Part shown: positions 1 through 64,000 of the stretch, in pieces
Layout: each line of letters starts with the position of its first letter
How positions within the stretch are numbered: position 1 is the stretch's first letter
IMG/VR virus record: IMGVR_UViG_3300017917_000952
Span: 142,752 to 206,751 of that record
Strand: one strand, 5' to 3'
DNA length: 64,000 nt
Position numbers and translations under genes: made by a program
The notes under the pieces: model-generated
Told to the model about the DNA's origin: nothing
What the model saw: only the letters and a program-made list of their open reading frames with translations
The model's database searches: none

Positions 1-3000
1 ATCTATCGATATACTGTTGGCGCACAAACTACTGCTAGTAACTATGCAACAGCCTCCGAAGTGGCTACTCTAAAATCTGGATTTAATAACATCCTAACAA
101 TCTTAGGTGGTAAATCTACCGGATGGACTGACTTGATTGTACCAAACGGCGGTGAACCTAGTCCGTTTACTAGTGTAAAAAATGCCTACGATTTATTATT
201 AGCAAATACCAGTTACATCCAAGGAGAAATTATTGGATTTGTAACTGCAAACTATCCAACACTGGTCTACGATCAGGCAAAATGCGAACGAGATGTAGAG
301 TATATTCTACAGAGCCTTGCGTTTGATTTACTCTACGGAGGAAATCGTCAAAGCATTCAGGCAGGTCTAAGTTATTATTCTAATCTAACAGGCGTAACTG
401 TTATACCAAATGAAACAACAGCAACAATAGATGCATTTACATTTATGAAAGATGTTGCAGTTGATCTTATTCAAGGTAACGCATACACACCAATTCAGAC
501 TAGAGTAAAACCAGTAACAGGATTACCGTTAAGTGATGCATCTGCTGCAACAGAGATTACTAAGATCTTTAGCACAATCACAGATATTATCTTATCTGGT
601 CCTAGTATTGCTGCTCCTCTTGAACCAATTAATTTAACTAGGTCCACTAGTACAACGGTAATCAATGCATTTGATATTATTAAAGCAAACAAGAATTTTA
701 TTGTTGCTGAAATGATTGCATATCTTGATAATACATATAATCCTGGAAGTTTTAACTACGACCAAGAATTGTGCTATCGAGATGTTGGCCTGATTATCGA
801 CGCAGTTAGCCAGGACATTCTATTAGGCGGAAATCAAAAGTCTCTCGAAGCAGGTCTAAGTTATTGGAGCGCCGGATACAATTACGTTTCTGGCCAAGTC
901 TCTACAACAACGGCTGCAATTAACTATGTTCGCGATGTTGCGTTACAGGTAATTGCTAACACTACAGTAACTGGAATAACAAATACAGTTACAAAACAAG
1001 TAATTAATACCTTCTTCCAGTATGGCGGCGACTACATGCCGCAGGAAGCAGTGTCTAGAAACTTTAATATCATTACAGATATTATTGAGAACGGACCTGC
1101 GGTAGCACCTCCTATATATGCAGGCGGTGGTCTGTTTAGCCTAACAGGTCTGAATGGCAGTTCTGTAAAGATCGCACCAAAGGTAACTAGCGTTAACGAA
1201 GTCAGTACTGGTACATATTTGATCGGTTTGAACACAGCAACAATCGGATTTGGAAAAAATGCAACATTGTATTTCGGAGAAACTGCGGTTTATCCGTTAC
1301 AAGATGCACAAGTTTCTGCAAAGAGCTTAGAATACACAGGCAATGCAACTACCTGGGATGAAAGAAAAGTAGATCCTAACGGTTCTATGGGCGGTAGTCT
1401 TGTTGACGGTGGAGTAATTAGTGATCGAAGCCCGATCCAGTCGTTTGTTTACGATGCGTTTACTCAACTTAACCAGGGCGGTGTTGGTATCAAAGTTACT
1501 AACAACGGCTACGCACAGTTAGTTTCTGTGTTTACAATTTTCTGTTCCGTGGGTGTTCAATGCGATAACGGAGGTATTGCTTCTATTACTAACTCTAACT
1601 GTAACTTCGGTGACATATCGTTGCTAGCAAAAGGCTACGGTAAGAGAGAGTTTAGCGGTACAGTATTCAATCCAAAGTTTAGAGCATATCCTTTCAGTCC
1701 TAACGGCCCGGGATTGCCTTACCTTGATCAATTCTATCCAGAGGGTTACTGGCCTAACAATGGCGGTCGTGTTGAAGTGTTTGTCCCAGACACAGCAAAC
1801 AGACCTCACATTGGCCTAGTAATGGAAGTTGAGCCCCCACTAGGCTATCTAAACGAACAAAGTTTACCAGGGTTCTTAAATGCTACACCTAGCACCAGCA
1901 CACTAACAACTGGCACAATCAACCTAACAGGCATCAGTACAACTGATGTGTTTATTGGTAACGAATTAATTGTTAGAGATCAATTTGGTAGACAGTATGA
2001 CGACAACGGCGTCTACTATGTTGCTACCGGTACTGTAGTTACAGATGTTAACTATAATTCAATTAGCCTCAGCAATGCACTAACTAGTGGCGGCGGGGAT
2101 CCGACTAACCCGACATACTTTACACTATATTTCTGCGGAAATAGTTATTACACAGTCCTTACTAGCGCAGTAGCAAACCAACCTTATGCTCCTAATACAA
2201 ACATATTAGCAGCAAACAGTGATCCGTACTATCAAGGCCCACCAACAAGCCAGATTGCGGCTCACGTAACCGCACTTCAACATATGAGAAGTGTTGTTGA
2301 TGCAGTTATTGATAATATACCTGTTACGCCTACCGCAGGAAATACTGCTACGCAGGTTATTACTCCGTCTATCGTTGGCGGCGTACAAGCTCAGGCCTTT
2401 GTTGACTTACACATCGAATACATTATTGATATAGTCAATGCACCTAATTACGCAGCAGCAACCGCAGTGGTTCCGCAAAGTCAAATACTAGAATCTGGTA
2501 CTATACCCAATGGCGCGGGTAGTTGTATAATCTTGATTGAATCAAATATAGAATTTATCGCACAAGAAGTTGCGGCCTATGTTGATTTTTGGTTATCGGG
2601 CGGCATAGGCAGTTACGATAAAACAAAATGTATTAGAGACATTAAACTAATCTTACGACAACTAATTTATGATCTACAAAGTGGCGGAAACTATAATAGC
2701 ATTTACTCTGGTCTAAGTTACTGGAGTCGTCCAGGCACACATCACATTGTTGAACTAGGCGAAGCGGTTGCAAGACCTGAATACTTCCCAGACGGTGCTA
2801 TTATTAATTTCTATCAAAGAAGTTATATCAGTGCCAGCGGATACCTATTTGAATATGTAGGAGCAGGTACTAACTATGGCGCATTACCTCAACGTGGCGT
2901 AGCAGATCCTGTACAGAGTAAAGAAACAGTTCAGTTAAACGCAGGTAAGGTATTCTTTACCAGCACCGACCAGAACGGTGACTTTAGAATTGGTCCAGGA

Positions 3001-3096
3001 TTAGTAATTAGTCAGGCAACGGGTGTTCTAAGCGGTAGAACATTCGTTCAAAGTTTATACGCAAATATGACTCCATTCATATTAGCAATTGAATAA
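1..3096 (+). CDS. Large virion structural protein, 5'-truncated by the window edge; repeated 'YD..KC.RD....DL..GGN....GLSY' helical modules
   Basis: Bases 1-60 are open and in frame with ORF 61..3096. Three copies of the C.RD/GGN module. Sits in the structural cluster. Confidence 0.7.
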   Translation: MYRYTVGAQTTASNYATASEVATLKSGFNNILTILGGKSTGWTDLIVPNGGEPSPFTSVKNAYDLLLANTSYIQGEIIGFVTANYPTLVYDQAKCERDVEYILQSLAFDLLYGGNRQSIQAGLSYYSNLTGVTVIPNETTATIDAFTFMKDVAVDLIQGNAYTPIQTRVKPVTGLPLSDASAATEITKIFSTITDIILSGPSIAAPLEPINLTRSTSTTVINAFDIIKANKNFIVAEMIAYLDNTYNPGSFNYDQELCYRDVGLIIDAVSQDILLGGNQKSLEAGLSYWSAGYNYVSGQVSTTTAAINYVRDVALQVIANTTVTGITNTVTKQVINTFFQYGGDYMPQEAVSRNFNIITDIIENGPAVAPPIYAGGGLFSLTGLNGSSVKIAPKVTSVNEVSTGTYLIGLNTATIGFGKNATLYFGETAVYPLQDAQVSAKSLEYTGNATTWDERKVDPNGSMGGSLVDGGVISDRSPIQSFVYDAFTQLNQGGVGIKVTNNGYAQLVSVFTIFCSVGVQCDNGGIASITNSNCNFGDISLLAKGYGKREFSGTVFNPKFRAYPFSPNGPGLPYLDQFYPEGYWPNNGGRVEVFVPDTANRPHIGLVMEVEPPLGYLNEQSLPGFLNATPSTSTLTTGTINLTGISTTDVFIGNELIVRDQFGRQYDDNGVYYVATGTVVTDVNYNSISLSNALTSGGGDPTNPTYFTLYFCGNSYYTVLTSAVANQPYAPNTNILAANSDPYYQGPPTSQIAAHVTALQHMRSVVDAVIDNIPVTPTAGNTATQVITPSIVGGVQAQAFVDLHIEYIIDIVNAPNYAAATAVVPQSQILESGTIPNGAGSCIILIESNIEFIAQEVAAYVDFWLSGGIGSYDKTKCIRDIKLILRQLIYDLQSGGNYNSIYSGLSYWSRPGTHHIVELGEAVARPEYFPDGAIINFYQRSYISASGYLFEYVGAGTNYGALPQRGVADPVQSKETVQLNAGKVFFTSTDQNGDFRIGPGLVISQATGVLSGRTFVQSLYANMTPFILAIE

Positions 3097-3107
3097 AGAG
3101 AGATGAT

Positions 3108-3491
3108 ATGGCACAGTTACCATTAAACAAATTTTTAACAAAGACTGCGGTACTTACAACAAATACCACAGCAACGGTCTATACCAGTCCGATCGGTGTA
3201 ACTTCTATTGTGTTAATGGCACAAGTTTCAAACTTAGATACAAGCACACACTATCTAACTTTCGAACACTTCCGTTATAAAACTGTATTGCCTGATGCTC
3301 AAGGCTTCGGCGGTCAAACAGGAAACACTCCTAGTACATTGATCAAAGACTATGCGATTCCTGCTAATGATGCTGGATCGCCAATCTTTGGAAAATTAAT
3401 TGTTGAAGAATTAGATAGTATACGAGCACACGCCGATACAACAGGAACACTTCAGTTAGTATTAAGCATTCTGCAGACAGCAAATAGTTAA
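3108..3491 (+). CDS. Small virion/baseplate-associated protein (hypothetical)
   Basis: 127-aa ORF co-oriented within the structural operon; AGAG purine tract upstream. Confidence 0.6.
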   Translation: MAQLPLNKFLTKTAVLTTNTTATVYTSPIGVTSIVLMAQVSNLDTSTHYLTFEHFRYKTVLPDAQGFGGQTGNTPSTLIKDYAIPANDAGSPIFGKLIVEELDSIRAHADTTGTLQLVLSILQTANS

Positions 3492-3503
3492 TAGGACATA
3501 GCA

Positions 3504-4574
3504 ATGCCAAGTTTATTAAGCGGATCAAAATTAAGAACAGGAGGTAGCGGGGAGTTTATCAAACTTCAAAACGCTATGCCTCAACTTCCGCAAAGTCCTA
3601 CAACTAGTACCGGCTATACTGTAGTAACTAACGATAAATTAGTGACAACATACGCCAGCAGTTTAGGTAATGTTGAGTTTAATGGCGGCCAGATTTATAG
3701 CAATATAAACACTCAGACCTTAACTATAATAGGTACAGGAACAACTGCGGTTGTTATTAAGGCAAACAGTCCAGTATCGAGCACTAGTACCTTACGTGTA
3801 CAAGGTGGTGCAGGAATAGACGGAGACCTATTTGTAGGCGGATACTTTGATGCTAGTACATCTACCTTCCTAACTTTAAAAGTTAATAGTACACTAACTT
3901 CTACTGATCCGTTTACAGGAGCATTCCAAGTAGTTGGAGGTGCTGGTATCGGAGAAAACTTAAACGTCTTTGGCAGATTAGGTGTGTTAAGCACCGCATC
4001 TTTTAGCACAGATGTTATAGTTAACAGAAAGTTAGACGTAGTCAGTACAGCAACATTCGATAGTGATATAAATGTACTAAAAACTACAACGACTAAAAAT
4101 CTTATTTCGTTAAACACCGCAACATTCAACACAGATGTAAACGTTATTAATTCTGTTAATATTACAGGCGAATTAAATGTAACAGGTAACGATGCTGTTA
4201 ATTTAAGTCCGTCTGCTGCCAACGTTAATATACAGCCTTCGATTGGGGGCTCTATTACAATACAACCTAGTGTAGCAGGCACCATGGATAACATGATCAT
4301 CGGCCAGTCTAACGCACAGGATGGATATTTTCAGACTGTAGATGCCGGTGATTTGACCGTAACAAATACTGCATGGGTCGGCGGTAGTGTGTATAGTCAG
4401 GACGGCATTGCCTACTACAATAATTTATTGTACACACCAAAAGTTACAATATCAACAACACCGCCGGCCTCACCTAGACTTGGTGATTTTTGGATTGACC
4501 CGACTTACGGAGTTGAGTGCCAATATATCGATGACGGTGGCAATTTTATTTGGGTACAATTTACAGGATTCTAA
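3504..4574 (+). CDS. Tail-fibre-like structural protein
   Basis: 'GA..V.GG.GI' fibre repeats; C-terminal PP..P..GDFWID...WVQF module; AGGA RBS. Confidence 0.65.
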   Translation: MPSLLSGSKLRTGGSGEFIKLQNAMPQLPQSPTTSTGYTVVTNDKLVTTYASSLGNVEFNGGQIYSNINTQTLTIIGTGTTAVVIKANSPVSSTSTLRVQGGAGIDGDLFVGGYFDASTSTFLTLKVNSTLTSTDPFTGAFQVVGGAGIGENLNVFGRLGVLSTASFSTDVIVNRKLDVVSTATFDSDINVLKTTTTKNLISLNTATFNTDVNVINSVNITGELNVTGNDAVNLSPSAANVNIQPSIGGSITIQPSVAGTMDNMIIGQSNAQDGYFQTVDAGDLTVTNTAWVGGSVYSQDGIAYYNNLLYTPKVTISTTPPASPRLGDFWIDPTYGVECQYIDDGGNFIWVQFTGF

Positions 4575-4577
4575 ACT

Positions 4578-5720
4578 ATGGCATTATTAAACTTTCCTAC
4601 AAGTCCTTCAGTAAATGATACCTATGTTATAGGAAACATAACTTATCAATGGACCGGCAGTGCATGGATACGACTAACCAGTAGCACTAGCTCGCCTATT
4701 ATTATTAACACAATTAGCCAAAGTTTATCAACTGTAACCGGCAGTGTAGTAATTACAGGCGGTCTAGGAGTTGGCGGATCTGTTAATATTGGCTCAACAA
4801 GTACAATTGCCGGCGCTGAAATTATTACAACATCTACATTAGATACCTTTGTTAAACAAACAGTAGTCTACGCAGGAACCGATACGGCAGTCGGCGCAGT
4901 AACTACTTCCGGATTTCAGTATGTAACAATTTGGAACACTAGCACATTACAGACTGTAACAGACAGGGGTAATTCTACAACCAATGCTATACAAGTTTTA
5001 AATCCTTCAAATGCAATAAGCACAGGCTCGGGTGCTCTAGTCATCAACGGTGGTGTAGGCATAGGTCAAGATTTATGGATCGGCGGAACTATTTACAGCG
5101 CCGGTGTTCCTGTTATTACAACTAGTTCTTTAATTAGTGATATTCTTGCAGGACCTGACATTAAGGTCGAATCAACATCATCGTACTTAATTACTGGAAC
5201 AACGTCGATCTTAATCTCTAATACCAGTACACTACAAACTGTAACCACTAGAGGAAACACTACAGATCAGCAGGTAATCTTCTCTAATGCCACAGAATCT
5301 ACGTCTAGCACTACAGGAGCGGTTATAATTAGTGGCGGACTAGGAGTAGCAAAACGCATAAATTCTGAAAGTTTACAGATTGCAGATACAATCATGGATT
5401 CTGCGAAAATTTTGGTAAATACTACAGATACGATAGTAGTCGACTCATACCCGGTAACACAGTATAGGTCGGCAAAATACTTAATTCAGATAACAGAGGG
5501 GACTGGATCTGGGGCAAGTTTTGAAACTATTGAGATTTTATTGTTAGTAGATAATGATCAAACGGTATATGCAACCGAATACGCTGTGTTAACTTCACAT
5601 GGTGACCTTGGAGAATTTGCCGCAGACGTTCAAGGAGATGATATGGTTAGACTGTATTTTACTGCACATTACGCTACTAGCAAAGAGGTAAAGATATTTA
5701 GGACTGGGATGACCGTCTAA
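4578..5720 (+). CDS. Tail-fibre-like structural protein
   Basis: N-terminal LNFPTSP...YQWTGSAW module, GAL.I.GG.G repeats, two TLQTVT.RGN motifs, C-terminal YRSAKY...TEYA domain. Confidence 0.65.
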   Translation: MALLNFPTSPSVNDTYVIGNITYQWTGSAWIRLTSSTSSPIIINTISQSLSTVTGSVVITGGLGVGGSVNIGSTSTIAGAEIITTSTLDTFVKQTVVYAGTDTAVGAVTTSGFQYVTIWNTSTLQTVTDRGNSTTNAIQVLNPSNAISTGSGALVINGGVGIGQDLWIGGTIYSAGVPVITTSSLISDILAGPDIKVESTSSYLITGTTSILISNTSTLQTVTTRGNTTDQQVIFSNATESTSSTTGAVIISGGLGVAKRINSESLQIADTIMDSAKILVNTTDTIVVDSYPVTQYRSAKYLIQITEGTGSGASFETIEILLLVDNDQTVYATEYAVLTSHGDLGEFAADVQGDDMVRLYFTAHYATSKEVKIFRTGMTV

Positions 5721-5736
5721 TTTAGGAAACACTAAC

Positions 5737-8562
5737 ATGGCAATTACAGCAATAAGTAAAGACTTCGTAGTCAAATCCGGTGCGCTCGTTCAGGGAACGC
5801 AGGCGGTAACATCGTCAACAGGCCAGACGGCAACGCTTCAAGTTAATGGCGGAGTTGCAATTGCCAAGAACTTAATCGTAGGCACAACTGCTTCTATTTG
5901 GGGCGCACAAACAAACTACGGTCCCCTAACAGTTAACGGGCTAACTTCGCTTGCAGGATTAACCGCAGGTACTTCGACATTAACTTCTTTGCAGGTTACT
6001 GGACCAAGTTTATTTCAAGGCCAGACACTATTCACAGGCGCAGTAAACACATTTAGCGGTTCGCTATTCATTACTGGTACAAACATTTTAACTGTTGACA
6101 CAGGTGCAACGAACTTAGGTGGAACCTTAAACGTTGCAGGTGTAACTAGCATTACAAATAATACAGCAGCCGATTCTGCTGGTAATACTGGTGCTCTTGT
6201 AGTAACTGGTGGCATTTTAACACAGAACAATTTAGTTGTCGAAAGTACTGCATACAACACTACAACTAATACCGCAAACGCTTTATATGTAGCAGGCGGT
6301 ATCTATGCAGATGGTGGATTAACTGTTGGCTCAAACGGTCCTGTACTGTTCAAAGGACCAGTTACATTTAGCGGTACATCGACGTATGTATTCTCTACGC
6401 AAACAGTTTATACAGACAACATCTTAAACTTACACGTTCCACCAGGCGGCATTGATAATCAATGGACCTTAGATGACGGTAAAGATATCGGCTTTAGATT
6501 CCACTATTATACAAACAGCACAGATACAAACGCTGCTCTTGTTCTAGCCAACGATAGTAAGTACCTAGAATGGTACGCAGCAGGTGCAGAAGGTACTAGC
6601 ACATTTGCAGGAAGTAGTTACGGTACGTTTAAAACTGGCAATATGATTGCCGGTCGCGGAATGCGAATCGGATCGTTTGCTAGCACTACAGCCAGCGTAG
6701 CAGGTGAAAAACTTACAGTATTTGGCGGCATTTACTCAGATAGTATTGTAACTGCAACAACATTCGTTGGCGCACTATCTGGAACTGCTACATTTGCAAC
6801 TAACATTATTGGCGGCGCAGCAGGCAGTTTACCTTATCAAAGTGCTCCTAATACAACTGCTCTATTACCAATTGGTACAAACGGATACATCTTAACAGTA
6901 TCCGGTGGAAACCCTGCATGGGCGCCAGTTAGTGGGTTAAGTGCTGGTAACGCTACAACTGCAAGTAACCTTGCAGGCGGTCTAGCAGATCAAATTCCTT
7001 ATCAAAGTGCTCCTGGTCAAACAGTATTCAGTAGTGCATTAAGATTTAATGGAACAACATTTACCACTACAAACGTAATTGTTAGCGGTACAGGTAATGC
7101 TACTGGATATAACAACGGTACAGGCGCATTGCAGGTAGCAGGTGGTGCTGCAATTAATAACGACTTGTGGGTTGGCGGCGATATTAACTTACAAGGTAAC
7201 TTGTACTTAAAAGGCGCTGGTCTAGACCAAATCACAGGTAGTACAGGTACATTCGACTTCATAAGCATTGAAGGTACTGGCACAAGTTTAACAGTATTTG
7301 ATGGTGTTAGAATTGGTGGTGTAACAACTGTTACAAACACAACCGCAGTAAGCTCTACTAACACCGGTGCTCTACAAGTTCGTGGCGGCGTAGGTATTGC
7401 TGGCGGATTATTTGTTGGCGGTGCAATTACAGGTTCTTCTGCAACAATTACCGGCAATCAGTCGATTGGTGGTAATTTAACAGTCACTGGTTACGAAACT
7501 ATTAACGGTGGCGCTACAATCAGTGCGCTAACAGTAACTAATGCTGCAACTGTTGGTACAAGTTTAGCAGTTACTGGATTCAGCAGTCTAAATGGCGGTG
7601 CAACAGCCAGCGCATTGACAGTAACTAATGCTGCAACAGTTGGCACAAGCCTAGCAGTAACTGGTTTCTCAAGTCTAAATGGCGGTGCAGTAATTAGTGC
7701 CGCAACAGTCACAAATAACTTAGCAGTTGGTGGCAACGAAACTATCACAGGTTATCTAACAGTTAACGGTGGTGGTACAATTAGCGCTCTAACCGTAACC
7801 AACGCAGTCACAGTTGGTACAAGTTTAGGAGTAACAGGATTTAGTAGCCTAAGTGGTGGTGCAACAATCAGTGCTGCTACAGTTACAAATAATTTAACAG
7901 TGGGCGGCAACGTTGCGGTTACGGGCTACAGTACTGTCGGTCTATTAACTGCAACTGTATTCACTGCAACTAGTGCCAACATTATTGGCAACGAAACTGT
8001 AGGCGGTAACTTACAGGTAACTGGATTATTCACAGCAACTGGCGCATCTACATTCGGTAACACTGTAAGTATTTCCGGTATTACCAGTATTACTAACGCA
8101 ACTGACAGCAATGCTGTAAACAACGGCGCATTAGTAGTCAGCGGCGGCGTTGGTATTGCTAAGAGTCTAGTGGTAGGTGAAGACATTACCGTTGGAACTG
8201 CTACAACTCAAACAGTATTCAACAGTTTCTACAGCAATAACACCTTATACGGTAACTATACCAGTGCTCATATTGTAACTAACAGTTTAATCAGTCTAGA
8301 TACATGGAGTGCAACCGCTTACAGAACTGCAAAATACCTAGTTCAAGTTGTCGATGGTACTAAGATCCACGTACAAGAAATGTTAGTATTCCACGATGGA
8401 ACTACAGTTTACATGACAGAATATGCTGTTGCAACAAGCCAGGGTGAACTAGGAACATTTGACGCTACTCTAAGCGGTGGAACAATAACAGTTAAGTTCC
8501 AAGCAAACTATACACCTACACAGATGACTATCAAAGTAAGTAGGCAGACAATTACATTATAA
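5737..8562 (+). CDS. Long tail-fibre-like protein (941 aa)
   Basis: GAL.V.GGVGI repeats, 29-aa tandem repeat, C-terminal YRTAKY...TEYA domain paralogous to the previous gene; AGGA RBS. Confidence 0.7.
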   Translation: MAITAISKDFVVKSGALVQGTQAVTSSTGQTATLQVNGGVAIAKNLIVGTTASIWGAQTNYGPLTVNGLTSLAGLTAGTSTLTSLQVTGPSLFQGQTLFTGAVNTFSGSLFITGTNILTVDTGATNLGGTLNVAGVTSITNNTAADSAGNTGALVVTGGILTQNNLVVESTAYNTTTNTANALYVAGGIYADGGLTVGSNGPVLFKGPVTFSGTSTYVFSTQTVYTDNILNLHVPPGGIDNQWTLDDGKDIGFRFHYYTNSTDTNAALVLANDSKYLEWYAAGAEGTSTFAGSSYGTFKTGNMIAGRGMRIGSFASTTASVAGEKLTVFGGIYSDSIVTATTFVGALSGTATFATNIIGGAAGSLPYQSAPNTTALLPIGTNGYILTVSGGNPAWAPVSGLSAGNATTASNLAGGLADQIPYQSAPGQTVFSSALRFNGTTFTTTNVIVSGTGNATGYNNGTGALQVAGGAAINNDLWVGGDINLQGNLYLKGAGLDQITGSTGTFDFISIEGTGTSLTVFDGVRIGGVTTVTNTTAVSSTNTGALQVRGGVGIAGGLFVGGAITGSSATITGNQSIGGNLTVTGYETINGGATISALTVTNAATVGTSLAVTGFSSLNGGATASALTVTNAATVGTSLAVTGFSSLNGGAVISAATVTNNLAVGGNETITGYLTVNGGGTISALTVTNAVTVGTSLGVTGFSSLSGGATISAATVTNNLTVGGNVAVTGYSTVGLLTATVFTATSANIIGNETVGGNLQVTGLFTATGASTFGNTVSISGITSITNATDSNAVNNGALVVSGGVGIAKSLVVGEDITVGTATTQTVFNSFYSNNTLYGNYTSAHIVTNSLISLDTWSATAYRTAKYLVQVVDGTKIHVQEMLVFHDGTTVYMTEYAVATSQGELGTFDATLSGGTITVKFQANYTPTQMTIKVSRQTITL
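7507..7941 (+). repeat. In-frame 87-bp (29-aa) tandem repeat, 5 units (GGATISALTVTNAATVGTSLAVTGFSSLN)
   Basis: Units begin at 7507, 7594, 7681, 7768 and 7855. Confidence 0.85.
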
Positions 8563-8575
8563 ATGTAACACACTA

Positions 8576-8608
8576 AAAATAGGGCTCATTGAGCCCTATT
8601 TTGTTTTG
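8576..8608 (+). terminator. Intrinsic terminator (possibly bidirectional)
   Basis: AAAATAGGGCTCA-T-TGAGCCCTATTTT inverted repeat followed by a T-rich tract, just after the stop at 8562. Confidence 0.8.
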
Positions 8609-8630
8609 TAAATCTGATTTTTCCTTTTTA

Positions 8631-8638
8631 TATAAATA
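8631..8638 (+). promoter_or_regulatory. T4-type late promoter TATAAATA
   Basis: Exact T4 late consensus downstream of the terminator and upstream of the fibre genes. Confidence 0.75.
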
Positions 8639-8680
8639 ACACTATTATAGCCATTTTGGTGGAAAGGGAAACTAAAAGGC

Positions 8681-9061
8681 ATGCCTATAAACGCCGACTT
8701 TAAAGTCAAGCACGGCCTTGTGGTCAATACCACAGCGACGTTCTTGTCAACAGTAACTTCAACTAGCACTACAACAGGTGGTGTAATTCTATCCGGCGGT
8801 GTTGGCATTGCCAAAGATGTTTACATCGGTGGAACTGTAAACATCCTCAACACTACCTCAGCAACAAATACAACAACTGGCGCACTACAGGTCGTAGGTG
8901 GCGTTGGTATTCAGGGCGATCTTTATGCCCGCAACATTTATATGAACGGTACTTTAGTAGGTACCTTTGGCGGCGGTGGTGGTGGCGGATACCCCTATAT
9001 TGATTTAGGCTATGTTTGGGACACACCAGTAGCAGGATCAGTGGATCTAGGCTCGTTGTAA
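8681..9061 (+). CDS. Short fibre/connector protein
   Basis: N-terminal DFKVKHGL resembles DFVVKSGA of the 941-aa fibre; two GAL..GGVGI repeats; poly-Gly linker. Confidence 0.65.
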   Translation: MPINADFKVKHGLVVNTTATFLSTVTSTSTTTGGVILSGGVGIAKDVYIGGTVNILNTTSATNTTTGALQVVGGVGIQGDLYARNIYMNGTLVGTFGGGGGGGYPYIDLGYVWDTPVAGSVDLGSL

Positions 9062-9084
9062 ATTAACATGTAAGAGAAACAATA

Positions 9085-12000
9085 ATGACATCTGTATTAC
9101 AATTTAGAAGAGGAAACACAGCACAGAACGATGCGTTCACAGGTGCTGTAGCAGAAATTAGTATCGATACAAGTACTAATACCTTACGTGTTCATAACGC
9201 AGTTACACCGGGCGGTACATTTATTATGCCAACACTGCGTTTAACCAACGCAGAAAGATTAACAACAACTGCACAAGTAGGTCAATTTATATACGTCACT
9301 GATAACGTATCGGCGGGAGTTGCGCCAACATGGGTAGGCGATGGAGTAACAGCAGGTGGCGTAGTTGCAGCGGGCGGTGTTGTATCAGCCGCATCTACAG
9401 CAAGTAATTTATCAGCAGGTACCGCTGGTCAGATTCCTTATCAAACAGGACCCGGTGCAACCAGTTTCTTTGGTCCGGGATCTGCTGGACAGTTTTTACT
9501 AAGCAACGGAACAAGTGCGCCTGCATTTACAAATACCTTAACATATTCTAACGGTAGCATTAGAGTCGACGGTACTGCTAATGCTACTTCAACTAGTACC
9601 GGTGCGTTAATTGTTGCAGGCGGCATCGGTGTTGCGGGCGATGTGTATGTCGGCGGTAAAATTGTTTCTCAACAATTAGAAATTCAACTTACTACTGTAA
9701 CTACAACATTAATTCAAACCGACGATGTCATTAAAACATCCAACACAACCGCGGCACATAACGCTACTACTGGTGCCCTACAAATTGCCGGTGGCATAGG
9801 TGTCGGCGGAAGTATTTTTGTTGCAGGTAATGTAACCGCTACTACATTCTTTGGAAACTTAACTGGTACAGCCAGCACCGCAACTGCTGCGGCAACTGCT
9901 TACTCGACAATTGGCACACATACTGCTGGTACAGGTCTAAGTGGTACTACTTTCAACGGCAGTGCAAACGTTACCTGGACATTGAACACTGCTACACTAA
10001 TGCAGACAGCCGTTAACCTAAACGGCGGCGCAGCAGGTAGTTTACCATATCAAAGCGCAGCAGGCGCAACAACATTCCTAGGAATCGGTACTAGCGGATT
10101 TGTATTAACCAGTAACGGCAGTGCTCCTACATGGACAGCATTGAGCGGACTTAGTGCAGGTCTTGCCACAACGGCAAGCAACATTGCAGGTGGATTAGCA
10201 GATCAAATTCCTTATCAAAGTGCTCCTGGACAAACAACATTTAACGCAGCACTTCGTTTCAACGGAACAACATTTACCACAACAAATATTGTCGTAAGCG
10301 GTACAACAAATTCATTATCTAATACCAGCACACAGGGCGCACTATTAGTCACTGGCGGTGCTGCAATCGCTAAAGACTTATTTGTAGGTGGTGATATTAA
10401 CCTACAGGGTAACCTGTACCTAAAGGGCGCCGGCCTTGACCAGATTACAGGTAGTACAGGTACATTTGATTACGTAAGCATTGAAGGTACCGGTACTGGA
10501 TTAACCGTTGCTGACGGAGTATCTATTGGCGGCGACACATTAATTACAAAGACTACCGCAGCAAGTTCTACTAACACGGGTGCGTTACAAGTCCGGGGCG
10601 GCGTTGGTATTGCTGGCGGCCTTGTTGTTGCTACTGTTGTAACTGCAACTAACTTCTCTGGTTCTTTAAGCGGTGGTACAGGCGGGGCGATTGTATATCA
10701 AAGTGCTGCAAATACTACAGCATTCTTAAGTACATCCACGACTGGTAACTTCCTACAAGGTAACTTTAACGGTGCTCCTACTTGGACTAGCACAGGTAGC
10801 ATGTATGTAGGTAGTTCCGTATTTGCAGAAGATATTCGTGGCGGGACAAACGGACAAATTGTTTATCAAATCTCAGCAGGTAATACTGGTTTTGTCGGTC
10901 CTGGCACAACAGGTAACCTCTTCATTAGTGGCGGTGGAGGAACTCCAAGTTTCTTAGCAACAGGTGCCGCAGGTACTTTCTTAGGCAGTGCAGGTTCTGG
11001 TTCTGCTCCGGTATGGACTACAACTGCAACGATGTATGTACAAAACTCTAACGTAAGTACAAATCTACGTGGTGGAGTTGCAGGACAATTACACTATCAA
11101 ACAGCCGCAGATACAAGTGGTTACATCACAACCGCTACAACAGGTAACTTCTTACAGGCCAACTTCAACGGTGCACCTACATGGACTAGCACAAGTAGTA
11201 TGTATGTTAACCGTGCAACATTGGCAGACAGTGCTACAACAGCAACAAGTGCGGGTACTGCTTATGCAACTATCGGTACACTAACTGCCGGTACAGGTCT
11301 AACAGGTACTGCGTTCAATGGTAGTGCAAACCAAACTTGGACATTGAACACTGCTACCTATATGGCCAGTGCCGTAACTGCTAACAACTTAGCAGCAGGC
11401 GCAGCAGGTAGTCTGCCTTACCAGACATCTGCTGGCGCAACTACTTTCCTCGGTATCGGTACTAGCGGATATGTATTAACCAGTAACGGTACTGCTCCTA
11501 CATGGAGTGCATTAAGCGGATTAAGTGCCGGTAACGCAACTACAGCAACAAACTTAGCCAACGGTCTTGCAGGGCAGATTCCTTATCAATCTGGAGCAGG
11601 TTCGACAACATTCTTAGGAACTGCAACAACAGGTAACTTCTTACAAGCCAACTTTAATGGCGCACCGCTATGGACATCTAGCGGTACCATGTATGTTAAC
11701 AGTGCGGTATTTGCAGAAGATCTGTATGGAGGAAGCTCTGGACAGTTAGTCTATCAAAGCAATCTTAACACAACTGCTTTTGTAACTACAGCAACCGCAG
11801 GCAACTTCTTACAGGCAAATGGTACTAATGCACCAACTTGGACAACAACAGCATCTATGCATGTCGGTGCTGCGGTTACTGCAAGTAAGATTGTTGGTGG
11901 CACAGACGGACAGTTAGTCTATCAAATTTCTACAGGCGTAACAGGATTTGCTGGACCGGGCACTGCTGGACAATTATTAGTCAGCGGCGGTACTAGCGCA

Positions 12001-15000
12001 CCAACATACACAAATACTAGCAGCATCTATATTCAAGACGCTAACGTAAGCACAAACCTACGTGGTGGTGTTGCAGGCCAAGTACATTACCAGACTGGTG
12101 CTAACACAAGCGGTTATATTTCAACTGCTACAACAGGTAACTTTCTACAGGCCAACTTCAATGGTGCTCCTACTTGGACCACAACTGCTAACATCTATGT
12201 AGCCAATGCTGCGGTTAGCACAAACCTACGCGGTGGTACACCATATCAGATTCCTTATCAAACTGCTGCGAACACAACAGCATTTGCTAACTCAGGTACA
12301 AGCGGTCAATTCTGGCAAGCAACAACCAATGGCGCACCCGTATGGACCTCAACAGGCAGCATGTATGTTAATCGTGCTGTAAATGCCGATAATGCTACAT
12401 TGGCTATCTCTGCCCAAGTTGCAGACGAAGTAAAAACTTTATCTAGAAGCGACAACGTTAATCGTTATCCTACTTTTGTGTTTGGTAACAATCCCTCGCT
12501 ATCTCCAGAAGGACTTTACACAACTGGCAGTTTCTACGTTAATGCTCAGTCTGGTCTTGTAAATTTAAACAGCCTGTCCGTTAACAATACAGCCTATAGC
12601 ACATCATCCGGTGTTAGTAACGCATTATACGTTGCCGGCGGCGCATTTATTAACGGCGGCCTAACCGTTGCAACAGATGCTCCTGTACTATTCAAGGGCC
12701 CTGTGACCTTTGCCGGTACTGCGACATACGCATACAGTACCAACACTGTATATACTGACAACATCTTAAACTTACACACACCCCCAGGTGGTGTAGGAAC
12801 TGCATGGACCTTAGATGACGGTAAAGACATTGGGTTTGTTTTCCACTACTATAAGAGCGTTGACAAAAACGGATTCTTAGGATTAGGTAACGACTCTGGT
12901 TACTTAGAATGGTATGAAAACGGCACAGAAAGCGGCGGTATATTTACAGGTACAAACTACGGTACATTTAAGACTGCTGCGATCAAACTGGTAGGTGGTA
13001 CTGCTAATGCAGGAAACACATCTACCGGCGACCTAACTGTTCTAGGTGGCGTTGGTGTCGGCGGTAGCGTTTATGTCGGCGGCAACATTACTGTAGCGGG
13101 AACAATTAACGCAAGTATTACAGGTATTTCTACAACAGCAACAAACTTAGCAGGTGGACTGGCGGGCCAGTTACCGTATCAAAGTGCCGCAGGTGTTACA
13201 TCGTTCATTACTACGGCTACTACCGGTAACTTCCTACAGGCCAACTTCAATGGTGCTCCTACTTGGACATCGACGGCTAACATCTACGTTAATCGTGCAA
13301 CACTGGCAGACAGTGCTACTGCTGCAACAACAGCAACAAGTGCGGGTACTGCTTATGCAACAATTGGTACATTAACTGCCGGTACAGGCCTAACAGGTAC
13401 TGCATTCAACGGTAGCGCAAACCAAACCTGGACATTGAACACAGCCACTTATATGGGCAGTGCTGTAACTGCTAATAACTTAGCAGGCGGAACACCGTAT
13501 CAAATACCATATCAAAGTGCGGCTAACACCACACTGTTTGCAAGTTCGGGAACAACCGGCCAGTTCTGGCAAGCAACAACCAATGGTGCACCTGTATGGA
13601 CAACAACGGCTAACATCTACGTTCAAAATTCTGTTCTCTCTACGCACCAACGAGGCGGTGTAGGCGGCCAGTTACAGTATCAAAGTGCAGTTGACACTAC
13701 AGCATTTGTAAGCACTGCAACCACTGGTAACTTCTTACAAGCAAACTTCAACGGCGCACCTACATGGACCACAACTGCTAACATCTATGTGGCTAACGCC
13801 GTAGTCAGTACAAATATTCGAGGCGGCACCAATTGGCAAATTCCGTATCAGAGTGCTGCAAATACTACTGCGTTTGCTAACTCAGGTACTAGTGGTCAGT
13901 TCTGGCAAGCAACAACCAACGGCGCACCTGTATGGACATCGACAGGCAGTATGTATGTTGGTCGTGCTGTAATTGCCGACAGTGCAAGTGGCGGTAGTGC
14001 TCAGGTCAATACTGTAGCACAGCCAACAAACTTTGATTATTTCTTAACATTTGTTGATGCAAACAATGCAAGTGCAGCGGCAGAATTTGTCTACACAACT
14101 AGCAGCATCTATGTAAACCCAAGTGCTGGTAACCTACGTGTATCTGGTATTGTTACTGCAACAACATTTGTCGGTAACGTAACAGGTAACTTAACAGGTA
14201 CAGCAAGTAACGCAACAACAGCAACTAGTGCCGCTACTGCTTACGCAACTATCGGTACACATACCGCCGGCACAGGCCTAAGTGGAACCACATTCAATGG
14301 AAGTGCAAACGTAACCTGGACCTTGAACACTGCTACCTATATGGCCAGTGCCGTAACTGCTAACAACCTAGCAGGTGGTAGTGCAGGTCAATTTGCGTTC
14401 CAGACAGGCGCTGGCGCTACATCTTTTGCATCAACTGGCAGTATGTATGTTGGTCGTGCTGTAATTGCCGACAGTGCAAGTGGTGGTAGTGCTCAGGTCA
14501 ATACTGTTGCACAACCTCTAAGTGCTGATTACTTCTTAACTTTTGTTGATACAAATAACGCAAGTGCAGCAGCAGAAAGTGTTTATACAACCAGTAGCAT
14601 CTACGTAAATCCAAGCGCCGGTAACCTACGTGTATCTGGTATTGTTACTGCAACAACATTTGTTGGAAACTTAACAGGCAATGTAACAGGTAACTTAACT
14701 GGTACTGCTAGCACTGCAACTGCCGCAGGTACTGCCTATGCAACCATTGCGGCACACACCGCTGGCGCAGGTCTAAGCGGATCTACATTCAACGGTAGTA
14801 CTGCGGTAACATGGACTTTAAACACAGCCACTTACATGGCTAGTGCTGTAACTGCTAATAACTTAGCAGCAGGCGCAGCAGGAAGTCTACCGTATCAAAG
14901 TGCGGCAGGTACAACTACTTTCTTAGGTATTGGTACCAGCGGATTTGTATTAACCAGTAACGGTAGTGCTCCTACATGGACAGCACTAAGTGGCCTGAGT

Positions 15001-16647
15001 GCAGGAACAGCAACTACAGCAACAAATGCCGACAATGTAAGAACTGTTCAACAACCTGTTAGTGCAACTTACTACCCTGCGTTTGTTGATTCTAACAACA
15101 GTACAGCAGCATATGAAGCACTATACACAACTAGCTCGTTTAGAATTAATGCATCAAGCGGTCTAGTAAGTATTGCAAACACACTAACCGCAATACCTAA
15201 TACTAATCTAACTATTAGAGCACCGGATTATACGAATACATTCGGTGACGGTCAGTACTTATACTTAATGGCTGGTCAAGGAAGTACTGCGAACGGAATT
15301 GGTAACGGCGGTAACACATATCTACAAGGCGGCCTTGGCGGAACGTCAAGTGGTGCAGGTGGATCAGTAAACATCTCCGGTGGACTATCATATGGTGGCA
15401 TCGGCGGCGCTGTTAACATTCAATCCGGTACCGGCCCGTATGCGTCTGGTGCGATCAACATCACAGTTCCGAGCAATAACTCTGGTTCAACTCAGCCTGG
15501 CGGCGCTGTGACTCTGCAAAGTGGTAGTGCTGCAAGCGGTTCGACTAACCTCGCCGGTGGTAATATTATTCTTTCTGGCGGATTAGGTACAGGAAATGCC
15601 GGAGGCGGTAAACTAGTATTCCATACATATTCTCCAGTAGCATCAGGTACAGGTAACGGAACTTTTGTAGGATCGATGTTTGAAGTTAGTAACACCGGTG
15701 CTGTTGCGTTCGGTGGTTCAAGCAATTACGGGTCTTCAGGACAAATTTTACAAAGTAACGGTAATGCATCGCCTACTTGGGTTAATGCAAGCAGTGTTAC
15801 TGCCGGTGCCGCAACTCAAGTACGAACAACAGCACAGCCAGTTAGCGGAACTTACTACCCGGCCTTTGTTGATAGTAACAATGCGAGCGCGACAGCAGAA
15901 ACTGTTTATACAACCAGCTCGTTTGCAATTAATCCGGGCACTGGATTAGTGTCGATTACTAATACTACATCGGCGGTAAACACAGCAGGCTCACATCTAA
16001 CACTAGCACAGCCAGGTACATCTGGCCAGACTATTATCGGATTCACGTTTAATGGTGCTCCTAGGGCAAGTATTAGAGCAGATTCTACCAACATGGTGTT
16101 TAACACCCAGGGCGGGGATTACTACTTTAATAATGATTTTGGTTCTAGTAGTGTTATCTTTAGAGCAGTTGGCACAACATTTATAACTGGATCTGCAAGT
16201 GGTTCTCAAATTCCTTCTTTAGGAGTAGGAACTGCACCTAGCGGAACAGCAGGTGAAATTCGTGCAACAAACGAAATTACTGCATACTATTCTGATCGTA
16301 GATTAAAAGAAAATGTACAAGTAATCGATAATGCTGTAACAAAAGTTCTATCTCTAAATGGTATTACATACACACCGAACGATCTTGCTGCGAGTTTTGG
16401 CTACGATAAGAATGTTAAACTTGTCGGTCTATTTGCAGACGAAGTTGAAGCAGTACTACCAGAAGCAACTAGACCGGCACCGTTTGACCAAGACGAACAC
16501 GGCAATAGCAAATCCGGTGAAAACTATAAGACTATTCAGTATGAAAAGTTAGTTCCGTTGTTAATTGAAGCAATTAAAGAACAAGAACGCACTATTCAGT
16601 CTCTAAAATCTGAGCTAGATGATATCAAAAAACAATTGGGTAAATAA
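9085..16647 (+). CDS. Giant modular tail fibre (2520 aa) with C-terminal peptidase-S74-type intramolecular chaperone
   Basis: N-terminal LQFRRG (Mtd-N-like); many GQ.PYQ and FNGS..TWTLNTAT repeats; YSDRRLKENV autocleavage motif with terminal coiled coil. Confidence 0.85.
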   Translation: MTSVLQFRRGNTAQNDAFTGAVAEISIDTSTNTLRVHNAVTPGGTFIMPTLRLTNAERLTTTAQVGQFIYVTDNVSAGVAPTWVGDGVTAGGVVAAGGVVSAASTASNLSAGTAGQIPYQTGPGATSFFGPGSAGQFLLSNGTSAPAFTNTLTYSNGSIRVDGTANATSTSTGALIVAGGIGVAGDVYVGGKIVSQQLEIQLTTVTTTLIQTDDVIKTSNTTAAHNATTGALQIAGGIGVGGSIFVAGNVTATTFFGNLTGTASTATAAATAYSTIGTHTAGTGLSGTTFNGSANVTWTLNTATLMQTAVNLNGGAAGSLPYQSAAGATTFLGIGTSGFVLTSNGSAPTWTALSGLSAGLATTASNIAGGLADQIPYQSAPGQTTFNAALRFNGTTFTTTNIVVSGTTNSLSNTSTQGALLVTGGAAIAKDLFVGGDINLQGNLYLKGAGLDQITGSTGTFDYVSIEGTGTGLTVADGVSIGGDTLITKTTAASSTNTGALQVRGGVGIAGGLVVATVVTATNFSGSLSGGTGGAIVYQSAANTTAFLSTSTTGNFLQGNFNGAPTWTSTGSMYVGSSVFAEDIRGGTNGQIVYQISAGNTGFVGPGTTGNLFISGGGGTPSFLATGAAGTFLGSAGSGSAPVWTTTATMYVQNSNVSTNLRGGVAGQLHYQTAADTSGYITTATTGNFLQANFNGAPTWTSTSSMYVNRATLADSATTATSAGTAYATIGTLTAGTGLTGTAFNGSANQTWTLNTATYMASAVTANNLAAGAAGSLPYQTSAGATTFLGIGTSGYVLTSNGTAPTWSALSGLSAGNATTATNLANGLAGQIPYQSGAGSTTFLGTATTGNFLQANFNGAPLWTSSGTMYVNSAVFAEDLYGGSSGQLVYQSNLNTTAFVTTATAGNFLQANGTNAPTWTTTASMHVGAAVTASKIVGGTDGQLVYQISTGVTGFAGPGTAGQLLVSGGTSAPTYTNTSSIYIQDANVSTNLRGGVAGQVHYQTGANTSGYISTATTGNFLQANFNGAPTWTTTANIYVANAAVSTNLRGGTPYQIPYQTAANTTAFANSGTSGQFWQATTNGAPVWTSTGSMYVNRAVNADNATLAISAQVADEVKTLSRSDNVNRYPTFVFGNNPSLSPEGLYTTGSFYVNAQSGLVNLNSLSVNNTAYSTSSGVSNALYVAGGAFINGGLTVATDAPVLFKGPVTFAGTATYAYSTNTVYTDNILNLHTPPGGVGTAWTLDDGKDIGFVFHYYKSVDKNGFLGLGNDSGYLEWYENGTESGGIFTGTNYGTFKTAAIKLVGGTANAGNTSTGDLTVLGGVGVGGSVYVGGNITVAGTINASITGISTTATNLAGGLAGQLPYQSAAGVTSFITTATTGNFLQANFNGAPTWTSTANIYVNRATLADSATAATTATSAGTAYATIGTLTAGTGLTGTAFNGSANQTWTLNTATYMGSAVTANNLAGGTPYQIPYQSAANTTLFASSGTTGQFWQATTNGAPVWTTTANIYVQNSVLSTHQRGGVGGQLQYQSAVDTTAFVSTATTGNFLQANFNGAPTWTTTANIYVANAVVSTNIRGGTNWQIPYQSAANTTAFANSGTSGQFWQATTNGAPVWTSTGSMYVGRAVIADSASGGSAQVNTVAQPTNFDYFLTFVDANNASAAAEFVYTTSSIYVNPSAGNLRVSGIVTATTFVGNVTGNLTGTASNATTATSAATAYATIGTHTAGTGLSGTTFNGSANVTWTLNTATYMASAVTANNLAGGSAGQFAFQTGAGATSFASTGSMYVGRAVIADSASGGSAQVNTVAQPLSADYFLTFVDTNNASAAAESVYTTSSIYVNPSAGNLRVSGIVTATTFVGNLTGNVTGNLTGTASTATAAGTAYATIAAHTAGAGLSGSTFNGSTAVTWTLNTATYMASAVTANNLAAGAAGSLPYQSAAGTTTFLGIGTSGFVLTSNGSAPTWTALSGLSAGTATTATNADNVRTVQQPVSATYYPAFVDSNNSTAAYEALYTTSSFRINASSGLVSIANTLTAIPNTNLTIRAPDYTNTFGDGQYLYLMAGQGSTANGIGNGGNTYLQGGLGGTSSGAGGSVNISGGLSYGGIGGAVNIQSGTGPYASGAINITVPSNNSGSTQPGGAVTLQSGSAASGSTNLAGGNIILSGGLGTGNAGGGKLVFHTYSPVASGTGNGTFVGSMFEVSNTGAVAFGGSSNYGSSGQILQSNGNASPTWVNASSVTAGAATQVRTTAQPVSGTYYPAFVDSNNASATAETVYTTSSFAINPGTGLVSITNTTSAVNTAGSHLTLAQPGTSGQTIIGFTFNGAPRASIRADSTNMVFNTQGGDYYFNNDFGSSSVIFRAVGTTFITGSASGSQIPSLGVGTAPSGTAGEIRATNEITAYYSDRRLKENVQVIDNAVTKVLSLNGITYTPNDLAASFGYDKNVKLVGLFADEVEAVLPEATRPAPFDQDEHGNSKSGENYKTIQYEKLVPLLIEAIKEQERTIQSLKSELDDIKKQLGK

Positions 16648-16684
16648 CACAGCGTCAATATTAGATATGTGTGTTTTACAGGCC

Positions 16685-16700
16685 AATAAATATCAAGGAG
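16685..16700 (+). promoter_or_regulatory. Late-type promoter AATAAATA plus AAGGAG RBS
   Basis: Directly upstream of the GTG start at 16708. Confidence 0.6.
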
Positions 16701-16707
16701 ATTAACG

Positions 16708-16908
16708 GTGCCGTCAGTTTTACCAGCAACAGGATCAGCAATAACAATGGGTAGAGTGTATACTGCTTATACAAACGCTACCCCTACTGCTGGTACCAAC
16801 GTTAGGCTAAGTGCAACGTTGGGTGCGAACTATGGTGGTAAAGTTGCCGGCGCACAAATTAGTTTCTCCTCGACGTTTGGTGGTAAGACAGCACCATACA
16901 CATACTAA
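16708..16908 (+). CDS. Small virion protein, possibly fibre-tip associated
   Basis: 66 aa, GTG start with AAGGAG RBS; LP.TG.AITM...ISFS..FGGK pattern of small fibre-associated proteins. Confidence 0.6.
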   Translation: MPSVLPATGSAITMGRVYTAYTNATPTAGTNVRLSATLGANYGGKVAGAQISFSSTFGGKTAPYTY

Positions 16909-16920
16909 TATAGGTTTGAA

Positions 16921-17391
16921 ATGAGTTTAGACATTGAACGATTGATTTCTCTAGCAGAATCATCTCAAGTAAGCAAATGGGAATTAGATAACATAGTTTG
17001 GAACGAACGAACTTCTAACCCCGATGTCTTACTTAAATTTTTAAAACGCATCCAGTATCTACAATCATTAAGTACATTGGATAACAGCGAACAAGAAGAA
17101 CTTCGAATTCTTAAAGAACTTGCGTCAGAAATGGATCAGGGCGACTGCGAAGATTTATTCATTACTGAAGACGAACCTGCAAAACATAGATTTATCGAAA
17201 ACCTAGCACGTCAGGGCGCATTAGAAACACTGTGTAACAATGCAATTAGTATTGATACTATGGAAAAGATGTGTAAATTAAGCCCTAATGACTTTATACT
17301 TACAGCAAAGCGTAGCCAAGATCTTATCAATTCTATTCAAGAACTGGTGATCCAAGGCGAAACATTAAGTAACGACGTAGCAGGCGCATGA
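16921..17391 (+). CDS. Hypothetical protein
   Basis: 156-aa ORF; ATGA overlap with the next gene. Confidence 0.6.
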   Translation: MSLDIERLISLAESSQVSKWELDNIVWNERTSNPDVLLKFLKRIQYLQSLSTLDNSEQEELRILKELASEMDQGDCEDLFITEDEPAKHRFIENLARQGALETLCNNAISIDTMEKMCKLSPNDFILTAKRSQDLINSIQELVIQGETLSNDVAGA

Positions 17392-18041
17392 GTAAAAGTG
17401 TATTTGCCTCCAGCCAGTGGAGCCTAAAAAAATCTAAACTGGCAGTTTTAGTTCCCTGTAGAGATATGTTGCATACAGCATTTGCACAATGTCTCGGCGA
17501 ACTGATTAAACTAAACACCCAAAATAATATTGACACGCACGTAGTCTACGATGCAAGTACTATCTTGCTCACGCAGCGAGAGCGTCTTGCACTAGAAGCA
17601 AAGAATATCGGTGCAGAATATATGCTATGGTTGGATAGCGATATGGCATTCCCGTCAACAACTGCTCTAAGACTTTTGGGGCATAAAAAATCTGTAGTTG
17701 CTGCAAACTATGTGCGCCGCCAGCCTCCATTCAAAGGAGTAGCCTACGAAAAAATCGGCGACTGGCAGAATCCTTTGCCCTACGAACCACAAGATGATCT
17801 AGTAGAAGTTGAAGGCATTGGCATGGGCTGTATGCTGGTTAAGACTAGCATACTAGATGAAATTTCTAGACCTTATTTTGAATTTGGTTGGACACCCGAA
17901 AGCGATGATTGGTTGGGCGAAGACATGCACTTCTGTCAAAAGATTGCCGAAGCAGGGCACAAGATCTATGTTGATACTACCCTGAGCATGGAAACACGGC
18001 ACATGGGTACTTGGGCATTTGGCCCAGACTTAATCAAGTAA
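17388..18041 (+). CDS. Glycosyltransferase family 2-like protein
   Basis: LWLDSDM (DxD), IGMGCMLVK and GEDMHFC motifs typical of GT-A fold. Confidence 0.7.
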   Translation: MSKSVFASSQWSLKKSKLAVLVPCRDMLHTAFAQCLGELIKLNTQNNIDTHVVYDASTILLTQRERLALEAKNIGAEYMLWLDSDMAFPSTTALRLLGHKKSVVAANYVRRQPPFKGVAYEKIGDWQNPLPYEPQDDLVEVEGIGMGCMLVKTSILDEISRPYFEFGWTPESDDWLGEDMHFCQKIAEAGHKIYVDTTLSMETRHMGTWAFGPDLIK

Positions 18042-18479
18042 TTCTAAAATTAATTCTAACTTGCCTCGGATAACTTTGTTACCGAGGCTTGTTCTTAGGC
18101 CCTGATGTAATGGCTTTGGCCAATTATCATAACTACACCAAGCATATCCGCAGTGCTCGTCATTTAACTTAGGGACAAATTCGTTCTCAACAATTACAAC
18201 ATAGGTGTTGTATTGAAAATTTTGATCGTTGCTGGTAAACAATTCAAGAGGAACTGTTTTCTTTACTCCAGGAATTTTGCCAACTTCTTCGTCGGCTTCT
18301 CTTTTAAGAGTTTCAAACGGAGTATGGTCTGAAGGTTCTTTTTTACCGCCAACTAATCCCCAGGTACCTGATGTCCTGCCCTGTGTTCTAAGCAAAAACA
18401 AAAAGCGTTTTGTGTCCTTAGCAAGAATAAGGCCACCGCTGGCAATGACCTGTTTTGGGTTTAAAGAATGATTCTCCAT
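18030..18479 (-). CDS. NUDIX hydrolase
   Basis: Nudix box GGKKE...LKREADEEVG. Confidence 0.85.
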   Translation of the reverse strand: MENHSLNPKQVIASGGLILAKDTKRFLFLLRTQGRTSGTWGLVGGKKEPSDHTPFETLKREADEEVGKIPGVKKTVPLELFTSNDQNFQYNTYVVIVENEFVPKLNDEHCGYAWCSYDNWPKPLHQGLRTSLGNKVIRGKLELILELLD

Positions 18480-19837
18480 GCGTCTTTATCGTAAATGCCT
18501 TCAAAACTCTTGCTCCAAGTTTCTCCATCCCATTTATACTGAACTCCTGTATAAATGTTAGTTATATAAGTCACCGTAGAGACCCCTTGAGAATTGAAGA
18601 CCACAGACCATTGTAATCCGTCCCACTCGATAATATCGTTAGCATTTGCACTAAAGTCGCTAAGGTTTCCATTTAACCATGCTCTCGGACCATCACCGAA
18701 GGTTGCACGTATATTTTCTAAGATAAGATACCTTGTGCCCGGCGCGGGAGACTCAGGGTTAAATGTTTCAGGATTAATAATTGCATCTACAGTACCACGT
18801 CCTGATATAATTGTGTTAGTCGGAATAGTATCAGGATCAACGTTTAACACCATTCTACGTTCGTCGAACGGATCGAGGCTAATATAGGCAACAATTTCAT
18901 TACCGTCTGCCTTCATTAAACGTAGTTGAGATAAGTTGGCTCTAAACTGGCCAGGATATAAATCTAATAACTTTCTCCATGTAACAGTGTAGTCGGGCAT
19001 CTCATCTAAATTAGCATCAGTCGCAATATGATTTGTAACAATACTAGCAACGTTATCTAATACCATTAGTTCATAGTTGCCGGGAGTAACCACTACTTTG
19101 GCTGCATGATCGCCTAGTCCTGAATATACTGCTTCGATACTTTCGTATTCTGAAGAGATAGTTCCCGGTTCGTTATTAAAGACATTGGCAATAATTTTTG
19201 TAATGACACCCATCTTCTTAACTTTAGCAGGCGGTGTGATCCAGATAGGTGTTTCAAAGGTAAGTGTTAGGATATCGATGTCTTGATTAGCACCTTGAGG
19301 AACTTGTCGACTGGTCCAGTTAGTTTGTTTTAGATACAACACAGTTAGACTAGTCCAATCGACATAGTTGTCTGTAGTCTGTAATTCCATAGCAGGATTA
19401 AAGAAGTAGCTCAATTGCTCAAATATTTGCAACTTCATATCTGTGTTAGTGGTCCATATATCTGCGTTGAACGTTAATTTATAAGGCGCAGGCATAATAC
19501 GTTCTACAGTATATCCTAAACCTTGAGTGTTTACATATTCACCGGACTGGTCGTCGTAGACACGCTCTCTAATCTGTACCTTACTAACAAATGTTGGATC
19601 TTGTAATCTTGCCTGCTCATAGTCAAGTCCTTTAATATAGCAGGCAATAAACGGAGCACTAGGTATAGTATTCTCGCTGTTCTTCTTTAGAATAGCAGAG
19701 GCCTGTCTGTTAGGATCGCCGTACATAACAGGTACCTGCTTAATTTTTCCAGAGCCATCCTTGTAACTAAAGTTACTCATAACTCTCATAAACTGAGTTA
19801 GATATCGTCTTATTTGACCGTCGTAGAACCAATCCAT
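18461..19837 (-). CDS. Tail completion / sheath-terminator protein (gp15-like) with C-terminal extension
   Basis: FYD.QIRRY...F..., VPVMYG, P.PY.L.F...IW...QIFEQ...FF.P pattern of gp15-like proteins; adjacent to neck genes. Confidence 0.6.
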   Translation of the reverse strand: MDWFYDGQIRRYLTQFMRVMSNFSYKDGSGKIKQVPVMYGDPNRQASAILKKNSENTIPSAPFIACYIKGLDYEQARLQDPTFVSKVQIRERVYDDQSGEYVNTQGLGYTVERIMPAPYKLTFNADIWTTNTDMKLQIFEQLSYFFNPAMELQTTDNYVDWTSLTVLYLKQTNWTSRQVPQGANQDIDILTLTFETPIWITPPAKVKKMGVITKIIANVFNNEPGTISSEYESIEAVYSGLGDHAAKVVVTPGNYELMVLDNVASIVTNHIATDANLDEMPDYTVTWRKLLDLYPGQFRANLSQLRLMKADGNEIVAYISLDPFDERRMVLNVDPDTIPTNTIISGRGTVDAIINPETFNPESPAPGTRYLILENIRATFGDGPRAWLNGNLSDFSANANDIIEWDGLQWSVVFNSQGVSTVTYITNIYTGVQYKWDGETWSKSFEGIYDKDAWRIIL

Positions 19838-19838
19838 A

Positions 19839-21053
19839 TTAATTATCCGCCCTTGGTTTTAGTGCCTTGCTTAGTGCCTGTCGTTCAGGAACAACCTTAC
19901 CTGAAATAGTTCCAGTATTTGTATTGTTAACAAATCCTGCTTTTTGTGTTTGCCTAATCGCAGCGCCTTCGAATGCCGTGCCTGGTGCAACATCTTGAGC
20001 ACCAAACTGGTTCATAGTCATTCTGACACCTTGCTCGTGCATTACCCAACGCTTGCCGTCATATTTGAACAATGCATTTGGCAGATAATCTGTTCTTAAA
20101 TAATATTGACCTTTAGCAGGATTACTAGGAAACTGAATTCCGGAACCAAATGGCGCACCATTAGGTGGAACACCATCACCGCCACCTAATCCAACATATA
20201 TCTTTTTGGTAGGCGTATTCAATACAAAACTTGCATCTACTTTAGCATCAACATCAATACTAGCATCGAGGTCCATGTTATCAGTTGCAGCAATATCAAC
20301 TAGGCCGCGATCATCTGTAGGAATAACAAATAAGTGTTTGTCAGTATAACCGCTTAATGGTGCATCTGCTTGTGCTTGCTCAATAATTTGATTGTTAATA
20401 TCGATACTCTTCTGATAAGTAGACAATAGATCCCGTAGAGTACTTCCGTCGCCCGCACCGCTGTCGGCATCAAGAATCTGTGCAAATTCCTGTGTATCAA
20501 CTAGAGGTTGACACTTAGCACGTAGTAAGTGAGGATACCATGTTTGACTAAAACCGTTAGCGGGTCTGCTCACATCAGTTACAACATAAAATCTTTTCAA
20601 TGCGACCTGTGCATCATCTAAGGCATACTCGTCCTTTAGATGCGGTAACTCAAATACATCGCCAGGCATAATTTTACGGCCGATAGTATCTACACAATTT
20701 CTTAAATGAAAATGCACCATGATGTTGTCATTATTAAGAAATAAACCAAACTGACTTAGGTTAAAATCTAAGTCCTGCATTTGATAGATACCTCTTAAAA
20801 CATACACATCTGGTTCATAAATTCTATCTCTGTTCTCCATAAACAATAAGTCCTGAATACCTACTTCGGGTATAGGGTTAGTGCTGTTATTAGGAGTGCT
20901 AGGAGTGCTTTCTCCTTCAGCAGGCGCTGTAGTACCTGCATATTTGTGAATAAAGATATCAGTTCCGCCGACCTGAAATTCTTCGTTAATTACACGGTCG
21001 AGAAACTTGAAATCATTGCCCTTTTCGGGACGGTAAAGAGAAAGTCTTGGCAT
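19839..21053 (-). CDS. Neck / head-closure protein (gp14-like)
   Basis: DLLFMENRDR.Y, LSQFGLF and PGDVFELPH motifs; divergent from the gp13-like gene. Confidence 0.55.
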   Translation of the reverse strand: MPRLSLYRPEKGNDFKFLDRVINEEFQVGGTDIFIHKYAGTTAPAEGESTPSTPNNSTNPIPEVGIQDLLFMENRDRIYEPDVYVLRGIYQMQDLDFNLSQFGLFLNNDNIMVHFHLRNCVDTIGRKIMPGDVFELPHLKDEYALDDAQVALKRFYVVTDVSRPANGFSQTWYPHLLRAKCQPLVDTQEFAQILDADSGAGDGSTLRDLLSTYQKSIDINNQIIEQAQADAPLSGYTDKHLFVIPTDDRGLVDIAATDNMDLDASIDVDAKVDASFVLNTPTKKIYVGLGGGDGVPPNGAPFGSGIQFPSNPAKGQYYLRTDYLPNALFKYDGKRWVMHEQGVRMTMNQFGAQDVAPGTAFEGAAIRQTQKAGFVNNTNTGTISGKVVPERQALSKALKPRADN

Positions 21054-21060
21054 AGTCTTG

Positions 21061-21077
21061 TATTTATTCGCTAAATA
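21061..21077. promoter_or_regulatory. Back-to-back divergent late promoters (TAAATA on each strand)
   Basis: Minus TAAATA 21061-66 lies 7 nt from the ATG at 21053; plus TAAATA 21072-77 lies 5 nt from the ATG at 21083. Confidence 0.7.
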
Positions 21078-21082
21078 GTGTT

Positions 21083-21841
21083 ATGACTGAGAACGAACTA
21101 GAACGCCAACGAGTTATTGACTATTGCAGAACTATGCTAGGTGATGGCATGGTTGATGTTGAGCTCGACCCTGCACATTACAACACTGCTATAGACAGAG
21201 CATTAGCAAAGTTTAGACAGCGTAGCAGCAACGCAGTAGAAGAAAGTTTCGGCTTTTTAACTATACAAGTTGACATAAACGAGTACGTTCTTCCAAAAGA
21301 AGTCATGAATGTGCGCCAACTTTTCCGTAGAAGTATTGGTAGCAGAAGCGGCGGCGGAGAAGGCGGTACGCTATTTGAACCGTTTAATCTAGCATATTCC
21401 AACACCTATTTGCTGGCCAGTTCTAACATGGGCGGCCTTGCAACTTATTATGCTTTTGCAAGTTATCAAAAGCAGGTAGGAAAGATGTTCGGTAGCGATA
21501 TTAATTTTACATTCAATAAAACTACAAAGGTCTTAACAATAATGCAGCGCCCCCGCGCTGAAGAAGAACTGTTGTTATGGATGTATAATCACAGGCCCGA
21601 CTTTAATCTTTTACAAGATCCTCAAGCAGGGCAATGGTTAAAAGACTACAGTCTTGCAACCTGCAAGTTAATGCTAGGCGAAGCCCGCGAAAAGTTCAAC
21701 AGTATTTCTAGCCCACAAGGCAGTACAAGTCTAAACGGTGCAGCACTCAAGGGAGAAGGCAAGGCCGAGCTCGAAGCACTAGAACAAGAATTGATCAACT
21801 ACAAAGACGGCGGAACCCCACTTACTTTTGTAATTGGATAA
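21083..21841 (+). CDS. Neck protein (gp13-like head-tail adaptor)
   Basis: YC...LG...VDVEL, WLKDYSLA..K..LG....KF and G..SLNG motifs of gp13. Confidence 0.75.
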   Translation: MTENELERQRVIDYCRTMLGDGMVDVELDPAHYNTAIDRALAKFRQRSSNAVEESFGFLTIQVDINEYVLPKEVMNVRQLFRRSIGSRSGGGEGGTLFEPFNLAYSNTYLLASSNMGGLATYYAFASYQKQVGKMFGSDINFTFNKTTKVLTIMQRPRAEEELLLWMYNHRPDFNLLQDPQAGQWLKDYSLATCKLMLGEAREKFNSISSPQGSTSLNGAALKGEGKAELEALEQELINYKDGGTPLTFVIG

Positions 21842-21843
21842 CA

Positions 21844-22587
21844 ATGACAAATTTTAAAGAAGACAGTGTCGTACTTGATACGATTAATCCAACTGAGCCA
21901 ACGTCTTCAACGTTATCAAACGGGCAGGTTATAGATCACAAGTGGTATCTAAAGGGCGGCGGCAACGATCACTATCCGTATTTTTTAAAAGCAATAGCCG
22001 GCACAGGAAAATCTCAGTATAACAGATGTTTTGAGTGGTGTAGCGGCCATGGCATTATAGGTTGGGAAATCCTTACAAGAAATCTGTGCAATGAATTGAC
22101 ATTTTCAGATTGCTACGACCTAGCAATAGATACCTGTTTAAAAAATGCAGTAAAACTAGGGTACCAAAATGTAGTTAGAGGATATGTAACTCCTACAATT
22201 ACAGGAATTCCTAAAACAGAAAAATGGGACTTAGTTGTAGGTAACCCTCCTAATTCTGGTGATGCTACTGGGTTCTTAAAGCAACAAGACACAGCAGGAC
22301 AGCCTCAAGAATTAGTAAATCTAGCAATAAGGATTACTGTAGACCAAGACTGGGAAGCACATAAAGATTTTTTTAAAAATATAAGCGACTATATAACAGA
22401 TGATGCAGATATATTTTTATCCATGCATGACACTATGTTCTTGATGATGGAAGAAGAAATTTATGGCCCAGAGGGGTTTTATGTAGTATCTATAACTGAT
22501 TTAAAATCCGACGATGGTGTGTATGTTACGGACCCGGGTTTAAAAATCGTCCACTTTAAGAAAAAAATCTTGACACCCTCAGTCTAA
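21844..22587 (+). CDS. SAM-dependent methyltransferase (HemK/amino-MTase-like)
   Basis: EWCSGHGIIG motif I; WDLVVGNPP motif IV. Confidence 0.7.
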   Translation: MTNFKEDSVVLDTINPTEPTSSTLSNGQVIDHKWYLKGGGNDHYPYFLKAIAGTGKSQYNRCFEWCSGHGIIGWEILTRNLCNELTFSDCYDLAIDTCLKNAVKLGYQNVVRGYVTPTITGIPKTEKWDLVVGNPPNSGDATGFLKQQDTAGQPQELVNLAIRITVDQDWEAHKDFFKNISDYITDDADIFLSMHDTMFLMMEEEIYGPEGFYVVSITDLKSDDGVYVTDPGLKIVHFKKKILTPSV

Positions 22588-22598
22588 GATAATAAATT
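22570..22598 (+). promoter_or_regulatory. Sigma70-type promoter for the dNMP kinase gene
   Basis: TTGACA-17-TAAATT; GGGGA RBS before 22622. Confidence 0.55.
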
Positions 22599-22621
22599 AT
22601 AGTATCACGCTAGGGGATGCT

Positions 22622-23293
22622 ATGATTATTGGTTTCGTTGGTTTTATCGGCAGCGGCAAAGACACAGCCGCAGATTATTTGGTTAATTTTCACGGATTTC
22701 GACGAGACAGTTTTGCTAACACACTTAAAGACGCGGTTGCAGCCGTATTTGGTTGGGACCGCGTTCTCTTGGAAGGGCGCACAAAAGAAGCGCGAGAGTG
22801 GAGAGAACAAGTAGACGAGTGGTGGGCAAACAGGCTAGGAATTCCAGAACTAACTCCTCGCTGGATTTTACAACGTTGGGGTACCGAAGTTTGTCGTAAG
22901 GGCTTTCACGACGATATCTGGATTGCCAGTGTAGAAAATAAGATGCGAAAAACAACTGACAACATTGTTATCAGTGATGTTCGCTTTCCTAACGAGATTC
23001 GTGCGATTCATAATGCAGGCGGGCTTGTTGTTCGTATTAAGCGAGGCCCTGAACCAGAATGGTATGAAGATGCTGTTAACATGAATGCTGGACGATCAAA
23101 CATGAGTTGGTTGATGAGTAAAACAAGGATGGAAAGCCTAGGAATTCATGCTAGTGAAACAGCATGGGTTGGTGGCGATATTGATCATGTTATCACCAAT
23201 GACAGTTCTATTGACGATCTGTTCACTCAGATTAGAAATCTGTTACCTAACGAGTTACCGTTTGAACAACAGGTAGTGCTCGATCTAATTTAA
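22622..23293 (+). CDS. Deoxynucleoside monophosphate kinase (T4 gp1-like)
   Basis: GFIGSGKDT P-loop, TPRWILQ.WGTE, VISDVRFPNE and HASE motifs. Confidence 0.9.
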   Translation: MIIGFVGFIGSGKDTAADYLVNFHGFRRDSFANTLKDAVAAVFGWDRVLLEGRTKEAREWREQVDEWWANRLGIPELTPRWILQRWGTEVCRKGFHDDIWIASVENKMRKTTDNIVISDVRFPNEIRAIHNAGGLVVRIKRGPEPEWYEDAVNMNAGRSNMSWLMSKTRMESLGIHASETAWVGGDIDHVITNDSSIDDLFTQIRNLLPNELPFEQQVVLDLI

Positions 23294-23625
23294 AAATCAG
23301 GGCGCAGGTCGCCCTGTTTCCATTTTATACCTTCCCGTTGTAGAGTACGTTGGCAGTTTGCACAGACTGTTTTGAGATTTGTAAAGCGACAATTCGTTAA
23401 ATTACCGTCTACGTGATAGACGTTGAACACTTCTTCATGCGGCGATTTCGCTCCGCACTTGTCGCAAATTTTCTTTTTTACATAACCTCTCAATGCCCAA
23501 AGAGGTTGCCCTTCTTCCCTATTTCTTGAGCAGTGGTCGCAGACAGACCTGTAGAACGGCTTGCCTTCTTTGTAGTAATTAATAGCCACTGGTCTTTTTT
23601 GACATTTTTTACATAGTTTACGCAT
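23290..23625 (-). CDS. Zn-finger / HNH-like protein
   Basis: Several CxxC pairs and HVDGNL.N....NL.TVCANC; start reassigned to MRKLC. Confidence 0.7.
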   Translation of the reverse strand: MRKLCKKCQKRPVAINYYKEGKPFYRSVCDHCSRNREEGQPLWALRGYVKKKICDKCGAKSPHEEVFNVYHVDGNLTNCRFTNLKTVCANCQRTLQREGIKWKQGDLRPDF

Positions 23626-23688
23626 TACCCCGCCCTTTTTCTGCCCTTTTACCCTTGTATTTAACCGGTACTTTTTACCACTTGTTGC

Positions 23689-23718
23689 TAAATATATCAA
23701 AGTGAATCCTTTAAGGAG
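23689..23718 (+). promoter_or_regulatory. Late promoter TAAATA plus TAAGGAG RBS for the tail sheath gene
   Basis: CTAAATA, then a short leader with a strong RBS. Confidence 0.6.
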
Positions 23719-23724
23719 TTTAAT

Positions 23725-26700
23725 ATGGCAACATTACAATCACCAGGCGTAAGCGTATCAGTTATAGATGAGAGTTTCTATACACCCGCAGGCGCCGGTA
23801 CAGTTCCGATGATCTTCGTAGCAACTGGTCAAGATAAACCAAATGCATCCGGAACTGGCATAGCGCAGGGAACAACAGCAGCGAACGCTGGTAAAGTTTG
23901 GGTAATTACAAGTCAACGTGACTTGTCCGATACATTCGGTGTACCTTACTTTGAAACAGATTCAAGTGGCAACCCTGTACACGGCGGAGAACTAAACGAA
24001 TACGGTCTACAAGCCGCATACAGCGCACTTGGAGTTAGTTCCAAGGCTTACATCGTTAGAGCAGACATTAACACTTCTGAACTAGCACCTAACCCTTCTA
24101 TTCCTGGCGGTACTCCTGTTAACGGAACATACTGGGTAGTTACTTCAAACACAGATTTCGGTATCAACGAGTGGAACGCAAGCACTAAGCGTTTCGTTAC
24201 TAAGACTCCTTTAATCATTGATAACACAAACGTTGAGCTAGATTTTGATCACCAGGCTGTTAGCCCAGCAGGTACAATAGGTCTACCAAGAACAGCGTTT
24301 GGAACTGTTGGCGACTACGCAGTTTTAGTAACCAGCGACAACGGTACCCAACACCCAGAAGGTGTATACTTCAAGTCTCCTACAAATGGATGGGTAGATG
24401 TGTTAGACGGATTTGACGGAGGTAAGGTTGTTAGACTAAGCGAACACTTTAATTATCCTAACTACACAAACGCAGGTCCTGGCGCACTAAATGCACCTAC
24501 AGGCAGCGTTTGGATCAAGACTACTGCACCGGGCATGGGCGCAAACTGGGACATTAGAAAGTACAATGCAAGCACAGACAACTGGGATCGTGTAAGTGCT
24601 CCTCTATATCCAAGCACACAGGCTGCACTAGCAGACCTAGACGGTGTAGGTGGTGGATCAAACATTCCATTAGGATCTGTATTTGTACAGTACGATCCAC
24701 AAGAAACAAACATGGCAGATTTCAGAAAGTGGATTCGTTATAAGTCCGGTCCTACTTCTGTATCAGTCGAAAGCGACTTCGTAGCCTCAGGAAACTGGGC
24801 ATTTGACCTTGTAGAAACTGACGAATTTGGTAACAAGAGTTCCACTGCCACATTCTCTGGTGTTGCATCTCCTGTTGTTTTAGTACAGAAAATTGCTGAA
24901 GCAATTAACAGTAACCTAAACCTAAAGTACACTAAGGCAAGCCATAACACTGTTACAAACAAACTAACTATTACACATAGTTTAGGTGGCGACATTCTAT
25001 TTGCAAATACCGTTGGTCAGCCTTTAGTTGATATCGGATTTGTAGGTGGCAACGTTCCTGAAATCGAAGGCAACATTGCAAACCTATATACCTACAGCGG
25101 CGCATATTGGGACGTCCTTGCTTCTAACTGGAAACCTCTAGTCTACGAAGCACAGGAAACTGCACCAACTACAGCACCAGATGATGGCCAACTATGGTTC
25201 GACAGTGACCTATCCGCAGACATCATGTACAATGATGGGCTACAGTGGGTTGGTTACCTAAACGCATTCCCAGGATCCGATCCAAAAGGTCCTACAATCA
25301 GCGCAACCAAGCCAACTACACAACAAGACGGTGTTACACCTTTAGTTGACGGTGATATTTGGATTGACACTAGCGATCCAGACAAGTACGGTAGAAACAT
25401 TTATGTTTACAATAGCGGTGCTTGGGAAATGGCTGACGTAACCGATCAATCTAGCCCAGACGGTTGGGTATTTGAAGACGCACGTTGGTCCGTCAACGGT
25501 GAAACTGACCTAAGAGCAGATATCGAGGACCTATTACTAAGTGACTATGTTGATCCTGATTGTCCAGATCCACGCCTATATCCACGTGGCACACGACTAT
25601 TCAACACACGCCGTAGCGGTAACAACGTCAAGCGTTATTTTGCAAACTACATCGATCCAGATGTAGAAAATACACGTTATAATGACGAAGGTATGGCCGG
25701 TTACTTCCTAGGTCGCTGGGTAAGTGCAAGTCCAAATGCACCAGACGGTGCAGGCCAGTTTGGTCGTCTTGCACAGCGTAGTGTAGTTGTTAAGGCTCTA
25801 AAAGAAGAAATTGCAAGCAATACTACAATTAGAGATACTGATACACTAGTATTCAACTTGATTACTACCCCAGGTTACCCTGAAGTAATTCAGAACATGG
25901 TTGCATTTAACATTGACCGAGGCTTAACAGCGTTTGTCATTGGTGATACACCATTCCGTCTACCAGCAACTGGAACAGCATTAACAAACTACGGTATGAA
26001 CACCGCAGGTGTTGTTGACAACAACGACGAAGGTGCTGTTACATACGATACTAGCCTAGCAATGTACTACCCAAGCGGTTATACAAATGACAACCTAGGC
26101 AATGCTATTGTTGTTCCGCCAAGTCACGTTATGCTACGTACATATCTAAACAGCGACAACAAGAGCTATCTATGGTTTGCACCAGCAGGTACACGTCGAG
26201 GTGTTGCTGACAACGTAAGTAGTGTAGGTTACATTACTGGCGAGGGCGAATTCCAGACTGCAAGTCTACACCAAGGACTACGCGATGTTTGTGCAGGTGT
26301 TAAGATTAACCCAATCGCAACAATTCCAGGTGTTGGCATTGTTACCATGGGTCAGTACACTCGTGCAAGCGTAGCCAGCGCATTAGATCGAGTTAACGTA
26401 AGTCGTTTAATTGCTCACCTACGTAGACAACTTTCTATCCTTGCTAAACCATACTTGTTTGAACCAAACGATTCTCAAACAAGACAAGAAATCAAGGCAG
26501 CATGTGATGCTCTAATGACAGAATTAGTAAGTCAACGTGCTCTATACGACTTCTTGGTTGTCTGTGACGGAACAAACAACACACCGGCAAGAATTGATCG
26601 TAGCGAACTATGGGTTGATATCGCTATCGAACCAGTGAAGGCTGTAGAGTTTATCTACATTCCTTTACGTATATTGAACACCGGTGAAATATCCGCATAA
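23725..26700 (+). CDS. Contractile tail sheath protein (gp18-like) with large insertion domains
   Basis: N-terminal SPGVSV...DES; C-terminal WFAPAG..RG, INPI, DRVNV.RL, FEPND, NTP..ID, EFIYIP. Confidence 0.92.
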   Translation: MATLQSPGVSVSVIDESFYTPAGAGTVPMIFVATGQDKPNASGTGIAQGTTAANAGKVWVITSQRDLSDTFGVPYFETDSSGNPVHGGELNEYGLQAAYSALGVSSKAYIVRADINTSELAPNPSIPGGTPVNGTYWVVTSNTDFGINEWNASTKRFVTKTPLIIDNTNVELDFDHQAVSPAGTIGLPRTAFGTVGDYAVLVTSDNGTQHPEGVYFKSPTNGWVDVLDGFDGGKVVRLSEHFNYPNYTNAGPGALNAPTGSVWIKTTAPGMGANWDIRKYNASTDNWDRVSAPLYPSTQAALADLDGVGGGSNIPLGSVFVQYDPQETNMADFRKWIRYKSGPTSVSVESDFVASGNWAFDLVETDEFGNKSSTATFSGVASPVVLVQKIAEAINSNLNLKYTKASHNTVTNKLTITHSLGGDILFANTVGQPLVDIGFVGGNVPEIEGNIANLYTYSGAYWDVLASNWKPLVYEAQETAPTTAPDDGQLWFDSDLSADIMYNDGLQWVGYLNAFPGSDPKGPTISATKPTTQQDGVTPLVDGDIWIDTSDPDKYGRNIYVYNSGAWEMADVTDQSSPDGWVFEDARWSVNGETDLRADIEDLLLSDYVDPDCPDPRLYPRGTRLFNTRRSGNNVKRYFANYIDPDVENTRYNDEGMAGYFLGRWVSASPNAPDGAGQFGRLAQRSVVVKALKEEIASNTTIRDTDTLVFNLITTPGYPEVIQNMVAFNIDRGLTAFVIGDTPFRLPATGTALTNYGMNTAGVVDNNDEGAVTYDTSLAMYYPSGYTNDNLGNAIVVPPSHVMLRTYLNSDNKSYLWFAPAGTRRGVADNVSSVGYITGEGEFQTASLHQGLRDVCAGVKINPIATIPGVGIVTMGQYTRASVASALDRVNVSRLIAHLRRQLSILAKPYLFEPNDSQTRQEIKAACDALMTELVSQRALYDFLVVCDGTNNTPARIDRSELWVDIAIEPVKAVEFIYIPLRILNTGEISA

Positions 26701-26714
26701 TTAAGGAGCATTAA

Positions 26715-27353
26715 ATGCCAATCGCAAGTTTATCAAGATTCTCTGTGCCGTTAGCCACAGATCAAAGCGCAAGTAACCAAGGCTTACTAATGCCTAAGTT
26801 ACCGTACCGCTTCCGTGTAACACTAGTTGATTTCGGCGTAGGCGGGGCTCCTGCCACCGAATTGACTAAACAGGTTGTAACAGTAGATCGACCAAAACCA
26901 AGTTTTGAAGAAATCTCTTTACACGTTTATAACAGCGTCGTAAAACTAGCAGGTAAGCCTAAGTGGGAAGACATCAAGTTGAAACTACGTGATGATATGA
27001 CCAACCTTGTTACTAACAAGGTAGGCGAACAGATGCAGAAGCAGTTCGACTTCTTCGAACAGAGTTCTGCTGCATCTGGTCTAGACTATAAGTTTACAAC
27101 TTATATCGAACTACTAGACGGCGGTAACGGCGGCTATGCTCCAGTTCCTTTAGAAACATTCGAACTACAAGGTTGCTGGATCAAGGCTGTAAGTTATGAC
27201 GGCGGTGACTATGCCAAGAGCAACGAAGCACTAGGTATCGAACTAACACTATGTTACGATAACGCTCTACAGACAGTGGGAATTAACGGTGGCCTAATCG
27301 GTATCGGTAGCCCAGTTGGTAGAACAGTTGGTACAACCGCAATCGGTAGTTAA
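26715..27353 (+). CDS. Tail tube protein (gp19-like)
   Basis: Follows the sheath gene; P...YRFRV, GK..W..I....RDD, L.GCW...V...DY and L.YD motifs; AAGGAG RBS. Confidence 0.8.
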   Translation: MPIASLSRFSVPLATDQSASNQGLLMPKLPYRFRVTLVDFGVGGAPATELTKQVVTVDRPKPSFEEISLHVYNSVVKLAGKPKWEDIKLKLRDDMTNLVTNKVGEQMQKQFDFFEQSSAASGLDYKFTTYIELLDGGNGGYAPVPLETFELQGCWIKAVSYDGGDYAKSNEALGIELTLCYDNALQTVGINGGLIGIGSPVGRTVGTTAIGS

Positions 27354-27371
27354 TCCAACACTAACACAAAG

Positions 27372-27398
27372 AAAGCCCGGCAAACACCGGGCTTTTTT
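27372..27398 (+). terminator. Intrinsic terminator
   Basis: AAAGCCCGG-caaaca-CCGGGCTTTTTT. Confidence 0.85.
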
Positions 27399-27415
27399 AT
27401 TGGATAAATAATTTC

Positions 27416-28447
27416 ATGTCAGACGCATTTAATAATTTCTTGAGTGGTGGCCCTACTACCTCAACTGAAAAACGAACATATAAAAGTTACGCTCATGCGA
27501 CTAACTTTTATGCTCAAGGTAGAGCCCTCACGAAAGTACCTAAATTAGGGTTTATATATTTTATATCCTTTAATTTAGCACAAGAAGTAGGAGTAAAATT
27601 TGCAGATCACGTTAGAAAAGATTTGGGGTTCCTTGCTAAGAAAGTTGATCTTCCTAAGTTTAAGATTACTACACAAACCGTTAATCAGTACAACAGAAAA
27701 ACCAACGTCCAGACAAAACTAGCATATGACCCGATTAGTATCGACTTTCATGATGATACTAGCGAGATAACTTCAGCATTATGGAGAGCCTACTACGACT
27801 TTTATTATGCTGACGGTCGACAACCCGACGGACAATTTAGTACAGCATTTTCGGGCGATACTAAACTTGATTCTACAAACAATTCGTATGGTTACAGCAA
27901 AGGTAGTGGCCCAACTTCTTTCTTTAGTTCTATAGATATTTTTGTATTAAATCAAGGCAGATTTAGTCAATACAGTATTTCTAATCCGTTAATTACTTCT
28001 TGGGACCACGATACATTAGAGCAGTCTAACGGTACAAAAGTTCTTCAAAACAAGATGTCTTTAACCTACGACAGTGTTGTGTATTCACAGGGATTCATTA
28101 GGGGTAGCGAGAATCAAGCAGTTACTGGATCGTTCGAAGCCGTCTGGTACGATAAGGATGCTAACCTACCTTTCGGTTATAACGATCCTCTAAAACAGGT
28201 AATCAAACCATTTGTACCACAATACCCTACACCGTCCCCGCCGGGTCTGTCACAGAGCCAACTTGACAAACTATCAACTCAGGTCCCAACATATAGACCA
28301 CCGAGACCAATTGGCGCAGGAACATTTGGCCTTTCGTCTATTAGACCACCTAAGCCATTTAGCATTGATGTATGGTACGGTTATGGCGGATTACACGGCC
28401 GAGCAACTGTAAATGCGGGGCCTGTAAGACTTGTATTAAAGAAATAA
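27416..28447 (+). CDS. Tail-tube-like / baseplate-tube junction protein
   Basis: KVDLPK, NQYNRK, Y.PI.I.FHDD and M.L.YD tube-fold signature. Confidence 0.6.
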   Translation: MSDAFNNFLSGGPTTSTEKRTYKSYAHATNFYAQGRALTKVPKLGFIYFISFNLAQEVGVKFADHVRKDLGFLAKKVDLPKFKITTQTVNQYNRKTNVQTKLAYDPISIDFHDDTSEITSALWRAYYDFYYADGRQPDGQFSTAFSGDTKLDSTNNSYGYSKGSGPTSFFSSIDIFVLNQGRFSQYSISNPLITSWDHDTLEQSNGTKVLQNKMSLTYDSVVYSQGFIRGSENQAVTGSFEAVWYDKDANLPFGYNDPLKQVIKPFVPQYPTPSPPGLSQSQLDKLSTQVPTYRPPRPIGAGTFGLSSIRPPKPFSIDVWYGYGGLHGRATVNAGPVRLVLKK

Positions 28448-28448
28448 A

Positions 28449-28805
28449 ATGTACAATAACATTCCATCACCTTCGAAGTCTCCAGCGGCTGTTGCCTATT
28501 CGAATTCTTATGAAAGGCCTACTGAGCTTGAAACAAATACCTTTAACATAATGAAGGGATTTTTTGAAGCAAGGGGCTTTGACAAACTATCAGCCGAAAG
28601 CATTGCTGTAACATTCATTAAACAGGCACAAATGGATAGTTACAATCCTTTAGAAATTATAGATACATTAAAAACATTTGATGCTCCTAAACTAAATTCT
28701 GTTGTAACAGAAGTATTAAATTACAACAGATTCAAAAGCAGTTATTTAGGAAGCACAAAAGGTCTTCAACCCTTCGAACCAGTATCAAGAAATATAGTGG
28801 TATGA
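28449..28805 (+). CDS. Hypothetical (probably virion) protein
   Basis: 118-aa ORF in the morphogenesis operon. Confidence 0.55.
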   Translation: MYNNIPSPSKSPAAVAYSNSYERPTELETNTFNIMKGFFEARGFDKLSAESIAVTFIKQAQMDSYNPLEIIDTLKTFDAPKLNSVVTEVLNYNRFKSSYLGSTKGLQPFEPVSRNIVV

Positions 28806-29245
28806 GTTTAAAATACGCTAAGGGCGTGTATCAATTGCGCCACCCCGAAAAATATATAGGAACAAAACAGCCTATCTATCGCAGCGGATGGGAACACACA
28901 TTTATGATGTTCTGCGATAACAATCCCGGTATACAGGAATGGGCTAGTGAGCCGGTCAAAATACCTTACAGAGATCCGCTAACAGGACGACAGACAGTAT
29001 ATGTTCCTGATTTCTTAATTAAGTACATTGATCGCAATCAAAAAGCACATGTTGAAATGGTTGAAATTAAACCGGCAAAACAACAGATCCTAGAAAAAGT
29101 TGGTAAAAATCCCTATGATCAAGCACAGTACGTAAAGAACATGGCCAAATGGGAAAGTGCAACGGCTTGGTGTAGAAGCAGAGGTATTCGCTTTCGTGTA
29201 ATTAATGAGTCTGATATTTTCCAGAATCAAGGTAAAAAGCGATAA
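28802..29245 (+). CDS. Head completion nuclease (T4 gp4 / TnsA-N-like)
   Basis: P.KY.G, YRSGWE..FM.FCD.N, W.SE...IPY, YVPDF and EIKP motifs. Confidence 0.88.
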   Translation: MSLKYAKGVYQLRHPEKYIGTKQPIYRSGWEHTFMMFCDNNPGIQEWASEPVKIPYRDPLTGRQTVYVPDFLIKYIDRNQKAHVEMVEIKPAKQQILEKVGKNPYDQAQYVKNMAKWESATAWCRSRGIRFRVINESDIFQNQGKKR

Positions 29246-29253
29246 GTAAAGTT

Positions 29254-29730
29254 ATGACTAAAAAGTTAGAAGAAGTTTTTAACCTGCCACAAGAACCCGT
29301 AATCGAGCCTTCTGTTGAAGATACTACTGCACCTATTCCTGTAATAGACCTTCAAGAAAAACTAGAAGAATTTGATAAGATTGCAGCAGCACTACCTAAG
29401 GTAAAGGGGTTAGGGGATCTAGCCGATGCAGAGTTAGATGCACTAGCAGCGAAAGCAGAAGAAGCCTATGACAACTTAATGGATTTAGGCATGAACGTAG
29501 ATGCACGATATGGTGCAAGAATGTTCGAAGTTGCAGCACAGATGATGAATGCCGCAATTGTTGCTAAAACTAATAAGATTGATAAAAAGTTAAAAATGGT
29601 CGATCTGCAATTAAAGAAACTAGCCATTGATAAGAAAAACGGCGGATCTAACGAAACTGTTGAGGGTGAAGGTTATATCCTAACAGATAGGAATAGCATC
29701 CTAGAAAAACTAAAGAATTTGAATAAATAA
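29254..29730 (+). CDS. Putative terminase small subunit
   Basis: Helical protein with R.FEVA..M and a C-terminal DRN.IL..L; upstream of the large terminase. Confidence 0.5.
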   Translation: MTKKLEEVFNLPQEPVIEPSVEDTTAPIPVIDLQEKLEEFDKIAAALPKVKGLGDLADAELDALAAKAEEAYDNLMDLGMNVDARYGARMFEVAAQMMNAAIVAKTNKIDKKLKMVDLQLKKLAIDKKNGGSNETVEGEGYILTDRNSILEKLKNLNK

Positions 29731-29736
29731 TACACT

Positions 29737-30330
29737 ATGAAAAACTTCAAAGAATACCTTCAAGAAAGTGCTCAGCAGAAAAAATACGAATTTCGTGTTA
29801 AGGTTGCTGGTGACTTTACTACCGAGCAAGAGACAAAGTTAAAGTCTATGCTTGAGCGTTTTCAAGTTAACGCATTTAAAAAAGTAGGAGTTACTCCTAT
29901 TCAAGCACTTCCATTAGACTTTCCGCAAGTTAAAAATTGTGAAGTTAACATCTACGAAGTTACATTAGATTATCCTACTACACAGCAGGAACTAACAGAA
30001 TACTTAACATCTGGTCTAGAAGTCAGCAAGCAACGTTTAGTTGTTCGTCGACCAGGTGAACCGAGTGAAGAATACCAACACGAAGAACCAAAGCGTGAAG
30101 GTGCTCTATTAAACGATCCGGATTATAAAGAAGCAGGTAACCCTCAATTTGAAGATTACTTTGGCGACAAATATAACAGCGGCTTTGTGAAAGAACTTAA
30201 CGATCTATTAAAACTAGAGCGTAAGGCACGTGGCGAAGAAATTCCTACAGAAAGTGCTGCTAAGTTCAATACAGATAGTCCGGCTAACACAACTAGCCCA
30301 ATGCAGGCTGCTAAGGATCCAAGGAAATAA
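29737..30330 (+). CDS. Hypothetical head-associated protein
   Basis: MK.FKEYL.E N-terminus resembles T4-like prohead-protease-cleaved head proteins. Confidence 0.5.
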   Translation: MKNFKEYLQESAQQKKYEFRVKVAGDFTTEQETKLKSMLERFQVNAFKKVGVTPIQALPLDFPQVKNCEVNIYEVTLDYPTTQQELTEYLTSGLEVSKQRLVVRRPGEPSEEYQHEEPKREGALLNDPDYKEAGNPQFEDYFGDKYNSGFVKELNDLLKLERKARGEEIPTESAAKFNTDSPANTTSPMQAAKDPRK

Positions 30331-30332
30331 TT

Positions 30333-31184
30333 ATGCAAATGATCGACGTATTAAAGCGTTTAGCCCAACTAGATGCTAAGAACCCAAATGTAATTAAAGA
30401 AGGCGCACAGGTACAAGAGTGCGGTCCAATGGGAATGATGGACAGTATGCCTGGTATGGGAATGGACAAGCCTTCTGTTCCTGCAAACTTCAGTATTAAT
30501 GCTTCTGCTGCATCAGGCAATGAAGTTGCAGACATGATGTCGCAGATTCTTACCCTAGCAGGTATGAAGTCCGTTAGCGCAGACGACCTAGGCAATGAAC
30601 CTCAAGGCGCATTAGTAACAGCAGAACCTACAATGGCTGTTGGTCCTATGGCTGCTGAGCCAATGCCAAGTGCTGCCGATAGTATGCGTAGTGTTCTAGA
30701 TAAACTAAATCCAGAAGCCGGTGATGATGAAAAAGAATTAGGTCCTTTCCAGGGCGACAGCGGCGACGATGTTTCAAAAGATCACGGCGACGTAGATAAT
30801 GACGGCGACCATGACATGGACGACCACGAAGCAGAAAAGAAAGAGAAGGTAGACGAGTTCGATAACGAACCTGCTGACCCTAACGAAAAAACTTCTGCTG
30901 ATGCAAATAGATTTGCACACCAAGAAAATCAACCAGGTAGCGGCAATACCAGTGATGGTGAAAAACGTCAAAACAATTTACCAACAGCAACGTTTGAAAA
31001 CTTAATGAACGAATACAAAAAGTTTATTGGCGAATCTGAAGGTGACGAGGAAGTTGAAGAAGCAAAGAAAGAGGAAGAACTAGATGAAGGTACTTGCTCT
31101 ACATGCCACAAAGATCCTTGTGCTTGCGACGACAAAGTTGACGAAGGAACATTAGATATCCTTAAGTTAGCAGGTCTAAAGTAA
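30333..31184 (+). CDS. Acidic low-complexity protein (possible scaffold/internal head protein)
   Basis: Highly acidic; C-terminal ILKLAGLK motif shared with 32832..34817. Confidence 0.5.
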   Translation: MQMIDVLKRLAQLDAKNPNVIKEGAQVQECGPMGMMDSMPGMGMDKPSVPANFSINASAASGNEVADMMSQILTLAGMKSVSADDLGNEPQGALVTAEPTMAVGPMAAEPMPSAADSMRSVLDKLNPEAGDDEKELGPFQGDSGDDVSKDHGDVDNDGDHDMDDHEAEKKEKVDEFDNEPADPNEKTSADANRFAHQENQPGSGNTSDGEKRQNNLPTATFENLMNEYKKFIGESEGDEEVEEAKKEEELDEGTCSTCHKDPCACDDKVDEGTLDILKLAGLK

Positions 31185-31198
31185 GTTACTTTAACCAT

Positions 31199-31225
31199 AA
31201 TAGCCCCTTCGGGGGCTATTCTTTT
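31199..31225 (+). terminator. Intrinsic terminator with C(UUCG)G tetraloop
   Basis: AATAGCCCC-TTCG-GGGGCTATT-CTTTT. Confidence 0.88.
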
Positions 31226-31239
31226 CAGTAAATACGGAT

Positions 31240-32817
31240 ATGGCAGCAGATAATAAACTAGTAAAGACCGCGCACCAAACGCAGAGATTTACAGAAGAAG
31301 ATATCGAAAACCTGATGAAGTGTCAGGATCTTCAAACAGGTGCGACCTACTTCCTTGAAAACTTTTTCTATATTCAGCACCCTACTAAGGGTAAGATGAA
31401 GTATCAGGCTTTTGAATATCAAAAGGAACTATTAAACAGTTATAACTCACATCGCTTTAGCGTTAACATGCTAGGTCGACAGATGGGTAAAACTACTACT
31501 GCGGTGGGGTTTTTGTTATGGTACGGAATGTTTGTACCTAACAGTACTATTCTTATTGCCGCGCACAAATATACAGGCGCACAAGAAATTATGCAGCGTT
31601 TACGTTATGCATATGAAATGTGTCCTGATATGATTAGGGCCGGGGTCGTAAGTTATAACAAGCAGAGTATCGAATTTGAAAACGGCAGTCGTATAGTTGC
31701 ACAAACAACTACAGAAACAACAGGTCGTGGTATGTCTATATCACTACTATACCTAGACGAATTTGCATTCGTTGAACCTAATATTGCAACTGAGTTCTGG
31801 ACTTCTATTTCGCCTACTCTAGCAACTGGTGGTAAAGCCATTATCACTTCTACACCAAACAGCGACGAAGACCAGTTTGCCTTAATTTGGAAAGAAGCAA
31901 ACAAGCGTTTAGACGAGTTCGGCAACAGTACAGAATTAGGAAAGAACGGTTTCTTCCCGTATATGGCTGTGTGGAGCCAGCACCCTGAGCGTGATGAAAA
32001 GTGGGCCAATGAAGAACGTAGTCGTGTAGGCGAAGAAAGATTCCGTCGTGAACACGAATGTGAATTCTTGGTATTTGACGAAACGTTAATTAGTAGTTTA
32101 AAACTTGCCGATCTTGAAGGTACTGAGCCTATTATTAAAATGGGTCAATGCCGCTGGTATAAAAAGATTAATCCGAAGTATACCTATATTGTTGCACTAG
32201 ATCCTAGTTTAGGTACAGGCGGCGACCCTGCAGGTATACAGATCATTGAATTGCCTAGTTTTACACAAGTAGGAGAATGGCATCATAACCTAACACCGAT
32301 ACAGGGACAGATACGTATCTTAAGAGATATCTGCCAATACATTTCTGATGAAGTTACAAAGCGAGGCGCAACACCTAGCCTGTATTATAGCATAGAAAAC
32401 AACAGTGTGGGCGAAGCAGGTCTAGTAGTTATTAACGAAGTGGGCGAAGAAACTATACCAGGTTTGTTCCTAAGCGAACCCATACGTAAAGGACATGTAC
32501 GCCGCTATAGAAAAGGATTTTACTCAACACATACGGCAAAAATATCTGCATGTGCTAAGTTAAAACACTTAATCGAAAGCAATCGTATGCAGATTAACTC
32601 TAAAGCACTGATTTCCGAACTAAAGGCCTACATTGCTAAAGGGCTAGGGTTTGAAGCAAAAACAGGGCAGCACGACGACCTTGTAAGTGCTATGCTTCTA
32701 GCAATACGTATGGCTATGGTACTACAGGACTGGGATCCTGCTGTTTATGACAAAATGCGCGAAGAACGCGAGGACGAATGGGTTATGCCCATGCCAGTGT
32801 ATGTGAGCTCGTTTTAA
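31240..32817 (+). CDS. Terminase large subunit (gp17-like)
   Basis: RQMGKTT Walker A, LYLDEFAF Walker B, ITSTPN, nuclease motif HDDLV. Confidence 0.95.
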   Translation: MAADNKLVKTAHQTQRFTEEDIENLMKCQDLQTGATYFLENFFYIQHPTKGKMKYQAFEYQKELLNSYNSHRFSVNMLGRQMGKTTTAVGFLLWYGMFVPNSTILIAAHKYTGAQEIMQRLRYAYEMCPDMIRAGVVSYNKQSIEFENGSRIVAQTTTETTGRGMSISLLYLDEFAFVEPNIATEFWTSISPTLATGGKAIITSTPNSDEDQFALIWKEANKRLDEFGNSTELGKNGFFPYMAVWSQHPERDEKWANEERSRVGEERFRREHECEFLVFDETLISSLKLADLEGTEPIIKMGQCRWYKKINPKYTYIVALDPSLGTGGDPAGIQIIELPSFTQVGEWHHNLTPIQGQIRILRDICQYISDEVTKRGATPSLYYSIENNSVGEAGLVVINEVGEETIPGLFLSEPIRKGHVRRYRKGFYSTHTAKISACAKLKHLIESNRMQINSKALISELKAYIAKGLGFEAKTGQHDDLVSAMLLAIRMAMVLQDWDPAVYDKMREEREDEWVMPMPVYVSSF

Positions 32818-32831
32818 CTAAATAACATATT

Positions 32832-34817
32832 ATGCAACCAATTCAAATAATCAGCCAAGACCTGTTCGACAAAGTACGTAGCCGTTTCCAAAACTTAGAA
32901 ATGGGCGACGAAACAGGAGCAGTTACTATTGACCCTGCCCTAGCACGTTTCTTTGATTTTGATTTTGTTATCGAAGGTAACAACCTAGGCCGTGTTAGTA
33001 TCAGTTTAAACGAATTGGGCGCATTAAAAGTTTACTACAGTCAAGGCATTACTGAGAATCAGGATGATCCTGCTAAACAGAGTTGGTATAAGTTTCTAAA
33101 AGAAATGCGATTCTTTGCTATGCGTAGACTATTAAGATTTGACACTAGAGATATTAGTAAAACAAATCTTGACAAAAACGATTTTCAACATTTAGCCGCA
33201 ACGCAGGCGCCTAAGGAACAAGATATGCCAGAAACTATGAACGAATCTATGTGGAACCATAAAAGCACAAAGAAAACTAGCCGCGCTGTGCGAGGAACAA
33301 CAGAAGTTATTGTTCGACACAGTAAAGCAGTTGATGAAATGTACCCTGGCGCACGTAGTCAACGTAAAAATATCAAGGCAATTTTTATTCAAAACAAGGA
33401 CGGCGAGCGTTTTAAGTATCCGTTTATTCATCCAGCAGGTGCGTTCGCAATGGCACAGCACGTTGACCATGGCGGTGTACCACATGACGCAGCAGGCAAA
33501 GCAATTATTAGAATGAGTGAGCAGATTGCTCAACTACAAGAATTTCAACGTAAAGTAAGTCGCTCCACCCTGCACGACGATGCCACAGGAATTACAGAGA
33601 AGGCCGTAGGCCGTTTACAACAACTAAAAGCACAGGTGGAAGCATTAGGCAAGCGTCATCACTATGAATGCTGGATGGAAGAATTTGGCGGCCAAGAGGC
33701 AGCAGGTGATGACATTATGGAATTAGATGCTGTTACAATGGAACAGTATAAGCAAGCATTTACACAAACTAGTTTCCAAGAAGAACTAGCAGGGTACTTC
33801 CCGTTATTACACAAGATCATGAGTGAGACAAACACAGTTGATCTTGAAGATTACGTTAGCGAAGAAGGCGAAGACGATACTGTTAAAGACGATACCGATT
33901 TTAAAGAAGATGCGTTTAATGCATTTGAACAATGGGCAGAAGCAGTTGAGCAAGGCAAACTTGCCGACGATGAAATCCAATCACTTAAACAGGCAATTCA
34001 AGATACACAACAATTAGATCTAGGACCCGACGGACAAACTGCATTCCAATTCTTTAGTCAGTTTGGTTTAGATGATGAAGACTTAGAAAACAAATTTAAA
34101 GCAGCGGCAGAATTAGACCCTAAAACAGATCCACTTGAAGTATTCCAATTATGGGCTCAAGAAAACTATCCTGAAATTCTAGTTGCACTAGGTGTTAGCG
34201 GTACAGCAGAACAACCTCCTGCTGCACCCGCTGAACCACCAGCACCCGAGGCTGGCGCAGCACCTGCACCAGAACAACCTACAGCAGAAAACGAAGAAGA
34301 AAAGGGCATGGAAAAAGTAATGCCTACTCGTGAAGGCATTGTTAAAGAAGTTGCTAAAATTGTCAAGAGTTTCTATAACGCAGATAATCCTAACGTAGGA
34401 CCATTCCGCGGTGGCGAAGGCATAGCCCTTGACTGCAAAAAACAAGTTGCTGAAAAATTTGGCGACGAGGCTGGCGAGTTTGCAGAGCAGATTGCCGGTA
34501 AGTTTATTGAAAAATTAACAATGGAATGGCAACAGAAACACGGCAATGTCGGCGATGACGGATTAGCAAGATTGAAAGAACTTGTTCAAAACATTAAAGG
34601 CAAAGTAGAGAGCATCGGGGACGTAGGCGGCCATCCTGGTAAAAATATTATGCCTGCTCAAGATGAAGGCATTGAAGATCGCTTAAAAGACCTAGATCCG
34701 AAAAATCCAGTTAATATTCCTGCATATCAACGTAAGGCTGCGGCCCAAGGCGGCAATCGACCAAAAGAATCTGCAGAAATGGAAAGCATTTTGAAACTAG
34801 CAGGTTTGGCAAAATAA
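32832..34817 (+). CDS. Conserved hypothetical structural protein
   Basis: 661-aa ORF after terminase; IFIQN..GERF.YP motif; Pro/Ala linker; ILKLAGL C-terminus. Confidence 0.55.
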   Translation: MQPIQIISQDLFDKVRSRFQNLEMGDETGAVTIDPALARFFDFDFVIEGNNLGRVSISLNELGALKVYYSQGITENQDDPAKQSWYKFLKEMRFFAMRRLLRFDTRDISKTNLDKNDFQHLAATQAPKEQDMPETMNESMWNHKSTKKTSRAVRGTTEVIVRHSKAVDEMYPGARSQRKNIKAIFIQNKDGERFKYPFIHPAGAFAMAQHVDHGGVPHDAAGKAIIRMSEQIAQLQEFQRKVSRSTLHDDATGITEKAVGRLQQLKAQVEALGKRHHYECWMEEFGGQEAAGDDIMELDAVTMEQYKQAFTQTSFQEELAGYFPLLHKIMSETNTVDLEDYVSEEGEDDTVKDDTDFKEDAFNAFEQWAEAVEQGKLADDEIQSLKQAIQDTQQLDLGPDGQTAFQFFSQFGLDDEDLENKFKAAAELDPKTDPLEVFQLWAQENYPEILVALGVSGTAEQPPAAPAEPPAPEAGAAPAPEQPTAENEEEKGMEKVMPTREGIVKEVAKIVKSFYNADNPNVGPFRGGEGIALDCKKQVAEKFGDEAGEFAEQIAGKFIEKLTMEWQQKHGNVGDDGLARLKELVQNIKGKVESIGDVGGHPGKNIMPAQDEGIEDRLKDLDPKNPVNIPAYQRKAAAQGGNRPKESAEMESILKLAGLAK

Positions 34818-34841
34818 ATCACTTTATCGCAGCCAGATAGG

Positions 34842-34870
34842 TTGCAATGATAAATAAAAGTGCGTAACAT
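34842..34870 (+). promoter_or_regulatory. Sigma70-type promoter (TTGCAA-17-TAACAT) containing a TAAATA box, upstream of the SSB gene
   Basis: Exact 17-bp spacing; overlapped by a hairpin at 34856-34886. Confidence 0.5.
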
Positions 34871-34949
34871 AACGTTATGCACTTTTTCTTTTTTAGTCAG
34901 TGGGCTTTAAAAGAATGGCACATAAAACATTTTATTAAGGAAAAACATT

Positions 34950-35936
34950 ATGGCAACTCTAGCAGAAATTCGCGCAAAACTTCAACAAGCATCTCAAAAT
35001 AACACCGGTGGCGCAACTGGTGGAGACAACGCAATTTACCCCCATTGGAACATTCAAGAAGGCACTAGTGCTACTGTACGATTCCTTCCCGATGGCGATC
35101 CTAACAACACCTTTTTCTGGATTGAACGTGCAATGATCAAATTGCCTTTCGCCGGTATCAAAGGTGAAACTAACAGCAAACCAACAACTGTTCAAGTTCC
35201 TTGTATGGAAATGTGGGGAGAGTCTTGCCCAATTCTAACAGAAGTTCGTCCTTGGTTCAAGGATAAGAGTCTCGAAGAAATGGGTCGTAAGTACTGGAAG
35301 AAGAAGTCTTATCTGTTCCAGGGCTTTGTTGTTGATAGCAAATTGTCCGAAGACAAAACTCCTGAGAATCCTATCCGCCGATTCATTATCGGTAGCCAGA
35401 TTTTTAACATTGTTAAGAATGCGCTGATGGATAGTGAGATCGAAGAACTGCCTACCGACTATGTCCGTGGTCTTGATTTCAAGATTACCAAGACTAGCAA
35501 AGGTGGCTATGCTGACTATTCTACATCTAATTGGGCTCGTCGCGAACGTGCTCTTAGCGATGCAGAAAAGGCTGCAATTGACCAATACGGTCTGTTTAAG
35601 TTGAGCGACTTCCTGCCGAAGAAGCCAACTGAAGTTGAACTCAAGGTTATCAAGGAAATGTTCGAAGCGTCTGTTGACGGCGAAGCATTTGACATGGAAC
35701 GTTGGGGTCAATACTACAAGCCTGCAGGTATGTCTAGTAATACTGCTGGTTCTGCTCCTGCACGCCAGGCAGCACCTGCTCCGGTTGCACAGAAACCTGC
35801 GGTAGAGGAAGACGATCCCCCTTTTGAAACAGCGGCACCTGCCGCAACCCCAGTAGCCGCTCCTGCCGCATCTGGTGATGCAGGTAGTCGTGCCGCAGAC
35901 ATTATCGCGATGATTCGTAATCGTCAAAAGCAATAA
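34950..35936 (+). CDS. Single-stranded DNA-binding protein (gp32-like)
   Basis: VRFLP, C......CP, G.DFKITK..KGGYADY.TS core; Ala/Pro-acidic tail; TAAGGA RBS. Confidence 0.88.
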   Translation: MATLAEIRAKLQQASQNNTGGATGGDNAIYPHWNIQEGTSATVRFLPDGDPNNTFFWIERAMIKLPFAGIKGETNSKPTTVQVPCMEMWGESCPILTEVRPWFKDKSLEEMGRKYWKKKSYLFQGFVVDSKLSEDKTPENPIRRFIIGSQIFNIVKNALMDSEIEELPTDYVRGLDFKITKTSKGGYADYSTSNWARRERALSDAEKAAIDQYGLFKLSDFLPKKPTEVELKVIKEMFEASVDGEAFDMERWGQYYKPAGMSSNTAGSAPARQAAPAPVAQKPAVEEDDPPFETAAPAATPVAAPAASGDAGSRAADIIAMIRNRQKQ

Positions 35937-35953
35937 TTTAAAGGGGAAAAATA

Positions 35954-37012
35954 ATGGCAAAGGCCTTTGATATTTCAAAGTTTCGTAAAACTTTGACTAA
36001 GTCTATTGATGGACTTGGACTAGGATTTAACGATCCTACAGACTGGGTGTCAACAGGTAACTATGCCCTTAACTATCTTATCAGCGGTGACTTCTTCAAA
36101 GGAGTACCGCTAGGTAAGGTAACTGTATTTGCCGGAGAATCCGGAGCAGGTAAATCATATATCTGCTCCGGAAACATCATCCGTCATGCACAGGAACAGG
36201 GCATTTATGTTATTCTAGTTGACTCAGAAAACGCTCTCGATGAAACTTGGTTACACGCACTAGGCGTGGATACAAGTGAACAAAAACTTCTTAAACTCAA
36301 TATGGCAATGATCGATGACGTTGCTAAAACTATCAGCGAGTTTATGAAAGAATACAAATCTATGCCAGAGGACGAGCGTCCAAAGGTATTGTTTGTTATC
36401 GACTCTTTGGGTATGCTTTTGACTCCAACTGATCTAAATCAGTTTGAAGCAGGCGACCTAAAAGGTGACATGGGTCGTAAACCCAAGGCACTGACAGCAC
36501 TTGTTCGTAACTGTGTTAATATGTTTGGTTCATGGAATGTTGGATTAGTTTGTACTAATCACACATACGCAAGCCAGGACATGTTTGATCCAGATGATAA
36601 GATCAGTGGTGGTCAAGGCTTTATCTACGCAAGTTCCATTGTTGTCGCTATGAAAAAACTCAAACTTAAAGAGGATGAGGATGGCAACAAGGTTAGTGAT
36701 GTTCTTGGTATTCGTTCTGCCTGCAAGGTTATGAAAACACGTTATGCCAAGCCATTCGAAAGCGTTCAGGTTAAGATTCCTTACTCAACTGGCATGGCTC
36801 CTACCTCCGGACTTGTTGACTTATTTGAGAAGATGGGTGTATTATCTAAAGTAGGTAATAAACTTGCTTATACAGATAAGGAAAGTGGAGAAATTGTAGC
36901 CGAGTTCCGCAAGAACTGGACTGAAGATAAACTAATGCTAATTATGAAGCAATGGGACGAATCAACAGTACAACCAACGGCTGTAGACGAACCCGCTGAG
37001 TCAGAGGAATAA
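35954..37012 (+). CDS. uvsX: RecA-like recombinase UvsX
   Basis: GESGAGKS Walker A, VIDSLG Walker B, NHTY, SGGQG; clustered with UvsY and UvsW. Confidence 0.9.
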   Translation: MAKAFDISKFRKTLTKSIDGLGLGFNDPTDWVSTGNYALNYLISGDFFKGVPLGKVTVFAGESGAGKSYICSGNIIRHAQEQGIYVILVDSENALDETWLHALGVDTSEQKLLKLNMAMIDDVAKTISEFMKEYKSMPEDERPKVLFVIDSLGMLLTPTDLNQFEAGDLKGDMGRKPKALTALVRNCVNMFGSWNVGLVCTNHTYASQDMFDPDDKISGGQGFIYASSIVVAMKKLKLKEDEDGNKVSDVLGIRSACKVMKTRYAKPFESVQVKIPYSTGMAPTSGLVDLFEKMGVLSKVGNKLAYTDKESGEIVAEFRKNWTEDKLMLIMKQWDESTVQPTAVDEPAESEE

Positions 37013-37013
37013 A

Positions 37014-37268
37014 ATGGAAGAAGATCTAATCATTGAAATTTGGGATGTTTTCAAAGAATACATCTCCGACAAAAACAAAGAAACAGCCGCAAATCACTTT
37101 GTCGATATGCTTATCGGCAAAGATGTAGAAATCAGTGTGCTCAAAGGCATGATGGGGTATGATCCTCATCTTGACGATGCAATCACTCTTGCTACACAAG
37201 ATGAATTCGAAGAGGATGACGAATCCTACGACGAAGACGGCTGGGACTATGACGAAGACGAGGAATAA
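37014..37268 (+). CDS. Small acidic hypothetical protein
   Basis: 84-aa ORF with Asp/Glu tail; GAGGA RBS. Confidence 0.65.
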   Translation: MEEDLIIEIWDVFKEYISDKNKETAANHFVDMLIGKDVEISVLKGMMGYDPHLDDAITLATQDEFEEDDESYDEDGWDYDEDEE

Positions 37269-37271
37269 CTC

Positions 37272-37727
37272 ATGTCCTGGTATGCTAAAGTCTCTAAGGA
37301 CATAGCACACCTTCCCGGTTGTTTAGATCACTTTTACACAGAGTTAGAATCAGCAAGATCAGAGGTCAAAATCTACGGAAACGTAGAGAAGGCCTCTGCC
37401 TTGCTTCCTGGCATTGTAGAGCATAGATTTAATCAACTCCAGGAAATTGAGGCTATCCTAGAATATCTCAACATTGAACTGAGAAGAATCAAATCTAAGG
37501 CATTTAAAAAATACTTAGAAAATTATCAACGGGCATTGAGCAGTCGAGATTGTGAAAAATACGTTGAAGGAGAGGCAGATGTTGTTGATATGGAAAAAAT
37601 TATCAACGAATTTGCTATGTTGCGTAACCAATGGTTAGGAATCATTAAAGGTTTGGATATCAAGCAGTGGCAATTGAGTAACATCATCAAATTAAGAGCC
37701 GCCGGTCTTGAAGATATTTCACTTTGA
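37272..37727 (+). CDS. uvsY: Recombination mediator UvsY-like
   Basis: Helical protein with YVEGE.D and K.WQL.NI.KL..AG; position after uvsX. Confidence 0.7.
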   Translation: MSWYAKVSKDIAHLPGCLDHFYTELESARSEVKIYGNVEKASALLPGIVEHRFNQLQEIEAILEYLNIELRRIKSKAFKKYLENYQRALSSRDCEKYVEGEADVVDMEKIINEFAMLRNQWLGIIKGLDIKQWQLSNIIKLRAAGLEDISL

Positions 37728-37736
37728 GTGTATAAT
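37708..37736 (+). promoter_or_regulatory. Sigma70 promoter giving a leaderless mRNA
   Basis: TTGAAG-17-TATAAT-6-ATG(37743). Confidence 0.6.
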
Positions 37737-37742
37737 ATTGCT

Positions 37743-38915
37743 ATGAACATCGAAGACCTCATCTCTGAACTGGTATTTGCTAGAATTAGTCTGCAAACCT
37801 ACGACACCAATTTGGTTTATAGTTTTTATGACCAAATTTCTCGAGGAAGCGGCCTGACAGAAAAGCAAAGTGTTTTGGCAGTTAGAATTTTAAAGCGTTA
37901 CAGTCAGCAGTTGAGTCAATTTTTGAACAAAGATGTGTCGTCGTTTCTTCAAAGTCCGGCATTTCGCTTGCCTATCCGTAAAATAAGCAATGATAGAAGA
38001 CTAACCATTGCTACCCATAGTACCATGGGTCGGGTAATTAAGGCAGTTTTTCCATATAACGAAAAAACTGTGGAAAATATCCGAAAAAATCGTGACTCGC
38101 TTGGACAAGCACAATGGGACAAAGACGAAAAATGCTGGTTTTTCAGTTTAAATGAAAATTCGCTCCAATTTTTGTCAACACTGGAACAGTTCGAATACGA
38201 CGAGACCGTGGAATTGTTCATTAATCAAATCAAGGACATACATAATGACATTGAAAATTATGTCCCGATGTTAATTGTTGAAGATTTGAAGCCAAAACTT
38301 AAAAATTGTGACAAAAATATGCCTGATTTGAACCAAAACGACTTCATTTCTGCAATTTTTGAAGCCAGAAAAAGAGGTGTGTGTACTTGGGACGATACTA
38401 TCAATAGATTCATTGATAGTGACGAAGTCGATCCTATTACACGAGAGTTCTTAAAAACCGATCCAGGCGAAAAATTCGGTGTGGACAGCGAAATTCACCA
38501 AATTTTTAGCCTATCTACAGTTGTTGCAAACCTACTGCCTGTAATGGTAGTGATCCCCGGTGGTGACGAGTTAGATAAAATGACACTGGCCCGAGATTTT
38601 TTTAAAGATTTGGGAATTGAAAATGAAGAAATGAGTGTAATGTTTAGATTGCCCTCAAATACTCACGGATTGTTCAATGAGTATGTAAAACTTAATGAAC
38701 TAAATTCACCTATCTCAGAAAAAACTAAGGTTGTCTTTGTCAGCAGTAAAATTCCTAAACCAATTTTTAAGTCAAAAATAAAATTCAACTGCATTTTGAA
38801 TCTTGGGTATAGCAATGTTCACTATACTATGCAGAATTTTTTAAAAAATCACGAAAATGCTATAATGTATAGTAAAGCAAAAGAAATAAAAAATTTAAAA
38901 TATGGCTTCCTGTAA
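37743..38915 (+). CDS. Conserved hypothetical protein upstream of UvsW
   Basis: Start reassigned to MNIEDL; LT.KQ and WD...K.W motifs. Confidence 0.65.
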   Translation: MNIEDLISELVFARISLQTYDTNLVYSFYDQISRGSGLTEKQSVLAVRILKRYSQQLSQFLNKDVSSFLQSPAFRLPIRKISNDRRLTIATHSTMGRVIKAVFPYNEKTVENIRKNRDSLGQAQWDKDEKCWFFSLNENSLQFLSTLEQFEYDETVELFINQIKDIHNDIENYVPMLIVEDLKPKLKNCDKNMPDLNQNDFISAIFEARKRGVCTWDDTINRFIDSDEVDPITREFLKTDPGEKFGVDSEIHQIFSLSTVVANLLPVMVVIPGGDELDKMTLARDFFKDLGIENEEMSVMFRLPSNTHGLFNEYVKLNELNSPISEKTKVVFVSSKIPKPIFKSKIKFNCILNLGYSNVHYTMQNFLKNHENAIMYSKAKEIKNLKYGFL

Positions 38916-40362
38916 AATTATTATTAAAGACGAAGTCAATGTTAAGATAGAAAATTTAGATCTTGACACGAGAAAGGCATTAGTCCGTAAATTTAAGTAC
39001 GAAGACCCTACTGCACGGTATCGTCCGGCCTACAAACTGGGGCGTTGGGACGGTACTGTGAGTTTTTTCGGTCTTGGAGGAACAACTTATCTGTCAATGT
39101 TGCCTCAGGTATTAGAATATCTCGAGGCAGCAAATTATTACATTGAACTTGAAGATCATAGGAATCCTACAGACCTAAAATTTGAGGAAATTTCTGAAGA
39201 TTTTTGGGGTGAAAAATGCTGGCCCGAAGGACACAGGTTTGCAGGAGAACCTATTAGACTGCGTGATGATCAAGTTGAAGTTATCAATAAATTTTTAGAG
39301 AATCCGCAGTGCATACAAGAAATTGCAACTGGTTTTGGTAAGACCATTACCACCGCAACTTTGGCAAAAATTTGTGAAAAATATGGTAGAACAGTCACTA
39401 TTGTCCCGAACAAGTCACTTGTCGAGCAAACAGAAGAAGATTTTATTAACGTTGGCCTTGACGTCGGAGTTTACTACGGCGACAGAAAAGATCTTAATAA
39501 AACACATACTATCTGCACTTGGCAAAGTTTGAATATTTTAGACAAAAAATCCAAGGAAATTAGCGACGAAGAACTGCTAACATTAGCCGAGTTACTAGAA
39601 GGTGTGCAGACTGTTATGGTTGACGAAGTACACATGGCTAAGGCAGAAGTTCTTAAAAACCTATTAACAAGAAATTTAGCAAATGCACCCATTCGTTGGG
39701 GGCTTACTGGCACTGTACCTAAGGCAGATCACGAATTTCAAAGTATTCGTGCCGCACTTGGAGAAGTAGTTCATCAAGTTAAGGCACATGAATTACAAGA
39801 GAAAGGCGTTCTCAGTAATTGCCACGTACAGGTCATACAGACCGCAGAGTGGAAAGAGTTTGGCGGGTATGCCGAAGAGCTAAAATACCTGGTTACAAAC
39901 GAAGAACGCATGAGTTACATTGCAAATCTAATTACAGGCATTGCCGAATCTGGCAACACGCTGGTGTTAGTTGACCGAATTGAAAGCGGAAAATTTTTAA
40001 CCGACAGACTCACTGATAGCGTATTCATATCAGGTGCTGTAAAAACCAAAGACAGAAAGGAAGAATACCGTGAAGTGGCAACTGCTGATAACAAGATTAT
40101 TGTGGCGACTTATGGTGTGGCCGCTGTGGGTATTAATATTCCTCGTATTTTTAATTTGGTTCTTTTGGAGCCCGGAAAGAGCTTTGTCCGCGTTATACAA
40201 TCAATTGGGCGTGGCATTAGAAAAGCAGAAGACAAAGACTTCGTCCAGATTTGGGATGTCACAGCGGCAACCAAGTACGCTAAACGGCACCTTACGGAAA
40301 GGAAGAAGTTTTATAAAGAAGCCAAGTATCCGTTTACGATTGAGAAAGTGAAATACCAATAA
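38902..40362 (+). CDS. uvsW: SF2 DNA helicase UvsW-like
   Basis: ATGFGKT, DEVH, GLTGT and QSIGRG.R helicase motifs; TGCTATAAT extended -10 at 38858-66. Confidence 0.9.
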   Translation: MASCKIIIKDEVNVKIENLDLDTRKALVRKFKYEDPTARYRPAYKLGRWDGTVSFFGLGGTTYLSMLPQVLEYLEAANYYIELEDHRNPTDLKFEEISEDFWGEKCWPEGHRFAGEPIRLRDDQVEVINKFLENPQCIQEIATGFGKTITTATLAKICEKYGRTVTIVPNKSLVEQTEEDFINVGLDVGVYYGDRKDLNKTHTICTWQSLNILDKKSKEISDEELLTLAELLEGVQTVMVDEVHMAKAEVLKNLLTRNLANAPIRWGLTGTVPKADHEFQSIRAALGEVVHQVKAHELQEKGVLSNCHVQVIQTAEWKEFGGYAEELKYLVTNEERMSYIANLITGIAESGNTLVLVDRIESGKFLTDRLTDSVFISGAVKTKDRKEEYREVATADNKIIVATYGVAAVGINIPRIFNLVLLEPGKSFVRVIQSIGRGIRKAEDKDFVQIWDVTAATKYAKRHLTERKKFYKEAKYPFTIEKVKYQ

Positions 40363-40865
40363 TGCAAATTTTAACCCTAGAAAACAAAACATTTTATCTT
40401 AATGATCTACCCGAAGAGATTGAAGACGATCTTCGGTTCTCAGTATTAGATAATTCAGACAGCAGCAATCCTGATCATTTTTTCATTCCGTTAATTTTCT
40501 TAGAAAGTTTTACAGGTCCTGCGGTTGTACTTAAGGTAGGACCACATGAAGTAACAATGCCTCTGGATTGGTGTACTATCGTTGGCGACCCAGAAGGGCC
40601 CGACATGGAAATACTACCGTTAACGAGCCTCAACGATAGAGGATTTAAAACATTTTGTTTTAATCCTATTAGCGGGTTCAGACCGGAATTTTTAGAAATT
40701 GACATCATAGATGTTTACCAAGATGTGAAATGGTATTTTCCTAAGATGAAGCCGGGTCAATTGCTATGTACACCTTTACATGCAGGCGAAAAACCACTGT
40801 GTGCATATTTTGTTAAAGAAGTAAGTCGTCAAAGCGAACTGGTAGATTATACTAAGTGTTGGTAA
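40362..40865 (+). CDS. Conserved hypothetical protein
   Basis: 167 aa; TAATG coupling to uvsW. Confidence 0.65.
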   Translation: MQILTLENKTFYLNDLPEEIEDDLRFSVLDNSDSSNPDHFFIPLIFLESFTGPAVVLKVGPHEVTMPLDWCTIVGDPEGPDMEILPLTSLNDRGFKTFCFNPISGFRPEFLEIDIIDVYQDVKWYFPKMKPGQLLCTPLHAGEKPLCAYFVKEVSRQSELVDYTKCW

Positions 40866-40866
40866 T

Positions 40867-41133
40867 ATGGAATCTCGATTTGAGCCAGGTCAGCGGTACG
40901 TTTACGAACATGTAGACGGAGTTACCTATGCAAGAAAATCAGGTGATCCTGTTAGTTCAAGATTTGAAATCGGGAGGACATGGGAAAGAGTCAGCCACGA
41001 CGCAGAGTTAAAAAGGCAGGACTTGTGGAAAAATATCTATAAGGCTGCTGAAGATAATCCTGCCTTGCAAAAAGCAATTGATGAATGTATATTACTATAT
41101 TACCTGAGTAAAAAAGATGGCAGCGAAACTTGA
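40867..41133 (+). CDS. Hypothetical protein
   Basis: 88 aa; YE..DG.TYAR..G motif. Confidence 0.6.
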   Translation: MESRFEPGQRYVYEHVDGVTYARKSGDPVSSRFEIGRTWERVSHDAELKRQDLWKNIYKAAEDNPALQKAIDECILLYYLSKKDGSET

Positions 41134-41578
41134 TATTAAGAGAGAATTAAATGCAGTAGATCGTAAAATTTACGACTTCTATGAAAACCTTACGGATGAA
41201 GAAAAGAAAGCATTTAGTCCTTATGTTTTGATGCGGTATACTAGTAATGTACAAGGTGACCGAGATATTCAAGAATGGTTCCTTGAGATGACCAATGAAT
41301 GTGTCAATAAAAATCATTGGGATCTAAGTAAGAATCATAAAGCACTTTTGTGGAAACTATTTGCAGCCACAGGTGCTGGTGTAAACTGTTATCATCCTTA
41401 CATTGCAGCAGGCAAAAAAGAAAAAGCAAATAAGATAGAAAAATTGCTGGCAGAAATTTATCCCGCAAGGAAGATGGAAGATATTAAACTGTTAGCATCT
41501 ATGATGACCGAAAAAGACAAACAGGAATTGTTTGACAAAATGGGTTTTGATAAAAAGCAACGGAAAGAATACGAGTGA
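41117..41578 (+). CDS. Putative clamp-loader small subunit (gp62-like)
   Basis: FSPYVLMRY.S motif, size and replication context. Confidence 0.5.
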   Translation: MAAKLDIKRELNAVDRKIYDFYENLTDEEKKAFSPYVLMRYTSNVQGDRDIQEWFLEMTNECVNKNHWDLSKNHKALLWKLFAATGAGVNCYHPYIAAGKKEKANKIEKLLAEIYPARKMEDIKLLASMMTEKDKQELFDKMGFDKKQRKEYE

Positions 41579-42270
41579 TAGACCTAGTGGCACAACCTTA
41601 TAAATGCAATCACTGTAGCAAGAGTTTTATGCAGGAGAAAACTCTTGTTGCTCATATGTGTGAAAGAAAAAGGCGTGCTCTACAAAAAGATGAGAAACGT
41701 GTTCAAGCAGGTTTTATGGCATTCAATCGCTGGTGGCAATTAGCACAAGGCGCAAAGAAACTAAAAACCTATGATGAATTTTGCGATACATCTTACTACA
41801 ACGCCTTTGTAAAATTTGGAAGTTTTATTAACAATGTCAATCCTATATACCCGGAAAAATTTATTGACTTTGTTATTAAGAGCGGAGTTAAATTAGATCA
41901 TTGGTGCAGGGACGAGCTCTACGACCAATACTTAATCGAAATGATTAAGGTAGAGCCAGTTGAAAGTGCAATGCAGCGTTCTATACAGACTATGATGGAA
42001 TGGGCAGACGAGCATAATGCAGATTTTGCACATTACTTTCTATATGTAAGTTTGAATAGAGCAGTGCGTGATATCAGGAACGGAAATGTGAGTCCTTGGA
42101 TCATTTTAAATACAGTATCAGGAAAAGAAATGATACAAAAAATGAGTGACGAACAATTAGATATGATCTCACCTACATTTGATGTAGCGTTCTGGCTTAA
42201 GAAGTTTCGTGATGTTCCTGCTGATGTTGCACTTGTAAAAGAAATTTGTAACGGAGCAGGAATTAAATGA
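41575..42270 (+). CDS. Hypothetical protein with N-terminal C2H-type zinc finger
   Basis: YKCNHCSKSF......AHMC. Confidence 0.65.
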   Translation: MIDLVAQPYKCNHCSKSFMQEKTLVAHMCERKRRALQKDEKRVQAGFMAFNRWWQLAQGAKKLKTYDEFCDTSYYNAFVKFGSFINNVNPIYPEKFIDFVIKSGVKLDHWCRDELYDQYLIEMIKVEPVESAMQRSIQTMMEWADEHNADFAHYFLYVSLNRAVRDIRNGNVSPWIILNTVSGKEMIQKMSDEQLDMISPTFDVAFWLKKFRDVPADVALVKEICNGAGIK

Positions 42271-42653
42271 GTAAAGATGCACTAAGAAAATTCTGTGAAA
42301 TGCATCAAGTGCGTGTAATTGACACGAATAAAAGAGCACATAGATATCACAAAATCAATGTGAAATATTTTAATGATTCTAATGATTATAATAGAATCTA
42401 TGAAGATGTAGTACGCACGGAAACTGAACCATTATATACTGTAGAGATTGCAGAAAGCGAACTAGAAAAAATTGCCGATTTTGAACAACAGGTTTTTAAT
42501 AACATGAAACAAACAGGCCATTACAGAATGTTCGAAATTTTAATGGAACAGAAAGAAGAAGAACAAAGATTGCGAAATAAGTATCCTGCTGTTAAGAAGG
42601 CATACGAGCATTACAGCCTGATGTTAAAATTGGCGGAGAGCGGAGAATTATGA
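42267..42653 (+). CDS. Hypothetical protein
   Basis: 128 aa; ATGA-coupled. Confidence 0.6.
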   Translation: MSKDALRKFCEMHQVRVIDTNKRAHRYHKINVKYFNDSNDYNRIYEDVVRTETEPLYTVEIAESELEKIADFEQQVFNNMKQTGHYRMFEILMEQKEEEQRLRNKYPAVKKAYEHYSLMLKLAESGEL

Positions 42654-42838
42654 AAGCAGTAACAGTTGGTTCGCGTTGGTGGGCCGGTGATAATAAAAGA
42701 TTTGTTGTTATAAATGTAATCACTATAGAAGGACATACGTGGGTTCATTATAGAGATGACAAAAATAAAGAAAGCCCTAGGGAATATAGTTGTTACCTAG
42801 AAAGTTTCTTATCAAGATTTAGTGAGTTACCAGAATGA
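42650..42838 (+). CDS. Hypothetical protein
   Basis: 62 aa; GGAG RBS; ATGA-coupled on both sides. Confidence 0.6.
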   Translation: MKAVTVGSRWWAGDNKRFVVINVITIEGHTWVHYRDDKNKESPREYSCYLESFLSRFSELPE

Positions 42839-43194
42839 CAAGATTAAACGGGTTTGTAGAAAAAGGTTGGGGGCATGAATTTATTTTTGCCACCAACGAT
42901 AAGTATTGTGGAAAACTTTTAAAGTTTAACAAAGATGCAAAATTCAGTATGCACTTTCATGCTGTTAAAGATGAAACATGGTTTGTATTGAATGGTCGGT
43001 TCATTGTTAAGTACATTGACACAGTAGACGCAACTCAAAAAGAAGTTGAACTAAAACAAGGCGATGTATGGCATAACCCGCCGCTGTTTCCTCATCAGGT
43101 AATCTGCTTAGAAGAAGGCACACTCATTGAAGTCAGTACGCCGGACAGTATTGCAGACAATTATCGAGTTGCCAAGGGAGACAGCCAGAAATGA
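42835..43194 (+). CDS. Cupin, sugar isomerase-like
   Basis: KGWG.E, SMHFH..KDETW, PH and EVST cupin motifs. Confidence 0.8.
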   Translation: MTRLNGFVEKGWGHEFIFATNDKYCGKLLKFNKDAKFSMHFHAVKDETWFVLNGRFIVKYIDTVDATQKEVELKQGDVWHNPPLFPHQVICLEEGTLIEVSTPDSIADNYRVAKGDSQK

Positions 43195-43964
43195 AAATCT
43201 TAATTACAGGTCATAAAGGCTTTATTGGAAAAAATCTAGTAACACACCTGCAGGACCATGAGTTAAGTTTCTATGAACCGGGAGATAATCTACCGTCAGT
43301 TAATGGACTAGACTGGGTAATTCACCTCGGTGCAATTACATCAACTACAGAGACAAATGTAGAACGTGTAATGGAAGCCAATTATGATTTCAGTCGCTGG
43401 TTAGTAAATGAATGCCTAAAACACGGTGTTAACTTTCAGTACTCAAGTTCTGCAAGTATCTATGGGCTTAAAACAGAATTCAATGAAAGCAGTCCTGCTG
43501 ATCCTAGAAGTCCTTATGCCTGGAGTAAATTTCTATTTGACAGATATATAACATATCTAGCAGGAAACTGGCCAATTAAGGTACAGGGGTTTAGATATTT
43601 TAACGTCTACGGTCCGGGTGAAGATCACAAAGGTGACCAAGCAAGTCCTTACTTCAAATTTGAGAAGCAGGCTAAAGAAACAGGTGTAATTAAACTGTTT
43701 GAAGGTAGTGAAGAATTTAAACGCGACTTTATTCCTGTCGAGACAGTTTGTAAAATTCACAAGCACTTCCTTAGTGTACCTGATACAGGGATATGGAATG
43801 TAGGTACTGGCCGAGCAACTTCTTTTGCTGATGTAGCAAGAATGATTGCTGACAAGTACGGCGCTAGGATTGAATATATTCCAATGCCTGAAAATTTAAA
43901 ACATCAATATCAAACATACACCTGTGCTGATACTAAGTTACTGAAAAGTTATTACAACATATGA
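43191..43964 (+). CDS. hldD: ADP-L-glycero-D-manno-heptose-6-epimerase
   Basis: TGHKGFIG, HLGAI.STTE, YSSSAS.YG, Y..SK, FRYFNVYG..E.HKG..AS, YQ.YT.AD. Confidence 0.85.
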   Translation: MKILITGHKGFIGKNLVTHLQDHELSFYEPGDNLPSVNGLDWVIHLGAITSTTETNVERVMEANYDFSRWLVNECLKHGVNFQYSSSASIYGLKTEFNESSPADPRSPYAWSKFLFDRYITYLAGNWPIKVQGFRYFNVYGPGEDHKGDQASPYFKFEKQAKETGVIKLFEGSEEFKRDFIPVETVCKIHKHFLSVPDTGIWNVGTGRATSFADVARMIADKYGARIEYIPMPENLKHQYQTYTCADTKLLKSYYNI

Positions 43965-44353
43965 AGATATTTGTAAACGGCACATTTGATATTTTGCATA
44001 GAGGACATCTTGAAATGTTAAGGTATGCAAAAAGTCTCGGTGACGAATTGATGGTATGTATTGATAGCGACCATAGAGTAAAAGAATTAAAAGGTGATAG
44101 TCGTCCTATCAATAATCAAGAAGATAGAAAATTTATGTTAGACAGCCTCAAGTGGGTTGACCGTTGCTGGATTTTTAGTGACGAGGAAGAACTAGAAAAA
44201 ATTATTGAGCTCTATCAACCTGACATTATGGTTAAAGGTAGCGACTATAAAGGTAAGCCTATTGTAGGCGAACAGTATTGTAAAGAAATTAGATTTTATG
44301 ACCACACAGGACATTCAACAACGAGACTCATTCAACGTATTACTGATCGGTGA
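43961..44353 (+). CDS. Heptose-1-phosphate adenylyltransferase (HldE domain II / HldC-like)
   Basis: NGTFDILH.GH, KG..RPIN, PD..VKGSDY and G.STT motifs. Confidence 0.85.
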   Translation: MKIFVNGTFDILHRGHLEMLRYAKSLGDELMVCIDSDHRVKELKGDSRPINNQEDRKFMLDSLKWVDRCWIFSDEEELEKIIELYQPDIMVKGSDYKGKPIVGEQYCKEIRFYDHTGHSTTRLIQRITDR

Positions 44354-45095
44354 TAGTTGCATTGACGAATATAAAATCGGAACAGTTGATAGACTAAGTC
44401 CCGAAGCACCTGTTCCGGTTATTAAGATCACTGATGTCGAAACTGTACCGGGCATGTCTGCTAACGTAAAGAAGAATTTAGAAAATATAGGGGTCTATGC
44501 CGACTTTGTAACTAACGACGAAGTGATAACAAAGACTAGATACATCGATAAACGTTCTGGCCAACACATGCTCAGAGTTGACGACGAGCCTAAGATTGTT
44601 CCATGGTCTGGCCACACTCCTTTCCCTATCGAGTCGTATGATGCTGTAATAGTGTCCGACTATAACAAAGGGTTCTTAACCTATGAGCAGATTGCAAATA
44701 TAATTTCCGCTGCTAGAGGCCCAGTCTTTATCGATACAAAGAAATCACAACTTGCAGACATTAGTGCGCCTAACGTCTACATAAAAATTAATGATTCGGA
44801 ATATAAAAATTCTAGAAGTCTGCCCTCTAACTTAATTGTTACATTAGGTGATAGAGGTGCATGGTATAAGAATCCAAGAACGGAGATGTTGTTTCCAACC
44901 AAACAGGTTGAAGTAGTTGATGTCTGCGGTTGCGGAGATACATTTTTGTCTGCTTTGGCCGTCCAATACCTATATACAAAGAACATAGAACAAAGTATAA
45001 TGTTTGCTAACACCGCGGCAGGAATTACAGTACAGCATCGCGGAAACTACGCACCAACTTACGACGAGATTCGAAATGCCGGACATCGATATTGA
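44298..45095 (+). CDS. Heptose-7-phosphate kinase (HldE domain I / HldA-like, PfkB family)
   Basis: IGD...D.Y..G...RLSPEAPVPV, SDYNKG and DVCGCGDTF motifs. Confidence 0.85.
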   Translation: MTTQDIQQRDSFNVLLIGDSCIDEYKIGTVDRLSPEAPVPVIKITDVETVPGMSANVKKNLENIGVYADFVTNDEVITKTRYIDKRSGQHMLRVDDEPKIVPWSGHTPFPIESYDAVIVSDYNKGFLTYEQIANIISAARGPVFIDTKKSQLADISAPNVYIKINDSEYKNSRSLPSNLIVTLGDRGAWYKNPRTEMLFPTKQVEVVDVCGCGDTFLSALAVQYLYTKNIEQSIMFANTAAGITVQHRGNYAPTYDEIRNAGHRY

Positions 45096-45654
45096 TTTTG
45101 CTGATAGAACTAAAGTTTTGGACATCATAAAACATGTTCCTGCATCAATTATTGAAAAAGATGTCAGCAAAAAACATAACACAGGCGTTTATTGTAGTAG
45201 TATCCCAGTAAATCCGCTAACCGGTACGGCAAGTATTGATTATCGAGAAGCAGAAGAGCGGGGATATTTCAAGATAGATTTTTTGAATGTTAGTATCTAC
45301 AAAGATATTAAAGATGAAGAACATCTATCCAGATTACTAAATCAGGAACCGCTATGGGATCTATTGCTACAAGACGAATTCGTGAATCTACTGTTTCATG
45401 TGAACGGTCACGGGACAATTTTGAGAAAGATGCAGCCGAAAAGCATCGAGGAACTTGCGATGGTATTGGCTTTGATCCGACCTGCAAAACGCCATCTGAT
45501 TGGGCAAGATTGGTCAGACGTGAAGAAAGAAGTTTGGCAGAAACCCGCCGGAGATGAGTATTACTTTAAGAAGGCCCACGCAGTTGCTTATGCGGCAGCG
45601 ATTGTGGTTCAGATGAATTTGATTTGTGAACAGATTAGTTACGGATATTCCTAG
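45076..45654 (+). CDS. Miniature DNA polymerase III alpha (DnaE)-like catalytic module, 192 aa
   Basis: PDIDIDF, H..GV, KIDFL, LA.IRP and Y.FKKAHA.AYA, colinear with DnaE palm/fingers motifs. Confidence 0.75.
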   Translation: MPDIDIDFADRTKVLDIIKHVPASIIEKDVSKKHNTGVYCSSIPVNPLTGTASIDYREAEERGYFKIDFLNVSIYKDIKDEEHLSRLLNQEPLWDLLLQDEFVNLLFHVNGHGTILRKMQPKSIEELAMVLALIRPAKRHLIGQDWSDVKKEVWQKPAGDEYYFKKAHAVAYAAAIVVQMNLICEQISYGYS

Positions 45655-46018
45655 GATTACGTACTAATTGTATTAACTTTCTTTTGATTCGCTTTTCAGC
45701 AATTTCACTTAGATTTACAGTTGGACCAAACACTAGTTCAACATCTTTGCTATTGAATGTCTTAATAGCATACTTGAATAATTGCATTTCTTTCTTTAGA
45801 AAAATATTAATCGGAATCTTTCGATTACTTTCCCACCACCAAGTCTCTCCCATTTCTAAAAACAGTTTCTTTTCATCTTCTGTTTTGATCGTGGATATGT
45901 CATAAATGCTGGTAACAAAATTATCTAGGTTGATAATGATCCCCACATATTCTATATCATTGCTTTTAATGCATGATACAAATGGATAATTTGACTGGAA
46001 GGCACCGGGTGAAATCAT
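45635..46018 (-). CDS. Conserved hypothetical protein
   Basis: 127 aa; WWWESNR.IPI.IFL motif; convergent overlap with the DnaE-like gene. Confidence 0.65.
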   Translation of the reverse strand: MISPGAFQSNYPFVSCIKSNDIEYVGIIINLDNFVTSIYDISTIKTEDEKKLFLEMGETWWWESNRKIPINIFLKKEMQLFKYAIKTFNSKDVELVFGPTVNLSEIAEKRIKRKLIQLVRNPRNIRN

Positions 46019-46037
46019 TGTTCGATAAATACTCTAT

Positions 46038-46877
46038 ATGCAAAGTTTACCAATCTATTTATATTCTAACACACTCGATGTTACATTAGATTTGGACCCT
46101 ACAGTCAGAGGAGTTAATCGAGTTATGTATCAACGCGACCTAAAAGTACAAAAAGGTATCAAGAATAAAATCCGAATTCAGTTTAAAAATAGCGATCAAA
46201 AAAGAATTACTATTAGTCAAGATGATGTTTATGTTTTTTCCTTGTTCGATACGACAAACCAACGACTATTGATAGAAAAGCAATTAACTATTTTAGATGA
46301 CGGTACAACTTTAGCAACTCGCGGTTTGGCAGAACTTGTATTAACAGAAAGCGATACCCTGAATCTTGATGTAAGCGATTATCAGTTTAGCATCAAGAAA
46401 CAAGATACAGACGGTACATATCTTCCTGCATATAGTAATACATATTACGGCGTAGCCGGTTTCTTAAAAGTAGCTCAGGATGTTTATCCAATGTTACAGC
46501 CAAGTCAAGAAGTTGTATCTTTTGAGCCAGTATATGATGATATTATTCAAAAGTATCAATATAGAAGCGGTAACATTTATGCTTACCCAGAATACAACAG
46601 TAACACCGCATTACATACCGCAGCCGCATATCTAACCAACTATAAAGGTACGCTTAAAATTGAAGGCACATTATATAACACACCTTCTAACTTTAATAGG
46701 TATGTAACTATTGCAACCAAAACTTACAGTAACTTTAGCGGTATTGATTATTTCAATTTTAACGGAATATTCAGTTACGTAAGATTTACCTTCATTCCGG
46801 ACACTGCACCCGGAGAATCAAATAATAATAATCCAGAATACTACGGAAGTTTTGACAAAGTACTCTATAGATGCTAA
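46038..46877 (+). CDS. Hypothetical (probably late/structural) protein
   Basis: 279 aa; TAAATA 6 nt before the ATG. Confidence 0.6.
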   Translation: MQSLPIYLYSNTLDVTLDLDPTVRGVNRVMYQRDLKVQKGIKNKIRIQFKNSDQKRITISQDDVYVFSLFDTTNQRLLIEKQLTILDDGTTLATRGLAELVLTESDTLNLDVSDYQFSIKKQDTDGTYLPAYSNTYYGVAGFLKVAQDVYPMLQPSQEVVSFEPVYDDIIQKYQYRSGNIYAYPEYNSNTALHTAAAYLTNYKGTLKIEGTLYNTPSNFNRYVTIATKTYSNFSGIDYFNFNGIFSYVRFTFIPDTAPGESNNNNPEYYGSFDKVLYRC

Positions 46878-46880
46878 AAT
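46852..46880 (+). promoter_or_regulatory. Sigma70 promoter giving a leaderless primase mRNA
   Basis: TTGACA-17-TAAAAT-5-GTG(46886); the -10 contains the upstream TAA stop. Confidence 0.65.
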
Positions 46881-46885
46881 AAAGT

Positions 46886-47869
46886 GTGAACGAAATACTG
46901 TCTACACTTTTGGCTCTGCTTCCCTCAGGTCGTAAACACACCTCCGGAGGATGGGAGAGTTTTAATGCAGTCTGTTGCCACCATAGAGGTGAAAAGCCAG
47001 ACAGGCGTAAGCGCGGCGGTGTAAAAACCGATGCAGATAGTTGGACTTACCATTGCTTCAACTGCGGATTCAAAGCAGGATGGAGTCCGGGCAAACCATT
47101 AAGTTCAAATACAAAACAACTGTTCAAGTGGCTTGGTCTTAATGATATCGATGTGGGTAAATTAGGTCTTGTTGCACTCAAGCATCAAGAAAATATGCCA
47201 AAGCCCGAAAAGGTCTTGAACTTCAGCCTACACGAAGTCGCACTGCCCAACGACAGCAAACTTCTCACTGAGTGGATAGCCCAAGGTGAAGATGTTACGC
47301 CTATGGTTGAATATCTTTTAGCCCGTGGTATGGATATAGATTGGTACGATTGGATGTGGAGCCCCGAGCCGGGGTACAAAGATAGAATACTGATACCTTT
47401 CTATCAAGACGGCAAGGTTGTAGGCTACACAGGTCGTAAAATAACAGACGGTAAGCCAAAGTATCTTACCGAAAGTCAAAGCGGATATGTTTTTAACCTC
47501 GATCGTCAGGATCGTGATAGGAAGTTCGTCATAGTCCTTGAAGGACAATTTGATGCTATAGCGATAGATGGCGTAGCCATAATGACCAACGAACCTAACG
47601 ATACGCAGGTTGCAAGATTACAAGCACTTGGAAAGGAAATCATCTGTGTTCCAGATAAAGACAGACCTGGTGCTAAGATGCTCAAACATGCAATAGCAAA
47701 TAATTGGTCTGTGAGTTTACCGCCCTGGGGTGATGATGTTAAGGACGTTGCAGATGCCGTGAAGAAATACGGCAGACTATACGTTCTAGCCACAATATTG
47801 CACTACAGGGTCAGCGGCGAGATAAAAATAAATCTAATAAAGAAAAAACTAGAGAGCTTAGATGAATAA
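46886..47869 (+). CDS. DNA primase (gp61/DnaG-like)
   Basis: Zn finger (CC.H...HCFNC), RILIPF, GR, KYL; Toprim EG.FD and D.D. Confidence 0.88.
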   Translation: MNEILSTLLALLPSGRKHTSGGWESFNAVCCHHRGEKPDRRKRGGVKTDADSWTYHCFNCGFKAGWSPGKPLSSNTKQLFKWLGLNDIDVGKLGLVALKHQENMPKPEKVLNFSLHEVALPNDSKLLTEWIAQGEDVTPMVEYLLARGMDIDWYDWMWSPEPGYKDRILIPFYQDGKVVGYTGRKITDGKPKYLTESQSGYVFNLDRQDRDRKFVIVLEGQFDAIAIDGVAIMTNEPNDTQVARLQALGKEIICVPDKDRPGAKMLKHAIANNWSVSLPPWGDDVKDVADAVKKYGRLYVLATILHYRVSGEIKINLIKKKLESLDE

Positions 47870-49328
47870 ACCAAATTATAATTTTGAAATGCAAAAACTG
47901 TACATTGAGATGTTTCTCAGTGATGCAGAGACGTTTATTAGATGTCAGAATATTTTTGATCCTGAGAACTTTGATCAACGGTTACAGCCGGCAGCAGAGT
48001 TCATTACCAAATACGTAGATGAATATAAAGTAATGCCCGAGGCGCAGATTGTAAATGCGTCTACAAGTCAACAATTTGAACCAGTACAACTGCCTAAAGA
48101 AAACTATGACTGGTTGATGGACGAGTTTGAAAACTTCAGTAGGCATAAAGGGCTTGAACGTGCGATTATCAAGAGCAGTGACCTACTTGAAGAAGGTGAC
48201 TACGGTCCTGTTGAAAAACTGATCAAGGATGCTATCCAGATCAGTTTAAACAAGGATATGGGTACTGATTACTTTGCTGATCCTAGAGCCCGACTTGAAA
48301 AATTAAAAAGCAGTAACGGACAGATTAGCACAGGTTGGCCTACTGTTGATAAGAAACTTTATGGTGGGTTCAATCGAGGTGAACTTAATATCTTTGCGGC
48401 TGCGTCGGGCGGTGGTAAATCTTTGTTCTTGGCTAACCTAGGCGTTAACTGGGCATTGATGGGATTGAACGTTATCTATCTAACATTCGAACTTAGCGAA
48501 AACTTAGTTAGTATGCGTCTAGACAGTATGACCACTGGCATTGGTACTAGAGACATTTTCCGAAACATTGACGACGTTGAACTCAAAGTTAAAATGTTGG
48601 AAAAGAAGAGCGGACACCTGCAGATTAAGTATATGCCTTCAGGAAAGAACTGCAACGATATTCGCGCCTATTTGAAAGAATATCAGGTCAAAACCGGCTG
48701 CAAACCAGACGTTTTACTCATCGATTACTTGGATTTGATGATGCCTTTGTCGGTGAAAGTTAGTCCCAGTGATCTGTTTATTAAAGACAAATATGTGTCG
48801 GAAGAGATTCGTAACTTGGCTATGGAAACACAGTGTATCACTGTAACAGCAAGTCAGTTGAACCGTAGTGCCGTTGAAGAAATTGAATTCGATCACAGCC
48901 ATATCTCGGGCGGTCTGTCAAAGATTATGACTGCGGATAACGTGATTGGTATTTTTACTAGCCGTGCTATGAAGGAACGTGGACGCTATCAGATCCAGTT
49001 TATGAAGACACGTTCGTCGTCGGGTGTTGGGCAGAAAGTCGATCTTGAATTTAATGTAGATACCTTGCGTATCAGCGACCTTGGTGAAGACGGAGACTCT
49101 CAACCTAGTTATAATCAGGGCGGCGGTAAGCCGCAGAGTCCTAGTGGTGGAATTTATAGCGGACTAAAGCGAACTAGTACTGTAAGCACTACAACTGATC
49201 CTGAGACTGGCGAAATTATGGAAGTCGATCCGAAGCAGGGCGCGAGTGTTAAATCTCTACAACCTAAGACTGGTGGTGCGCCTTTAATTCGCAGTATGCT
49301 GGATAAACTAAATCCAGAAAAAGATTAA
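47862..49328 (+). CDS. Replicative DNA helicase (gp41/DnaB-like)
   Basis: ASGGGKS, IDYLDL, TASQLNR and K.R motifs. Confidence 0.92.
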   Translation: MNKPNYNFEMQKLYIEMFLSDAETFIRCQNIFDPENFDQRLQPAAEFITKYVDEYKVMPEAQIVNASTSQQFEPVQLPKENYDWLMDEFENFSRHKGLERAIIKSSDLLEEGDYGPVEKLIKDAIQISLNKDMGTDYFADPRARLEKLKSSNGQISTGWPTVDKKLYGGFNRGELNIFAAASGGGKSLFLANLGVNWALMGLNVIYLTFELSENLVSMRLDSMTTGIGTRDIFRNIDDVELKVKMLEKKSGHLQIKYMPSGKNCNDIRAYLKEYQVKTGCKPDVLLIDYLDLMMPLSVKVSPSDLFIKDKYVSEEIRNLAMETQCITVTASQLNRSAVEEIEFDHSHISGGLSKIMTADNVIGIFTSRAMKERGRYQIQFMKTRSSSGVGQKVDLEFNVDTLRISDLGEDGDSQPSYNQGGGKPQSPSGGIYSGLKRTSTVSTTTDPETGEIMEVDPKQGASVKSLQPKTGGAPLIRSMLDKLNPEKD

Positions 49329-50875
49329 TGTCTCAAGTAATTTTATTCTCAGATATCTATAGACCTTTTCACGGAAAAGGCATGGGTGTTTATCGACTTG
49401 CAAATCATATTAGATCTGCAGGTTATTCTGTAAAAGTTATACATGCCTTTATTAATCTAAAAGATCAAGATTTTTATGATATCTGCAAGGAACATATCAG
49501 TGAGCACACCCTTTTAGTAGGGTTAGGTGCTACAGTAATGGCAAACTTAGAACAAAATTTATTTTTTGGAATGCCTACAGATATTGTAAAAGATAGATTC
49601 TTAACTTTAAAGGAAACATATCCGCAGATTGCGACATGTCTAGGGGGCGCCCAGGTTACAGGATCAACTGATGAGTATCTAACTACATTTAATTTTTTCG
49701 ACTATGCAATTAAAGGCCAAGGCGAAACAGCGATAGTCGAATTACTAAATCACTTATCTCAAAAAACTAAAATTAAAACAATTACAATTACTCGACCTAA
49801 AATCATTTCAGATAAACTGTATCCATTTGGCGATTTTAATCAAACAGTTAATACTTATACTGCTGAAGATTGCATTCAATTTGGCGAAGCATTACCAATT
49901 GAGCTTGCCCGGGGATGCATTTTCAAATGTAAGTTTTGCGGTTATGATCTAATCGGAAAAAAATTAGGAGATTTTGTTAAGCCTGCCGATTTAATTAGAC
50001 AAGAACTTTTGCATAATTATGAGAATTGGGGTGTTACTGATTATTATGTTGCAGACGAAACTATAAATGACAGCGAAGAAAAAGTCGAAATGTTATTAGA
50101 AAGTGTTCAAGGATTACCCTTCAAACCGTCGTTCGGCGGCTTTCTAAGATTAGATTTGATTTGGAAATTTCCGGAAATGGCTCAGAAACTTTTAGACTGG
50201 GGCCTCGAGGCATGTAGTTTCGGAATTGAGACTATAAATGATGCAAGCGGCCGGGCAGTTGGGAAGGGATTAGGAAAAGATCGTATAGAATCGACTCTAC
50301 GCCACATTAAAAATGTGTGGGGTGATCGAGTATTTGTTAATGCTAGTTTTATTCTAGGACTTAAACACGATAATCCGGCCACTGCTCCCGAATTAGATCG
50401 TTGGTTAGAACAAATGTATGCAGAAAAATTGCTTCATACCGTTTTTGTTAAACCTCTATATATTATGCCAAAAATTGGGTTGAGTGTACTAGATAAAGAG
50501 TTTGAAGATCATGGATATTCTATTATGACTGATATTGATATAAAGTTAACGTCTGATAGGACACGAACTGTAGTTGAAGATGACTGTATTGCTTGGGAAA
50601 CTCCGAACTATAATTATATTCAGGCATCTCATGATGCCGAAATTATTCATAAAAAATATAATAATCGAAAAATCTTAAAAGGTAAAATAGGTAAGCACAA
50701 TTATGCATTTGTTAAAAGCCTGCTACCTAAGGAACAGCACCGAGACCTGATGTTGAGTCAAATATACGATGTACCTTTTAGTAATCTCTCAAAGGAAGAA
50801 ACAGAAGAGTATATTACTAGGTTAGAACAAGAACATAACTCTCGTTACATCAATATGATTAAAACCAAGCACTGA
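49328..50875 (+). CDS. Radical SAM enzyme with N-terminal B12-binding-like domain
   Basis: RGCIFKCKFC (CxxxCxxC), GG, G.GE and FGIE motifs. Confidence 0.85.
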   Translation: MSQVILFSDIYRPFHGKGMGVYRLANHIRSAGYSVKVIHAFINLKDQDFYDICKEHISEHTLLVGLGATVMANLEQNLFFGMPTDIVKDRFLTLKETYPQIATCLGGAQVTGSTDEYLTTFNFFDYAIKGQGETAIVELLNHLSQKTKIKTITITRPKIISDKLYPFGDFNQTVNTYTAEDCIQFGEALPIELARGCIFKCKFCGYDLIGKKLGDFVKPADLIRQELLHNYENWGVTDYYVADETINDSEEKVEMLLESVQGLPFKPSFGGFLRLDLIWKFPEMAQKLLDWGLEACSFGIETINDASGRAVGKGLGKDRIESTLRHIKNVWGDRVFVNASFILGLKHDNPATAPELDRWLEQMYAEKLLHTVFVKPLYIMPKIGLSVLDKEFEDHGYSIMTDIDIKLTSDRTRTVVEDDCIAWETPNYNYIQASHDAEIIHKKYNNRKILKGKIGKHNYAFVKSLLPKEQHRDLMLSQIYDVPFSNLSKEETEEYITRLEQEHNSRYINMIKTKH

Positions 50876-51410
50876 TTCTGTGTTTGGCGGCCCTGTCTAA
50901 GGCCAAACGCCATTGGTCCGGACCTTCGCCGTCAAACACGCTTTCTAATGTCGCTGGTGCAACTTCCCATTTAAATTCATCGTGTTCTCTAGGATCTAGC
51001 ATTCTGTCTAGACGTCCATCTTCCCACAACCAATACCCTGCACAGGCTCTGTAAAATTCTGGGCCTTCGCCTCGAGCAATTGCGGCCAGCACACTTATAT
51101 CGTTAGTAACACTGATCTCGTCGCTCATTTTAACTGTGGTCATTCCTTTCCAGTCGTTGCTATGTACTACGTGAATTTTGTTAGTTGCAACATTTCCGCC
51201 GAACCACAAGGGTGCCGAAACTGGAAATTCCATACCTAAGTTTGCTGCTACTGTTTGCAGATCAATATCGTCTAAGGGATTATTAACCTGCAGGCCAATG
51301 GCTAGATTATCTGTATGATTGACACACAGTAACACGCTCTTAGATAACTCATCTCTGGGATTGTTAGGATTTGCTACCAAGAGATATCCGGGGTATTTTT
51401 TCTTTGTCAT
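50859..51410 (-). CDS. YqgE/AlgH (DUF179) family protein
   Basis: G.LLVA.P, SV.L...H....A.GL.VN.P, W.GG.V, GY..W..G.L motifs. Confidence 0.8.
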   Translation of the reverse strand: MTKKKYPGYLLVANPNNPRDELSKSVLLCVNHTDNLAIGLQVNNPLDDIDLQTVAANLGMEFPVSAPLWFGGNVATNKIHVVHSNDWKGMTTVKMSDEISVTNDISVLAAIARGEGPEFYRACAGYWLWEDGRLDRMLDPREHDEFKWEVAPATLESVFDGEGPDQWRLALDRAAKHRISAWF

Positions 51411-51417
51411 ACCTTTT

Positions 51418-51434
51418 TATTTACCGTATAAATA
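51418..51434. promoter_or_regulatory. Back-to-back divergent late promoters
   Basis: Minus TAAATA 51418-23 lies 7 nt from the ATG at 51410; plus TATAAATA 51427-34 lies 6 nt from the ATG at 51441. Confidence 0.7.
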
Positions 51435-51440
51435 TATGGT

Positions 51441-52136
51441 ATGATTCAAAAAGAGTATGCAGCCCCTATTAACCATAACACAGTGCTAAATCCTGTGCTA
51501 TGGGATCACGATCGCCTAAAACCAGAAGTCCGCGGCGCACTGCTACGCATGGCTGAAGATTTTATTGATTTTGTAGATATACCTTTTGACATTAAGGACA
51601 TAATCATTACTGGGGGCAATGTTAACTTTACCTATACTAAAGACAGTGATATTGACCTACACATTGTTGCAGACTTCAATACTGTAAAATGTGATAGAGA
51701 AGTTGCTGAACTCTTTGACACCAAACGTCTACTCTACAAAAGACAGCATCGTCTCGAAATACACGGTGTGCCTGTAGAATTATACATTGAAGACCACAGA
51801 ACTCCGGGTGTTACCGCAGGGATGTTCAGTGTGGCACAGGATGAGTGGTTGAAGCGTCCTAGTAAGGTCATACCAAAATATGACCATGTTGAATTAGACC
51901 GTCAAGTAGCACTTTGGACAAAAATCCTACAACGTGCGATCATGACAGGGGATTTACAAATCTGCAGAAAGGCACTAAAATTGTTACGAGTCTATCGTAA
52001 GAAAGGTCTGAGCACACCTGCAGGCGAGTTTAGTATTCCAAACTTAGTCTACAAGAGTCTACGTAACGATCAAGTAATTGACAGTATGGCTCGATTAATA
52101 GATAGACTTCACGGTCAAGAATTAAGCATAAGATAA
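51441..52136 (+). CDS. Pol-beta superfamily nucleotidyltransferase-like protein
   Basis: ITGG...F.Y...SDIDLH and VELY motifs. Confidence 0.7.
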   Translation: MIQKEYAAPINHNTVLNPVLWDHDRLKPEVRGALLRMAEDFIDFVDIPFDIKDIIITGGNVNFTYTKDSDIDLHIVADFNTVKCDREVAELFDTKRLLYKRQHRLEIHGVPVELYIEDHRTPGVTAGMFSVAQDEWLKRPSKVIPKYDHVELDRQVALWTKILQRAIMTGDLQICRKALKLLRVYRKKGLSTPAGEFSIPNLVYKSLRNDQVIDSMARLIDRLHGQELSIR

Positions 52137-52137
52137 A

Positions 52138-52689
52138 ATGAAAAAACCTACTCTATACCTGGACATGGATGGTGTCCTAGCAGACTTTGATACGGCCGCA
52201 CAGACCCTGATCAAAGCATCAAACGCAGACGCACAGCGAGCAGCCAACAACGGACATTGGCCCGAAGAAGACTGGCGCAGAATTGTACAGGAACGCAACT
52301 TCTACAGAATTTTGCCAAAGATGCCCCTGGCAGATGAACTAGTAGAACTGGCCGTTAGATTTAGAGAAAATCTTGATTTCGATGTTAAGATCCTAACTGC
52401 TATACCCAAGGGCAACGACATGCCCGATGCATTCCACGATAAGGTAGATTGGATCAACGAACACTACGGACAGTACGGATTCCGTGTGCATTTTGGACCC
52501 TACAGTAAAGACAAGGCACGCCATTGCTCGGGCAAAGAAGACATTCTTGTTGATGATCGTACTTCAAACTGCGAAGAGTGGCGCAGTGCCGGCGGTACTG
52601 CTGTACAGGTCCGTCGCGGGGAATATCGTCAGGCTCTGATTGAACTAGAAAAGATCTTTCACGAGCTCATGATGCTGTCTATGATTTAA
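52138..52689 (+). CDS. HAD-family 5'(3')-deoxyribonucleotidase-like protein
   Basis: DMDGVLADF, ILTA, K..W and ILVDD motifs. Confidence 0.85.
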   Translation: MKKPTLYLDMDGVLADFDTAAQTLIKASNADAQRAANNGHWPEEDWRRIVQERNFYRILPKMPLADELVELAVRFRENLDFDVKILTAIPKGNDMPDAFHDKVDWINEHYGQYGFRVHFGPYSKDKARHCSGKEDILVDDRTSNCEEWRSAGGTAVQVRRGEYRQALIELEKIFHELMMLSMI

Positions 52690-53314
52690 CAGCATATTTC
52701 TCTATCAAGAATTGATAGAGGTCATTGTTCGTAAATCCAACACTGAAACTAGTACGCTTAGTCTGTATAGGTTATACGCTGTGCAGTAGGTCTGTTCGAA
52801 AAATTGCCCACGAACCTGCTTCAAATTCGACTTCCTCTAACAGCGTCATGTCCTTATGGGATGTTGTGCAGATCATAGGTGTAGGTCTTTCTACGCCATG
52901 CCCTTTTTCCTGCCACCAGGATGTTTTTACGCCCTGGCCGCCAGTATTCCACAGTGCCTGTATACAGTGTTTACCACGACGTTCTCCATCGGTGTGTGTT
53001 AACATCATTGCACCCATAGGATCTGCATCCTGATTGTAGATCTTCTGATACCCCCAATCTCTAACATGGGGTCTAAGTTCAGGCATCATGGCTAACAGAT
53101 ATTCTAGGATATCGGTGCCTAGCCTATAGCGTTGATATCGTGCAAGACTGTGGCGTTTACCGTGCTGACCGATAGCACCTGTACGTCTAAGCCATTCGTT
53201 GCGTAGATATCCGCGATCATCTCCCTGATTATCAAATATAACTTCCCCTAGTTGACTTTCGCTAGGTTCAGGGTAATCTATTTTAGGCAAATCGAGCAGA
53301 GTGTGATATTTCAT
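52679..53314 (-). pseudogene. 2OG-Fe(II) oxygenase-like gene interrupted by an in-frame TAA at 52772-52774
   Basis: HTD...H metal triad; the frame continues after the stop as PIQTKRTSFSVGF... to a TAG at 52679; start MKYH lies 7 nt after TAAATA. Confidence 0.55.
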
Positions 53315-53333
53315 TGTAGGGTATTTACAGTAC

Positions 53334-53588
53334 TCAACTACCCCATTTGAGCAAAAACAGAGTTTGGTGCTTTTCTCGGGCAAAACTCACAGCACAAAGG
53401 TCTGTTTGATGCAGTGTCCAAGTACTCCAAACCCACTGTACATAGTGAGGACCTACGGCCTGTTCTAGCCAATTTTCCACGGTATGTATGCTTTCAATCC
53501 AGTCGGGTTGACCCTTGTATTCAACCAATGGCCAAGGAACAGCCGCTGTATAGGGCAGAGTCCACGGGTGATCGCAGAGTGCTCTCAT
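53334..53588 (-). CDS. Hypothetical protein
   Basis: Start reassigned to MRALC (TAAATA 5 nt upstream); C-terminal F....TLFLLKW motif. Confidence 0.6.
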   Translation of the reverse strand: MRALCDHPWTLPYTAAVPWPLVEYKGQPDWIESIHTVENWLEQAVGPHYVQWVWSTWTLHQTDLCAVSFAREKHQTLFLLKWGS

Positions 53589-53643
53589 ACATTTATTTAC
53601 TGTCTTTCTTGTATAAATAACTGACAAGGGAGCAAAGAAACCT

Positions 53644-53913
53644 ATGAACTACACTCTACGAATTTGGACCAACGGAGACGGCGACTACTACGACAGTGAT
53701 TTCGCGACCTTGGATGAACTATACAACAGCATTTTTGAAAACTGGGATCCGGAGGGTGTTGTACCCTTAACAGTACGTGCGGGTGTTACGCTACAGAGCG
53801 GCTACGCAGTCTACGATAATGCTACAGGACTCTGCATTAACAGTATCAATGCAGCACAGGTCGGACTAGACAAGACAGCACCATTCCAACAGTTTGGTCC
53901 TGCTACAATTTAA
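53644..53913 (+). CDS. Hypothetical protein
   Basis: TATAAATA at 53612-19, GGGAG RBS and its own terminator. Confidence 0.65.
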   Translation: MNYTLRIWTNGDGDYYDSDFATLDELYNSIFENWDPEGVVPLTVRAGVTLQSGYAVYDNATGLCINSINAAQVGLDKTAPFQQFGPATI

Positions 53914-53933
53914 AGCTCAAACAGATCACATAG

Positions 53934-53965
53934 AGCCCCAACAGTTATAGTTGGGGTTTTTCTTT
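53934..53965 (+). terminator. Intrinsic terminator
   Basis: AGCCCCAAC-7-GTTGGGGTT followed by T-tract. Confidence 0.7.
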
Positions 53966-54249
53966 GGCCAAGGCAGCATCTGTGGCCATACTGGGTTCGT
54001 AGAAATAGGCCGAGGCTGCGTCGGTCATGTGCTGACAGCAAGCGTCATGGTGCGGACAGGGCTGTTCAGTGGAGTAGATCTGCCCGTCGATGAGTAGACA
54101 GAACGAGGGTCGTATCCCTTCTGGTACAGGGCAGAACTGTTTAGGCATACTGTGTCTCCGGATACTCAATCCAGCAGTAGCACTCAAGTAGTAGATCGTC
54201 AAATAAGTAGTACATAGTAGAAATATTTACAAATAAGACCATAGAGCCA

Positions 54250-54927
54250 ATGAAAAATAGAATCGTAGCCATTACAGTTAGCACCAATTATCACGACATA
54301 CTGCCCTACAGTCTAAAGAACAATCTAGATCTGTTTGATCATTGGTATATAGCCACGGACAAGAACGACTGGCGTACAGGAAACGCCATAGCACATCACG
54401 ATCAGGACCGTATTACCACAGTACACTATCCATTTACTAGCACATTTACCGATCCTGTGCGCGGTGAACTACAGACACGCTGGTTTGACAAGGGCGGAGC
54501 AATTAGAACGCTACAGGAGCGGGCCTACAGGGAATTCCCCGATCATTGGTACCTAGTTCTAGATACGGACATACTCTTACGCAACAGCCGTGACCTAAAT
54601 ACCAGTAATCTCTGCCCTGATTACCTATATGGCCCGCAATGCCGATTAGACTACCGCAGCCTCAGTGATTACCACACAGGCACAGTAGCACACGAATACT
54701 TTCACGGCAACCCACGTATTATAGGCTTCTTCCAACTGTACAAACAGCATAGGTTTTACCAGCAGAGCCTGGACACAAACTGGTGCGATGATGAGTTTAC
54801 ACAGCAGTGGAAACCCAATGAACAGCGTTTCCTACCCATTACTGTGGATCACCTAGGCGCTTGGGATCAGGGCACACCCAATACACATAGAGGCAGAATT
54901 CCAGGGCAGGGATTCCGGAACCAGTAG
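54250..54927 (+). CDS. Glycosyltransferase-like protein (GT-A)
   Basis: ITVS.NY.D.L, FDKG and LVLDTDI (DxD) motifs. Confidence 0.65.
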   Translation: MKNRIVAITVSTNYHDILPYSLKNNLDLFDHWYIATDKNDWRTGNAIAHHDQDRITTVHYPFTSTFTDPVRGELQTRWFDKGGAIRTLQERAYREFPDHWYLVLDTDILLRNSRDLNTSNLCPDYLYGPQCRLDYRSLSDYHTGTVAHEYFHGNPRIIGFFQLYKQHRFYQQSLDTNWCDDEFTQQWKPNEQRFLPITVDHLGAWDQGTPNTHRGRIPGQGFRNQ

Positions 54928-54952
54928 GCCCAAGGACGGCGAAGCCGCCAGC

Positions 54953-54970
54953 GGTAAAAAATTTTTTACC
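54953..54970. repeat. Perfect 18-bp palindrome GGTAAAAAATTTTTTACC between convergent genes
   Basis: Read directly from the sequence. Confidence 0.8.
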
Positions 54971-55733
54971 CTACATTAAAACCCAACTTAACCAAATCTC
55001 TAACTATATAGTCCTGTGTCCAATGCAGCAGCGTCTCCGGCCCAGGATGATAAGCGCCTGACAGGCCTAGATCACGAGCCTGATCACGTACACAGCCCCA
55101 AGCCCTAATACGCCCCCAATCCTCAGGTCCATAGTTATAAGCATAGTAGTGTAGAGTTGGACAGCCCAGCATTGAATCCACGCTAAGGGCATAATAGTCT
55201 AATAATGCACGACTGTGAGTCTCGTTAACTGCATACTGAGCAGCCAAAGGGTTTAAGTGACAGTTCCAAGGTCCCCAACTGTCCACACTGTCTGAATCCT
55301 TAAACACACTGAGTCTGTGTACTCCGGGCCATAGATATACAGCGGCTAGTGGCTTGATACCATAACTAGCAATACGAACAGTGTTAGCCCACTGAAAAAG
55401 ATCGTCCGTAGCACCCTGTCCTAGATTTACTACTGGAATGCCCGTAATACGCTGTAACTGGCTACTCATAGTATCACCGTCGTCAACTCCGGGTGCAAAC
55501 TGATAACTACAGCCAAACATAACAATGCTGTTAGCCCAGTCTATACTATCGAACTCTGGACAGCGATAGCCCTGACTGTTTACAGTGTAGCGAACTGTAC
55601 GATCGCGCCACGGCCAGTCTGAGCTCTGCACCCGTAGATTATGCTCGTATAATTCCCTACTGTCCGTACCGTAGAAGAATGGTGGTTCATGTTGGAGTCC
55701 GTGCCAGTGACTAGATAATAACTGTAAGCTCAT
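54966..55733 (-). CDS. Hypothetical protein, SGNH-hydrolase-like
   Basis: NSQGYR, FGCS, NLG..G and D...HPG motifs; TAAATA 6 nt before the ATG. Confidence 0.6.
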   Translation of the reverse strand: MSLQLLSSHWHGLQHEPPFFYGTDSRELYEHNLRVQSSDWPWRDRTVRYTVNSQGYRCPEFDSIDWANSIVMFGCSYQFAPGVDDGDTMSSQLQRITGIPVVNLGQGATDDLFQWANTVRIASYGIKPLAAVYLWPGVHRLSVFKDSDSVDSWGPWNCHLNPLAAQYAVNETHSRALLDYYALSVDSMLGCPTLHYYAYNYGPEDWGRIRAWGCVRDQARDLGLSGAYHPGPETLLHWTQDYIVRDLVKLGFNVG

Positions 55734-55767
55734 ATACTCTATTTACGAGTATAGCGGAGCCAGAGAC

Positions 55768-55870
55768 CTATATAGTAAGCAAAAAAATTGCTAAAAAAAA
55801 TTTTTGACTACAGGGAAGCGCAGAGTAGGGAAGTTTTACAGGGCCCGGTCTATATAGTAGCAAAAAATTG
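55768..55870. repeat. Imperfect direct repeat CTATATAGTA(A)GCAAAAAA(A)TTG, two copies, in a non-coding gap
   Basis: Copies at 55768-55790 and 55850-55870. Confidence 0.75.
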
Positions 55871-55971
55871 GGCGCAAAAATAACGAAGGTTTTGGAGATC
55901 TCAACCGACCAGGTTTTACTCTAACACCAACATTTTACGGCATGCTGCTATGCTACTTTAGTATTACTTTT

Positions 55972-56011
55972 AAAAAAGCACCTGACCACCCTCCCCACCC
56001 TGGCCAGGTGC
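55972..56011 (-). terminator. Intrinsic terminator closing the early region
   Basis: Minus strand GCACCTGGCCA-12-TGGTCAGGTGC-TTTTTT, with one G-U pair that forms only on the minus strand. Confidence 0.8.
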
Positions 56012-56020
56012 CCCCACCGT

Positions 56021-56305
56021 TCAATCTTCTTCAACAACCTCACAGTCCCAGCGTTCGTCTGCAGGGTCGTAGCCTTCTTCTATGAGCTCCTGTACAGCGG
56101 CGTTGAACTCTGACTCAAGGTCCCATACAGCAGCCGCTACACGGATGTCCTTCTTGCGGCGTGCCCGTGCTGTGCCTGCTTGATAGACTAGTGGGTAGTG
56201 ATTGGCACAGTAGCTCTTGCCAGGTAGTGTAGGCTTACCGCAGGCGTGTGTGCCCTCGCCCAAGTAGGTACACTCTGTTACTGCTGTGCGCTTATCGTTG
56301 ATCAT
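56021..56305 (-). CDS. GcrA C-terminal-domain-like Cys3His protein
   Basis: C.Y.G.....CG.....GKSYC..H...VY pattern. Confidence 0.5.
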   Translation of the reverse strand: MINDKRTAVTECTYLGEGTHACGKPTLPGKSYCANHYPLVYQAGTARARRKKDIRVAAAVWDLESEFNAAVQELIEEGYDPADERWDCEVVEED

Positions 56306-56513
56306 TGTTGTTGTCCTTAGTGTCCAATTCAGGGTGACGCTTGCGGTACTCTGCTACTTCCTTCTGTATCTGCTCAATGAGCTCTGCTCGTGTCACGTGC
56401 TCTACACAGACAAATAGAGCCAAGATACACCAAAAGCCCCAAGTGTTCCAGTCCTGCCCAACTGCGTCTAACACTAGACCCAATGTAGCGTATAGCGTTA
56501 GACGCAGTAGCAT
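56292..56513 (-). CDS. Small membrane protein
   Basis: Two hydrophobic segments. Confidence 0.6.
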   Translation of the reverse strand: MLLRLTLYATLGLVLDAVGQDWNTWGFWCILALFVCVEHVTRAELIEQIQKEVAEYRKRHPELDTKDNNNDQR

Positions 56514-56514
56514 A

Positions 56515-57396
56515 TTAGCCTCGCTTCATGCAGGTAGTCTGTGCCATAGCAGTCCAAGCCTTGGGGAATGCCTTACGCAGATCCGCAATCTTGAGCACCA
56601 TACGCAGGCTGAGCTCACGCAGGCGGTCCTTGTTCTTGTTGATGAAGTCCAGGACTTCTTGCACAACAACGGGCTCGAACTCGTAGCGGTCCAACATGCC
56701 CTTTTCCACAATGTTCTTGATCCACAGCATCTTTTCACGCTGGGTGTCCATTTCCAAGTCCATGTAGTGGCAACGGCTTTCCAATGCGTCCAAGTGGCTA
56801 CGCAGTTTCTTGCTACGAACGTGCTCGAACTTAATATTAGTGATGAAGATAGCCGCACCCTTGAACTCAAAGCGGTCCGGAATGCCTTCACTGCGAAGGA
56901 TTCGGCTGTCCGTGTTCCACGAGATGAAGCGACGGTTGCCGCTGTCCAGAGCACCCTTGAGGATGTTCAAGCTCAGTTCTTCCTGCAGGATGTCGTCACA
57001 GTCGTCAAAGACTAGGACATGCTTTGAGTCCGAGAACTCGTAGAGCTTACTGTACAGGCCAATGGAGCTCATGGCACCCTTGACAACTTCGAACTTGGGC
57101 TTGCGTTCGCCCAGAGTATCAAACAGGCCGTCCTTTTGCAGTACTGCCTCCACATTGTGACTTTTACCAACGCCGGGAGGGCCGCTGACAATCATAGCAC
57201 GGACATCGCCACGCTTGACAGCCTTGGTCATCTCAGTGAGGATCTCAAAGCGCTCGTTGAGTCGCTCCAGAATTGCTTCGTCGCTTTCTTTGGCGATGCT
57301 GGCTTCTTTGGCTGCAATTGCATCGGTGTCCAGCTCAATGACGTTGCTGGTAACAGTGGCCTTGCTGGGCTTGCGAGCGGCGGAGGTACGTGCCAT
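56515..57396 (-). CDS. P-loop / AAA+ ATPase
   Basis: GPPGVGKS, VLVFDDCD, IFITN and ALESR motifs. Confidence 0.85.
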   Translation of the reverse strand: MARTSAARKPSKATVTSNVIELDTDAIAAKEASIAKESDEAILERLNERFEILTEMTKAVKRGDVRAMIVSGPPGVGKSHNVEAVLQKDGLFDTLGERKPKFEVVKGAMSSIGLYSKLYEFSDSKHVLVFDDCDDILQEELSLNILKGALDSGNRRFISWNTDSRILRSEGIPDRFEFKGAAIFITNIKFEHVRSKKLRSHLDALESRCHYMDLEMDTQREKMLWIKNIVEKGMLDRYEFEPVVVQEVLDFINKNKDRLRELSLRMVLKIADLRKAFPKAWTAMAQTTCMKRG

Positions 57397-57427
57397 TTGT
57401 GTTCCTTAGTGTGTTGTTGAAGTGTGT

Positions 57428-57456
57428 ATTATACTGTCGAAGGGCCTGTCTGTCAA
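57428..57456 (-). promoter_or_regulatory. Early promoter P1, TTGACA-17-TATAAT, with CA-rich leader and TAAGGA
   Basis: Exact consensus; GAAGGGC/GCCCTTC inverted repeat around the -35. Confidence 0.85.
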
Positions 57457-57473
57457 GCCCTTCTGCACTACAA

Positions 57474-57815
57474 TCAGTCCAGACGCGAACCAGCGTAGGC
57501 TTCGAAGCCATACTTGCGGAACACGTCAGCCGCGGCCTGTGCACCTGCTTCCAGAATGCCCACAGATTGGACGGGCAGTTTGGCAGGGTTCCACAGTTGG
57601 AAGGCCTTGGTGTAGTCTTGACGCACACCAGCGGCTTTCAGCATCTTGCCCAACTTGGTGTTGCCTTTGATCTTGTAGATGTTGGTCCAAGCAAAGCCGC
57701 AGGCATCACGATCACCGTACTTAGCCAGGGCGTCACGAGCAGCCTTGTTGGCTTCTTGCATGGCTTCGGCAACGATTGCGTTCACTTGCTCTTGGGTCAG
57801 GGTCAGTTGGGTCAT
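57474..57815 (-). CDS. Hypothetical early protein (DACGFAW motif)
   Basis: Own promoter and AAGGAG RBS. Confidence 0.75.
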   Translation of the reverse strand: MTQLTLTQEQVNAIVAEAMQEANKAARDALAKYGDRDACGFAWTNIYKIKGNTKLGKMLKAAGVRQDYTKAFQLWNPAKLPVQSVGILEAGAQAAADVFRKYGFEAYAGSRLD

Positions 57816-57847
57816 CTAGTGCTCCTTAGTGCGTTGTTGATGTGTGT

Positions 57848-57876
57848 ATTATACGGGTTTTTGGATGACCCGTCAA
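57848..57876 (-). promoter_or_regulatory. Early promoter P2, TTGACG-17-TATAAT
   Basis: Shared leader ending TAAGGAGCA. Confidence 0.85.
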
Positions 57877-57885
57877 CCACTAAGG

Positions 57886-58101
57886 TTAATCCTTTTTGTT
57901 GGTGATGTGGCTTTTAAACAACAGGCCGCAGAGCAGGCTAAGACCCCAGGCCTGTAGCCAGGTGATCTCCGGGAGCTTGAAGATCGACGGAATCACAGCG
58001 TCCCACAGTAGCATCACGGGCAAGGCCAGCAGGAAGCTCAGGAGTACGATCAGGGCGATGCCTGCGATCACAGTTGCGATGATGGTGCCTAGTGCGTTCA
58101 T
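57886..58101 (-). CDS. Small two-TM membrane protein
   Basis: Hydrophobic; LW....P..F.LP.IT..QA.GL..L motif. Confidence 0.7.
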   Translation of the reverse strand: MNALGTIIATVIAGIALIVLLSFLLALPVMLLWDAVIPSIFKLPEITWLQAWGLSLLCGLLFKSHITNKKD

Positions 58102-58343
58102 TTGCTGACTTTCTTGATCAGTTGGTTGGCCACGGTCATGTCGGAGTTGATGCCGTCATAGCATTGTTCGACGATGCTCATGATCATGAGGTCTACGATG
58201 CTCTTGGCTTCGTTGCGAAGTTTCTTTGTGGGCAGACCGTTGATGAATCGATCAACATCTGCTTTGTCGTTGCAGGCCCAGATGATGTCAGCCAGGACTC
58301 GTTGCTGGGCGTTGAGCCCTTCGATGGTGAACTCTACGCTCAT
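58098..58343 (-). CDS. Hypothetical early protein
   Basis: GAGGAG RBS; ATGA coupling. Confidence 0.7.
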   Translation of the reverse strand: MSVEFTIEGLNAQQRVLADIIWACNDKADVDRFINGLPTKKLRNEAKSIVDLMIMSIVEQCYDGINSDMTVANQLIKKVSK

Positions 58344-58346
58344 TGC

Positions 58347-58544
58347 TTACTCCTCGTTGATCAGGCTAACACCGAACAGGCCCAGCATGGCGCAGGTCAC
58401 TGCGGCACCAGCAAGGGCGAACCACTCTTTGAATCCTGCTTCGGGCGGCAGGTTCTCAACACCGCCAGCGACACCCATGAACCCGATGATGCAGAGGACC
58501 ACTGCCACTGCGCCGATGTTTTTGACCTTTTGCTTGAATTCCAT
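58347..58544 (-). CDS. Small two-TM membrane protein
   Basis: Own promoter and RBS; two hydrophobic segments. Confidence 0.7.
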   Translation of the reverse strand: MEFKQKVKNIGAVAVVLCIIGFMGVAGGVENLPPEAGFKEWFALAGAAVTCAMLGLFGVSLINEE

Positions 58545-58570
58545 TGTGTGCTCCTTGTTGCGATGTATGT

Positions 58571-58599
58571 ATTATAAGGCCGATTGGCCTCAGTGTCAA
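58571..58599 (-). promoter_or_regulatory. Early promoter P3, TTGACA-17-TATAAT
   Basis: The -35 contains the TGA stop of the upstream gene; 28-bp leader identical to P8. Confidence 0.85.
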
Positions 58600-58829
58600 C
58601 CCCAGTTCTTCTTGTCGCCGAACTGTTCGTTGTCACGGTAGCCTGCGGTGTAGGCTGCGATTTCTTCTGCGGTCATGCAGGCCATCTCAACCCGCGGGCT
58701 GGTCATCGTTGCACCCACATAGAAGTGAGGGTTGAAAGGACGGCCGTAGTAGGAATCGGCACTGCCACGATCGTAAGGGCCACCGTGGCGTTCATCATAG
58801 CCCGCTTTGTTCATCTCTTGCATCAGCAT
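58596..58829 (-). CDS. Hypothetical early protein (HGGPYDRGSADSYY motif)
   Basis: Own promoter and RBS. Confidence 0.75.
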   Translation of the reverse strand: MLMQEMNKAGYDERHGGPYDRGSADSYYGRPFNPHFYVGATMTSPRVEMACMTAEEIAAYTAGYRDNEQFGDKKNWG

Positions 58830-58857
58830 CTCTGCTCCTTTGTGTGTCTATGTGTGT

Positions 58858-58886
58858 ATTATACGATCAAAACGGCACGTCGTCAA
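58858..58886 (-). promoter_or_regulatory. Early promoter P4, TTGACG-17-TATAAT
   Basis: The -35 is encoded by the F-D-D codons of the upstream gene. Confidence 0.8.
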
Positions 58887-59097
58887 ACTCGTATTGTTCG
58901 TCGTACCAGTTGTCGTTGGTCTGGGGCGTCAGGACCGTGTCAACATGAACGGTGCCCAGGCTTTGCAGTTCCTGGATCTCCTGCTTGATTTCAGCACGGC
59001 GGGCATCAATCTTAGCATTGGACTCAGGGTCCAGTTCGCCAGCGATCTCGTCCAGGTAGATCAGTTCTTCGTACAGGTTGTTGATCTCGTCTTGCAT
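58867..59097 (-). CDS. Acidic early protein with SSB-Ct-like tail (EFDDVPF)
   Basis: Own promoter and RBS; C-terminus resembles bacterial SSB DFDDDIPF. Confidence 0.7.
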   Translation of the reverse strand: MQDEINNLYEELIYLDEIAGELDPESNAKIDARRAEIKQEIQELQSLGTVHVDTVLTPQTNDNWYDEQYEFDDVPF

Positions 59098-59123
59098 CGT
59101 GTGCTCCTTGTTGTGATGTGTGT

Positions 59124-59153
59124 ATTATACACTCGCAATGGCTGACAGAGCAA
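59124..59153 (-). promoter_or_regulatory. Early promoter P5, TTGCTC-18-TATAAT
   Basis: The -10 contains the TAA stop of the upstream gene; shared leader. Confidence 0.7.
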
Positions 59154-59238
59154 CCATAATCCAGATGGCAATCAGTTGAGCGATGCCAAAGTAGAACATG
59201 GCCCAAACCACTGTACAAAAACCAATGATCTTCAACAT
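59125..59238 (-). CDS. 37-aa membrane peptide (MLKIIGFC...IASV)
   Basis: TAAGGAG RBS; entirely hydrophobic; 3' part of ORF 59125..59427. Confidence 0.6.
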   Translation of the reverse strand: MLKIIGFCTVVWAMFYFGIAQLIAIWIMVALSAIASV

Positions 59239-59248
59239 CGTGCTCTCC

Positions 59249-59563
59249 TTAGCGGCAGACTTGACCGTAGAACTGACCTTGCTGGGTGTAGAGGGGGAAG
59301 CAACCGTTGGGCGCAGGGTAGGCAGGGCTATACTGCGGCAGGGTGCGAACTTCGGGCTGTTGGTACACAGGCGCAGGCAGGGTCTGCGTCTGTTGATAGA
59401 CAACCTGCGGCTGAGGCTGAACAACAACCTGCGGGCGGCTCATCTGTTGGTAGATCCAGTAGCCTGCAACACCAGCCAGGGCGCCTTGTTCACGGGGACC
59501 CCAAGCCAGTGCAGAACCTGTGGCTGTGATTGCGATCAAACCTGCTACGATTGCCTTTTTCAT
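59249..59563 (-). CDS. Secreted/periplasmic Pro-Gln-rich protein
   Basis: Signal peptide MKKAIVAGLIAITATGSALA; own promoter and RBS. Confidence 0.7.
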   Translation of the reverse strand: MKKAIVAGLIAITATGSALAWGPREQGALAGVAGYWIYQQMSRPQVVVQPQPQVVYQQTQTLPAPVYQQPEVRTLPQYSPAYPAPNGCFPLYTQQGQFYGQVCR

Positions 59564-59594
59564 CTTGAGCTCCTTTTTCGCTGTCGATGTGTGT

Positions 59595-59623
59595 ATTATA
59601 CGGCCGTTGGAAAAACCTGTCAA
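59595..59623 (-). promoter_or_regulatory. Early promoter P6, TTGACA-17-TATAAT
   Basis: Exact consensus; upstream AACCCT motif. Confidence 0.85.
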
Positions 59624-59626
59624 CCT

Positions 59627-59971
59627 TTAGGGTTGTTGTTTTTCTGCCACATGCTTGCACTGACCGCGGAACTTGAACCCAGGACAGGTACAGGACCAAA
59701 CGCCATCTTCTTCAGTGAGGTAATACTTCTCGCCACGACTGCCCTCTACGGTGATCACGCCCGGGTCCACGGTTGGAGTGCCTTCTTCAAGCTCAACAAA
59801 GGTCCTGCCTCGCGTGTCGAGCTTCAAGGGGTTCTTGAACTTGAACAACTTCTTAGAACCTCTGGGCACATAGGCCACAGCCTGCGTCATCGAGTCGTTC
59901 ATCACGTAGACGTGGTTGCAGTTCTGACCAAAGCCGTCAGTCCAAGTAGTGGTCTCAAGCATTATCTTCAT
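59627..59971 (-). CDS. SWIM zinc-finger protein (leaderless)
   Basis: WSCTCPGF.FR..CKHV motif; ATG 6 nt after TATAAT. Confidence 0.8.
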   Translation of the reverse strand: MKIMLETTTWTDGFGQNCNHVYVMNDSMTQAVAYVPRGSKKLFKFKNPLKLDTRGRTFVELEEGTPTVDPGVITVEGSRGEKYYLTEEDGVWSCTCPGFKFRGQCKHVAEKQQP

Positions 59972-59977
59972 GACTGT

Positions 59978-60006
59978 ATTATACGGTCAATCGATCTGGA
60001 TGTCAA
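59978..60006 (-). promoter_or_regulatory. Early promoter P7, TTGACA-17-TATAAT-6-ATG (leaderless)
   Basis: The -35 lies inside the V-D codons of the upstream gene. Confidence 0.8.
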
Positions 60007-60172
60007 CCAAGCGGCCTTCGCGGAAGATGAAGTATTCGTTGATCATGCCGTAGTAGGCCCAGATGCAGTCGTTGCCCGGGACCAGGGTGTAGCTCTTGAT
60101 CCCTCGCTTTTCATAGTGCTCTGCAACCAGAAGGACTTCCAGTTCGTTTAGGCTAGGGTCAATTCGGATCAT
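59987..60172 (-). CDS. Hypothetical early protein
   Basis: 61 aa; ATGA coupling. Confidence 0.65.
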   Translation of the reverse strand: MIRIDPSLNELEVLLVAEHYEKRGIKSYTLVPGNDCIWAYYGMINEYFIFREGRLVDIQID

Positions 60173-60384
60173 GCTCGCTCCATCATTCTCATCAGTTCAT
60201 TGTGCAGGTAGCCCATTTCCTCGTGCTCCACATAGAAGTCAGTACGGGGATCCCAGTAGCGACCTTCCTTCGGATCGTAGTACAGAACACGACCACCTGC
60301 GAACACGAACGGTCCTTCGAGGCCTTTGCGTGGGCCGTAGCCCTGGAGCAGTTCTTCCGTCTTACCAAGCACCTTGTATCCCAT
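60169..60384 (-). CDS. Hypothetical early protein (GLEGPF...LYYDPKEG.Y.DP.TD motif)
   Basis: Own promoter and RBS. Confidence 0.75.
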   Translation of the reverse strand: MGYKVLGKTEELLQGYGPRKGLEGPFVFAGGRVLYYDPKEGRYWDPRTDFYVEHEEMGYLHNELMRMMERA

Positions 60385-60410
60385 AGTCTGCTCCTTGTTG
60401 CGATGTATGT

Positions 60411-60439
60411 ATTATATCACCAATTGGAGTGCCTGTCAA
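60411..60439 (-). promoter_or_regulatory. Early promoter P8, TTGACA-17-TATAAT
   Basis: The -35 and spacer lie in the upstream coding sequence; its stop abuts the -10. Confidence 0.85.
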
Positions 60440-60764
60440 CCTCTTCTTGCGTGAATTGCCCGCCGCTACGGTCGGGATTTGCGGCCCAACTCTCCTGCAA
60501 TCTGCGCTCGCGCTCTGCTTCGTGCTTAGGGTCAATGTAGGCACTGTCCAGCAAGAGTTGATAGGCCAACTTCTCCAGGTTTGAGGGCATGTCGCCCATG
60601 GCTACACGGTTAGGAATCCGCTCCAGTTCGTCGATGCACTTCTGCACGAAGTCCACATGCATCTCAATGCCCACACTGTGCATAGGACGAAGCAGAACGA
60701 CGGGAGCAGTGCCCTTGGGTTGCAGGTTAGCCCTAAGGCGTTGGATGATGTCTTGGTCTTTCAT
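60417..60764 (-). CDS. Hypothetical early protein
   Basis: 115 aa; C-terminal SW..NPDRSGGQFT.EE motif. Confidence 0.65.
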   Translation of the reverse strand: MKDQDIIQRLRANLQPKGTAPVVLLRPMHSVGIEMHVDFVQKCIDELERIPNRVAMGDMPSNLEKLAYQLLLDSAYIDPKHEAERERRLQESWAANPDRSGGQFTQEEVDRHSNW

Positions 60765-60925
60765 ACGTTCACCTGTAAGACAACAGTTTCGTCGTCGTAT
60801 TCGTTAGCCTCGAAGTGATCCACCTGCTCTACATCGTAGATCTCTCCGCCCATGTTGTCATTAACTTCGACCAAGCAATCCTGCGGCATGGTCTTCAGGA
60901 TCTTGATCAGTTCTGCTACAGTCAT
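60761..60925 (-). CDS. 54-aa acidic hypothetical protein (MTVAELIKIL...), not in the ORF track
   Basis: Manually translated open frame; AAGGA RBS; ATGA coupling. Confidence 0.65.
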   Translation of the reverse strand: MTVAELIKILKTMPQDCLVEVNDNMGGEIYDVEQVDHFEANEYDDETVVLQVNV

Positions 60926-60926
60926 T

Positions 60927-61115
60927 TCAACGGTCCTTCAGTCGCTTCATGACCTTGAGCAGGTCGGGGTTGTTTTTGATCTTCTCCATAGCAGCCTCTT
61001 GCCGCTCCCACAGCAGGCGCTCGGCTTCAGTTTCCAGATTGTTGGCATAGTGGCCGTTGCCGCGATTCTGATCCTGCTTCTGCCACTTTGCGATCTGCTT
61101 CTTGGAAACTTTCAT
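60927..61115 (-). CDS. Hypothetical early protein
   Basis: Start MKVSKK after AAGGAGCA and promoter P9. Confidence 0.7.
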   Translation of the reverse strand: MKVSKKQIAKWQKQDQNRGNGHYANNLETEAERLLWERQEAAMEKIKNNPDLLKVMKRLKDR

Positions 61116-61142
61116 CGTCTGCTCCTTGCTGTCTATGTGTGT

Positions 61143-61184
61143 ATTATACCTTCTTTTGGATAACCCGTCAACCAAACGGGTTAT
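61143..61184 (-). promoter_or_regulatory. Early promoter P9, TTGACG-17-TATAAT, with 9-bp inverted repeat ATAACCCGT/ACGGGTTAT
   Basis: Repeat arms at 61160-68 and 61176-84. Confidence 0.85.
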
Positions 61185-61309
61185 TCGCTCCAAACGGGTT
61201 CGAAGGTGTAGCCCTTTTGCTGATAGTAGAGTCCATCGAAACTCTGCCAATCGCGGATGGGGATTACCAGTCCCAACTCTACTACACGGTAAGCAACAAT
61301 CGTCTTCAT
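61181..61309 (-). CDS. 42-aa hypothetical protein (leaderless)
   Basis: TATAAT-ACACAC-ATG; MKTIVAYR... Confidence 0.6.
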   Translation of the reverse strand: MKTIVAYRVVELGLVIPIRDWQSFDGLYYQQKGYTFEPVWSE

Positions 61310-61315
61310 GTGTGT

Positions 61316-61345
61316 ATTATACAGTCTCTTTGGCAGTTTGGACAA
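61316..61345 (-). promoter_or_regulatory. Early promoter P10, TTGTCC-18-TATAAT-6-ATG (leaderless)
   Basis: The -10 contains the upstream TAA stop. Confidence 0.7.
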
Positions 61346-61457
61346 CCGAATTGTCAAACAATGTGCCACCGTAGGCCTGCTGGAATGTCTGGGCAGTGGC
61401 CAGCAGGTAGAACTGATAGACGCGGCCGGTAGGAGTGATCAGTGTGTACTTCATCAT
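61317..61457 (-). CDS. 46-aa hypothetical protein (MMKYTLITPTGRVYQFY...), not in the ORF track
   Basis: Manually translated; TAATG overlap with the upstream gene; ends in the P10 -10 box. Confidence 0.6.
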   Translation of the reverse strand: MMKYTLITPTGRVYQFYLLATAQTFQQAYGGTLFDNSVVQTAKETV

Positions 61458-61641
61458 TACTTCTCGATTTTAACGCAAATGGGGGTCTTGATGTTCATGC
61501 CCCAGCGGAGATCGTCAACGGCCTTGTAGACAACCTTAGCGGCTGCTTCGCACTTTTCTTTAGTAGTGTGAACTCAGGGCCCATGTTCCAGTTGCTACCA
61601 GTGCCTACTACAATCATGACCCAAACAACCATTGCGTTCAT
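61457..61641 (-). pseudogene. Small exported/membrane protein gene with a frameshift near 61566-61570
   Basis: Removing 2 nt (AC) joins MNAMVV...GPEF to TTKEKCEAAAK...ICVKIEK*, whose stop overlaps the next ATG. Confidence 0.6.
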
Positions 61642-61668
61642 CGTGTGCTCCTTACTGTCTATGCATGT

Positions 61669-61711
61669 ATTATAACACCGTTTTGGATAACCCGTCAACC
61701 ACTAGGGTTAT
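61669..61711 (-). promoter_or_regulatory. Early promoter P11, TTGACG-18-TATAAT, with ATAACCC-11-GGGTTAT
   Basis: 21 bp identical to P9. Confidence 0.8.
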
Positions 61712-61717
61712 AGAGTC

Positions 61718-61751
61718 AAAAGAATAGGGCGGCTCTCCCGAGCGGCCCTAT
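61718..61751 (-). terminator. Intrinsic terminator with GGGA tetraloop
   Basis: ATAGGGC-C-GCTC-GGGA-GAGC-C-GCCCTAT-TCTTTT. Confidence 0.75.
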
Positions 61752-61823
61752 CCAACACTAACACGGCTGAGGGAGCAACTCAACCGGCCCGGGACACTAC
61801 CCCCGGGACTTCGGAGCAACCAA
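61718..61823 (-). ncRNA. Candidate structured 3'-UTR/small RNA with two GUUGCUCC anti-SD motifs
   Basis: Three hairpins, two with G-U pairs that form only on the minus strand; no ORF; ends in a terminator. Confidence 0.4.
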
Positions 61824-62093
61824 TTAAGCGAGGCCTAACTGGATGGCACGGTAACCAGCGGCAACAACACGACGGCTGGGCATACCGATTTCATATTCGG
61901 TAACAGTAACACCATTACCAGCCTTGCGAGTGTTTGCATAAACAGCATAACCTGCTTGACGGATACGGCTTGCCTCTGCGGCAACGTTCTTGATACCGAA
62001 ACGCTTCTGTGCTTCAGAAGCAGTAACTTTCTCACCACTCTTCAATGCGGTCAGCATCTTGAATGTCTTTGTACCTTGATTGATCTTCAACAT
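61824..62093 (-). CDS. Winged helix-turn-helix DNA-binding protein
   Basis: L.AL.SG...T..EA..RFG..N..A..S.IR..GY pattern; CAAGGA RBS. Confidence 0.75.
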   Translation of the reverse strand: MLKINQGTKTFKMLTALKSGEKVTASEAQKRFGIKNVAAEASRIRQAGYAVYANTRKAGNGVTVTEYEIGMPSRRVVAAGYRAIQLGLA

Positions 62094-62109
62094 TTTCTTT
62101 TCCTTGTTT

Positions 62110-62162
62110 TTAGACTGCTGTGCAGTTGATATAATAGTACAGCAGTCTAAGGTCAAGGTCAA
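62110..62162 (-). promoter_or_regulatory. Promoter P12 (TTGACC-17-TACTAT) with 12-bp perfect inverted repeat TTAGACTGCTGT/ACAGCAGTCTAA, operator-like
   Basis: Arms at 62110-21 and 62139-50 flank the -10 and start site; the -35 contains the upstream TGA. Confidence 0.7.
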
Positions 62163-62377
62163 GCATCAATCTTGCCAAATTCTTTTTGTGTGTAGTATTG
62201 GTTTAACCTACGCTGAATCATCGTAAGCAGATCACCGTGATCGTCCGAAACAATGAATCGGACAGGGCAACGGCCCCAGGTGTTGTGCTTGACGAATTCA
62301 AAATACCATTTGCGGTGCTGACGATTCGTCTCGTCAAAAGCCACCCAAGGTCTACCAACGAATGCTAATCTGCTCAT
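62159..62377 (-). CDS. Hypothetical protein (RP.V.FD..N..HR...W..CPVRF motif)
   Basis: GGAG RBS. Confidence 0.7.
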   Translation of the reverse strand: MSRLAFVGRPWVAFDETNRQHRKWYFEFVKHNTWGRCPVRFIVSDDHGDLLTMIQRRLNQYYTQKEFGKIDA

Positions 62378-62467
62378 CTGTTTGCTCCAGTGAATATCCC
62401 GCTGTATTGTGTAGATACCCGGTCTTACGGCACTCTGGCCCGCCGGGCGCCTTCACACGGCAGTAAC

Positions 62468-62884
62468 TTAGAACGGAGCGTCTTCCAGTTGTGCTTCGAC
62501 TTCAGCCTTGGAAACAACAGTTTCTTTGACAGCGGTCTTAGCCTTAGCAGCCTTGGCCTTTGCCTTGATAGCGTCCATAGACGGCTTGGACTTCTTGGCA
62601 GGAGCCTTGGCCTTAGGTGCAGCCTTAGCAGCCTTAGGGGTCTCGGTGCGCTTCTCAACCTCTGCTTCGATAGCGGCACGAACTGCGGCATTGCCGTTGT
62701 CAAAGTTGATCTGAAGCAGGAATGCCACAGCCTCGTCTTTGGTCATCGGATGCTTGAGCTCGATGATATCAATGTCCTTGTGGCCGTTCTTGGCCAGGAC
62801 CTTAACACGCATCTGATCATTAGCAAAGCGAGCCTTGATCTTGCCGTTGAGAGTAGAAACACCTGCGAACTTGAATGTAGACAT
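62468..62884 (-). CDS. Protein with histone-H1-like Ala/Lys/Pro tail ending LEDAPF
   Basis: AKAAPKAKAPAKK repeats; AAGGAG RBS. Confidence 0.75.
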   Translation of the reverse strand: MSTFKFAGVSTLNGKIKARFANDQMRVKVLAKNGHKDIDIIELKHPMTKDEAVAFLLQINFDNGNAAVRAAIEAEVEKRTETPKAAKAAPKAKAPAKKSKPSMDAIKAKAKAAKAKTAVKETVVSKAEVEAQLEDAPF

Positions 62885-62944
62885 GAAAATCTCCTTGTGT
62901 GTATGTCTGTGAATGTCTGCGTCATTACCTAACGCATTAATAAT

Positions 62945-62973
62945 AGTTTAACGTCTTTGGACAGGTTTGTCAA
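62945..62973 (-). promoter_or_regulatory. Promoter P13, TTGACA-17-TAAACT; leader has a 5' hairpin
   Basis: Leader hairpin UGCGUUA-5-UGACGCA followed by a CA-rich tract. Confidence 0.7.
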
Positions 62974-62983
62974 CCAAAATGTG

Positions 62984-63169
62984 TCAAGAGTTTAGTGTGT
63001 TGTATGGGCTAAGTTCATCCTCCTGTGGCGAATCTGCCACACCAAAACTTTCCAGAACCTCGAGCACCGTTTCGATTGGGCAGTTCAGTTCTGCGGCAAT
63101 CCGTTTGGCACTCAGGCCGTCAATGTACAGTTGTTCAATGTCGTACAGTAGCTCTGCAACCTTGCTCAT
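62984..63169 (-). CDS. Small HTH-like protein
   Basis: G.SA..IA..L.CP...V..V pattern. Confidence 0.6.
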   Translation of the reverse strand: MSKVAELLYDIEQLYIDGLSAKRIAAELNCPIETVLEVLESFGVADSPQEDELSPYNTLNS

Positions 63170-63552
63170 TCTTCGTTCTCCATTGCTTGAAACTCAAAAG
63201 CCTCGCTCAGCAGTCCGTCAAACTCACCGTAGAACTCCACGTACCAACGGCCGTCGCGACGCAGGATATAGTTGTATTCTTCGAACTGGCCGTTCTTGCG
63301 ATAGTCAGCATAGTCCTTAAACATACGCTGAGGGCAGTCCTCGCCGCGTTCCTTGTAGAACTCACAGCCGTCAACGGTCTCGCTCAGCGTAGACATGTCG
63401 CCGTTGTCCAGCAGTTCGCGGACTTCGAACGGATCGGTGTAGGCATTCAGCAGGATCTTGCCGTTGTGATCCAGGTAGCCATCCCAGTGGCAGTAGATTT
63501 GACCCACGGTACCGTCTGCGTATTCCAGGGCGATCATGCTTCGTGTTGCCAT
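63166..63552 (-). CDS. Hypothetical phage early protein (M.TRS.I...YCHWDGY family)
   Basis: Own promoter and RBS. Confidence 0.75.
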   Translation of the reverse strand: MATRSMIALEYADGTVGQIYCHWDGYLDHNGKILLNAYTDPFEVRELLDNGDMSTLSETVDGCEFYKERGEDCPQRMFKDYADYRKNGQFEEYNYILRRDGRWYVEFYGEFDGLLSEAFEFQAMENEE

Positions 63553-63586
63553 TTGCGTTGCTCCTTAGTGCGTTGTCGATGTGCTA

Positions 63587-63615
63587 ATTATACAGTGGTT
63601 TTACCAACCTGTCAA
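63587..63615 (-). promoter_or_regulatory. Early promoter P14, TTGACA-17-TATAAT
   Basis: Leader shares 18 bp with P2. Confidence 0.85.
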
Positions 63616-63619
63616 CCAA

Positions 63620-63763
63620 TTACTTGGCCTTTTTGGCGGGCTTCTGCTTGGCTTCCTGGGCAGCAATCTTGCCACTGTAGGCACTGCCGGCCTTGTGGAT
63701 CAGACCAGTCTTGGTGAAAGTGATAGTGCCGCCAGTGCTAGAAGGAATAGTTTTGCCGATCAT
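63620..63763 (-). CDS. 47-aa basic hypothetical protein
   Basis: Start MIGKT after GGAGCA and P15. Confidence 0.65.
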   Translation of the reverse strand: MIGKTIPSSTGGTITFTKTGLIHKAGSAYSGKIAAQEAKQKPAKKAK

Positions 63764-63794
63764 TGTGTGCTCCAATTGCGTTGTTGATGTGTGT

Positions 63795-63823
63795 ATTATA
63801 GCAGGACTTCTAAGCCCTGTCAA
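63795..63823 (-). promoter_or_regulatory. Early promoter P15, TTGACA-17-TATAAT
   Basis: Exact consensus; TAACCCTAG motif upstream. Confidence 0.85.
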
Positions 63824-63832
63824 CTACTAGGG

Positions 63833-64000
63833 TTAATCTAGCAGGCACTTGACCACAATAGCAGGGCCGTAGGCCCAAGGACCATTACCGCCATCAGTGA
63901 CCTTGACATTCTCAGCGCCTGCGGCCTTTTGCAGAGCGATAAGCAGATTGGTGTTGTTGCGGAAGTAGCACTTGACACGGCGCTCCGTGCCAGTGTGGGC
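63833..64000 (-). CDS. 3' part of a hypothetical protein running off the window edge
   Basis: Open frame ...RRVKCYF...KCLLD*; its stop is the TAA of the TAACCC motif. Confidence 0.55.
   Translation of the reverse strand, partial: AHTGTERRVKCYFRNNTNLLIALQKAAGAENVKVTDGGNGPWAYGPAIVVKCLLD

What the first reader, a model, noticed from the sequence alone, without database searches (positions are those of the whole stretch)
21051..63823. Integrated hypothesis: SD-led early to leaderless late translational switch
Inference joining three observations: most early cassette genes depend on a GGAGCA RBS; a candidate RNA under a possibly autoregulated HTH gene exposes anti-GGAGCA loops; many late genes, plus primase and the gene before uvsW, lack any SD and would be immune to SD occlusion. 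Caveat seen in sequence: the tail tube RBS (26703-10, AAGGAGCA) would also match the seed, so extra specificity would have to come from the CA-rich leader.
Basis: inference. Interest (0 to 1): 0.65.

Follow-up and report, generated by a model that had tools for sequence, protein, structure and literature searches.

The report
Anti-leader RNA and leaderless late genes

Summary
All three observations are in the sequence, but the synthesis holds only in part.

1. Thirteen sigma70-type promoter-leader cassettes lie on the minus strand (57.4-63.8 kb). Nine carry GGAGCA, and two have no leader at all.

2. A ~105-nt structured RNA (61718-61823, minus strand) follows a winged-HTH gene. It is conserved in at least 53 viral contigs, shows covarying stems, and is absent from Rfam.
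   - New: beyond GCUCC, its invariant loop UAGUGU is the reverse complement of ACACUA.
   - ACACUA is the second commonest hexamer of the relatives' early leaders (52% of leaders; controls 0-1.3%).
   - The order is colinear and antiparallel.
   - RNA type and leader type change together between clades.

3. Twelve late starts in the window have TAAATA 5-7 nt before ATG.
   - With a gp55-like sigma in the contig and T4 promoter geometry, +1 falls on the A of ATG.
   - This layout is conserved at orthologous genes in 40-75 relatives.

Against a single switch:
- Leaderless starts also occur among early genes.
- Sheath, tube (GGAGCA, conserved), gp32 and UvsX are SD-led.
- A CheckV-complete relative has cassettes and leaderless late genes but no recognisable RNA.

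Best reading: an anti-leader sRNA acts on cassette mRNAs, and leaderless late initiation is an older, separate trait. There are no transcript data.

The parts
57394..63823 (-). Array of 13 early promoter-leader cassettes: TTGAC(A/G)-N17-TATAAT, a ~20-25 nt CA-rich G-poor leader, GGAGC(A), then ATG. Each heads one to three small ORFs.
   Evidence: Eighteen sigma70-like sites, all on the minus strand, against 5.7+-2.4 in shuffles. SD type across the 13 cassettes: 9 GGAGCA, 1 GGAGCT, 1 GGAACA, 2 leaderless.
59969..60006 (-). Leaderless early cassette: TTGACA-N17-TATAAT + 6 nt + ATG (59971) of a 114-aa ORF.
   Evidence: The same TATAAT+6+ATG layout recurs in most relatives.
61307..61345 (-). Second leaderless early cassette: TATAAT + 6 nt + ATG (61309) of a 42-aa ORF.
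62110..62162 (-). Promoter of the wHTH gene (TTGACC-N17-TACTAT by the consensus scan), with the inverted repeat TTAGACTGCTGT/ACAGCAGTCTAA (62150-62139 and 62121-62110). Candidate operator or 5'-UTR hairpin.
   Evidence: Relatives keep a CTG(Y)-N4-7-(R)CAG inverted repeat just after the -10, and its arms covary (ACTG/CAGT, GCTG/CAGC, GATG/CATC).
61824..62093 (-). Winged helix-turn-helix gene, 89 aa. Its SD is AAGGAA, not GGAG.
   Evidence: PF14090 E 6e-7; phrog_4973 E 8e-13. 117 relatives in viral contigs. The SD is AGGAA-type in 27/27 unique RNA-bearing leaders.
61718..61823 (-). Structured RNA ('anti-leader' RNA), the 3' UTR of the wHTH gene.
   Evidence: No Rfam family matches.
61813..61820 (-). 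RNA site 1: GUUGCUCC, mostly unpaired 5' stretch. Complement of GGAGCAAC.
61788..61807 (-). RNA hairpin 1: CCCGGGG / loop GUAGUG / UCCCGGG. The core GGGGUAGUGUCC is invariant, and UAGUGU (61799-61794) is the complement of ACACUA.
   Evidence: Invariant in 23 aligned copies. Four pairs show compensatory change; 0/500 shuffles reach the covariation score. Complementarity to leaders.
61764..61786 (-). RNA hairpin 2: an 8-bp stem presenting the loop UUGCUCC (61778-61772).
   Evidence: Four different stems carry the same loop in relatives (win/L202, L201, L207, L255).
61752..61763 (-). Single-stranded linker UGUUAGUGUUGG. UUAGUGU (61761-61755) is a second complement of the ACACUAA leader box.
   Evidence: (conserved in type A RNAs).
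61718..61751 (-). Intrinsic terminator of the RNA: AUAGGGCCGCUC-GGGA-GAGCCGCCCUAU plus a U tract.
   Evidence: In type B relatives the terminal hairpin has 9 pairs with compensatory changes.
21072..21085 (+). Late promoter box TAAATA + 5 nt + ATG (head-tail adaptor gene). It lies back to back with the next entry inside a 29-bp intergenic space.
21051..21066 (-). TAAATA + 7 nt + ATG (21053) of a virion structural gene, divergent from the previous entry.
27405..27418 (+). Terminator, then TAAATA + 5 nt + ATG (second tube-like gene).
   Evidence: 41 distinct orthologous upstream sequences listed, all TAAATA + 4-6 nt + ATG, mostly 5.
29724..29739 (+). TAAATA + 7 nt + ATG (virion protein).
31229..31242 (+). 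Terminator hairpin, then TAAATA + 5 nt + ATG (large terminase).
   Evidence: About 70 relatives at 63-92% aa identity keep the spacer length while its sequence varies.
32819..32834 (+). TAAATA + 7 nt + ATG (661-aa virion protein).
46026..46040 (+). TAAATA + 6 nt + ATG (virion structural protein).
51408..51443 (.). Back-to-back late boxes in a 30-bp intergenic space. Minus strand: TAAATA + 7 nt + ATG 51410 (AlgH-like). Plus strand: TAAATA + 6 nt + ATG 51441 (nucleotidyltransferase-like).
53312..53327 (-). TAAATA + 7 nt + ATG (53314), 180-aa ORF.
53586..53599 (-). TAAATA + 5 nt + ATG (53588), 84-aa ORF.
55731..55745 (-). TAAATA + 6 nt + ATG (55733), 255-aa ORF at the border of the early block.
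23689..23727 (+). Leadered late start: TAAATA + 30-nt leader with AAGGAGT + ATG (tail sheath).
26703..26717 (+). Tail tube RBS AAGGAGCA + ATG. It has no ACACUA box.
   Evidence: GGAGCA is kept in about 40 relatives, many with TAAATA 10-14 nt upstream.
53614..53646 (+). Late box TAAATA + 24-nt leader with GGGAGCA + ATG (89-aa ORF). This is a late-promoter gene that carries the 'early' SD.

Best explanation
The window is the end of a 207-kb fragment of a T4-superfamily jumbo phage. CheckV rates the fragment 58% complete, and complete relatives are 330-365 kb. Its expression programme joins transcription and translation initiation in three ways.

(a) Early genes.
- Host sigma70 promoters fire from repeated cassettes.
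- Most cassettes give a short CA-rich leader ending in GGAGC. In relatives, half also carry an ACACUA(A) box.
- Some cassettes put the ATG 6 nt after TATAAT and so give no leader.

(b) Late genes.
- A gp55-like sigma reads TAAATA.
- At the first gene of many late units the box sits 5 (4-8) nt before the ATG, so transcription should start on the A of AUG and give a leaderless mRNA.
- The most abundant late proteins keep a leader with a strong SD.

(c) The RNA.
- The 3' UTR of an autoregulated-looking wHTH gene is a structured RNA.
- Its two conserved single-stranded motifs, 5' GCUCC ... UAGUGU 3', are complementary in colinear antiparallel order to the two leader boxes, 5' ACACUA ... GGAGC 3'. 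The window's RNA carries the pair twice.
- I infer that it base-pairs with cassette leaders across the SD and lowers their translation or stability. That would make it a post-transcriptional brake on early genes, analogous in purpose to T4 RegB/RegA.
- Late mRNAs would escape because they lack the leader boxes, not because they are leaderless.

What is shown and what is inferred:
- Shown: the sequence features, their conservation, the covariation of the stems, and the complementarity statistics.
- Inferred: transcription start points, that the RNA accumulates, that pairing occurs, and its direction of effect.
For: Cassettes:
-.

Late sigma:
- phrog_12791 E 4.5e-85 at contig 122255-123172.

Promoter geometry:
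- The T4 late TATA box lies about one helical turn upstream of +1 (PMC2988020).
- gp55 flips the bases at -12, -9 and -8 (PMC7892883). With the T4 box TATAAATA, known from the T4 literature, that register puts the box at -13..-6. TAAATA-N5-ATG then puts A at +1.

TAAATA statistics:
- It is the rarest of its 15 permutations (110 copies). 22% of copies sit 4-8 nt before a long-ORF ATG, against 0.3-7% for the permutations.
- In 1.1 Mb of relatives, 301 of 857 TAAATA have such an ATG (194 at exactly 5 nt). Only 14 have GTG or TTG.
- The spacing is conserved at orthologous genes while the spacer sequence varies.

RNA:
- 53 contigs carry it, one copy each, and 46 place it directly 3' of the wHTH gene.
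- Hairpin 1 covaries. The terminal hairpin has 9 compensatory pairs.
- 164 of 215 GCUCC nucleotides are unpaired in MFE folds.

Complementarity:
- UAGUGU/ACACUA is the top hit of all RNA hexamers. It is found in 50% of the loci's own leaders, against 0% for reversed and 1.3% for shuffled leaders.

Clade-level co-variation:
- Type A/B RNA loci: RCACUA in 83/147 leaders.
- Type C loci (AUUCGCUCC loops, no UAGUGU): 13/72, but GGAGCGA-type SDs.
- No RNA: 2/40.

Self-avoidance:
- The wHTH SD is never GGAG when the RNA follows it (0/27), against 9/17 where no RNA follows.
Against: - There are no transcript or 5'-end data.
- Each pairing box is short (5-6 nt). The position after GGAGC does not covary consistently: many type B RNAs read CGCUCC while their leaders read GGAGCA.
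- In this window only 3 of 13 cassette leaders carry RCACUA.
- Leaders with both boxes exist in a complete genome with no recognisable RNA (G009). The boxes are therefore not maintained by the RNA alone.
- The RNA is made from an early sigma70 promoter, at the same time as its proposed targets.
- The clade comparisons are not corrected for phylogeny.
- RNAalifold offers an alternative fold in which GCUCC pairs with the invariant GGGGU.
- Cofold energy gains do not separate early from late start regions cleanly.
Confidence: 0.45

Rival explanations
1. The RNA occludes GGAGCA ribosome-binding sites and so drives a global switch from SD-led early translation to leaderless late translation. Leaderless design would be the means of escape.
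For: - GGAGC/GCUCC complementarity and exposed motifs.
- GGAGC is commoner in cassettes of RNA-bearing loci: 177 of 246 leadered cassettes, against 18 of 40 without the RNA. Fisher p = 0.0015, uncorrected for phylogeny.
- Leaderless late starts are real.
Against: - Leaderless late starts are present in all relatives examined, with or without the RNA. G009, complete, has them together with cassettes but without the RNA.
- Early promoters also make leaderless starts.
- Sheath, tube, gp32 and UvsX are SD-led, and the tube keeps GGAGCA in about 40 relatives.
- GGAGC is not avoided outside the early block (10/41).
Confidence: 0.15
2. The element is a cis-acting 3' UTR: a terminator plus a stability, processing or protein-binding module for the wHTH mRNA. 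The invariant GGGGUAGUGUCC loop would be a protein recognition site. Its complementarity to the leaders would be coincidence, or a relic of descent from an inverted leader. Early shut-off would be purely transcriptional.
For: - The element sits directly after the stop codon in 46 of 53 contigs, with no separate promoter visible in the window.
- Twelve invariant nucleotides in a hairpin are typical of protein binding.
- The antisense strand of a leader reads GCUCC...UAGUG, so descent from a leader is conceivable.
- Leaders keep their boxes without the RNA in G009.
Against: - Only the two boxes are retained, each held single-stranded, while the stems around them change.
- The window's RNA holds the pair twice.
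- Type C RNAs drop UAGUGU, and their genomes' leaders mostly lack ACACUA.
- A few contigs have the RNA without the wHTH gene upstream.
Confidence: 0.27
3. The conserved leader boxes are recognition sites for a protein. Candidates are a RegB-like endoribonuclease, a RegA-like translational repressor, or host S1 or CsrA. The RNA would act as a protector or competitor, or would be unrelated.
For: - T4 RegB cuts GGAG in early SDs, and the sequence 3' of GGAG sets its specificity (PMC3014915).
- C after GGAG is not explained by pairing with the canonical 16S tail (established knowledge). Yet it is found in 10/13 early SDs against 10/41 others.
- The boxes persist without the RNA (G009).
Against: - No REGB_T4 (PF10715) match in the contig.
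- No RegA by tblastn.
- The contig is only 58% complete, so absence is weak evidence.
- This model does not explain why the RNA's two exposed motifs are the complements of the two boxes.
Confidence: 0.1

Closest known systems
c4 antisense RNA of phages P1 and P7 (Rfam RF01695; Citron and Schuster 1990, cited in PMC2864571)
   Same: It is a small phage-encoded RNA. It presents two short single-stranded elements that pair with two boxes in a target leader and so cover its ribosome-binding site. This description of the mechanism is from established knowledge.
   Different: - No sequence or structure match: Rfam scans gave no hit.
- c4 controls one operon (icd/ant) for lysogenic immunity. Here the proposed targets are a dozen or more repeated early leaders of a lytic jumbo phage.
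T4 RegB endoribonuclease and RegA repressor (PMC3014915)
   Same: The purpose is the same: post-transcriptional silencing of early mRNAs through their SD region. Middle and late messages are spared by sequence context.
   Different: - The agent is a protein, not an RNA.
- No RegB or RegA homologue was found in the contig.
- The context here is GGAGC plus ACACUA, not GGAGRAYARAA.
Leaderless transcripts of Thermus phages phiYS40 and Lalka27a (bioRxiv 10.64898/2026.04.20.719267)
   Same: [quoted passage not shown]
   Different: - The Thermus hosts use leaderless mRNAs widely (PMC12340547).
- Most transcripts of those phages are leaderless.
- Here the element is a T4-type gp55 late box, only first genes of some units are affected, and the host is unknown.
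PeSL cassettes (promoter-early stem-loop) of T4-type phages (PMC2839356, PMC4122927)
   Same: Repeated early-promoter modules flank small variable ORFs in a hyperplastic region of a T4-like genome.
   Different: - Terminator-like stem-loops are not enriched in the window's array (11 against 8.5+-3.6).
- The repeat here extends through a conserved leader and the SD.
Staphylococcal RNAIII and Rsa sRNAs with C-rich (UCCC) loops
   Same: C-rich hairpin loops pair with SD sequences of several mRNAs. This is from established knowledge and was not checked in a paper here.
   Different: - They are host-encoded.
- They have no second box.
- Their fold is unrelated.

Membership tests
T4-type late promoter / gp55 system | A phage-encoded gp55-family sigma factor. 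| tested here: met
   tblastn with T4 gp55 gives E 1e-6. The ORF at contig 122255-123172 hits phrog_12791 'sigma factor for late transcription' at E 4.5e-85 and phrog_234 at E 4e-26.
T4-type late promoter / gp55 system | A TATAAATA-like box with no -35 element, upstream of late (virion) genes. | tested here: met
   TAAATA lies upstream of the adaptor, tube-like, terminase, sheath and virion genes. It is depleted elsewhere in the contig. It is conserved in relatives.
T4-type late promoter / gp55 system | Transcription starts about 6 nt after the box. | not testable with these tools
The geometry is taken from T4 (PMC2988020, PMC7892883).
Leaderless mRNA | [quoted passage not shown] | not testable with these tools
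   Inferred only. The spacing peaks at 5 nt (194 of 857 boxes in relatives), and intergenic spaces of 29-30 bp hold two divergent boxes.
Leaderless mRNA | The start codon is AUG, with no SD. | tested here: met
   301 ATG against 14 GTG/TTG at 4-8 nt. The spacers are AT-rich and variable and hold no SD.
PeSL cassettes of T4-type phages | A repeated early sigma70 promoter flanking small ORFs in a variable region. | tested here: met
   Most ORFs have no family match or only families of unknown function.
PeSL cassettes of T4-type phages | A terminator stem-loop joined to the promoter. | tested here: not met
   Terminator-like sites are not enriched in 55.7-64 kb (11 against 8.5+-3.6).
c4 antisense RNA (RF01695) | Match to the Rfam covariance model. 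| tested here: not met
   No hit at gathering score in the window. No hit at E<=10 in 61600-62200. No hit at E<=1 in five relatives.
Trans-acting base-pairing sRNA | A conserved, structured, terminator-ended transcript unit. | tested here: met
Trans-acting base-pairing sRNA | A single-stranded seed complementary to its targets beyond chance. | tested here: met
   UAGUGU/ACACUA is found in 50% of own leaders against 0-1.3% in controls. GCUCC/GGAGC is the second match. The motifs are unpaired in MFE folds.
Trans-acting base-pairing sRNA | Seed and target covary across lineages. | tested here: inconclusive
   Co-variation at the level of whole modules is seen between clades. Nucleotide-level covariation next to GGAGC is weak: own 6.28 against other 6.03 bp. 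Nothing is corrected for phylogeny.
T4 RegB | A REGB_T4 domain protein. | tested here: not met
   No PF10715 match in the contig. The contig is 58% complete, so absence from the phage is not shown.

The most novel reading that the evidence does not exclude
A family of uncultivated ~350-kb T4-like phages encodes a dedicated 'anti-leader' sRNA. Its bipartite seed (GCUCC plus UAGUGU, duplicated in this genome) would recognise the shared leader of a dozen or more early promoter cassettes at once and shut them off after transcription. That would be an RNA counterpart of RegB. The late genes of these phages start at promoters fused to the start codon and would be intrinsically blind to it.
Probability: 0.15. 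Interest if true: 0.8.

Novelty: new variant of a known kind. Interest (0 to 1): 0.62.

Why it matters
- **Late promoters.** T4 late promoters are the textbook case of a minimal promoter. A whole clade in which that box is fused to the start codon would show a second, independent route to leaderless phage messages, outside Thermus. It raises the question of how the unknown host translates them efficiently.
- **The RNA.** Regulatory RNAs of lytic phages are few. One RNA matched to a repeated leader would be a compact way to control many unrelated early genes together. It would also give the conserved leader of the mobile cassettes a function beyond promoting recombination.
- **Testability.** Both ideas can be tested with cloned parts in a laboratory strain, without the uncultivated phage.

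Tried and rejected
- **Known phages.** There is no DNA similarity to known phages. The closest named relatives are only distant: PA5oct, Atu_ph07 and Rak2-like phages at 33-47% sheath identity.
- **Public RNA or DNA runs.** No transcript ends could be examined and read laying was not used.
- **Rfam.** No family matches the RNA, in the window or in five relatives.
- **RegB and RegA.** Not found.
- **Generic promoter pattern.** A scan of viral contigs with it returned only unrelated single hits and was dropped.
- **Nucleotide-level covariation next to GGAGC.** Weak.
- **Duplex and cofold energies.** They did not separate early from late start regions well and were not used as evidence.
- **PDB.** A sequence search for the wHTH protein found nothing.
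- **Hairpin-loop scan for GCUCC.** In this contig it found only the RNA itself in non-coding DNA. In G009 it found two unconvincing sites inside minus-strand coding context.
- **An altered host anti-SD as the reason for GGAGC.** Considered, but the host is unknown, so it stays untested.
- **PeSL membership.** Only partly met: there are no stem-loops.

Full report
**What the DNA is**

- The window is the last 64 kb of a single 206,751-bp viral contig. IMG/VR classes it as linear and CheckV rates it 58% complete.
- It has no nucleotide match among 50,697 phage records.
- Its proteins place it in the T4 superfamily of jumbo myoviruses:
  - tail sheath 33-47% identical to PA5oct, Atu_ph07 and Rak2-like phages;
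  - gp32-like SSB, UvsX, UvsW-type helicase, DnaB-type helicase, primase, large terminase, tube and head-completion proteins.
- Metagenomic relatives are numerous: 129 terminase loci and 117 wHTH loci. Complete relatives are 330-365 kb.

**Observation 1: early cassettes**

- The minus strand of 57.4-63.8 kb carries 13 copies of one unit: TTGAC(A/G)-N17-TATAATACACACATC..., a CA-rich leader, GGAGCA, 3-5 nt, then ATG.
- A consensus scan finds 18 sigma70-like sites, all on that strand, against 5.7+-2.4 in shuffles. Seven are perfect 12/12 matches.
- SD type across the 13 cassettes: nine GGAGCA, one GGAGCT, one GGAACA. Two place the ATG 6 nt after TATAAT (59971, 61309) and so would give no leader.
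- Downstream genes of each small operon use other SDs: GGAGAA, GAAGGA, GAGGAGT, and once GGAGCG.
- The block has 50-53% G+C against about 40% elsewhere.
- Relatives have the same design. Leaders differ in detail but are G-poor, and GGAGC is kept in 177 of 200 GGAG-type SDs in RNA-bearing loci.
- TATAAT+6+ATG leaderless cassettes recur in most relatives.
- The array resembles the PeSL cassettes of T4-type phages (PMC2839356, PMC4122927). It lacks their stem-loop.

**Observation 2: the RNA**

Position and fold:
- Directly after the stop codon of an 89-aa winged-HTH gene (PF14090) lies a ~105-nt stretch.
- It folds into two hairpins and a terminator: -52 kcal/mol, z = -3.2.

Conservation:
- The element is conserved downstream of the wHTH gene in about half of 80 relatives.
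- An exact pattern for its 5' module finds 53 viral contigs, one copy each. In 46 of them it lies directly 3' of the wHTH gene.
- The core GGGGUAGUGUCC is invariant in 23 aligned copies.
- The stem around that core shows four pairs with compensatory change. None of 500 shuffles reaches the observed score, and slid controls score lower.
- The terminal hairpin of type B RNAs has nine such pairs.
- No Rfam family matches.

Three architectures occur:
- Type A (this window): two GCUCC sites.
- Type B: one GCUCC site, in the 5' single strand.
- Type C: AUUCGCUCC in 9-nt loops, without the UAGUGU hairpin.

In MFE folds, 164 of 215 GCUCC nucleotides are unpaired.

**A second complementarity**

- I scanned every hexamer of the RNA against the early leaders of the same locus, over 31 non-redundant loci and 282 leaders.
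- One outlier emerged. UAGUGU, the invariant loop, has its reverse complement ACACUA in 50% of leaders. Reversed leaders give 0% and shuffled leaders 1.3%.
- ACACUA is the second commonest leader hexamer (52%), after AGGAGC (60%).
- The next-ranked RNA hexamers mostly overlap GCUCC.
- The order fits antiparallel pairing: RNA 5' GCUCC...UAGUGU 3' against leader 5' ACACUA...GGAGC 3'.
- The window's RNA holds the pair twice:
  - GUUGCUCC (61820-61813) with GUAGUGU (61800-61794);
  - loop UUGCUCC (61778-61772) with UUAGUGU (61761-61755).
- RNA type and leader type change together:

| Locus type | Leaders with RCACUA | Leaders with GGAGC |
|---|---|---|
| Type A/B RNA | 83/147 | 100/147 |
| Type C RNA | 13/72 | 58/72, mostly GGAGCGA(A), matching the longer AUUCGCUCC loop |
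| No RNA | 2/40 | 18/40 |

- The wHTH message that carries the RNA never uses GGAG as its own SD: 0 of 27 unique leaders. Where no RNA follows, 9 of 17 do.
- These comparisons are not corrected for shared descent.

**Observation 3: leaderless late genes**

- Many plus-strand genes have TAAATA a few bases before the ATG.
- In the contig TAAATA is the rarest of its 15 permutations (110 copies). Of these, 24 (22%) lie 4-8 nt before the ATG of a long ORF, with peaks at 5 and 7. The permutations give 0.3-7%.
- The genes are mostly late ones: head-tail adaptor, a tube-like protein, terminase and virion proteins.
- The contig encodes a gp55-family late sigma.
- The T4 late TATA box lies about one helical turn upstream of +1 (PMC2988020). 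In the gp55 open complex the bases at -12, -9 and -8 are flipped out (PMC7892883). With the T4 box TATAAATA, known from the T4 literature, that register puts the box at -13..-6. TAAATA-N5-ATG therefore puts the A of ATG at +1.
- Conservation is striking. About 70 terminase orthologues (63-92% identical) keep a terminator hairpin, TAAATA, five variable bases and ATG. The tube-like gene, the 29737 and 32832 genes and the adaptor show the same over 19-60 distinct sequences.
- In 1.1 Mb of relatives, 301 of 857 boxes have such an ATG, 194 of them at exactly 5 nt. Only 14 have GTG or TTG. That fits the known need of leaderless messages for a 5' AUG.
- Two intergenic spaces of 29-30 bp (21054-21082 and 51411-51440) hold two divergent boxes, which leaves no room for leaders.
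- In a few distant relatives the same gene has a 17-20 nt leader with an SD-like motif instead. The two designs therefore interconvert.

**Why the synthesis fails as written**

1. Leaderless starts are not specific to late genes.
2. Abundant late or replication proteins are SD-led: sheath (AAGGAGT behind a TAAATA box), gp32 and UvsX.
   - The tube has AAGGAGCA in about 40 relatives, often right behind a TAAATA box.
   - Another late-box gene (53644) has GGGAGCA.
   - GGAGC is not avoided outside the early block (10 of 41).
3. Genes such as primase and the one before uvsW lack an SD because they are internal to operons. About half of all genes in the contig have no SD core.
4. G009 (364,554 bp, CheckV 100%) has:
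   - 29 TAAATA-N4-8-ATG starts;
   - 27 sigma70 cassettes, 8 with GGAGC, some also with ACACUAAC;
   - the wHTH gene;
   - but no GGGGUAGUGUCC even with one mismatch, and no GCUCC element in the non-coding parts of its early region.
   So the leaders and the leaderless late design predate the RNA, or do without it.

**What I conclude**

- The temporal switch is most simply transcriptional: from sigma70 promoters to promoters of the gp55-like sigma.
- Leaderless late initiation is a clade-wide property of promoter placement.
- The RNA is a later addition in one sub-clade. It is best read as an anti-leader sRNA that pairs with the two boxes of cassette leaders and covers the SD.
- The tube and other late messages carry at most one box and would be poor targets.
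- I put 0.45 on this combined reading.
  - Most of the doubt lies in the RNA's action.
  - The leaderless inference alone I would put near 0.8.
  - That the RNA pairs with leaders at all, near 0.5.

**Rivals**

- A cis-acting or protein-binding 3' UTR: 0.27.
- Protein recognition of the leader boxes, RegB-like: 0.1. RegB and RegA were not found, but the contig is incomplete (PMC3014915).

**Compared with what is known**

- In mechanism, the nearest thing is the c4 antisense RNA of P1/P7, which pairs through two loops with two boxes over a ribosome-binding site. The element is not a member of that family (no RF01695 hit).
- In purpose, it parallels T4 RegB.
- Leaderless phage messages are documented for Thermus phages. 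They were not seen in phiKZ (PMC8244752) or AR9, whose UTRs are 26-491 nt (PMC5312081).
- My literature searches found no report of gp55-type late boxes fused to start codons. That is absence in the library searched, not proof of novelty.

**Limits**

- There are no expression data of any kind.
- The host is unknown.
- The contig is incomplete.
- Gene starts come from a simple caller of my own.
- Statistics across relatives treat related sequences as independent.

Noticed in passing
window 56000-64000 against the rest: The early cassette block has 50-53% G+C. The rest of the contig has 37-47%, so the composition steps sharply at about 55-56 kb. The reason is unknown. Possibilities are adaptation to host codon use or a different origin of the early genes.
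   Followed up: no
window 21054-21082 and 51411-51440: Two divergent late boxes (TATTTA...TAAATA) share intergenic spaces of only 29-30 bp. Two polymerase complexes could hardly sit there together. The first arrangement is conserved in relatives (adaptor rows).
   Followed up: partly
whole contig G000 and G009: TAAATA is depleted. In G000 there are 110 copies against 137-396 for its permutations. In G009 there are 281 against 554-697. This suggests selection against stray late promoters.
   Followed up: partly
window 62094-62165 and the same place in L201-L280: The wHTH leader keeps a short inverted repeat, CTG(Y)-N4-7-(R)CAG, right after the -10. Its arms change together between relatives. 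It could be an operator for the dimeric protein or a 5'-UTR hairpin.
   Followed up: partly
early leaders, window and relatives: The base after GGAG is C in 10/13 early SDs here and in 88% of GGAG-type SDs in RNA-bearing relatives. Pairing with the canonical 16S tail does not explain this. The C persists in genomes without the RNA (G001, G006, G009).
   Followed up: partly
alignment A2 (type B RNAs): RNAalifold prefers an alternative helix in which GCUCC pairs with the invariant GGGGU of hairpin 1. All its positions are invariant, so it cannot be judged. It could be a switch that hides the seed.
   Followed up: no
tube gene upstream in G002-G026 (L283-L293): The tube SD is GGAGCA in the genomes with type A/B RNA. 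It is GGAGA or AAGGA in the five genomes without the RNA and in the type C lineage. This may be clade history, or a sign that the tube message also meets the RNA.
   Followed up: partly
orthologues of window 29737 in L158, L183, L189, L194: In distant relatives the same gene has TAAATA followed by a 17-20 nt leader with an SD-like motif, instead of a fused start. Leaderless and leadered designs therefore interconvert.
   Followed up: no
window 9085-16647; 49328-50875; 50859-51410: A 2,520-aa ORF. A B12-binding radical SAM protein (PF04055/PF02310). An AlgH-like DUF179 protein expressed from a fused late box.
   Followed up: no
window 63833-64000 and contig start 1-100: A minus-strand ORF runs off the end of the window, which is also the end of the contig. 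The early block probably continues beyond the assembled sequence, as it does across the ends of G009.
   Followed up: no
L217 1822-1977: Two tRNA genes sit inside the early cassette region of a relative. None is in this window.
   Followed up: no

What the first reader, a model, noticed from the sequence alone, without database searches (positions are those of the whole stretch)
21051..55745. Pervasive leaderless late transcripts: TAAATA-N5-7-ATG with no RBS
Seen: a TAAATA box 5-7 nt before the start codon, leaving no room for an RBS, at 21053(-), 21083, 27416, 29254 (TAAGTA variant), 29737, 31240 (terminase), 32832, 46038, 51410(-), 51441, 53314(-), 53588(-) and 55733(-). Established: T4 late promoters (TATAAATA, gp55 sigma) initiate about 6 nt downstream of the box, which here puts +1 at or within about 2 nt of the ATG. 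High-copy sheath and tube genes instead have leaders with AAGGAG. Inference: leaderless versus SD-led initiation sets late-protein stoichiometry, on a scale unusual for T4-type phages.
Basis: partly seen in the sequence, partly recalled or inferred. Interest (0 to 1): 0.78.

Follow-up and report, generated by a model that had tools for sequence, protein, structure and literature searches.

The report
Leaderless late genes in jumbo phage
In an uncultured giant T4-like phage from pond water, about half of the late-gene promoter boxes sit 5-7 bases from the start codon, so the messages probably begin at the AUG with no ribosome-binding site; this layout is conserved gene by gene in its relatives and is absent from T4 and the cultured giant relatives checked.

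Summary
TAAATA is depleted in the window (29 sites against about 62 expected). Yet 12 sites lie exactly 5-7 nt before the ATG of a long ORF, against 1.3-3.3 expected. A thirteenth site is a conserved TAAGTA variant.

In about 160 related metagenomic loci the box is near-invariant before the same genes, including adaptor, tube-like protein, TerL and several virion proteins. The spacer varies freely and no Shine-Dalgarno motif is present. Sheath, tube, major capsid, SSB, UvsX and UvsY are always SD-led.

When the box lies 14-45 nt upstream, an SD usually fills the gap. Box-proximal starts are about 98% ATG, with a pyrimidine at -1 in 97%. Two boxes directly follow terminators, and two back-to-back pairs fill 29-30 bp intergenic gaps.

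The same contig encodes a gp55-family late sigma factor. T4 numbering (box at -13 to -6) puts +1 on the A of ATG at the modal spacing of 5. T4, 121Q, PA5oct and GAP32-type loci have leadered late genes instead.

No RNA data were listed, so 5' ends are inferred. The stoichiometry idea fits the data but is untested.

The parts
21051..21066 (-). Box 21061-21066, 7-nt spacer, ATG 21053. Gene is a 404-aa virion structural protein. Left half of a back-to-back divergent pair.
   Evidence: Box at 7 nt in 9 of 11 orthologous upstream regions.
21072..21085 (+). Box 21072-21077, 5-nt spacer, ATG 21083. Gene is the head-tail adaptor. The intergenic gap to 21053 is only 29 bp.
   Evidence: Box at 4-8 nt in 18 of 18 orthologs, with no SD.
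27369..27418 (+). Terminator hairpin and U-run (27369-27401), then box 27405-27410, 5-nt spacer, ATG 27416. Gene is a 343-aa tube-like protein.
   Evidence: Hairpin -18.6 kcal/mol, z = -5.4. Box-proximal in 41 of 41 orthologs, with the terminator also conserved.
29243..29256 (+). TAAGTA variant box 29243-29248, 5-nt spacer, ATG 29254. Gene is a small-terminase-like protein of 158 aa.
   Evidence: A one-mismatch variant is conserved at this spacing in 40 of 49 orthologs.
29724..29739 (+). Box 29724-29729 overlapping the upstream stop codon, 7-nt spacer, ATG 29737. Gene is a 197-aa virion protein.
   Evidence: Box-proximal in 32 of 41 orthologs; in the other 9 the box lies further upstream.
31199..31242 (+). 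Terminator hairpin 31199-31220, then box 31229-31234, 5-nt spacer, ATG 31240. Gene is the large terminase.
   Evidence: Box-proximal in 56 of 57 orthologs with a variable spacer.
32819..32834 (+). Box 32819-32824, 7-nt spacer, ATG 32832. Gene is a 661-aa virion structural protein.
   Evidence: Box-proximal in 55 of 56 orthologs.
46026..46040 (+). Box 46026-46031, 6-nt spacer, ATG 46038. Gene is a 279-aa virion structural protein.
   Evidence: Box-proximal in 69 of 69 orthologs, with no SD.
51408..51423 (-). Box 51418-51423, 7-nt spacer, ATG 51410. Gene is an AlgH-like DUF179 protein. Left half of a back-to-back pair.
   Evidence: Box-proximal in 48 of 59 orthologs.
51429..51443 (+). Box 51429-51434, 6-nt spacer, ATG 51441. 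Gene is a 231-aa protein in phrog_36119. The intergenic gap is 30 bp.
   Evidence: Box-proximal in 43 of 44 orthologs.
53312..53327 (-). Box 53322-53327, 7-nt spacer, ATG 53314. Gene is a 180-aa ORF of unknown function.
   Evidence: No family hit and no ortholog found, so this is the weakest member.
53586..53599 (-). Box 53594-53599, 5-nt spacer, ATG 53588. Gene is an 84-aa ORF.
   Evidence: Box-proximal in 10 of 13 orthologs.
55731..55745 (-). Box 55740-55745, 6-nt spacer, ATG 55733. Gene is a 255-aa ORF of unknown function.
   Evidence: The single ortholog found also has the box.
23689..23727 (+). Leadered counterpart: box 23689-23694, 30-nt leader containing AAGGAG, ATG 23725. Gene is the tail sheath. 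The tube gene at 26715 follows with its own AAGGAG.
   Evidence: Sheath orthologs have an SD in 37 of 37 and a box at 12-39 nt in 34 of 37. Tube orthologs have an SD in 44 of 44.
53614..53646 (+). Leadered box: 53614-53619, 24-nt leader with an AAGGGAG-type SD, ATG 53644. Diverges from the 53588(-) unit.
16687..16710 (+). Leadered box: 16687-16692, 15-nt leader with AAGGAG, GTG 16708 (66-aa ORF).
37708..37745 (+). Sigma-70-type promoter (TTGAAG, 17 nt, TATAAT) followed after 6 nt by ATG 37743. This is the likely true start of the 390-aa gene after UvsY, and a leaderless layout on a non-late promoter.
   Evidence: The -10 hexamer and the 6-7 nt spacing are conserved in many relatives.
59969..60006 (-). 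Consensus sigma-70-type promoter (TTGACA, 17 nt, TATAAT) followed after 6 nt by ATG 59971 (114-aa ORF), in the GC-richer end region.

Best explanation
TAAATA is the core of a T4-type late promoter: a -10-like box with no -35 element. It is read by host RNA polymerase carrying the phage's own gp55-family sigma factor. In this phage clade, roughly half of the late promoters sit so that the last A of the box is 5-7 nt from the start codon. By T4 geometry, transcription then starts on the A of ATG, or at most about 3 nt upstream. These late mRNAs therefore have no leader and no Shine-Dalgarno sequence. They would have to be initiated through their 5'-terminal AUG, by the 70S/IF2-type leaderless pathway. 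Other late genes (sheath, tube, major capsid, fibre) keep the same box 15-45 nt upstream, or are co-transcribed, and carry a strong AAGGAG.

Shown here: the motif, its spacing, its gene-by-gene conservation, the absence of SD, the ATG and pyrimidine(-1) signatures, the depletion of the box elsewhere, the abutting terminators, and the sigma gene.

Inferred: the exact 5' ends, the use of the leaderless translation route, and the idea that the two modes set low versus high protein output.
For: 1. Spacing. Counts in the window peak sharply at 5-7 nt, with 12 observed against 1.3-3.3 expected. Across the window plus 80 TerL-anchored loci, 310 of 903 boxes (34%) lie 4-7 nt before the ATG of an ORF of at least 80 aa, with a mode of 200 at 5 nt. 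Unrelated AT-rich hexamers give 0.2-3%.

2. SD dichotomy. An SD-like 4-mer is present in 2 of 263 box-proximal sites, against 111 of 161 sites where the box is 14-45 nt upstream.

3. Gene-specific conservation across TerL identities of 63-92%. Box-proximal: adaptor 18/18, tube-like 41/41, TerL 56/57, g32832 55/56, g46038 69/69, g51441 43/44, AlgH-like 48/59. SD-led: sheath 37/37, tube 44/44, SSB 43/43, UvsY 36/36. The box is fixed while the spacer varies.

4. DNA-level signal. TAAATA is the rarest of the 15 A4T2 hexamers inside genes in both orientations, at 8 sense and 8 antisense, against 14-83 and 26-53 for the others.

5. No room for another promoter. Terminator hairpins end 4-8 nt before the boxes at 27405 and 31229. 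Back-to-back boxes fill 29-30 bp divergent gaps.

6. Start-site and leaderless signatures. The base before the ATG is a pyrimidine in 97% of box-proximal genes, against 54% of SD-led genes. Start codons are ATG in 266 cases against 4 GTG/TTG, compared with 402 against 75 for SD-led ORFs.

7. Sigma factor. A 305-aa gp55-family protein lies on the same contig. It matches phrog_12791 at E = 4.5e-85 and the T4 gp55 family phrog_234 at 4e-26, and hhalign gives 100% probability against Rak2/Atu_ph07 sigmas. It sits in the conserved position next to gp47 and gp46, and has a sigma-70-type promoter of its own.

8. Geometry. The T4 box spans -13 to -6 (PMC2988020; bases at -12, -9 and -8 are flipped into gp55 pockets, PMC7892883).
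Against: - No transcript 5' end has been observed, and no RNA run holding this sequence was listed.
- At 7-nt sites, spacer position 5 is A in 98% of cases. Initiation there would leave a 3-nt leader rather than none.
- Counts across loci are phylogenetically non-independent. They represent about 12 orthologous sites seen many times.
- Gene starts come from ORF logic and tblastn, not from proteomics.
- The first two positions of the T4 octamer are not conserved here.
- gp33 and gp45 homologs were not found in the 90 kb examined (one search covers gp45 only, at low sensitivity).
- The host is unknown, so its capacity for leaderless translation is unknown.
Confidence: 0.8

Rival explanations
1. 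TAAATA is an RNA-level translation signal. It would replace the Shine-Dalgarno sequence at the usual 5-7 nt distance on polycistronic late mRNAs, for example as an A/U-rich enhancer or a site for a phage factor. It would not be a promoter.
For: The 5-7 nt spacing matches the usual SD-to-AUG spacing. Several boxes lie in very short junctions within same-strand gene rows, such as 29724 and 32819. Many non-late genes in this phage also lack a clear SD.
Against: - The same hexamer is conserved 12-39 nt upstream of the sheath gene with a canonical SD in between, in 34 of 37 orthologs.
- It is depleted inside genes on the antisense strand as much as on the sense strand.
- It follows terminators and sits in 29-30 bp divergent gaps, where no upstream same-strand mRNA is expected.
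- It matches the core of the T4 late promoter, and a gp55-family sigma is encoded on the contig.
- Relatives use the box with long leaders.
Confidence: 0.05
2. The boxes are late promoters, but the proteins start at downstream codons or the polymerase starts elsewhere. The mRNAs would then have ordinary leaders, and the proximity to the first ATG would be incidental to compact gene packing.
For: 46038 has an in-frame ATG at codon 29 preceded by an AGGAGG-like SD. Two ORFs (53314, 53588) have alternative upstream TTG codons.
Against: - Twelve of the 13 genes have no downstream in-frame start with an SD within 40 codons.
- The ATG and the second codon are conserved directly after the variable spacer.
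- Near-exclusive ATG usage and a pyrimidine at -1 are unexplained by incidental proximity.
- T4 and other compact relatives do not show the peak.
Confidence: 0.07
3. TAAATA marks an endoribonuclease processing site that trims longer transcripts to short-leader or leaderless mRNAs.
For: A/U-rich sites are typical RNase targets. Primer-extension 5' ends at T4 late boxes cannot by themselves separate initiation from processing, a caveat stated in PMC2988020.
Against: The antisense-strand depletion, the boxes after terminators and in divergent gaps, the homology with gp55-type promoters, and the presence of the sigma factor all argue against it.
Confidence: 0.03
4. The pattern is a chance product of AT-rich intergenic sequence.
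For: The window is 40-45% GC, and intergenic regions are AT-rich.
Against: Shuffles never reach the observed count. Control hexamers of the same composition show no peak. The box is invariant over many diverged orthologous sites while the neighbouring bases vary.
Confidence: 0.01

Closest known systems
Bacteriophage T4 late promoters (TATAAATA, read by gp55 with gp33 and the gp45 sliding clamp)
   Same: - It is a -10-like A/T box with no -35 element, lying before virion genes on either strand.
- The segment downstream of the box is AT-rich.
- A gp55-family sigma is encoded by the phage, with T4 residues N13 and Y97 conserved in the alignment.
- The six-base core TAAATA is identical.
   Different: - The first two bases of the octamer are not conserved here. 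A precedent is Aeh1, with a/gC at -13/-12 (PMC2988020).
- The sigma is 305 aa, with a roughly 150-aa insertion relative to gp55.
- In the T4 late region, the 25 box-to-start distances found within 150 nt are all 9 nt or more and cluster at 21-28 nt. Here about half are 4-7 nt.
- gp33 and gp45 homologs were not identified.
Predicted late motif ATAAATA of Rak2-like jumbo phages (CBB, GAP32) and their gp55-like sigma (PMC5259590)
   Same: The gene order is the same: adaptor, dNMP kinase, sheath, tube, TerL, UvsX, primase, helicase. The long gp55-like sigma lies next to gp47/gp46 in both. The box core precedes structural genes in both.
   Different: In 121Q, PA5oct and GAP32/CBB-type loci the box lies about 25-50 nt upstream, with an SD in the leader. 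Box-proximal starts number 2 of 98 boxes in Rak2-type loci and none in the 121Q stretch.
Thermus phages phiYS40 and Lalka27a, where most transcripts are leaderless (bioRxiv 10.64898/2026.04.20.719267, citing Sevostyanova et al. 2007)
   Same: The same working principle applies on a genome-wide scale. A -10-type element directly abuts the ORF, so the first transcribed base is the A or G of the start codon.
   Different: - The phage lineage, promoter consensus and transcription factors are unrelated.
- The host phylum, Deinococcus-Thermus, itself uses this layout commonly (PMC12340547).
- In those phages the 5' ends were mapped; here they are inferred.
- Here only a defined subset of genes is leaderless, and the rest are strongly SD-led.
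Lambda cI mRNA from PRM, the classic leaderless mRNA of an enterobacterial phage (own knowledge)
   Same: Transcription starts at the A of AUG. There is no SD, and AUG is required.
   Different: That is a single regulatory gene, not a conserved class of a dozen or more late genes per 90 kb.

Membership tests
T4-type (gp55-dependent) late promoter | A -10-like A/T box, TATAAATA, at about -13 to -6 | tested here: met
   The core TAAATA (T4 positions -11 to -6) is invariant at conserved sites. The two 5' bases of the octamer are not conserved, as in the Aeh1 variant noted in PMC2988020.
T4-type (gp55-dependent) late promoter | No conserved -35 element | tested here: met
   The position matrix of 263 box-proximal and 161 leadered sites shows no conserved upstream hexamer, only T-runs from terminators. 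Intergenic gaps of 29-30 bp leave no room for one.
T4-type (gp55-dependent) late promoter | A gp55-family sigma factor encoded by the same genome | tested here: met
   L171:5985-6902 lies on the window's own contig. It matches phrog_12791 at E = 4.5e-85 and phrog_234 at 4e-26, and hhalign gives 100% probability.
T4-type (gp55-dependent) late promoter | Precedes late (virion and packaging) genes and is absent from replication genes | tested here: met
   Box-led genes are the adaptor, tube-like protein, terminases, virion proteins, sheath and fibre. The SSB-UvsX-helicase block at 34950-45654 has no gene-associated box. Exceptions are the AlgH-like gene and unknown small ORFs.
T4-type (gp55-dependent) late promoter | Co-activator gp33 and sliding clamp gp45 | tested here: inconclusive
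   tblastn with T4 gp45 found nothing in the window or the TerL loci. gp33 was not searched. Only 90 of 207 kb of the contig were read. The CBB authors also found neither protein (PMC5259590).
T4-type (gp55-dependent) late promoter | Transcription starts about 6 nt after the box | not testable with these tools
   No RNA run was listed for this sequence.
Leaderless mRNA | The transcript 5' end is at the start codon, with a 5' UTR of 0 to a few nt | not testable with these tools
   This is inferred from the T4 geometry and the pyrimidine(-1)/A(+1) signature. No RNA data are available.
Leaderless mRNA | No Shine-Dalgarno sequence upstream of the start | tested here: met
   An SD-like 4-mer is present in 2 of 263 sites, against 111 of 161 leadered sites. 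Per gene, the count is 0 in the adaptor, tube-like, TerL, g46038 and g51441 orthologs.
Leaderless mRNA | Strict use of AUG as the start codon | tested here: met
   There are 266 ATG against 4 GTG/TTG first starts, compared with 402 against 75 in SD-led ORFs. The SD-led control set may contain some spurious ORFs.
Leaderless mRNA | A promoter -10 element directly adjacent to the ORF | tested here: met
   The modal spacing is 5 nt for the gp55-type box and 6-7 nt for two sigma-70-type -10 hexamers.

The most novel reading that the evidence does not exclude
The leaderless layout could be a translation-level control circuit of this phage clade, not just compact packing. In this reading, late in infection the phage or its host shifts initiation towards 5'-terminal AUGs, for example by changing the IF2/IF3 balance or the ribosome. 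A fixed set of low-copy virion, packaging and accessory genes would then be expressed by a route host mRNAs cannot use, while the SD-led structural genes supply bulk protein. The conserved gene-by-gene assignment to one mode or the other would be the genetic record of that circuit.
Probability: 0.15. Interest if true: 0.85.

Novelty: new variant of a known kind. Interest (0 to 1): 0.62.

Why it matters
T4-type late transcription and leaderless translation are each well known. Their systematic combination was not found in the literature searched: no paper in the held library links leaderless mRNAs to T4-like or Rak2-like late genes.

If it is real, it has four consequences:
- It gives a rule for annotating starts and promoters in a widespread group of aquatic jumbo phages. 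More than 130 TerL relatives and about 600 helicase relatives were found in IMG/VR.
- It provides a natural paired set of leaderless and SD-led genes under one promoter type, suitable for measuring how initiation mode sets protein output.
- It hints that the unknown host translates 5'-terminal AUGs well.
- It shows that leader length can be lost clade-wide while the promoter core stays fixed.

Tried and rejected
- RNA evidence. The look-up of sequencing runs with kind 'any' listed only DNA metagenomes, and kind 'rna' listed none.
- Close relatives. No near-identical record exists in the phage or E. coli collections.
- Sigma factor in the held sequence. T4 gp55 and Atu_ph07 gp694 found nothing in the window or the TerL loci by tblastn or phmmer.
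- Sigma factor by IMG/VR scan. A scan with a sigma alignment returned 80 loci, none on a contig from the TerL list. Box statistics in those loci were uninformative. The sigma gene was found instead by walking up the source contig.
- Orthologs of 51441. A single-protein scan with 51441-52136 found only the window's own contig. The helicase gene was used as the anchor instead.
- Unknown box-led ORFs. Pfam and PHROGs scans found no sigma-like protein in the window.
- Known RNA elements. Rfam and tRNA scans of the window were empty.
- ORF-definition artefact. I considered that the peak arises because the box contains TAA. I rejected this because of the frame argument and the control hexamers.
- Bacteroidota-type host. 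I rejected this because early promoters are TTGACA/TATAAT-like and SD motifs are strictly conserved before high-copy genes.

Full report
WHAT THE WINDOW IS

The window is the last 64 kb of a 206,751-bp contig from a pond metagenome. The contig is JGI 3300017917 Ga0192394_132242, also IMGVR_UViG_3300017917_000952, and window position 1 is record position 142,752. It has no near-identical match among deposited phages or E. coli genomes.

Its large terminase is distantly similar at the DNA level to those of PA5oct, Atu_ph07 and 121Q. The gene order matches these Rak2-like and PA5oct-like jumbo myoviruses: virion protein, head-tail adaptor, dNMP kinase, sheath, tube, tube-like protein, head closure, small and large terminase, virion protein, SSB, UvsX, UvsY, helicases, virion protein, primase, DnaB-like helicase.

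THE OBSERVATION

TAAATA is strongly under-represented in the window, at 29 sites against 62.9 +/- 9.0 in shuffles. Yet 12 sites are followed at 5-7 nt by an ATG that opens a long ORF. The expectation is 3.3 +/- 1.8 from shuffles, or 1.3 given only 29 boxes. No box has an ATG at 9-16 nt.

In 90.5 kb of the contig (the window plus 26.5 kb read upstream), 14 of 46 boxes lie 4-7 nt from a start, 12 lie 15-53 nt from one, and 20 are not gene-associated.

The peak is not produced by the TAA inside the box. At spacings 5 and 7 that TAA is out of frame, and other TAA-containing hexamers show no peak.

CONSERVATION

Eighty IMG/VR loci anchored on TerL (63-92% amino-acid identity) and 80 anchored on the DnaB-like helicase were compared.

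Upstream of TerL, nearly every locus has a terminator hairpin and T-run, two variable bases, an invariant TAAATA, 4-6 variable bases, and then ATG.

The layout is a property of the gene:

| Gene | Box at 4-8 nt (unique orthologous upstream sequences) |
|---|---|
| Adaptor | 18/18 |
| Tube-like protein (27416) | 41/41 |
| TerL | 56/57 |
| g32832 | 55/56 |
| g29737 | 32/41 |
| g19839(-) | 9/11 |
| g46038 | 69/69 |
| AlgH-like gene (50859, -) | 48/59 |
| g51441 | 43/44 |
| g53588(-) | 10/13 |

The TAAGTA variant before the small-terminase-like gene is itself conserved, in 40 of 49 orthologs.

In contrast, the following genes carry an SD and never a proximal box:
- sheath (SD in 37/37)
- tube (44/44)
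- SSB (43/43)
- UvsY (36/36)
- UvsX (34/41)
- dNMP kinase (31/36)
- g30333 (28/29)

The sheath keeps the box 12-39 nt upstream in 34 of 37 orthologs.

Over all TerL-anchored loci plus the window, 34% of 903 boxes lie 4-7 nt before a long-ORF ATG, with the mode at 5 nt. Unrelated AT-rich hexamers give 0.2-3%.

PROMOTER OR RIBOSOME SIGNAL?

Five lines of evidence point to a DNA-level promoter.

1. When the box is 14-45 nt from the ATG, an SD-like 4-mer lies in the gap in 111 of 161 unique sites. When it is 4-8 nt away, only 2 of 263 have one. The box is therefore separable from ribosome positioning.

2. Inside genes, TAAATA is the rarest of all 15 A4T2 hexamers on both strands. It occurs 8 times in sense and 8 in antisense, against 14-83 and 26-53 for the others. 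Antisense avoidance makes sense for a minimal promoter, but not for an mRNA signal.

3. Stable hairpins with U-runs end a few bases before the boxes at 27405 and 31229, and before one upstream of the window at L167:4027. A transcript for the next gene must therefore start in the roughly 15 nt that remain.

4. The divergent pairs 21053(-)/21083(+) and 51410(-)/51441(+) have 29-30 bp between their ATGs. Two back-to-back boxes fill that gap, and the arrangement is conserved in relatives.

5. Both leadered and box-proximal sites avoid G in the two positions after the box and are A/T-rich there. T4 late promoters show the same property (PMC2988020).

THE SIGMA FACTOR

Nothing resembling gp55 is in the window.

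Walking up the source contig reached the arrangement seen in GAP32 and Atu_ph07: baseplate genes on one strand, then a sigma gene followed by gp47-like and gp46-like genes on the other.

The 305-aa protein at L171:5985-6902 is at record positions 122,255-123,172, about 20 kb before the window. It matches phrog_12791 ('sigma factor for late transcription') at E = 4.5e-85 and the T4 gp55 family phrog_234 at 4e-26. It aligns to the Rak2/Atu_ph07 sigmas with 100% hhalign probability.

In a five-way alignment, T4 residues N13 and Y97, which contact flipped promoter bases, are invariant. H95 is F in the long sigmas (PMC7892883).

The sigma gene has its own TTGACA-17-TATACT promoter. This fits expression by unmodified host polymerase before late transcription begins.

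WHERE TRANSCRIPTION WOULD START

In T4 the octamer occupies -13 to -6 (PMC2988020; PMC7892883 describes flipped bases at -12, -9 and -8). With the last A at -6, five bases follow before +1. The modal spacing here is exactly 5 nt, which puts +1 on the A of ATG.

The base before the ATG varies with spacing:
- At spacing 5 it is T in 84% and C in 14% of sites.
- At spacing 6 it is T in 100%.
- Overall it is a pyrimidine in 97% of box-proximal genes, against 54% of SD-led genes. This is the usual pyrimidine(-1)/purine(+1) preference of start sites.
- At spacing 7 the spacer ends in A-Y-T, with the A at 98%. A start 3 nt upstream of the ATG is therefore possible at those sites.

Box-proximal starts are ATG in 266 cases against 4 GTG or TTG. 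SD-led ORFs are ATG in 402 against 75. This fits the known requirement of leaderless translation for AUG (own knowledge; the AR9 paper PMC5312081 cites Brock et al. 2008 on recognition of the 5'-terminal AUG).

Only one of the 13 genes, 46038, has a downstream in-frame ATG with an SD, and its proximal ATG is conserved in all relatives.

IS THE SCALE UNUSUAL?

It is. In 50 kb of the T4 late region, the 25 box-to-annotated-start distances found within 150 nt are all 9 nt or more, and most are 21-28 nt.

In 121Q and PA5oct, orthologous genes have the box 25-50 nt upstream with SD leaders. In Rak2-type loci only 2 of 98 boxes are start-proximal.

Published TSS maps found no leaderless transcripts for the phiKZ early genes, and 5' UTRs of 26-491 nt for AR9 (PMC8244752, PMC5312081). 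PA5oct promoter calls were sigma-70-like only (PMC7318152).

The closest working analogues are the Thermus phages phiYS40 and Lalka27a, where most mapped transcripts are leaderless (bioRxiv 10.64898/2026.04.20.719267). Their host phylum commonly places the -10 element next to ORFs (PMC12340547).

THE STOICHIOMETRY INFERENCE

The split fits the idea. SD-led genes are the major capsid protein and its neighbours, sheath, tube and the large fibre, along with the abundant DNA-binding proteins. Box-proximal genes are connector, terminase, minor virion and accessory genes.

This is a correlation over roughly 25 genes, and the host's efficiency on leaderless mRNAs is unknown. I treat it as plausible but untested.

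The layout is also not restricted to late promoters:
- A conserved TTGAAG-17-TATAAT element lies 6 nt before ATG 37743. This also corrects the GTG 37728 start given by the longest-ORF rule.
- A consensus TTGACA-17-TATAAT element lies 6 nt before ATG 59971(-).

These suggest that the host translates 5'-terminal AUGs from the beginning of infection.

VERDICT

The promoter reading is strongly supported, and the leaderless reading is well supported, though indirectly. The sigma factor check came back positive. This is a new variant of known mechanisms: a T4-type late promoter fused to the start codon, conserved across a large uncultured clade. The main open points are the missing 5'-end data, the unknown host, and the untested link to protein dosage.

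Noticed in passing
window 37708-37745 (+): A sigma-70-type promoter (TTGAAG, 17 nt, TATAAT) lies 6 nt before ATG 37743. The longest-ORF start GTG 37728 is probably wrong. This is a leaderless layout on a non-late gene, the 390-aa gene between UvsY and the helicase. It is conserved in many relatives.
   Followed up: yes
window 59969-60006 (-): A perfect TTGACA-17-TATAAT promoter lies 6 nt before ATG 59971 (114-aa ORF). This is a second sigma-70-type leaderless candidate, in the GC-richer end region.
   Followed up: partly
window 56000-64000: GC rises from about 0.40 to 0.51-0.53, and no TAAATA occurs beyond 55745. The region holds small ORFs, with only two PHROG hits: a 293-aa AAA+-like phrog_1250 at 56515-57396(-) and phrog_4973 at 61824-62162(-). 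It is the end of the contig. It may be an early-gene block or an assembly join.
   Followed up: partly
window 34851-34895 (+): A TAAATA box is followed immediately by a strong terminator hairpin (-15.5 kcal/mol, z = -6.2) in the gap between the virion gene and the SSB gene. A promoter firing into a terminator would give only a very short RNA. It may be chance or a regulatory device.
   Followed up: partly
window 45635-46061 (-): Gene 45635-46018(-) has its box 37 nt upstream, inside the divergent gene 46038. The leader has no SD-like motif. The box is conserved at 12-39 nt in 60 of 68 relatives.
   Followed up: partly
window 46886-52689 and 40362-45095: Many non-late genes (primase, helicase, deoxyribonucleotidase, g41575, g44298) have neither a box nor an SD-like 4-mer in most relatives. 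SD dependence in this phage and host therefore looks selective rather than general.
   Followed up: no
L171:5985-6902 (same contig, about 20 kb before the window): The gp55-family sigma is 305 aa. It has a roughly 150-aa insertion after the first helix relative to T4 gp55, shared with the Rak2-like and Atu_ph07 sigmas. T4 H95 is replaced by F, while N13 and Y97 are kept.
   Followed up: partly
window 49328-51410: A B12-binding radical SAM protein (49328-50875) and an AlgH-like DUF179 protein (50859-51410, minus strand, box-led) are encoded among phage replication and virion genes.
   Followed up: no
window 9085-16647 (+): A 2520-aa fibre protein has a C-terminal Peptidase_S74-type domain. It is preceded by an 1804-aa fibre gene that starts upstream of the window and has a box plus an SD leader.
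   Followed up: no
window 23290-23663 (-): An HNH endonuclease-like ORF lies between the dNMP kinase and sheath genes. It has its own TAAATA box 32 nt upstream, on the strand opposite to its neighbours.
   Followed up: no
L057-L059 (TerL 68-69% identity): In this sub-branch the box before TerL has decayed to TCAAAC, with the terminator and spacing kept. The next gene retains TAAATA-N5-ATG.
   Followed up: partly

What the first reader, a model, noticed from the sequence alone, without database searches (positions are those of the whole stretch)
57397..63835. Array of early genes, most fronted by a reiterated promoter-leader-RBS cassette
Seen: 15 sigma70 promoters in about 6.4 kb on the minus strand. 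13 have an exact TATAAT and 12 have TTGAC(A/G), mostly at 17 bp. Most continue with the same element TATAAT-ACA(C/T)AC-AT-(CA-rich)-AAGGAGCA-N-ATG. Some copies share identical blocks: 28 bp at 58549-76 and 60389-416, 21 bp at 61154-74 and 61681-701, 18 bp at 57820-37 and 63559-76. The genes between them are short and unrelated. Established: repeated early-promoter elements (PeSL-type) occur in hypervariable regions of T4-type phages and are proposed to mediate gene shuffling. Inference: this is a promoter-bounded cassette array in which the repeats act as recombination joints and together form a strong RNA-polymerase sink for host takeover.
Basis: partly seen in the sequence, partly recalled or inferred. 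Interest (0 to 1): 0.8.

Follow-up and report, generated by a model that had tools for sequence, protein, structure and literature searches.

The report
Shuffling promoter-cassette array, jumbo-phage early genes
One end of an uncultured freshwater jumbo-phage genome carries about 25 tiny unrelated genes, most behind a copy of the same near-perfect bacterial promoter plus leader, and comparison with about 200 relatives shows that genes have been swapped at these copies; this extends the T4-type "PeSL" gene-shuffling idea to a new phage lineage with population-scale data.

Summary
There are 15 sigma70-type sites on the minus strand of 57397-63835: 13 with exact TATAAT, 12 with TTGAC(A/G), and three exact shared blocks of 28, 21 and 18 bp. 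The window is the end of a 206.7-kb IMG/VR contig of a jumbo myovirus distantly related to PA5oct. At least 200 related loci carry the same one-strand arrays. Their consensus is GG-TTGACA-N12-TGn-TATAAT-ACAYACAT, followed by a CA-rich unstructured leader and AAGGAGC. Gene order in the arrays is shuffled. Homology breakpoints concentrate in the cassettes. The -35/spacer half travels with the upstream gene and the ITS/leader half with the downstream gene, switching at the invariant -10/+1 core. Non-orthologous cassettes in one genome are homogenised, and each genome has its own "house" ITS. This is the behaviour described for PeSLs of T4-type phages, so the recombination-joint reading is supported by correlation. 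The RNA-polymerase-sink idea and early timing remain untested. New points: about 11% of cassettes place ATG exactly at the predicted +1 (leaderless, conserved within gene families); stem-loops occur in only a subset; and array genes have GC3 of 0.63 against 0.32 in the rest of the genome. Verdict: a new variant of a known kind, of moderate interest.

The parts
63764..63823 (-). Cassette P1: TTGACA-17-TATAAT-ACACACAT, leader, GGAGCA; drives g1
63553..63615 (-). Cassette P2: TTGACA-17-TATAAT-TAGCACAT, leader CGACAACGCACTAAGGAGCA; drives g2-g3
   Evidence: 18-bp block shared with P14
62885..62973 (-). P3: atypical promoter TTGACA-17-TAAACT with a 60-nt leader and AAGGAG; drives g4-g5
   Evidence: A promoter sits between g3 and g4 in many relatives.
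62094..62162 (-). P4: weak site TTGACC-17-TACTAT; drives g6
   Evidence: The homology unit shared with L010 begins 25 nt upstream of it.
61716..61753 (-). Intrinsic terminator after g6 (12-bp stem, GGGA loop, U-tract), preceded by two more hairpins; directly abuts P5, forming a composite terminator/promoter
   Evidence: z = -2.8
61642..61698 (-). Cassette P5: TTGACG-18-TATAAT-ACATGCAT; drives g7-g8
   Evidence: 21-bp block shared with P7
61310..61345 (-). Cassette P6 (weak -35, TTGTCC): leaderless form, ATG of g9 lies 6 nt after TATAAT; the g8 stop codon lies inside the -10 box
61116..61171 (-). Cassette P7: TTGACG-17-TATAAT-ACACACAT; a 10-bp hairpin encloses the -35; drives g10-g12
60385..60439 (-). 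Cassette P8: TTGACA-17-TATAAT-ACATACAT; drives g13-g14
   Evidence: 28-bp block shared with P13
59972..60006 (-). Cassette P9: TTGACA-17-TATAAT-ACAGTC-ATG; leaderless start of g15
59564..59623 (-). Cassette P10: TTGACA-17-TATAAT-ACACACAT; drives g16-g17
59098..59152 (-). Cassette P11 (poor -35, TTGCTC; lies inside the 3' end of g17): TATAAT-ACACACAT; drives g18
58830..58886 (-). Cassette P12: TTGACG-17-TATAAT-ACACACAT; drives g19
58545..58599 (-). Cassette P13: TTGACA-17-TATAAT-ACATACAT; drives g20-g22
57816..57876 (-). Cassette P14: TTGACG-17-TATAAT-ACACACAT. It is a mosaic: the upstream half resembles P5/P7 and the leader resembles P15/P1. Drives g23.
57397..57456 (-). Cassette P15: TTGACA-17-TATAAT-ACACACTT; a 10-bp hairpin encloses the -35; drives g24-g26
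63833..64000 (-). g0, cut by the contig end. Homologs in L204-L206 have their own cassette.
62984..63763 (-). g1 (63620-63763, 47 aa), g2 (63166-63552, 128 aa, phrog_1987), g3 (62984-63169, 61 aa, weak HTH)
61824..62884 (-). g4 (62468-62884, 138 aa, Lys/Ala-rich tail), g5 (62159-62377, 72 aa), g6 (61824-62093, 89 aa, winged HTH PF14090); a backbone block conserved in most relatives
60417..61641 (-). g7 (61495-61641, frameshifted; the reading frame continues to 61458), g8 (61317-61457), g9 (61181-61309), g10 (60927-61115), g11 (60761-60925), g12 (60417-60764); nearly unique to this genome
57886..60384 (-). g13 (60169-60384), g14 (59987-60172), g15 (59627-59971, SWIM zinc finger), g16 (59249-59563), g17 (59125-59238), g18 (58867-59097), g19 (58596-58829), g20 (58347-58544), g21 (58098-58343), g22 (57886-58101); these genes change position among relatives
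56021..57815 (-). g23 (57474-57815, phrog_22149), g24 (56515-57396, 293 aa, homolog of T4-type NrdC.10 and PA5oct gp126), g25 (56292-56513), g26 (56021-56305)
55968..56015 (-). Strong intrinsic terminator (15-bp stem plus U6) that closes the array after g26
   Evidence: z = -3.0

Best explanation
The region is the hyperplastic, presumably early, gene region of an uncultured freshwater jumbo myovirus. Host sigma70 RNA polymerase is predicted to start at about 15 near-consensus promoters, one per 1-3 short accessory genes. Each promoter belongs to a reiterated cassette. The cassette runs from the upstream stop codon through (GG)TTGACA, a 17-nt spacer and TATAAT to the conserved initial sequence ACAYAC-AT. 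A G-poor, CA-rich leader with little structure follows, then AAGGAGC and ATG. Transcripts accumulate along two blocks that end at intrinsic terminators after g6 and after g26. In about one cassette in ten the leader is missing and the ATG is the conserved +1 'AT' plus G, giving a leaderless mRNA. The cassettes also act as portable homology. Crossovers within the invariant -10/+1 core, and less often at the -35 or the SD, swap, delete, insert and re-order the flanking genes. Every product keeps a working promoter and ribosome-binding site, and the cassettes of one genome stay homogenised. This is the PeSL mechanism of T4-type phages. Shown here: the sequence anatomy, shuffled gene order, breakpoint placement and concerted evolution. 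Inferred: start sites, early timing, promoter strength, leaderless translation, and homologous recombination as the cause rather than selection acting on its products.
For: Anatomy and non-randomness in the window.

Family-wide arrays: 10-26 cassettes per locus on the gene strand against 0-2 on the other. TTGACN-N17-TATAAT gives 922 unique sites on the array strand against 34 on the opposite strand in 2.18 Mb.

Independent conserved positions: GG at -25/-24, TG at -3/-2, and the ITS A.C.A.Y.A.C.A.T at 62-82%.

Leader structure: less than in shuffles by +0.5 to +0.8 kcal/mol.

Leaderless spike: 127 ATGs exactly 6 nt after the -10, and 77% of them open >=40 codons. The state is conserved in gene families (24/26, 6/6, 6/6).

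Shuffled order; even the backbone is broken in L204/L205.

Breakpoints: ends of >=88%-identity homology blocks lie within -50..+40 of a -10 box in 35-43% of cases against 6% for random positions. Within arrays, 112 of 234 ends lie in cassettes that occupy 11% of the sequence. Per junction the rates are 19.8% against 6.9%. The successor gene is conserved across 22.6% of promoter junctions against 39.6% of promoter-less junctions.

Switch point: pairs sharing only the downstream gene are at baseline until the spacer (0.37-0.44), then reach 0.80 in the ITS. Pairs sharing only the upstream gene keep 0.53-0.57 through the spacer and fall to baseline at the ATG.

Window examples: the g1 unit runs from 63803 (3 nt before the P1 -10) to 63629 (14 nt before the P2 -35); the P4-g6-terminator unit ends 20 nt before the P5 -35; g24 homology starts just before the P15 -10.

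Mosaic cassettes inside the window.

Concerted evolution: non-orthologous cassettes have >=70% identical spacers in 9.5% of within-genome pairs against 1.2% of between-genome pairs, and ITS variants are genome-specific.

Strain-level contigs from other samples join or diverge inside cassettes, including a hybrid with a P1-type spacer and a P14-type leader.

Precedent: PeSL crossovers were mapped between the -10 and the SD/ATG, and circles were detected (PMC2839356). PA5oct early genes use TTGAC/TATAATA promoters (PMC7318152).
Against: There is no transcript 5'-end data; read laying gave only contigs and no start or end pile-ups.

The comparative statistics count related loci and pairs that are not independent.

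Breakpoint enrichment at promoters could partly reflect selection: only rearrangements that keep genes expressed survive. It could also reflect local divergence of intergenic DNA.

About 20% of breakpoints lie at promoter-less gene starts and about 32% elsewhere. The g11 loss uses a 4-nt ATGA overlap.

The adjacency effect is moderate (22.6% against 39.6%).

The identical core is short (14-28 bp), so homologous exchange would be inefficient.

Stem-loops, a named PeSL component, are only enriched and not universal (>=8 bp in 27.5% against 11% in controls), and they lack U-tracts.

No circles or junction reads were demonstrated.
Confidence: 0.72

Rival explanations
1. The cassettes are only strong promoters and translation signals. 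Their similarity reflects selection for function, and the rearrangements occur by unrelated mechanisms.
For: The most conserved positions are the functional ones: -35, -10, ITS and SD. Many breakpoints lie outside cassettes. PA5oct uses the same -35/-10 motifs without a dense array.
Against: Spacers and sequence upstream of the -35, which function does not constrain, are near-identical between non-orthologous cassettes of one genome 8 times more often than between genomes. ITS variants are genome-specific. The identity switch is centred on the core. Cassette halves assort almost independently within the window.
Confidence: 0.13
2. Moron-type accretion: each gene arrived with its own complete promoter as an independent insertion, with breakpoints upstream of the promoter and no exchange inside it.
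For: Some homology blocks begin just upstream of the -35 (17 of 144 left ends at -35..-23). The P4-g6-terminator unit moves as a whole.
Against: When only the downstream gene is shared (>=85% aa, n=121), the spacer and upstream flank are near baseline (0.37-0.44 and 0.27) while the ITS is at 0.80. When only the upstream gene is shared, the spacer stays at 0.53-0.57. So the promoter is usually split between the two neighbours.
Confidence: 0.08
3. The main function is to act as an RNA-polymerase sink: dense consensus promoters titrate host sigma70 holoenzyme for host takeover, and the genes are secondary.
For: Seven perfect and four 11/12 consensus promoters lie in 6.4 kb. Native PeSL promoters were reported to be too strong to clone unmutated (PMC2839356).
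Against: Many downstream genes are conserved across hundreds of genomes with intact ORFs and tuned leaders, which argues that expression of the genes is selected. A few dozen sites per entering genome is few compared with the number of RNA polymerase molecules in a cell (background knowledge).
Confidence: 0.05
4. Assembly artefact: a chimeric contig joins a 53%-GC element to a 40%-GC phage, or repeats have been collapsed or mis-joined.
For: A sharp compositional change (GC3 0.63 against 0.32). The array lies at a contig end. Contigs of other runs break at cassettes.
Against: Independent assemblies from many samples link the array to the NrdC.10-like gene g24 and its downstream genes, and they show the same GC offset. 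Runs X1 and X2 hold 99% and 94% of the words. g24 is a PA5oct/T4-type gene, as are the structural genes.
Confidence: 0.02

Closest known systems
PeSL (promoter-early stem-loop) cassettes of T4-type phages: RB49/phi1, T4/PST, KVP40/nt-1 (PMC2839356, PMC4122927)
   Same: Both are composite repeats that run from the upstream stop codon through a near-perfect TTGACA-N17-TATAAT to the SD and ATG. Both cluster in a one-strand run of small ORFans (RB49: 8 in about 5 kb; here 15 in 6.4 kb). Both are associated with insertions, deletions and replacements between relatives. Exchange points lie between the -10 and the SD/ATG. Stem-loops may overlap the -35.
   Different: The lineage is different: a PA5oct-like jumbo phage, with TerL 54% identical to PA5oct. 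There is no AT-rich upstream tract; GG precedes the -35 instead. Stem-loops are only enriched, are short, and lack polyG/polyC or U-tracts; the window has one true terminator/promoter composite (before P5). The initial transcribed sequence and the CA-rich leader are strongly conserved. A leaderless sub-form exists. Each genome has its own 'house' ITS. The evidence here is comparative only; circles were not tested.
Early region and promoters of Pseudomonas phage PA5oct (PMC7318152)
   Same: Nearest cultured relative by TerL and by the NrdC.10-like protein. It depends on host RNA polymerase, its promoters have TTGAC and TATAATA motifs, and its early genes are dozens of small unknown ORFs on one strand at a genome end.
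   Different: PA5oct has 32 promoters in 287 kb and no dense cassette array in gp36-gp101. It shares none of the array proteins except gp126. Its early block lies downstream of the NrdC.10-like gene, not upstream.
T4 early promoters and the nrdC-region hyperplastic segment
   Same: In both, sigma70-dependent promoters with extended conservation front many short non-essential early genes. g24 is homologous to T4-type nrdC.10.
   Different: The T4 consensus differs (TTTACW/TAYWAT, PMC4122927), and the density is much lower. No Alt/MotA-type context was examined here.
Leaderless mRNAs (for example lambda cI from PRM) and CA-rich translation enhancers
   Same: The AUG sits at the transcript 5' end, and G-poor CA-rich leaders favour initiation.
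   Different: Here the leaderless form is a regular variant (about 11%) of a repeated promoter cassette, with the ATG built on the conserved +1 'AT'. Expression was not tested.
Integron gene cassettes
   Same: Arrays of short, unrelated, promoter-dependent genes that are exchanged at a repeated joint, possibly via circles.
   Different: No integrase or attC-like folded site was found. Every gene has its own promoter. Exchange appears to be homology-driven.

Membership tests
PeSL cassette | Near-consensus sigma70-type -35/-10 with a 17-nt spacer | tested here: met
   7 sites at 12/12 and 4 at 11/12 in the window; 922 TTGACN-N17-TATAAT sites on the array strand of relatives against 34 on the opposite strand
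PeSL cassette | Element bounded by the upstream gene's stop codon and the downstream SD plus ATG, with conservation spread over about 60-100 bp | tested here: met
   Stop codons lie 0-25 nt before the -35, or inside the promoter in 42% of cases. AAGGAGC plus ATG lies 25-34 nt after the -10. Shared blocks reach 28 bp.
PeSL cassette | Stem-loop structure within or next to the promoter | tested here: inconclusive
   Stems of >=8 bp occur in 27.5% against 11% of flank-shuffled controls, mostly enclosing the -35. MFE excess is only -1 to -1.6 kcal/mol. In the window, stems of 7-10 bp occur at P1, P2, P7, P9, P10, P13 and P15; the others are weak.
PeSL cassette | The stem-loop acts as a terminator or attenuator | not testable with these tools
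   Only the hairpin before P5 has a U-tract. The hairpins that enclose the -35 have none.
PeSL cassette | AT-rich tract upstream of the -35 | tested here: not met
   Information content is about 0 from -45 to -27. GG occurs at -25/-24 in 68% of cassettes.
PeSL cassette | Clustered in a hyperplastic region of small ORFans | tested here: met
   About 25 short genes, mostly without family hits; gene content varies among relatives
PeSL cassette | Insertions, deletions and replacements between relatives have their joints in the element | tested here: met
   supporting evidence. The enrichment is 3-7 fold, not exclusive.
PeSL cassette | Recombination between neighbouring elements yields mini-circles | not testable with these tools
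   Only assembled contigs were available; no inverse PCR or raw long reads
Phage early (host sigma70-dependent) promoter class | Transcription starts about 7 nt after the -10, within the first minutes of infection | not testable with these tools
   There is indirect support only: an ATG spike exactly at the 7th nt after the -10, and array genes present in one metatranscriptome run as contigs.
Leaderless mRNA genes | The start codon coincides with the transcript 5' end and there is no SD | tested here: inconclusive
   The sequence pattern is met: 127 ATGs at d=6, 77% opening >=40 codons, conserved in families; g15 has a SWIM domain. The 5' ends and translation were not measured.

The most novel reading that the evidence does not exclude
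The -10/+1 core of the cassette is a dedicated exchange site of an integron-like gene-capture system. On this reading, single-gene units bounded by half-promoters circulate, possibly as mini-circles, through a cosmopolitan freshwater jumbo-phage population and beyond (g2 and g23 homologs sit in unrelated phage types). The genome-specific ITS would mark each lineage's own recombination or transcription specificity, and leaderless fusions would be the scars of exchange at +1.
Probability: 0.12. Interest if true: 0.85.

Novelty: new variant of a known kind. Interest (0 to 1): 0.55.

Why it matters
PeSL-mediated shuffling has so far rested on three pairs of cultured T4-type phages. Here the same architecture appears in a different, uncultured and environmentally widespread jumbo-phage lineage. 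Hundreds of natural variants are available, so the exchange point can be mapped statistically to the -10/+1 core and concerted evolution of the cassettes can be seen. This makes the question of how phages turn over their host-takeover and anti-defence genes without breaking expression testable at population scale. It also yields a compact set of natural promoter, leader and leaderless modules. The extreme early/late codon-usage split (GC3 0.63 against 0.32) in one genome is a separate puzzle worth following.

Tried and rejected
Megablast of the array against 50,697 phage records found no match. No tRNA genes are present. An Rfam scan of 55-64 kb at E<=0.1 found nothing.

A search for a second copy of the contig-end sequence (terminal repeat or circular overlap) found only the contig itself.

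The PA5oct early region was scanned for an equivalent array. It has only a few plausible sites against a strand-symmetric background, and no homologs of g0-g23.

Read laying was tried for transcription start sites. All four runs are stored as contigs, so there were no 5' pile-ups, and the short-sided joints are weak one by one.

A second motif downstream of the array (TTTGCTWACTATATAG) does not recur elsewhere in the window.

The g4-g5 intergenic region shows no significant fold (z = -0.3).

Comparing the N-termini of leaderless and leadered homologs was uninformative: only 8 of 443 pairs align from residue 1-3.

The unstratified half-tracking test gave only small effects because most pairs are too diverged. 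Stratifying by closeness was needed.

Full report
**1. Observation.**
Reading the minus strand of 57000-64000 and the consensus scan show a run of sigma70-type sites, all on the minus strand. Seven are perfect TTGACA-17-TATAAT and four score 11/12. In total 23 promoter-like sites were found in 54-64 kb against 8.4 +/- 2.9 in shuffles. Listing every TATAAT in the window gives 13 copies with a -35 partner, all between 57433 and 63800. Two degenerate sites bring the total to 15: P3 at 62973 (TAAACT) and P4 at 62162 (TACTAT). The extended motif TATAATACAYRCAT occurs 12 times in the array, twice elsewhere with two mismatches, and 2.7 times by chance. A strict whole-window scan finds 13 sites of >=10/12 in the array and none on its plus strand. 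The 19 sites in the other 57.6 kb are weaker and lack the ITS. The array proteins have no paralogs among themselves.

**2. What genome this is.**
The window is the last 64 kb of IMG/VR contig 3300017917_000952 (206,751 bp). Position 64000 is the contig end. Its plus-strand block encodes a tail sheath, tail fibres, terminase and helicases. The terminase is 54% identical to that of Pseudomonas jumbo phage PA5oct. There is no close DNA relative among cultured phages. Near-identical DNA occurs in pond, freshwater, estuary, wastewater and aquaculture metagenomes.

**3. Anatomy.**
Fifteen promoters drive about 26 minus-strand genes:
- P1 drives g1.
- P2 drives g2-g3.
- P3 drives g4-g5.
- P4 drives g6, followed by a terminator.
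- P5 drives g7-g8.
- P6 drives g9.
- P7 drives g10-g12.
- P8 drives g13-g14.
- P9 drives g15.
- P10 drives g16-g17.
- P11 drives g18.
- P12 drives g19.
- P13 drives g20-g22.
- P14 drives g23.
- P15 drives g24-g26, followed by a terminator.

Both terminators fold convincingly (z = -2.8 and -3.0). The array therefore consists of two multi-promoter blocks in which transcription would add up downstream.

The typical cassette starts at the upstream stop codon. Several copies read TAA-CCCTAGTGG-TTGAC, and in P6 the g8 stop lies inside the -10 box. The cassette continues through the -35, a 17-nt spacer, TATAAT, ACAYAC-AT, a G-poor leader, AAGGAGC and ATG. Two cassettes (P6 and P9) have no leader: the ATG begins 6 nt after TATAAT.

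Most proteins are orphans. g6 is a winged HTH, g15 has a SWIM zinc finger and g3 a weak HTH. g24 is the homolog of T4-type NrdC.10 and PA5oct gp126.

**4. The family.**
Searching with g24 returned more than 587 relatives, of which 80 were kept. A DNA-motif scan returned 120 more stretches. Every relative with enough upstream sequence has 10-26 cassettes on the gene strand and 0-2 on the other.

With a selection that ignores the ITS (TTGACN-N17-TATAAT), 922 unique sites lie on the array strand and 34 on the opposite strand in 2.18 Mb. The eight bases after the -10 read A(.82) C(.62) A(.77) Y(.78) A(.69) C(.74) A(.70) T(.81). GG at -25/-24 and TG at -3/-2 were not part of any selection and are conserved in 56-69% of cassettes.

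The transcribed leader and start region is less structured than shuffled sequence (+0.5 to +0.8 kcal/mol). The region from -70 to 0 is slightly more structured. Stems of >=8 bp occur in 27.5% of cassettes against 11% of controls, mostly enclosing the -35.

**5. Leaderless sub-form.**
Start-codon distance from the -10 is bimodal. There is a broad SD-led mode at 25-34 nt and a spike at exactly 6 nt. The spike holds 127 ATGs, and 98 of them open >=40 codons. Leaderless status is inherited within gene families (24/26, 6/6 and 6/6 members) and switches in 12 families.

The g15 homolog in L139 keeps the same unusual ITS (ACAGTC) but has a leader with an SD.

This fixes the predicted +1 at the conserved A of 'AT'. 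It also predicts that about 11% of these genes are translated from leaderless mRNAs. Neither prediction has been measured.

**6. Are the repeats recombination joints?** Six lines of evidence bear on this.

(a) Gene order. A backbone (g2-g3|g4-g5-g6 ... g23|g24-g26) is common. However, g1, g13-g17, g19-g22 and even g23 occupy different places in different genomes. g7-g12 and g18 are nearly unique to the window. In L204/L205 the backbone itself is broken.

(b) Ends of homology blocks (>=88% identity, >=250 bp) between loci. They fall within -50..+40 of a -10 box in 43% (left ends) and 35% (right ends) of cases, against 6% for random positions. Inside arrays, 112 of 234 ends lie in cassettes that occupy 11% of the sequence. 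Another 48 lie within 30 nt of promoter-less gene starts (8.8% of the sequence), and 74 lie elsewhere. Per junction the rates are 19.8% against 6.9% (odds ratio 3.3; the pairs are not independent).

(c) Gene-family adjacency. The same successor gene follows in 22.6% of comparisons across promoter junctions and in 39.6% across promoter-less junctions. The bootstrap interval for the difference is 0.14-0.20.

(d) Which half goes with which gene.
- Pairs sharing only the downstream gene (>=85% aa identity, n=121) are at baseline upstream (0.26-0.28), near baseline in the spacer (0.37-0.44), and at 0.80 in the ITS.
- Pairs sharing only the upstream gene (n=35) keep 0.53-0.57 through the spacer and 0.69 in the ITS. 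They fall to baseline at the ATG.
- The switch therefore lies in the invariant TATAAT-ACAYACAT core. This is where PeSL mini-circle crossovers were mapped in RB49 (PMC2839356).

(e) Within the window, the cassette halves assort almost independently (Spearman 0.22). P14 has the upstream half of P5/P7 (81% and 72%) and the leader of P15/P1 (84% and 81%).

(f) Concerted evolution.
- Non-orthologous cassettes of one genome have >=70% identical spacers in 9.5% of pairs, against 1.2% between genomes.
- Each genome has its own dominant ITS: ACACACAT in the window, ACACAGAC in L002, ACATACAT in L015, ACAGACAT in L064 and TATACACT in L080.

Concrete cases in the window:
- The g1 unit, shared at 90% identity with L066, runs from 3 nt before the P1 -10 to 14 nt before the P2 -35.
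- The P4-g6-terminator unit, shared with L010, ends 20 nt before the P5 -35.
- g24 homology with L002 starts just before the P15 -10.

Contigs from other samples add cassette-to-cassette joints, such as P13 spacer to P5 spacer and P8 -10 to P5 spacer. They also include a hybrid promoter with a P1-type spacer and a P14-type leader. They show one non-cassette event as well: exact loss of g11 at a 4-nt ATGA overlap. The sides of these joints are short, so they count only as supporting evidence.

**7. Limits.**
All recombination evidence is correlative. Selection for expressed products would also enrich surviving breakpoints at promoters. However, selection does not explain the spacer homogenisation or the split of the promoter between its two neighbours. 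Counts are inflated by relatedness among loci. Start sites, timing, promoter strength, circles and the RNA-polymerase-sink idea could not be tested. The only RNA run holds contigs over g2-g6, g16 and g20-g21, which shows presence in an RNA library and nothing more.

**8. Comparison with known systems.**
PeSLs are defined as composites of the following parts: upstream stop codon, AT-rich tract, sigma70-like promoter, a stem-loop at variable positions, SD and ATG. They cluster in hyperplastic regions, sit next to indels, and can form mini-circles.

Features met here: the promoter, the boundaries, the clustering and the association with rearrangements. Partly met: the stem-loop. Not met: the AT-rich tract. 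Not testable: terminator activity and circles.

PA5oct, the nearest cultured relative, has TTGAC/TATAATA promoters and an early block of small genes at a genome end. It has no dense cassette array and no shared array genes except gp126.

I therefore file this as a new variant of the PeSL kind in a new lineage. Its distinctive features are a conserved ITS and leader, a leaderless sub-form, and genome-specific homogenisation.

**9. Verdict.**
The recombination-joint interpretation is supported by comparative data, and the sink interpretation is untested. Interest is moderate. The mechanism is known in principle. The lineage, the scale of the natural variation, the mapped switch point, the leaderless variant and the codon-usage split are new.

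Noticed in passing
window 56021-63763 versus 61-50875: There is an extreme codon-usage split within one genome. Array genes have GC1/2/3 of 0.57/0.37/0.63, while plus-strand structural and replication genes have 0.50/0.45/0.32. Overall GC is 0.52-0.53 against 0.40. Relatives show the same offset, for example L003 at 0.50 against 0.41 and L013 at 0.49 against 0.40. Possible causes are early genes tuned to the host tRNA pool or drawn from a GC-richer gene pool. It remains unexplained.
   Followed up: partly
window 61458-61641 (g7): g7 is frameshifted in the window. Contigs of runs X3 and X4 lack bases 61567 and 61565, and without them the frame runs as one 60-aa ORF (an N-terminal hydrophobic segment plus a Cys-containing tail) to the stop at 61458. 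The window copy is either a pseudogene or an assembly error.
   Followed up: partly
window 60761-60925 (g11): A contig in run X3 skips 60760>60922, an exact loss of g11 at a shared 4-nt ATGA (stop/start overlap). This indel is gene-sized but not promoter-bounded.
   Followed up: partly
window 55768-55798 and 55850-55880, minus strand: Two copies of a different motif (TTTTTTGCT(T)ACTATATAG) lie between the array's final terminator and the next minus-strand ORF (54966-55733). This may be another promoter class. It does not recur elsewhere in the window.
   Followed up: partly
window 62468-62884 (g4): g4 has a Lys/Ala-rich, histone-H1-like C-terminal tail encoded by short internal DNA repeats (AGCCTTAGCAGCCTT twice). 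Relatives show length variation there, with joints at 62488>62604 and 62626>62771.
   Followed up: no
window 57474-57815 (g23), 56021-56305 (g26), 63166-63552 (g2): g23 homologs occur only in Roseobacter, Pelagibacter and Caulobacter podo- and siphophages (up to 60% identity). g26 has a sub-threshold match to the GcrA C-terminus. g2 homologs are in T4-like cyanophages and vibriophages. This suggests a gene pool shared across phage types, and is a weak hint of an alphaproteobacterial host.
   Followed up: partly
window 63833-64000 and L205:6000-10150: The contig ends inside g0. In relatives g0 has its own cassette, and the array continues about 4 kb further upstream. The window therefore shows a truncated array.
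   Followed up: yes
window 61754-61823: Two further stable hairpins precede the terminator after g6, giving three stem-loops in 100 nt. Their role is unknown.
   Followed up: no
window 9085-16647: A 2520-aa plus-strand ORF lies in the structural block. It was not examined.
   Followed up: no
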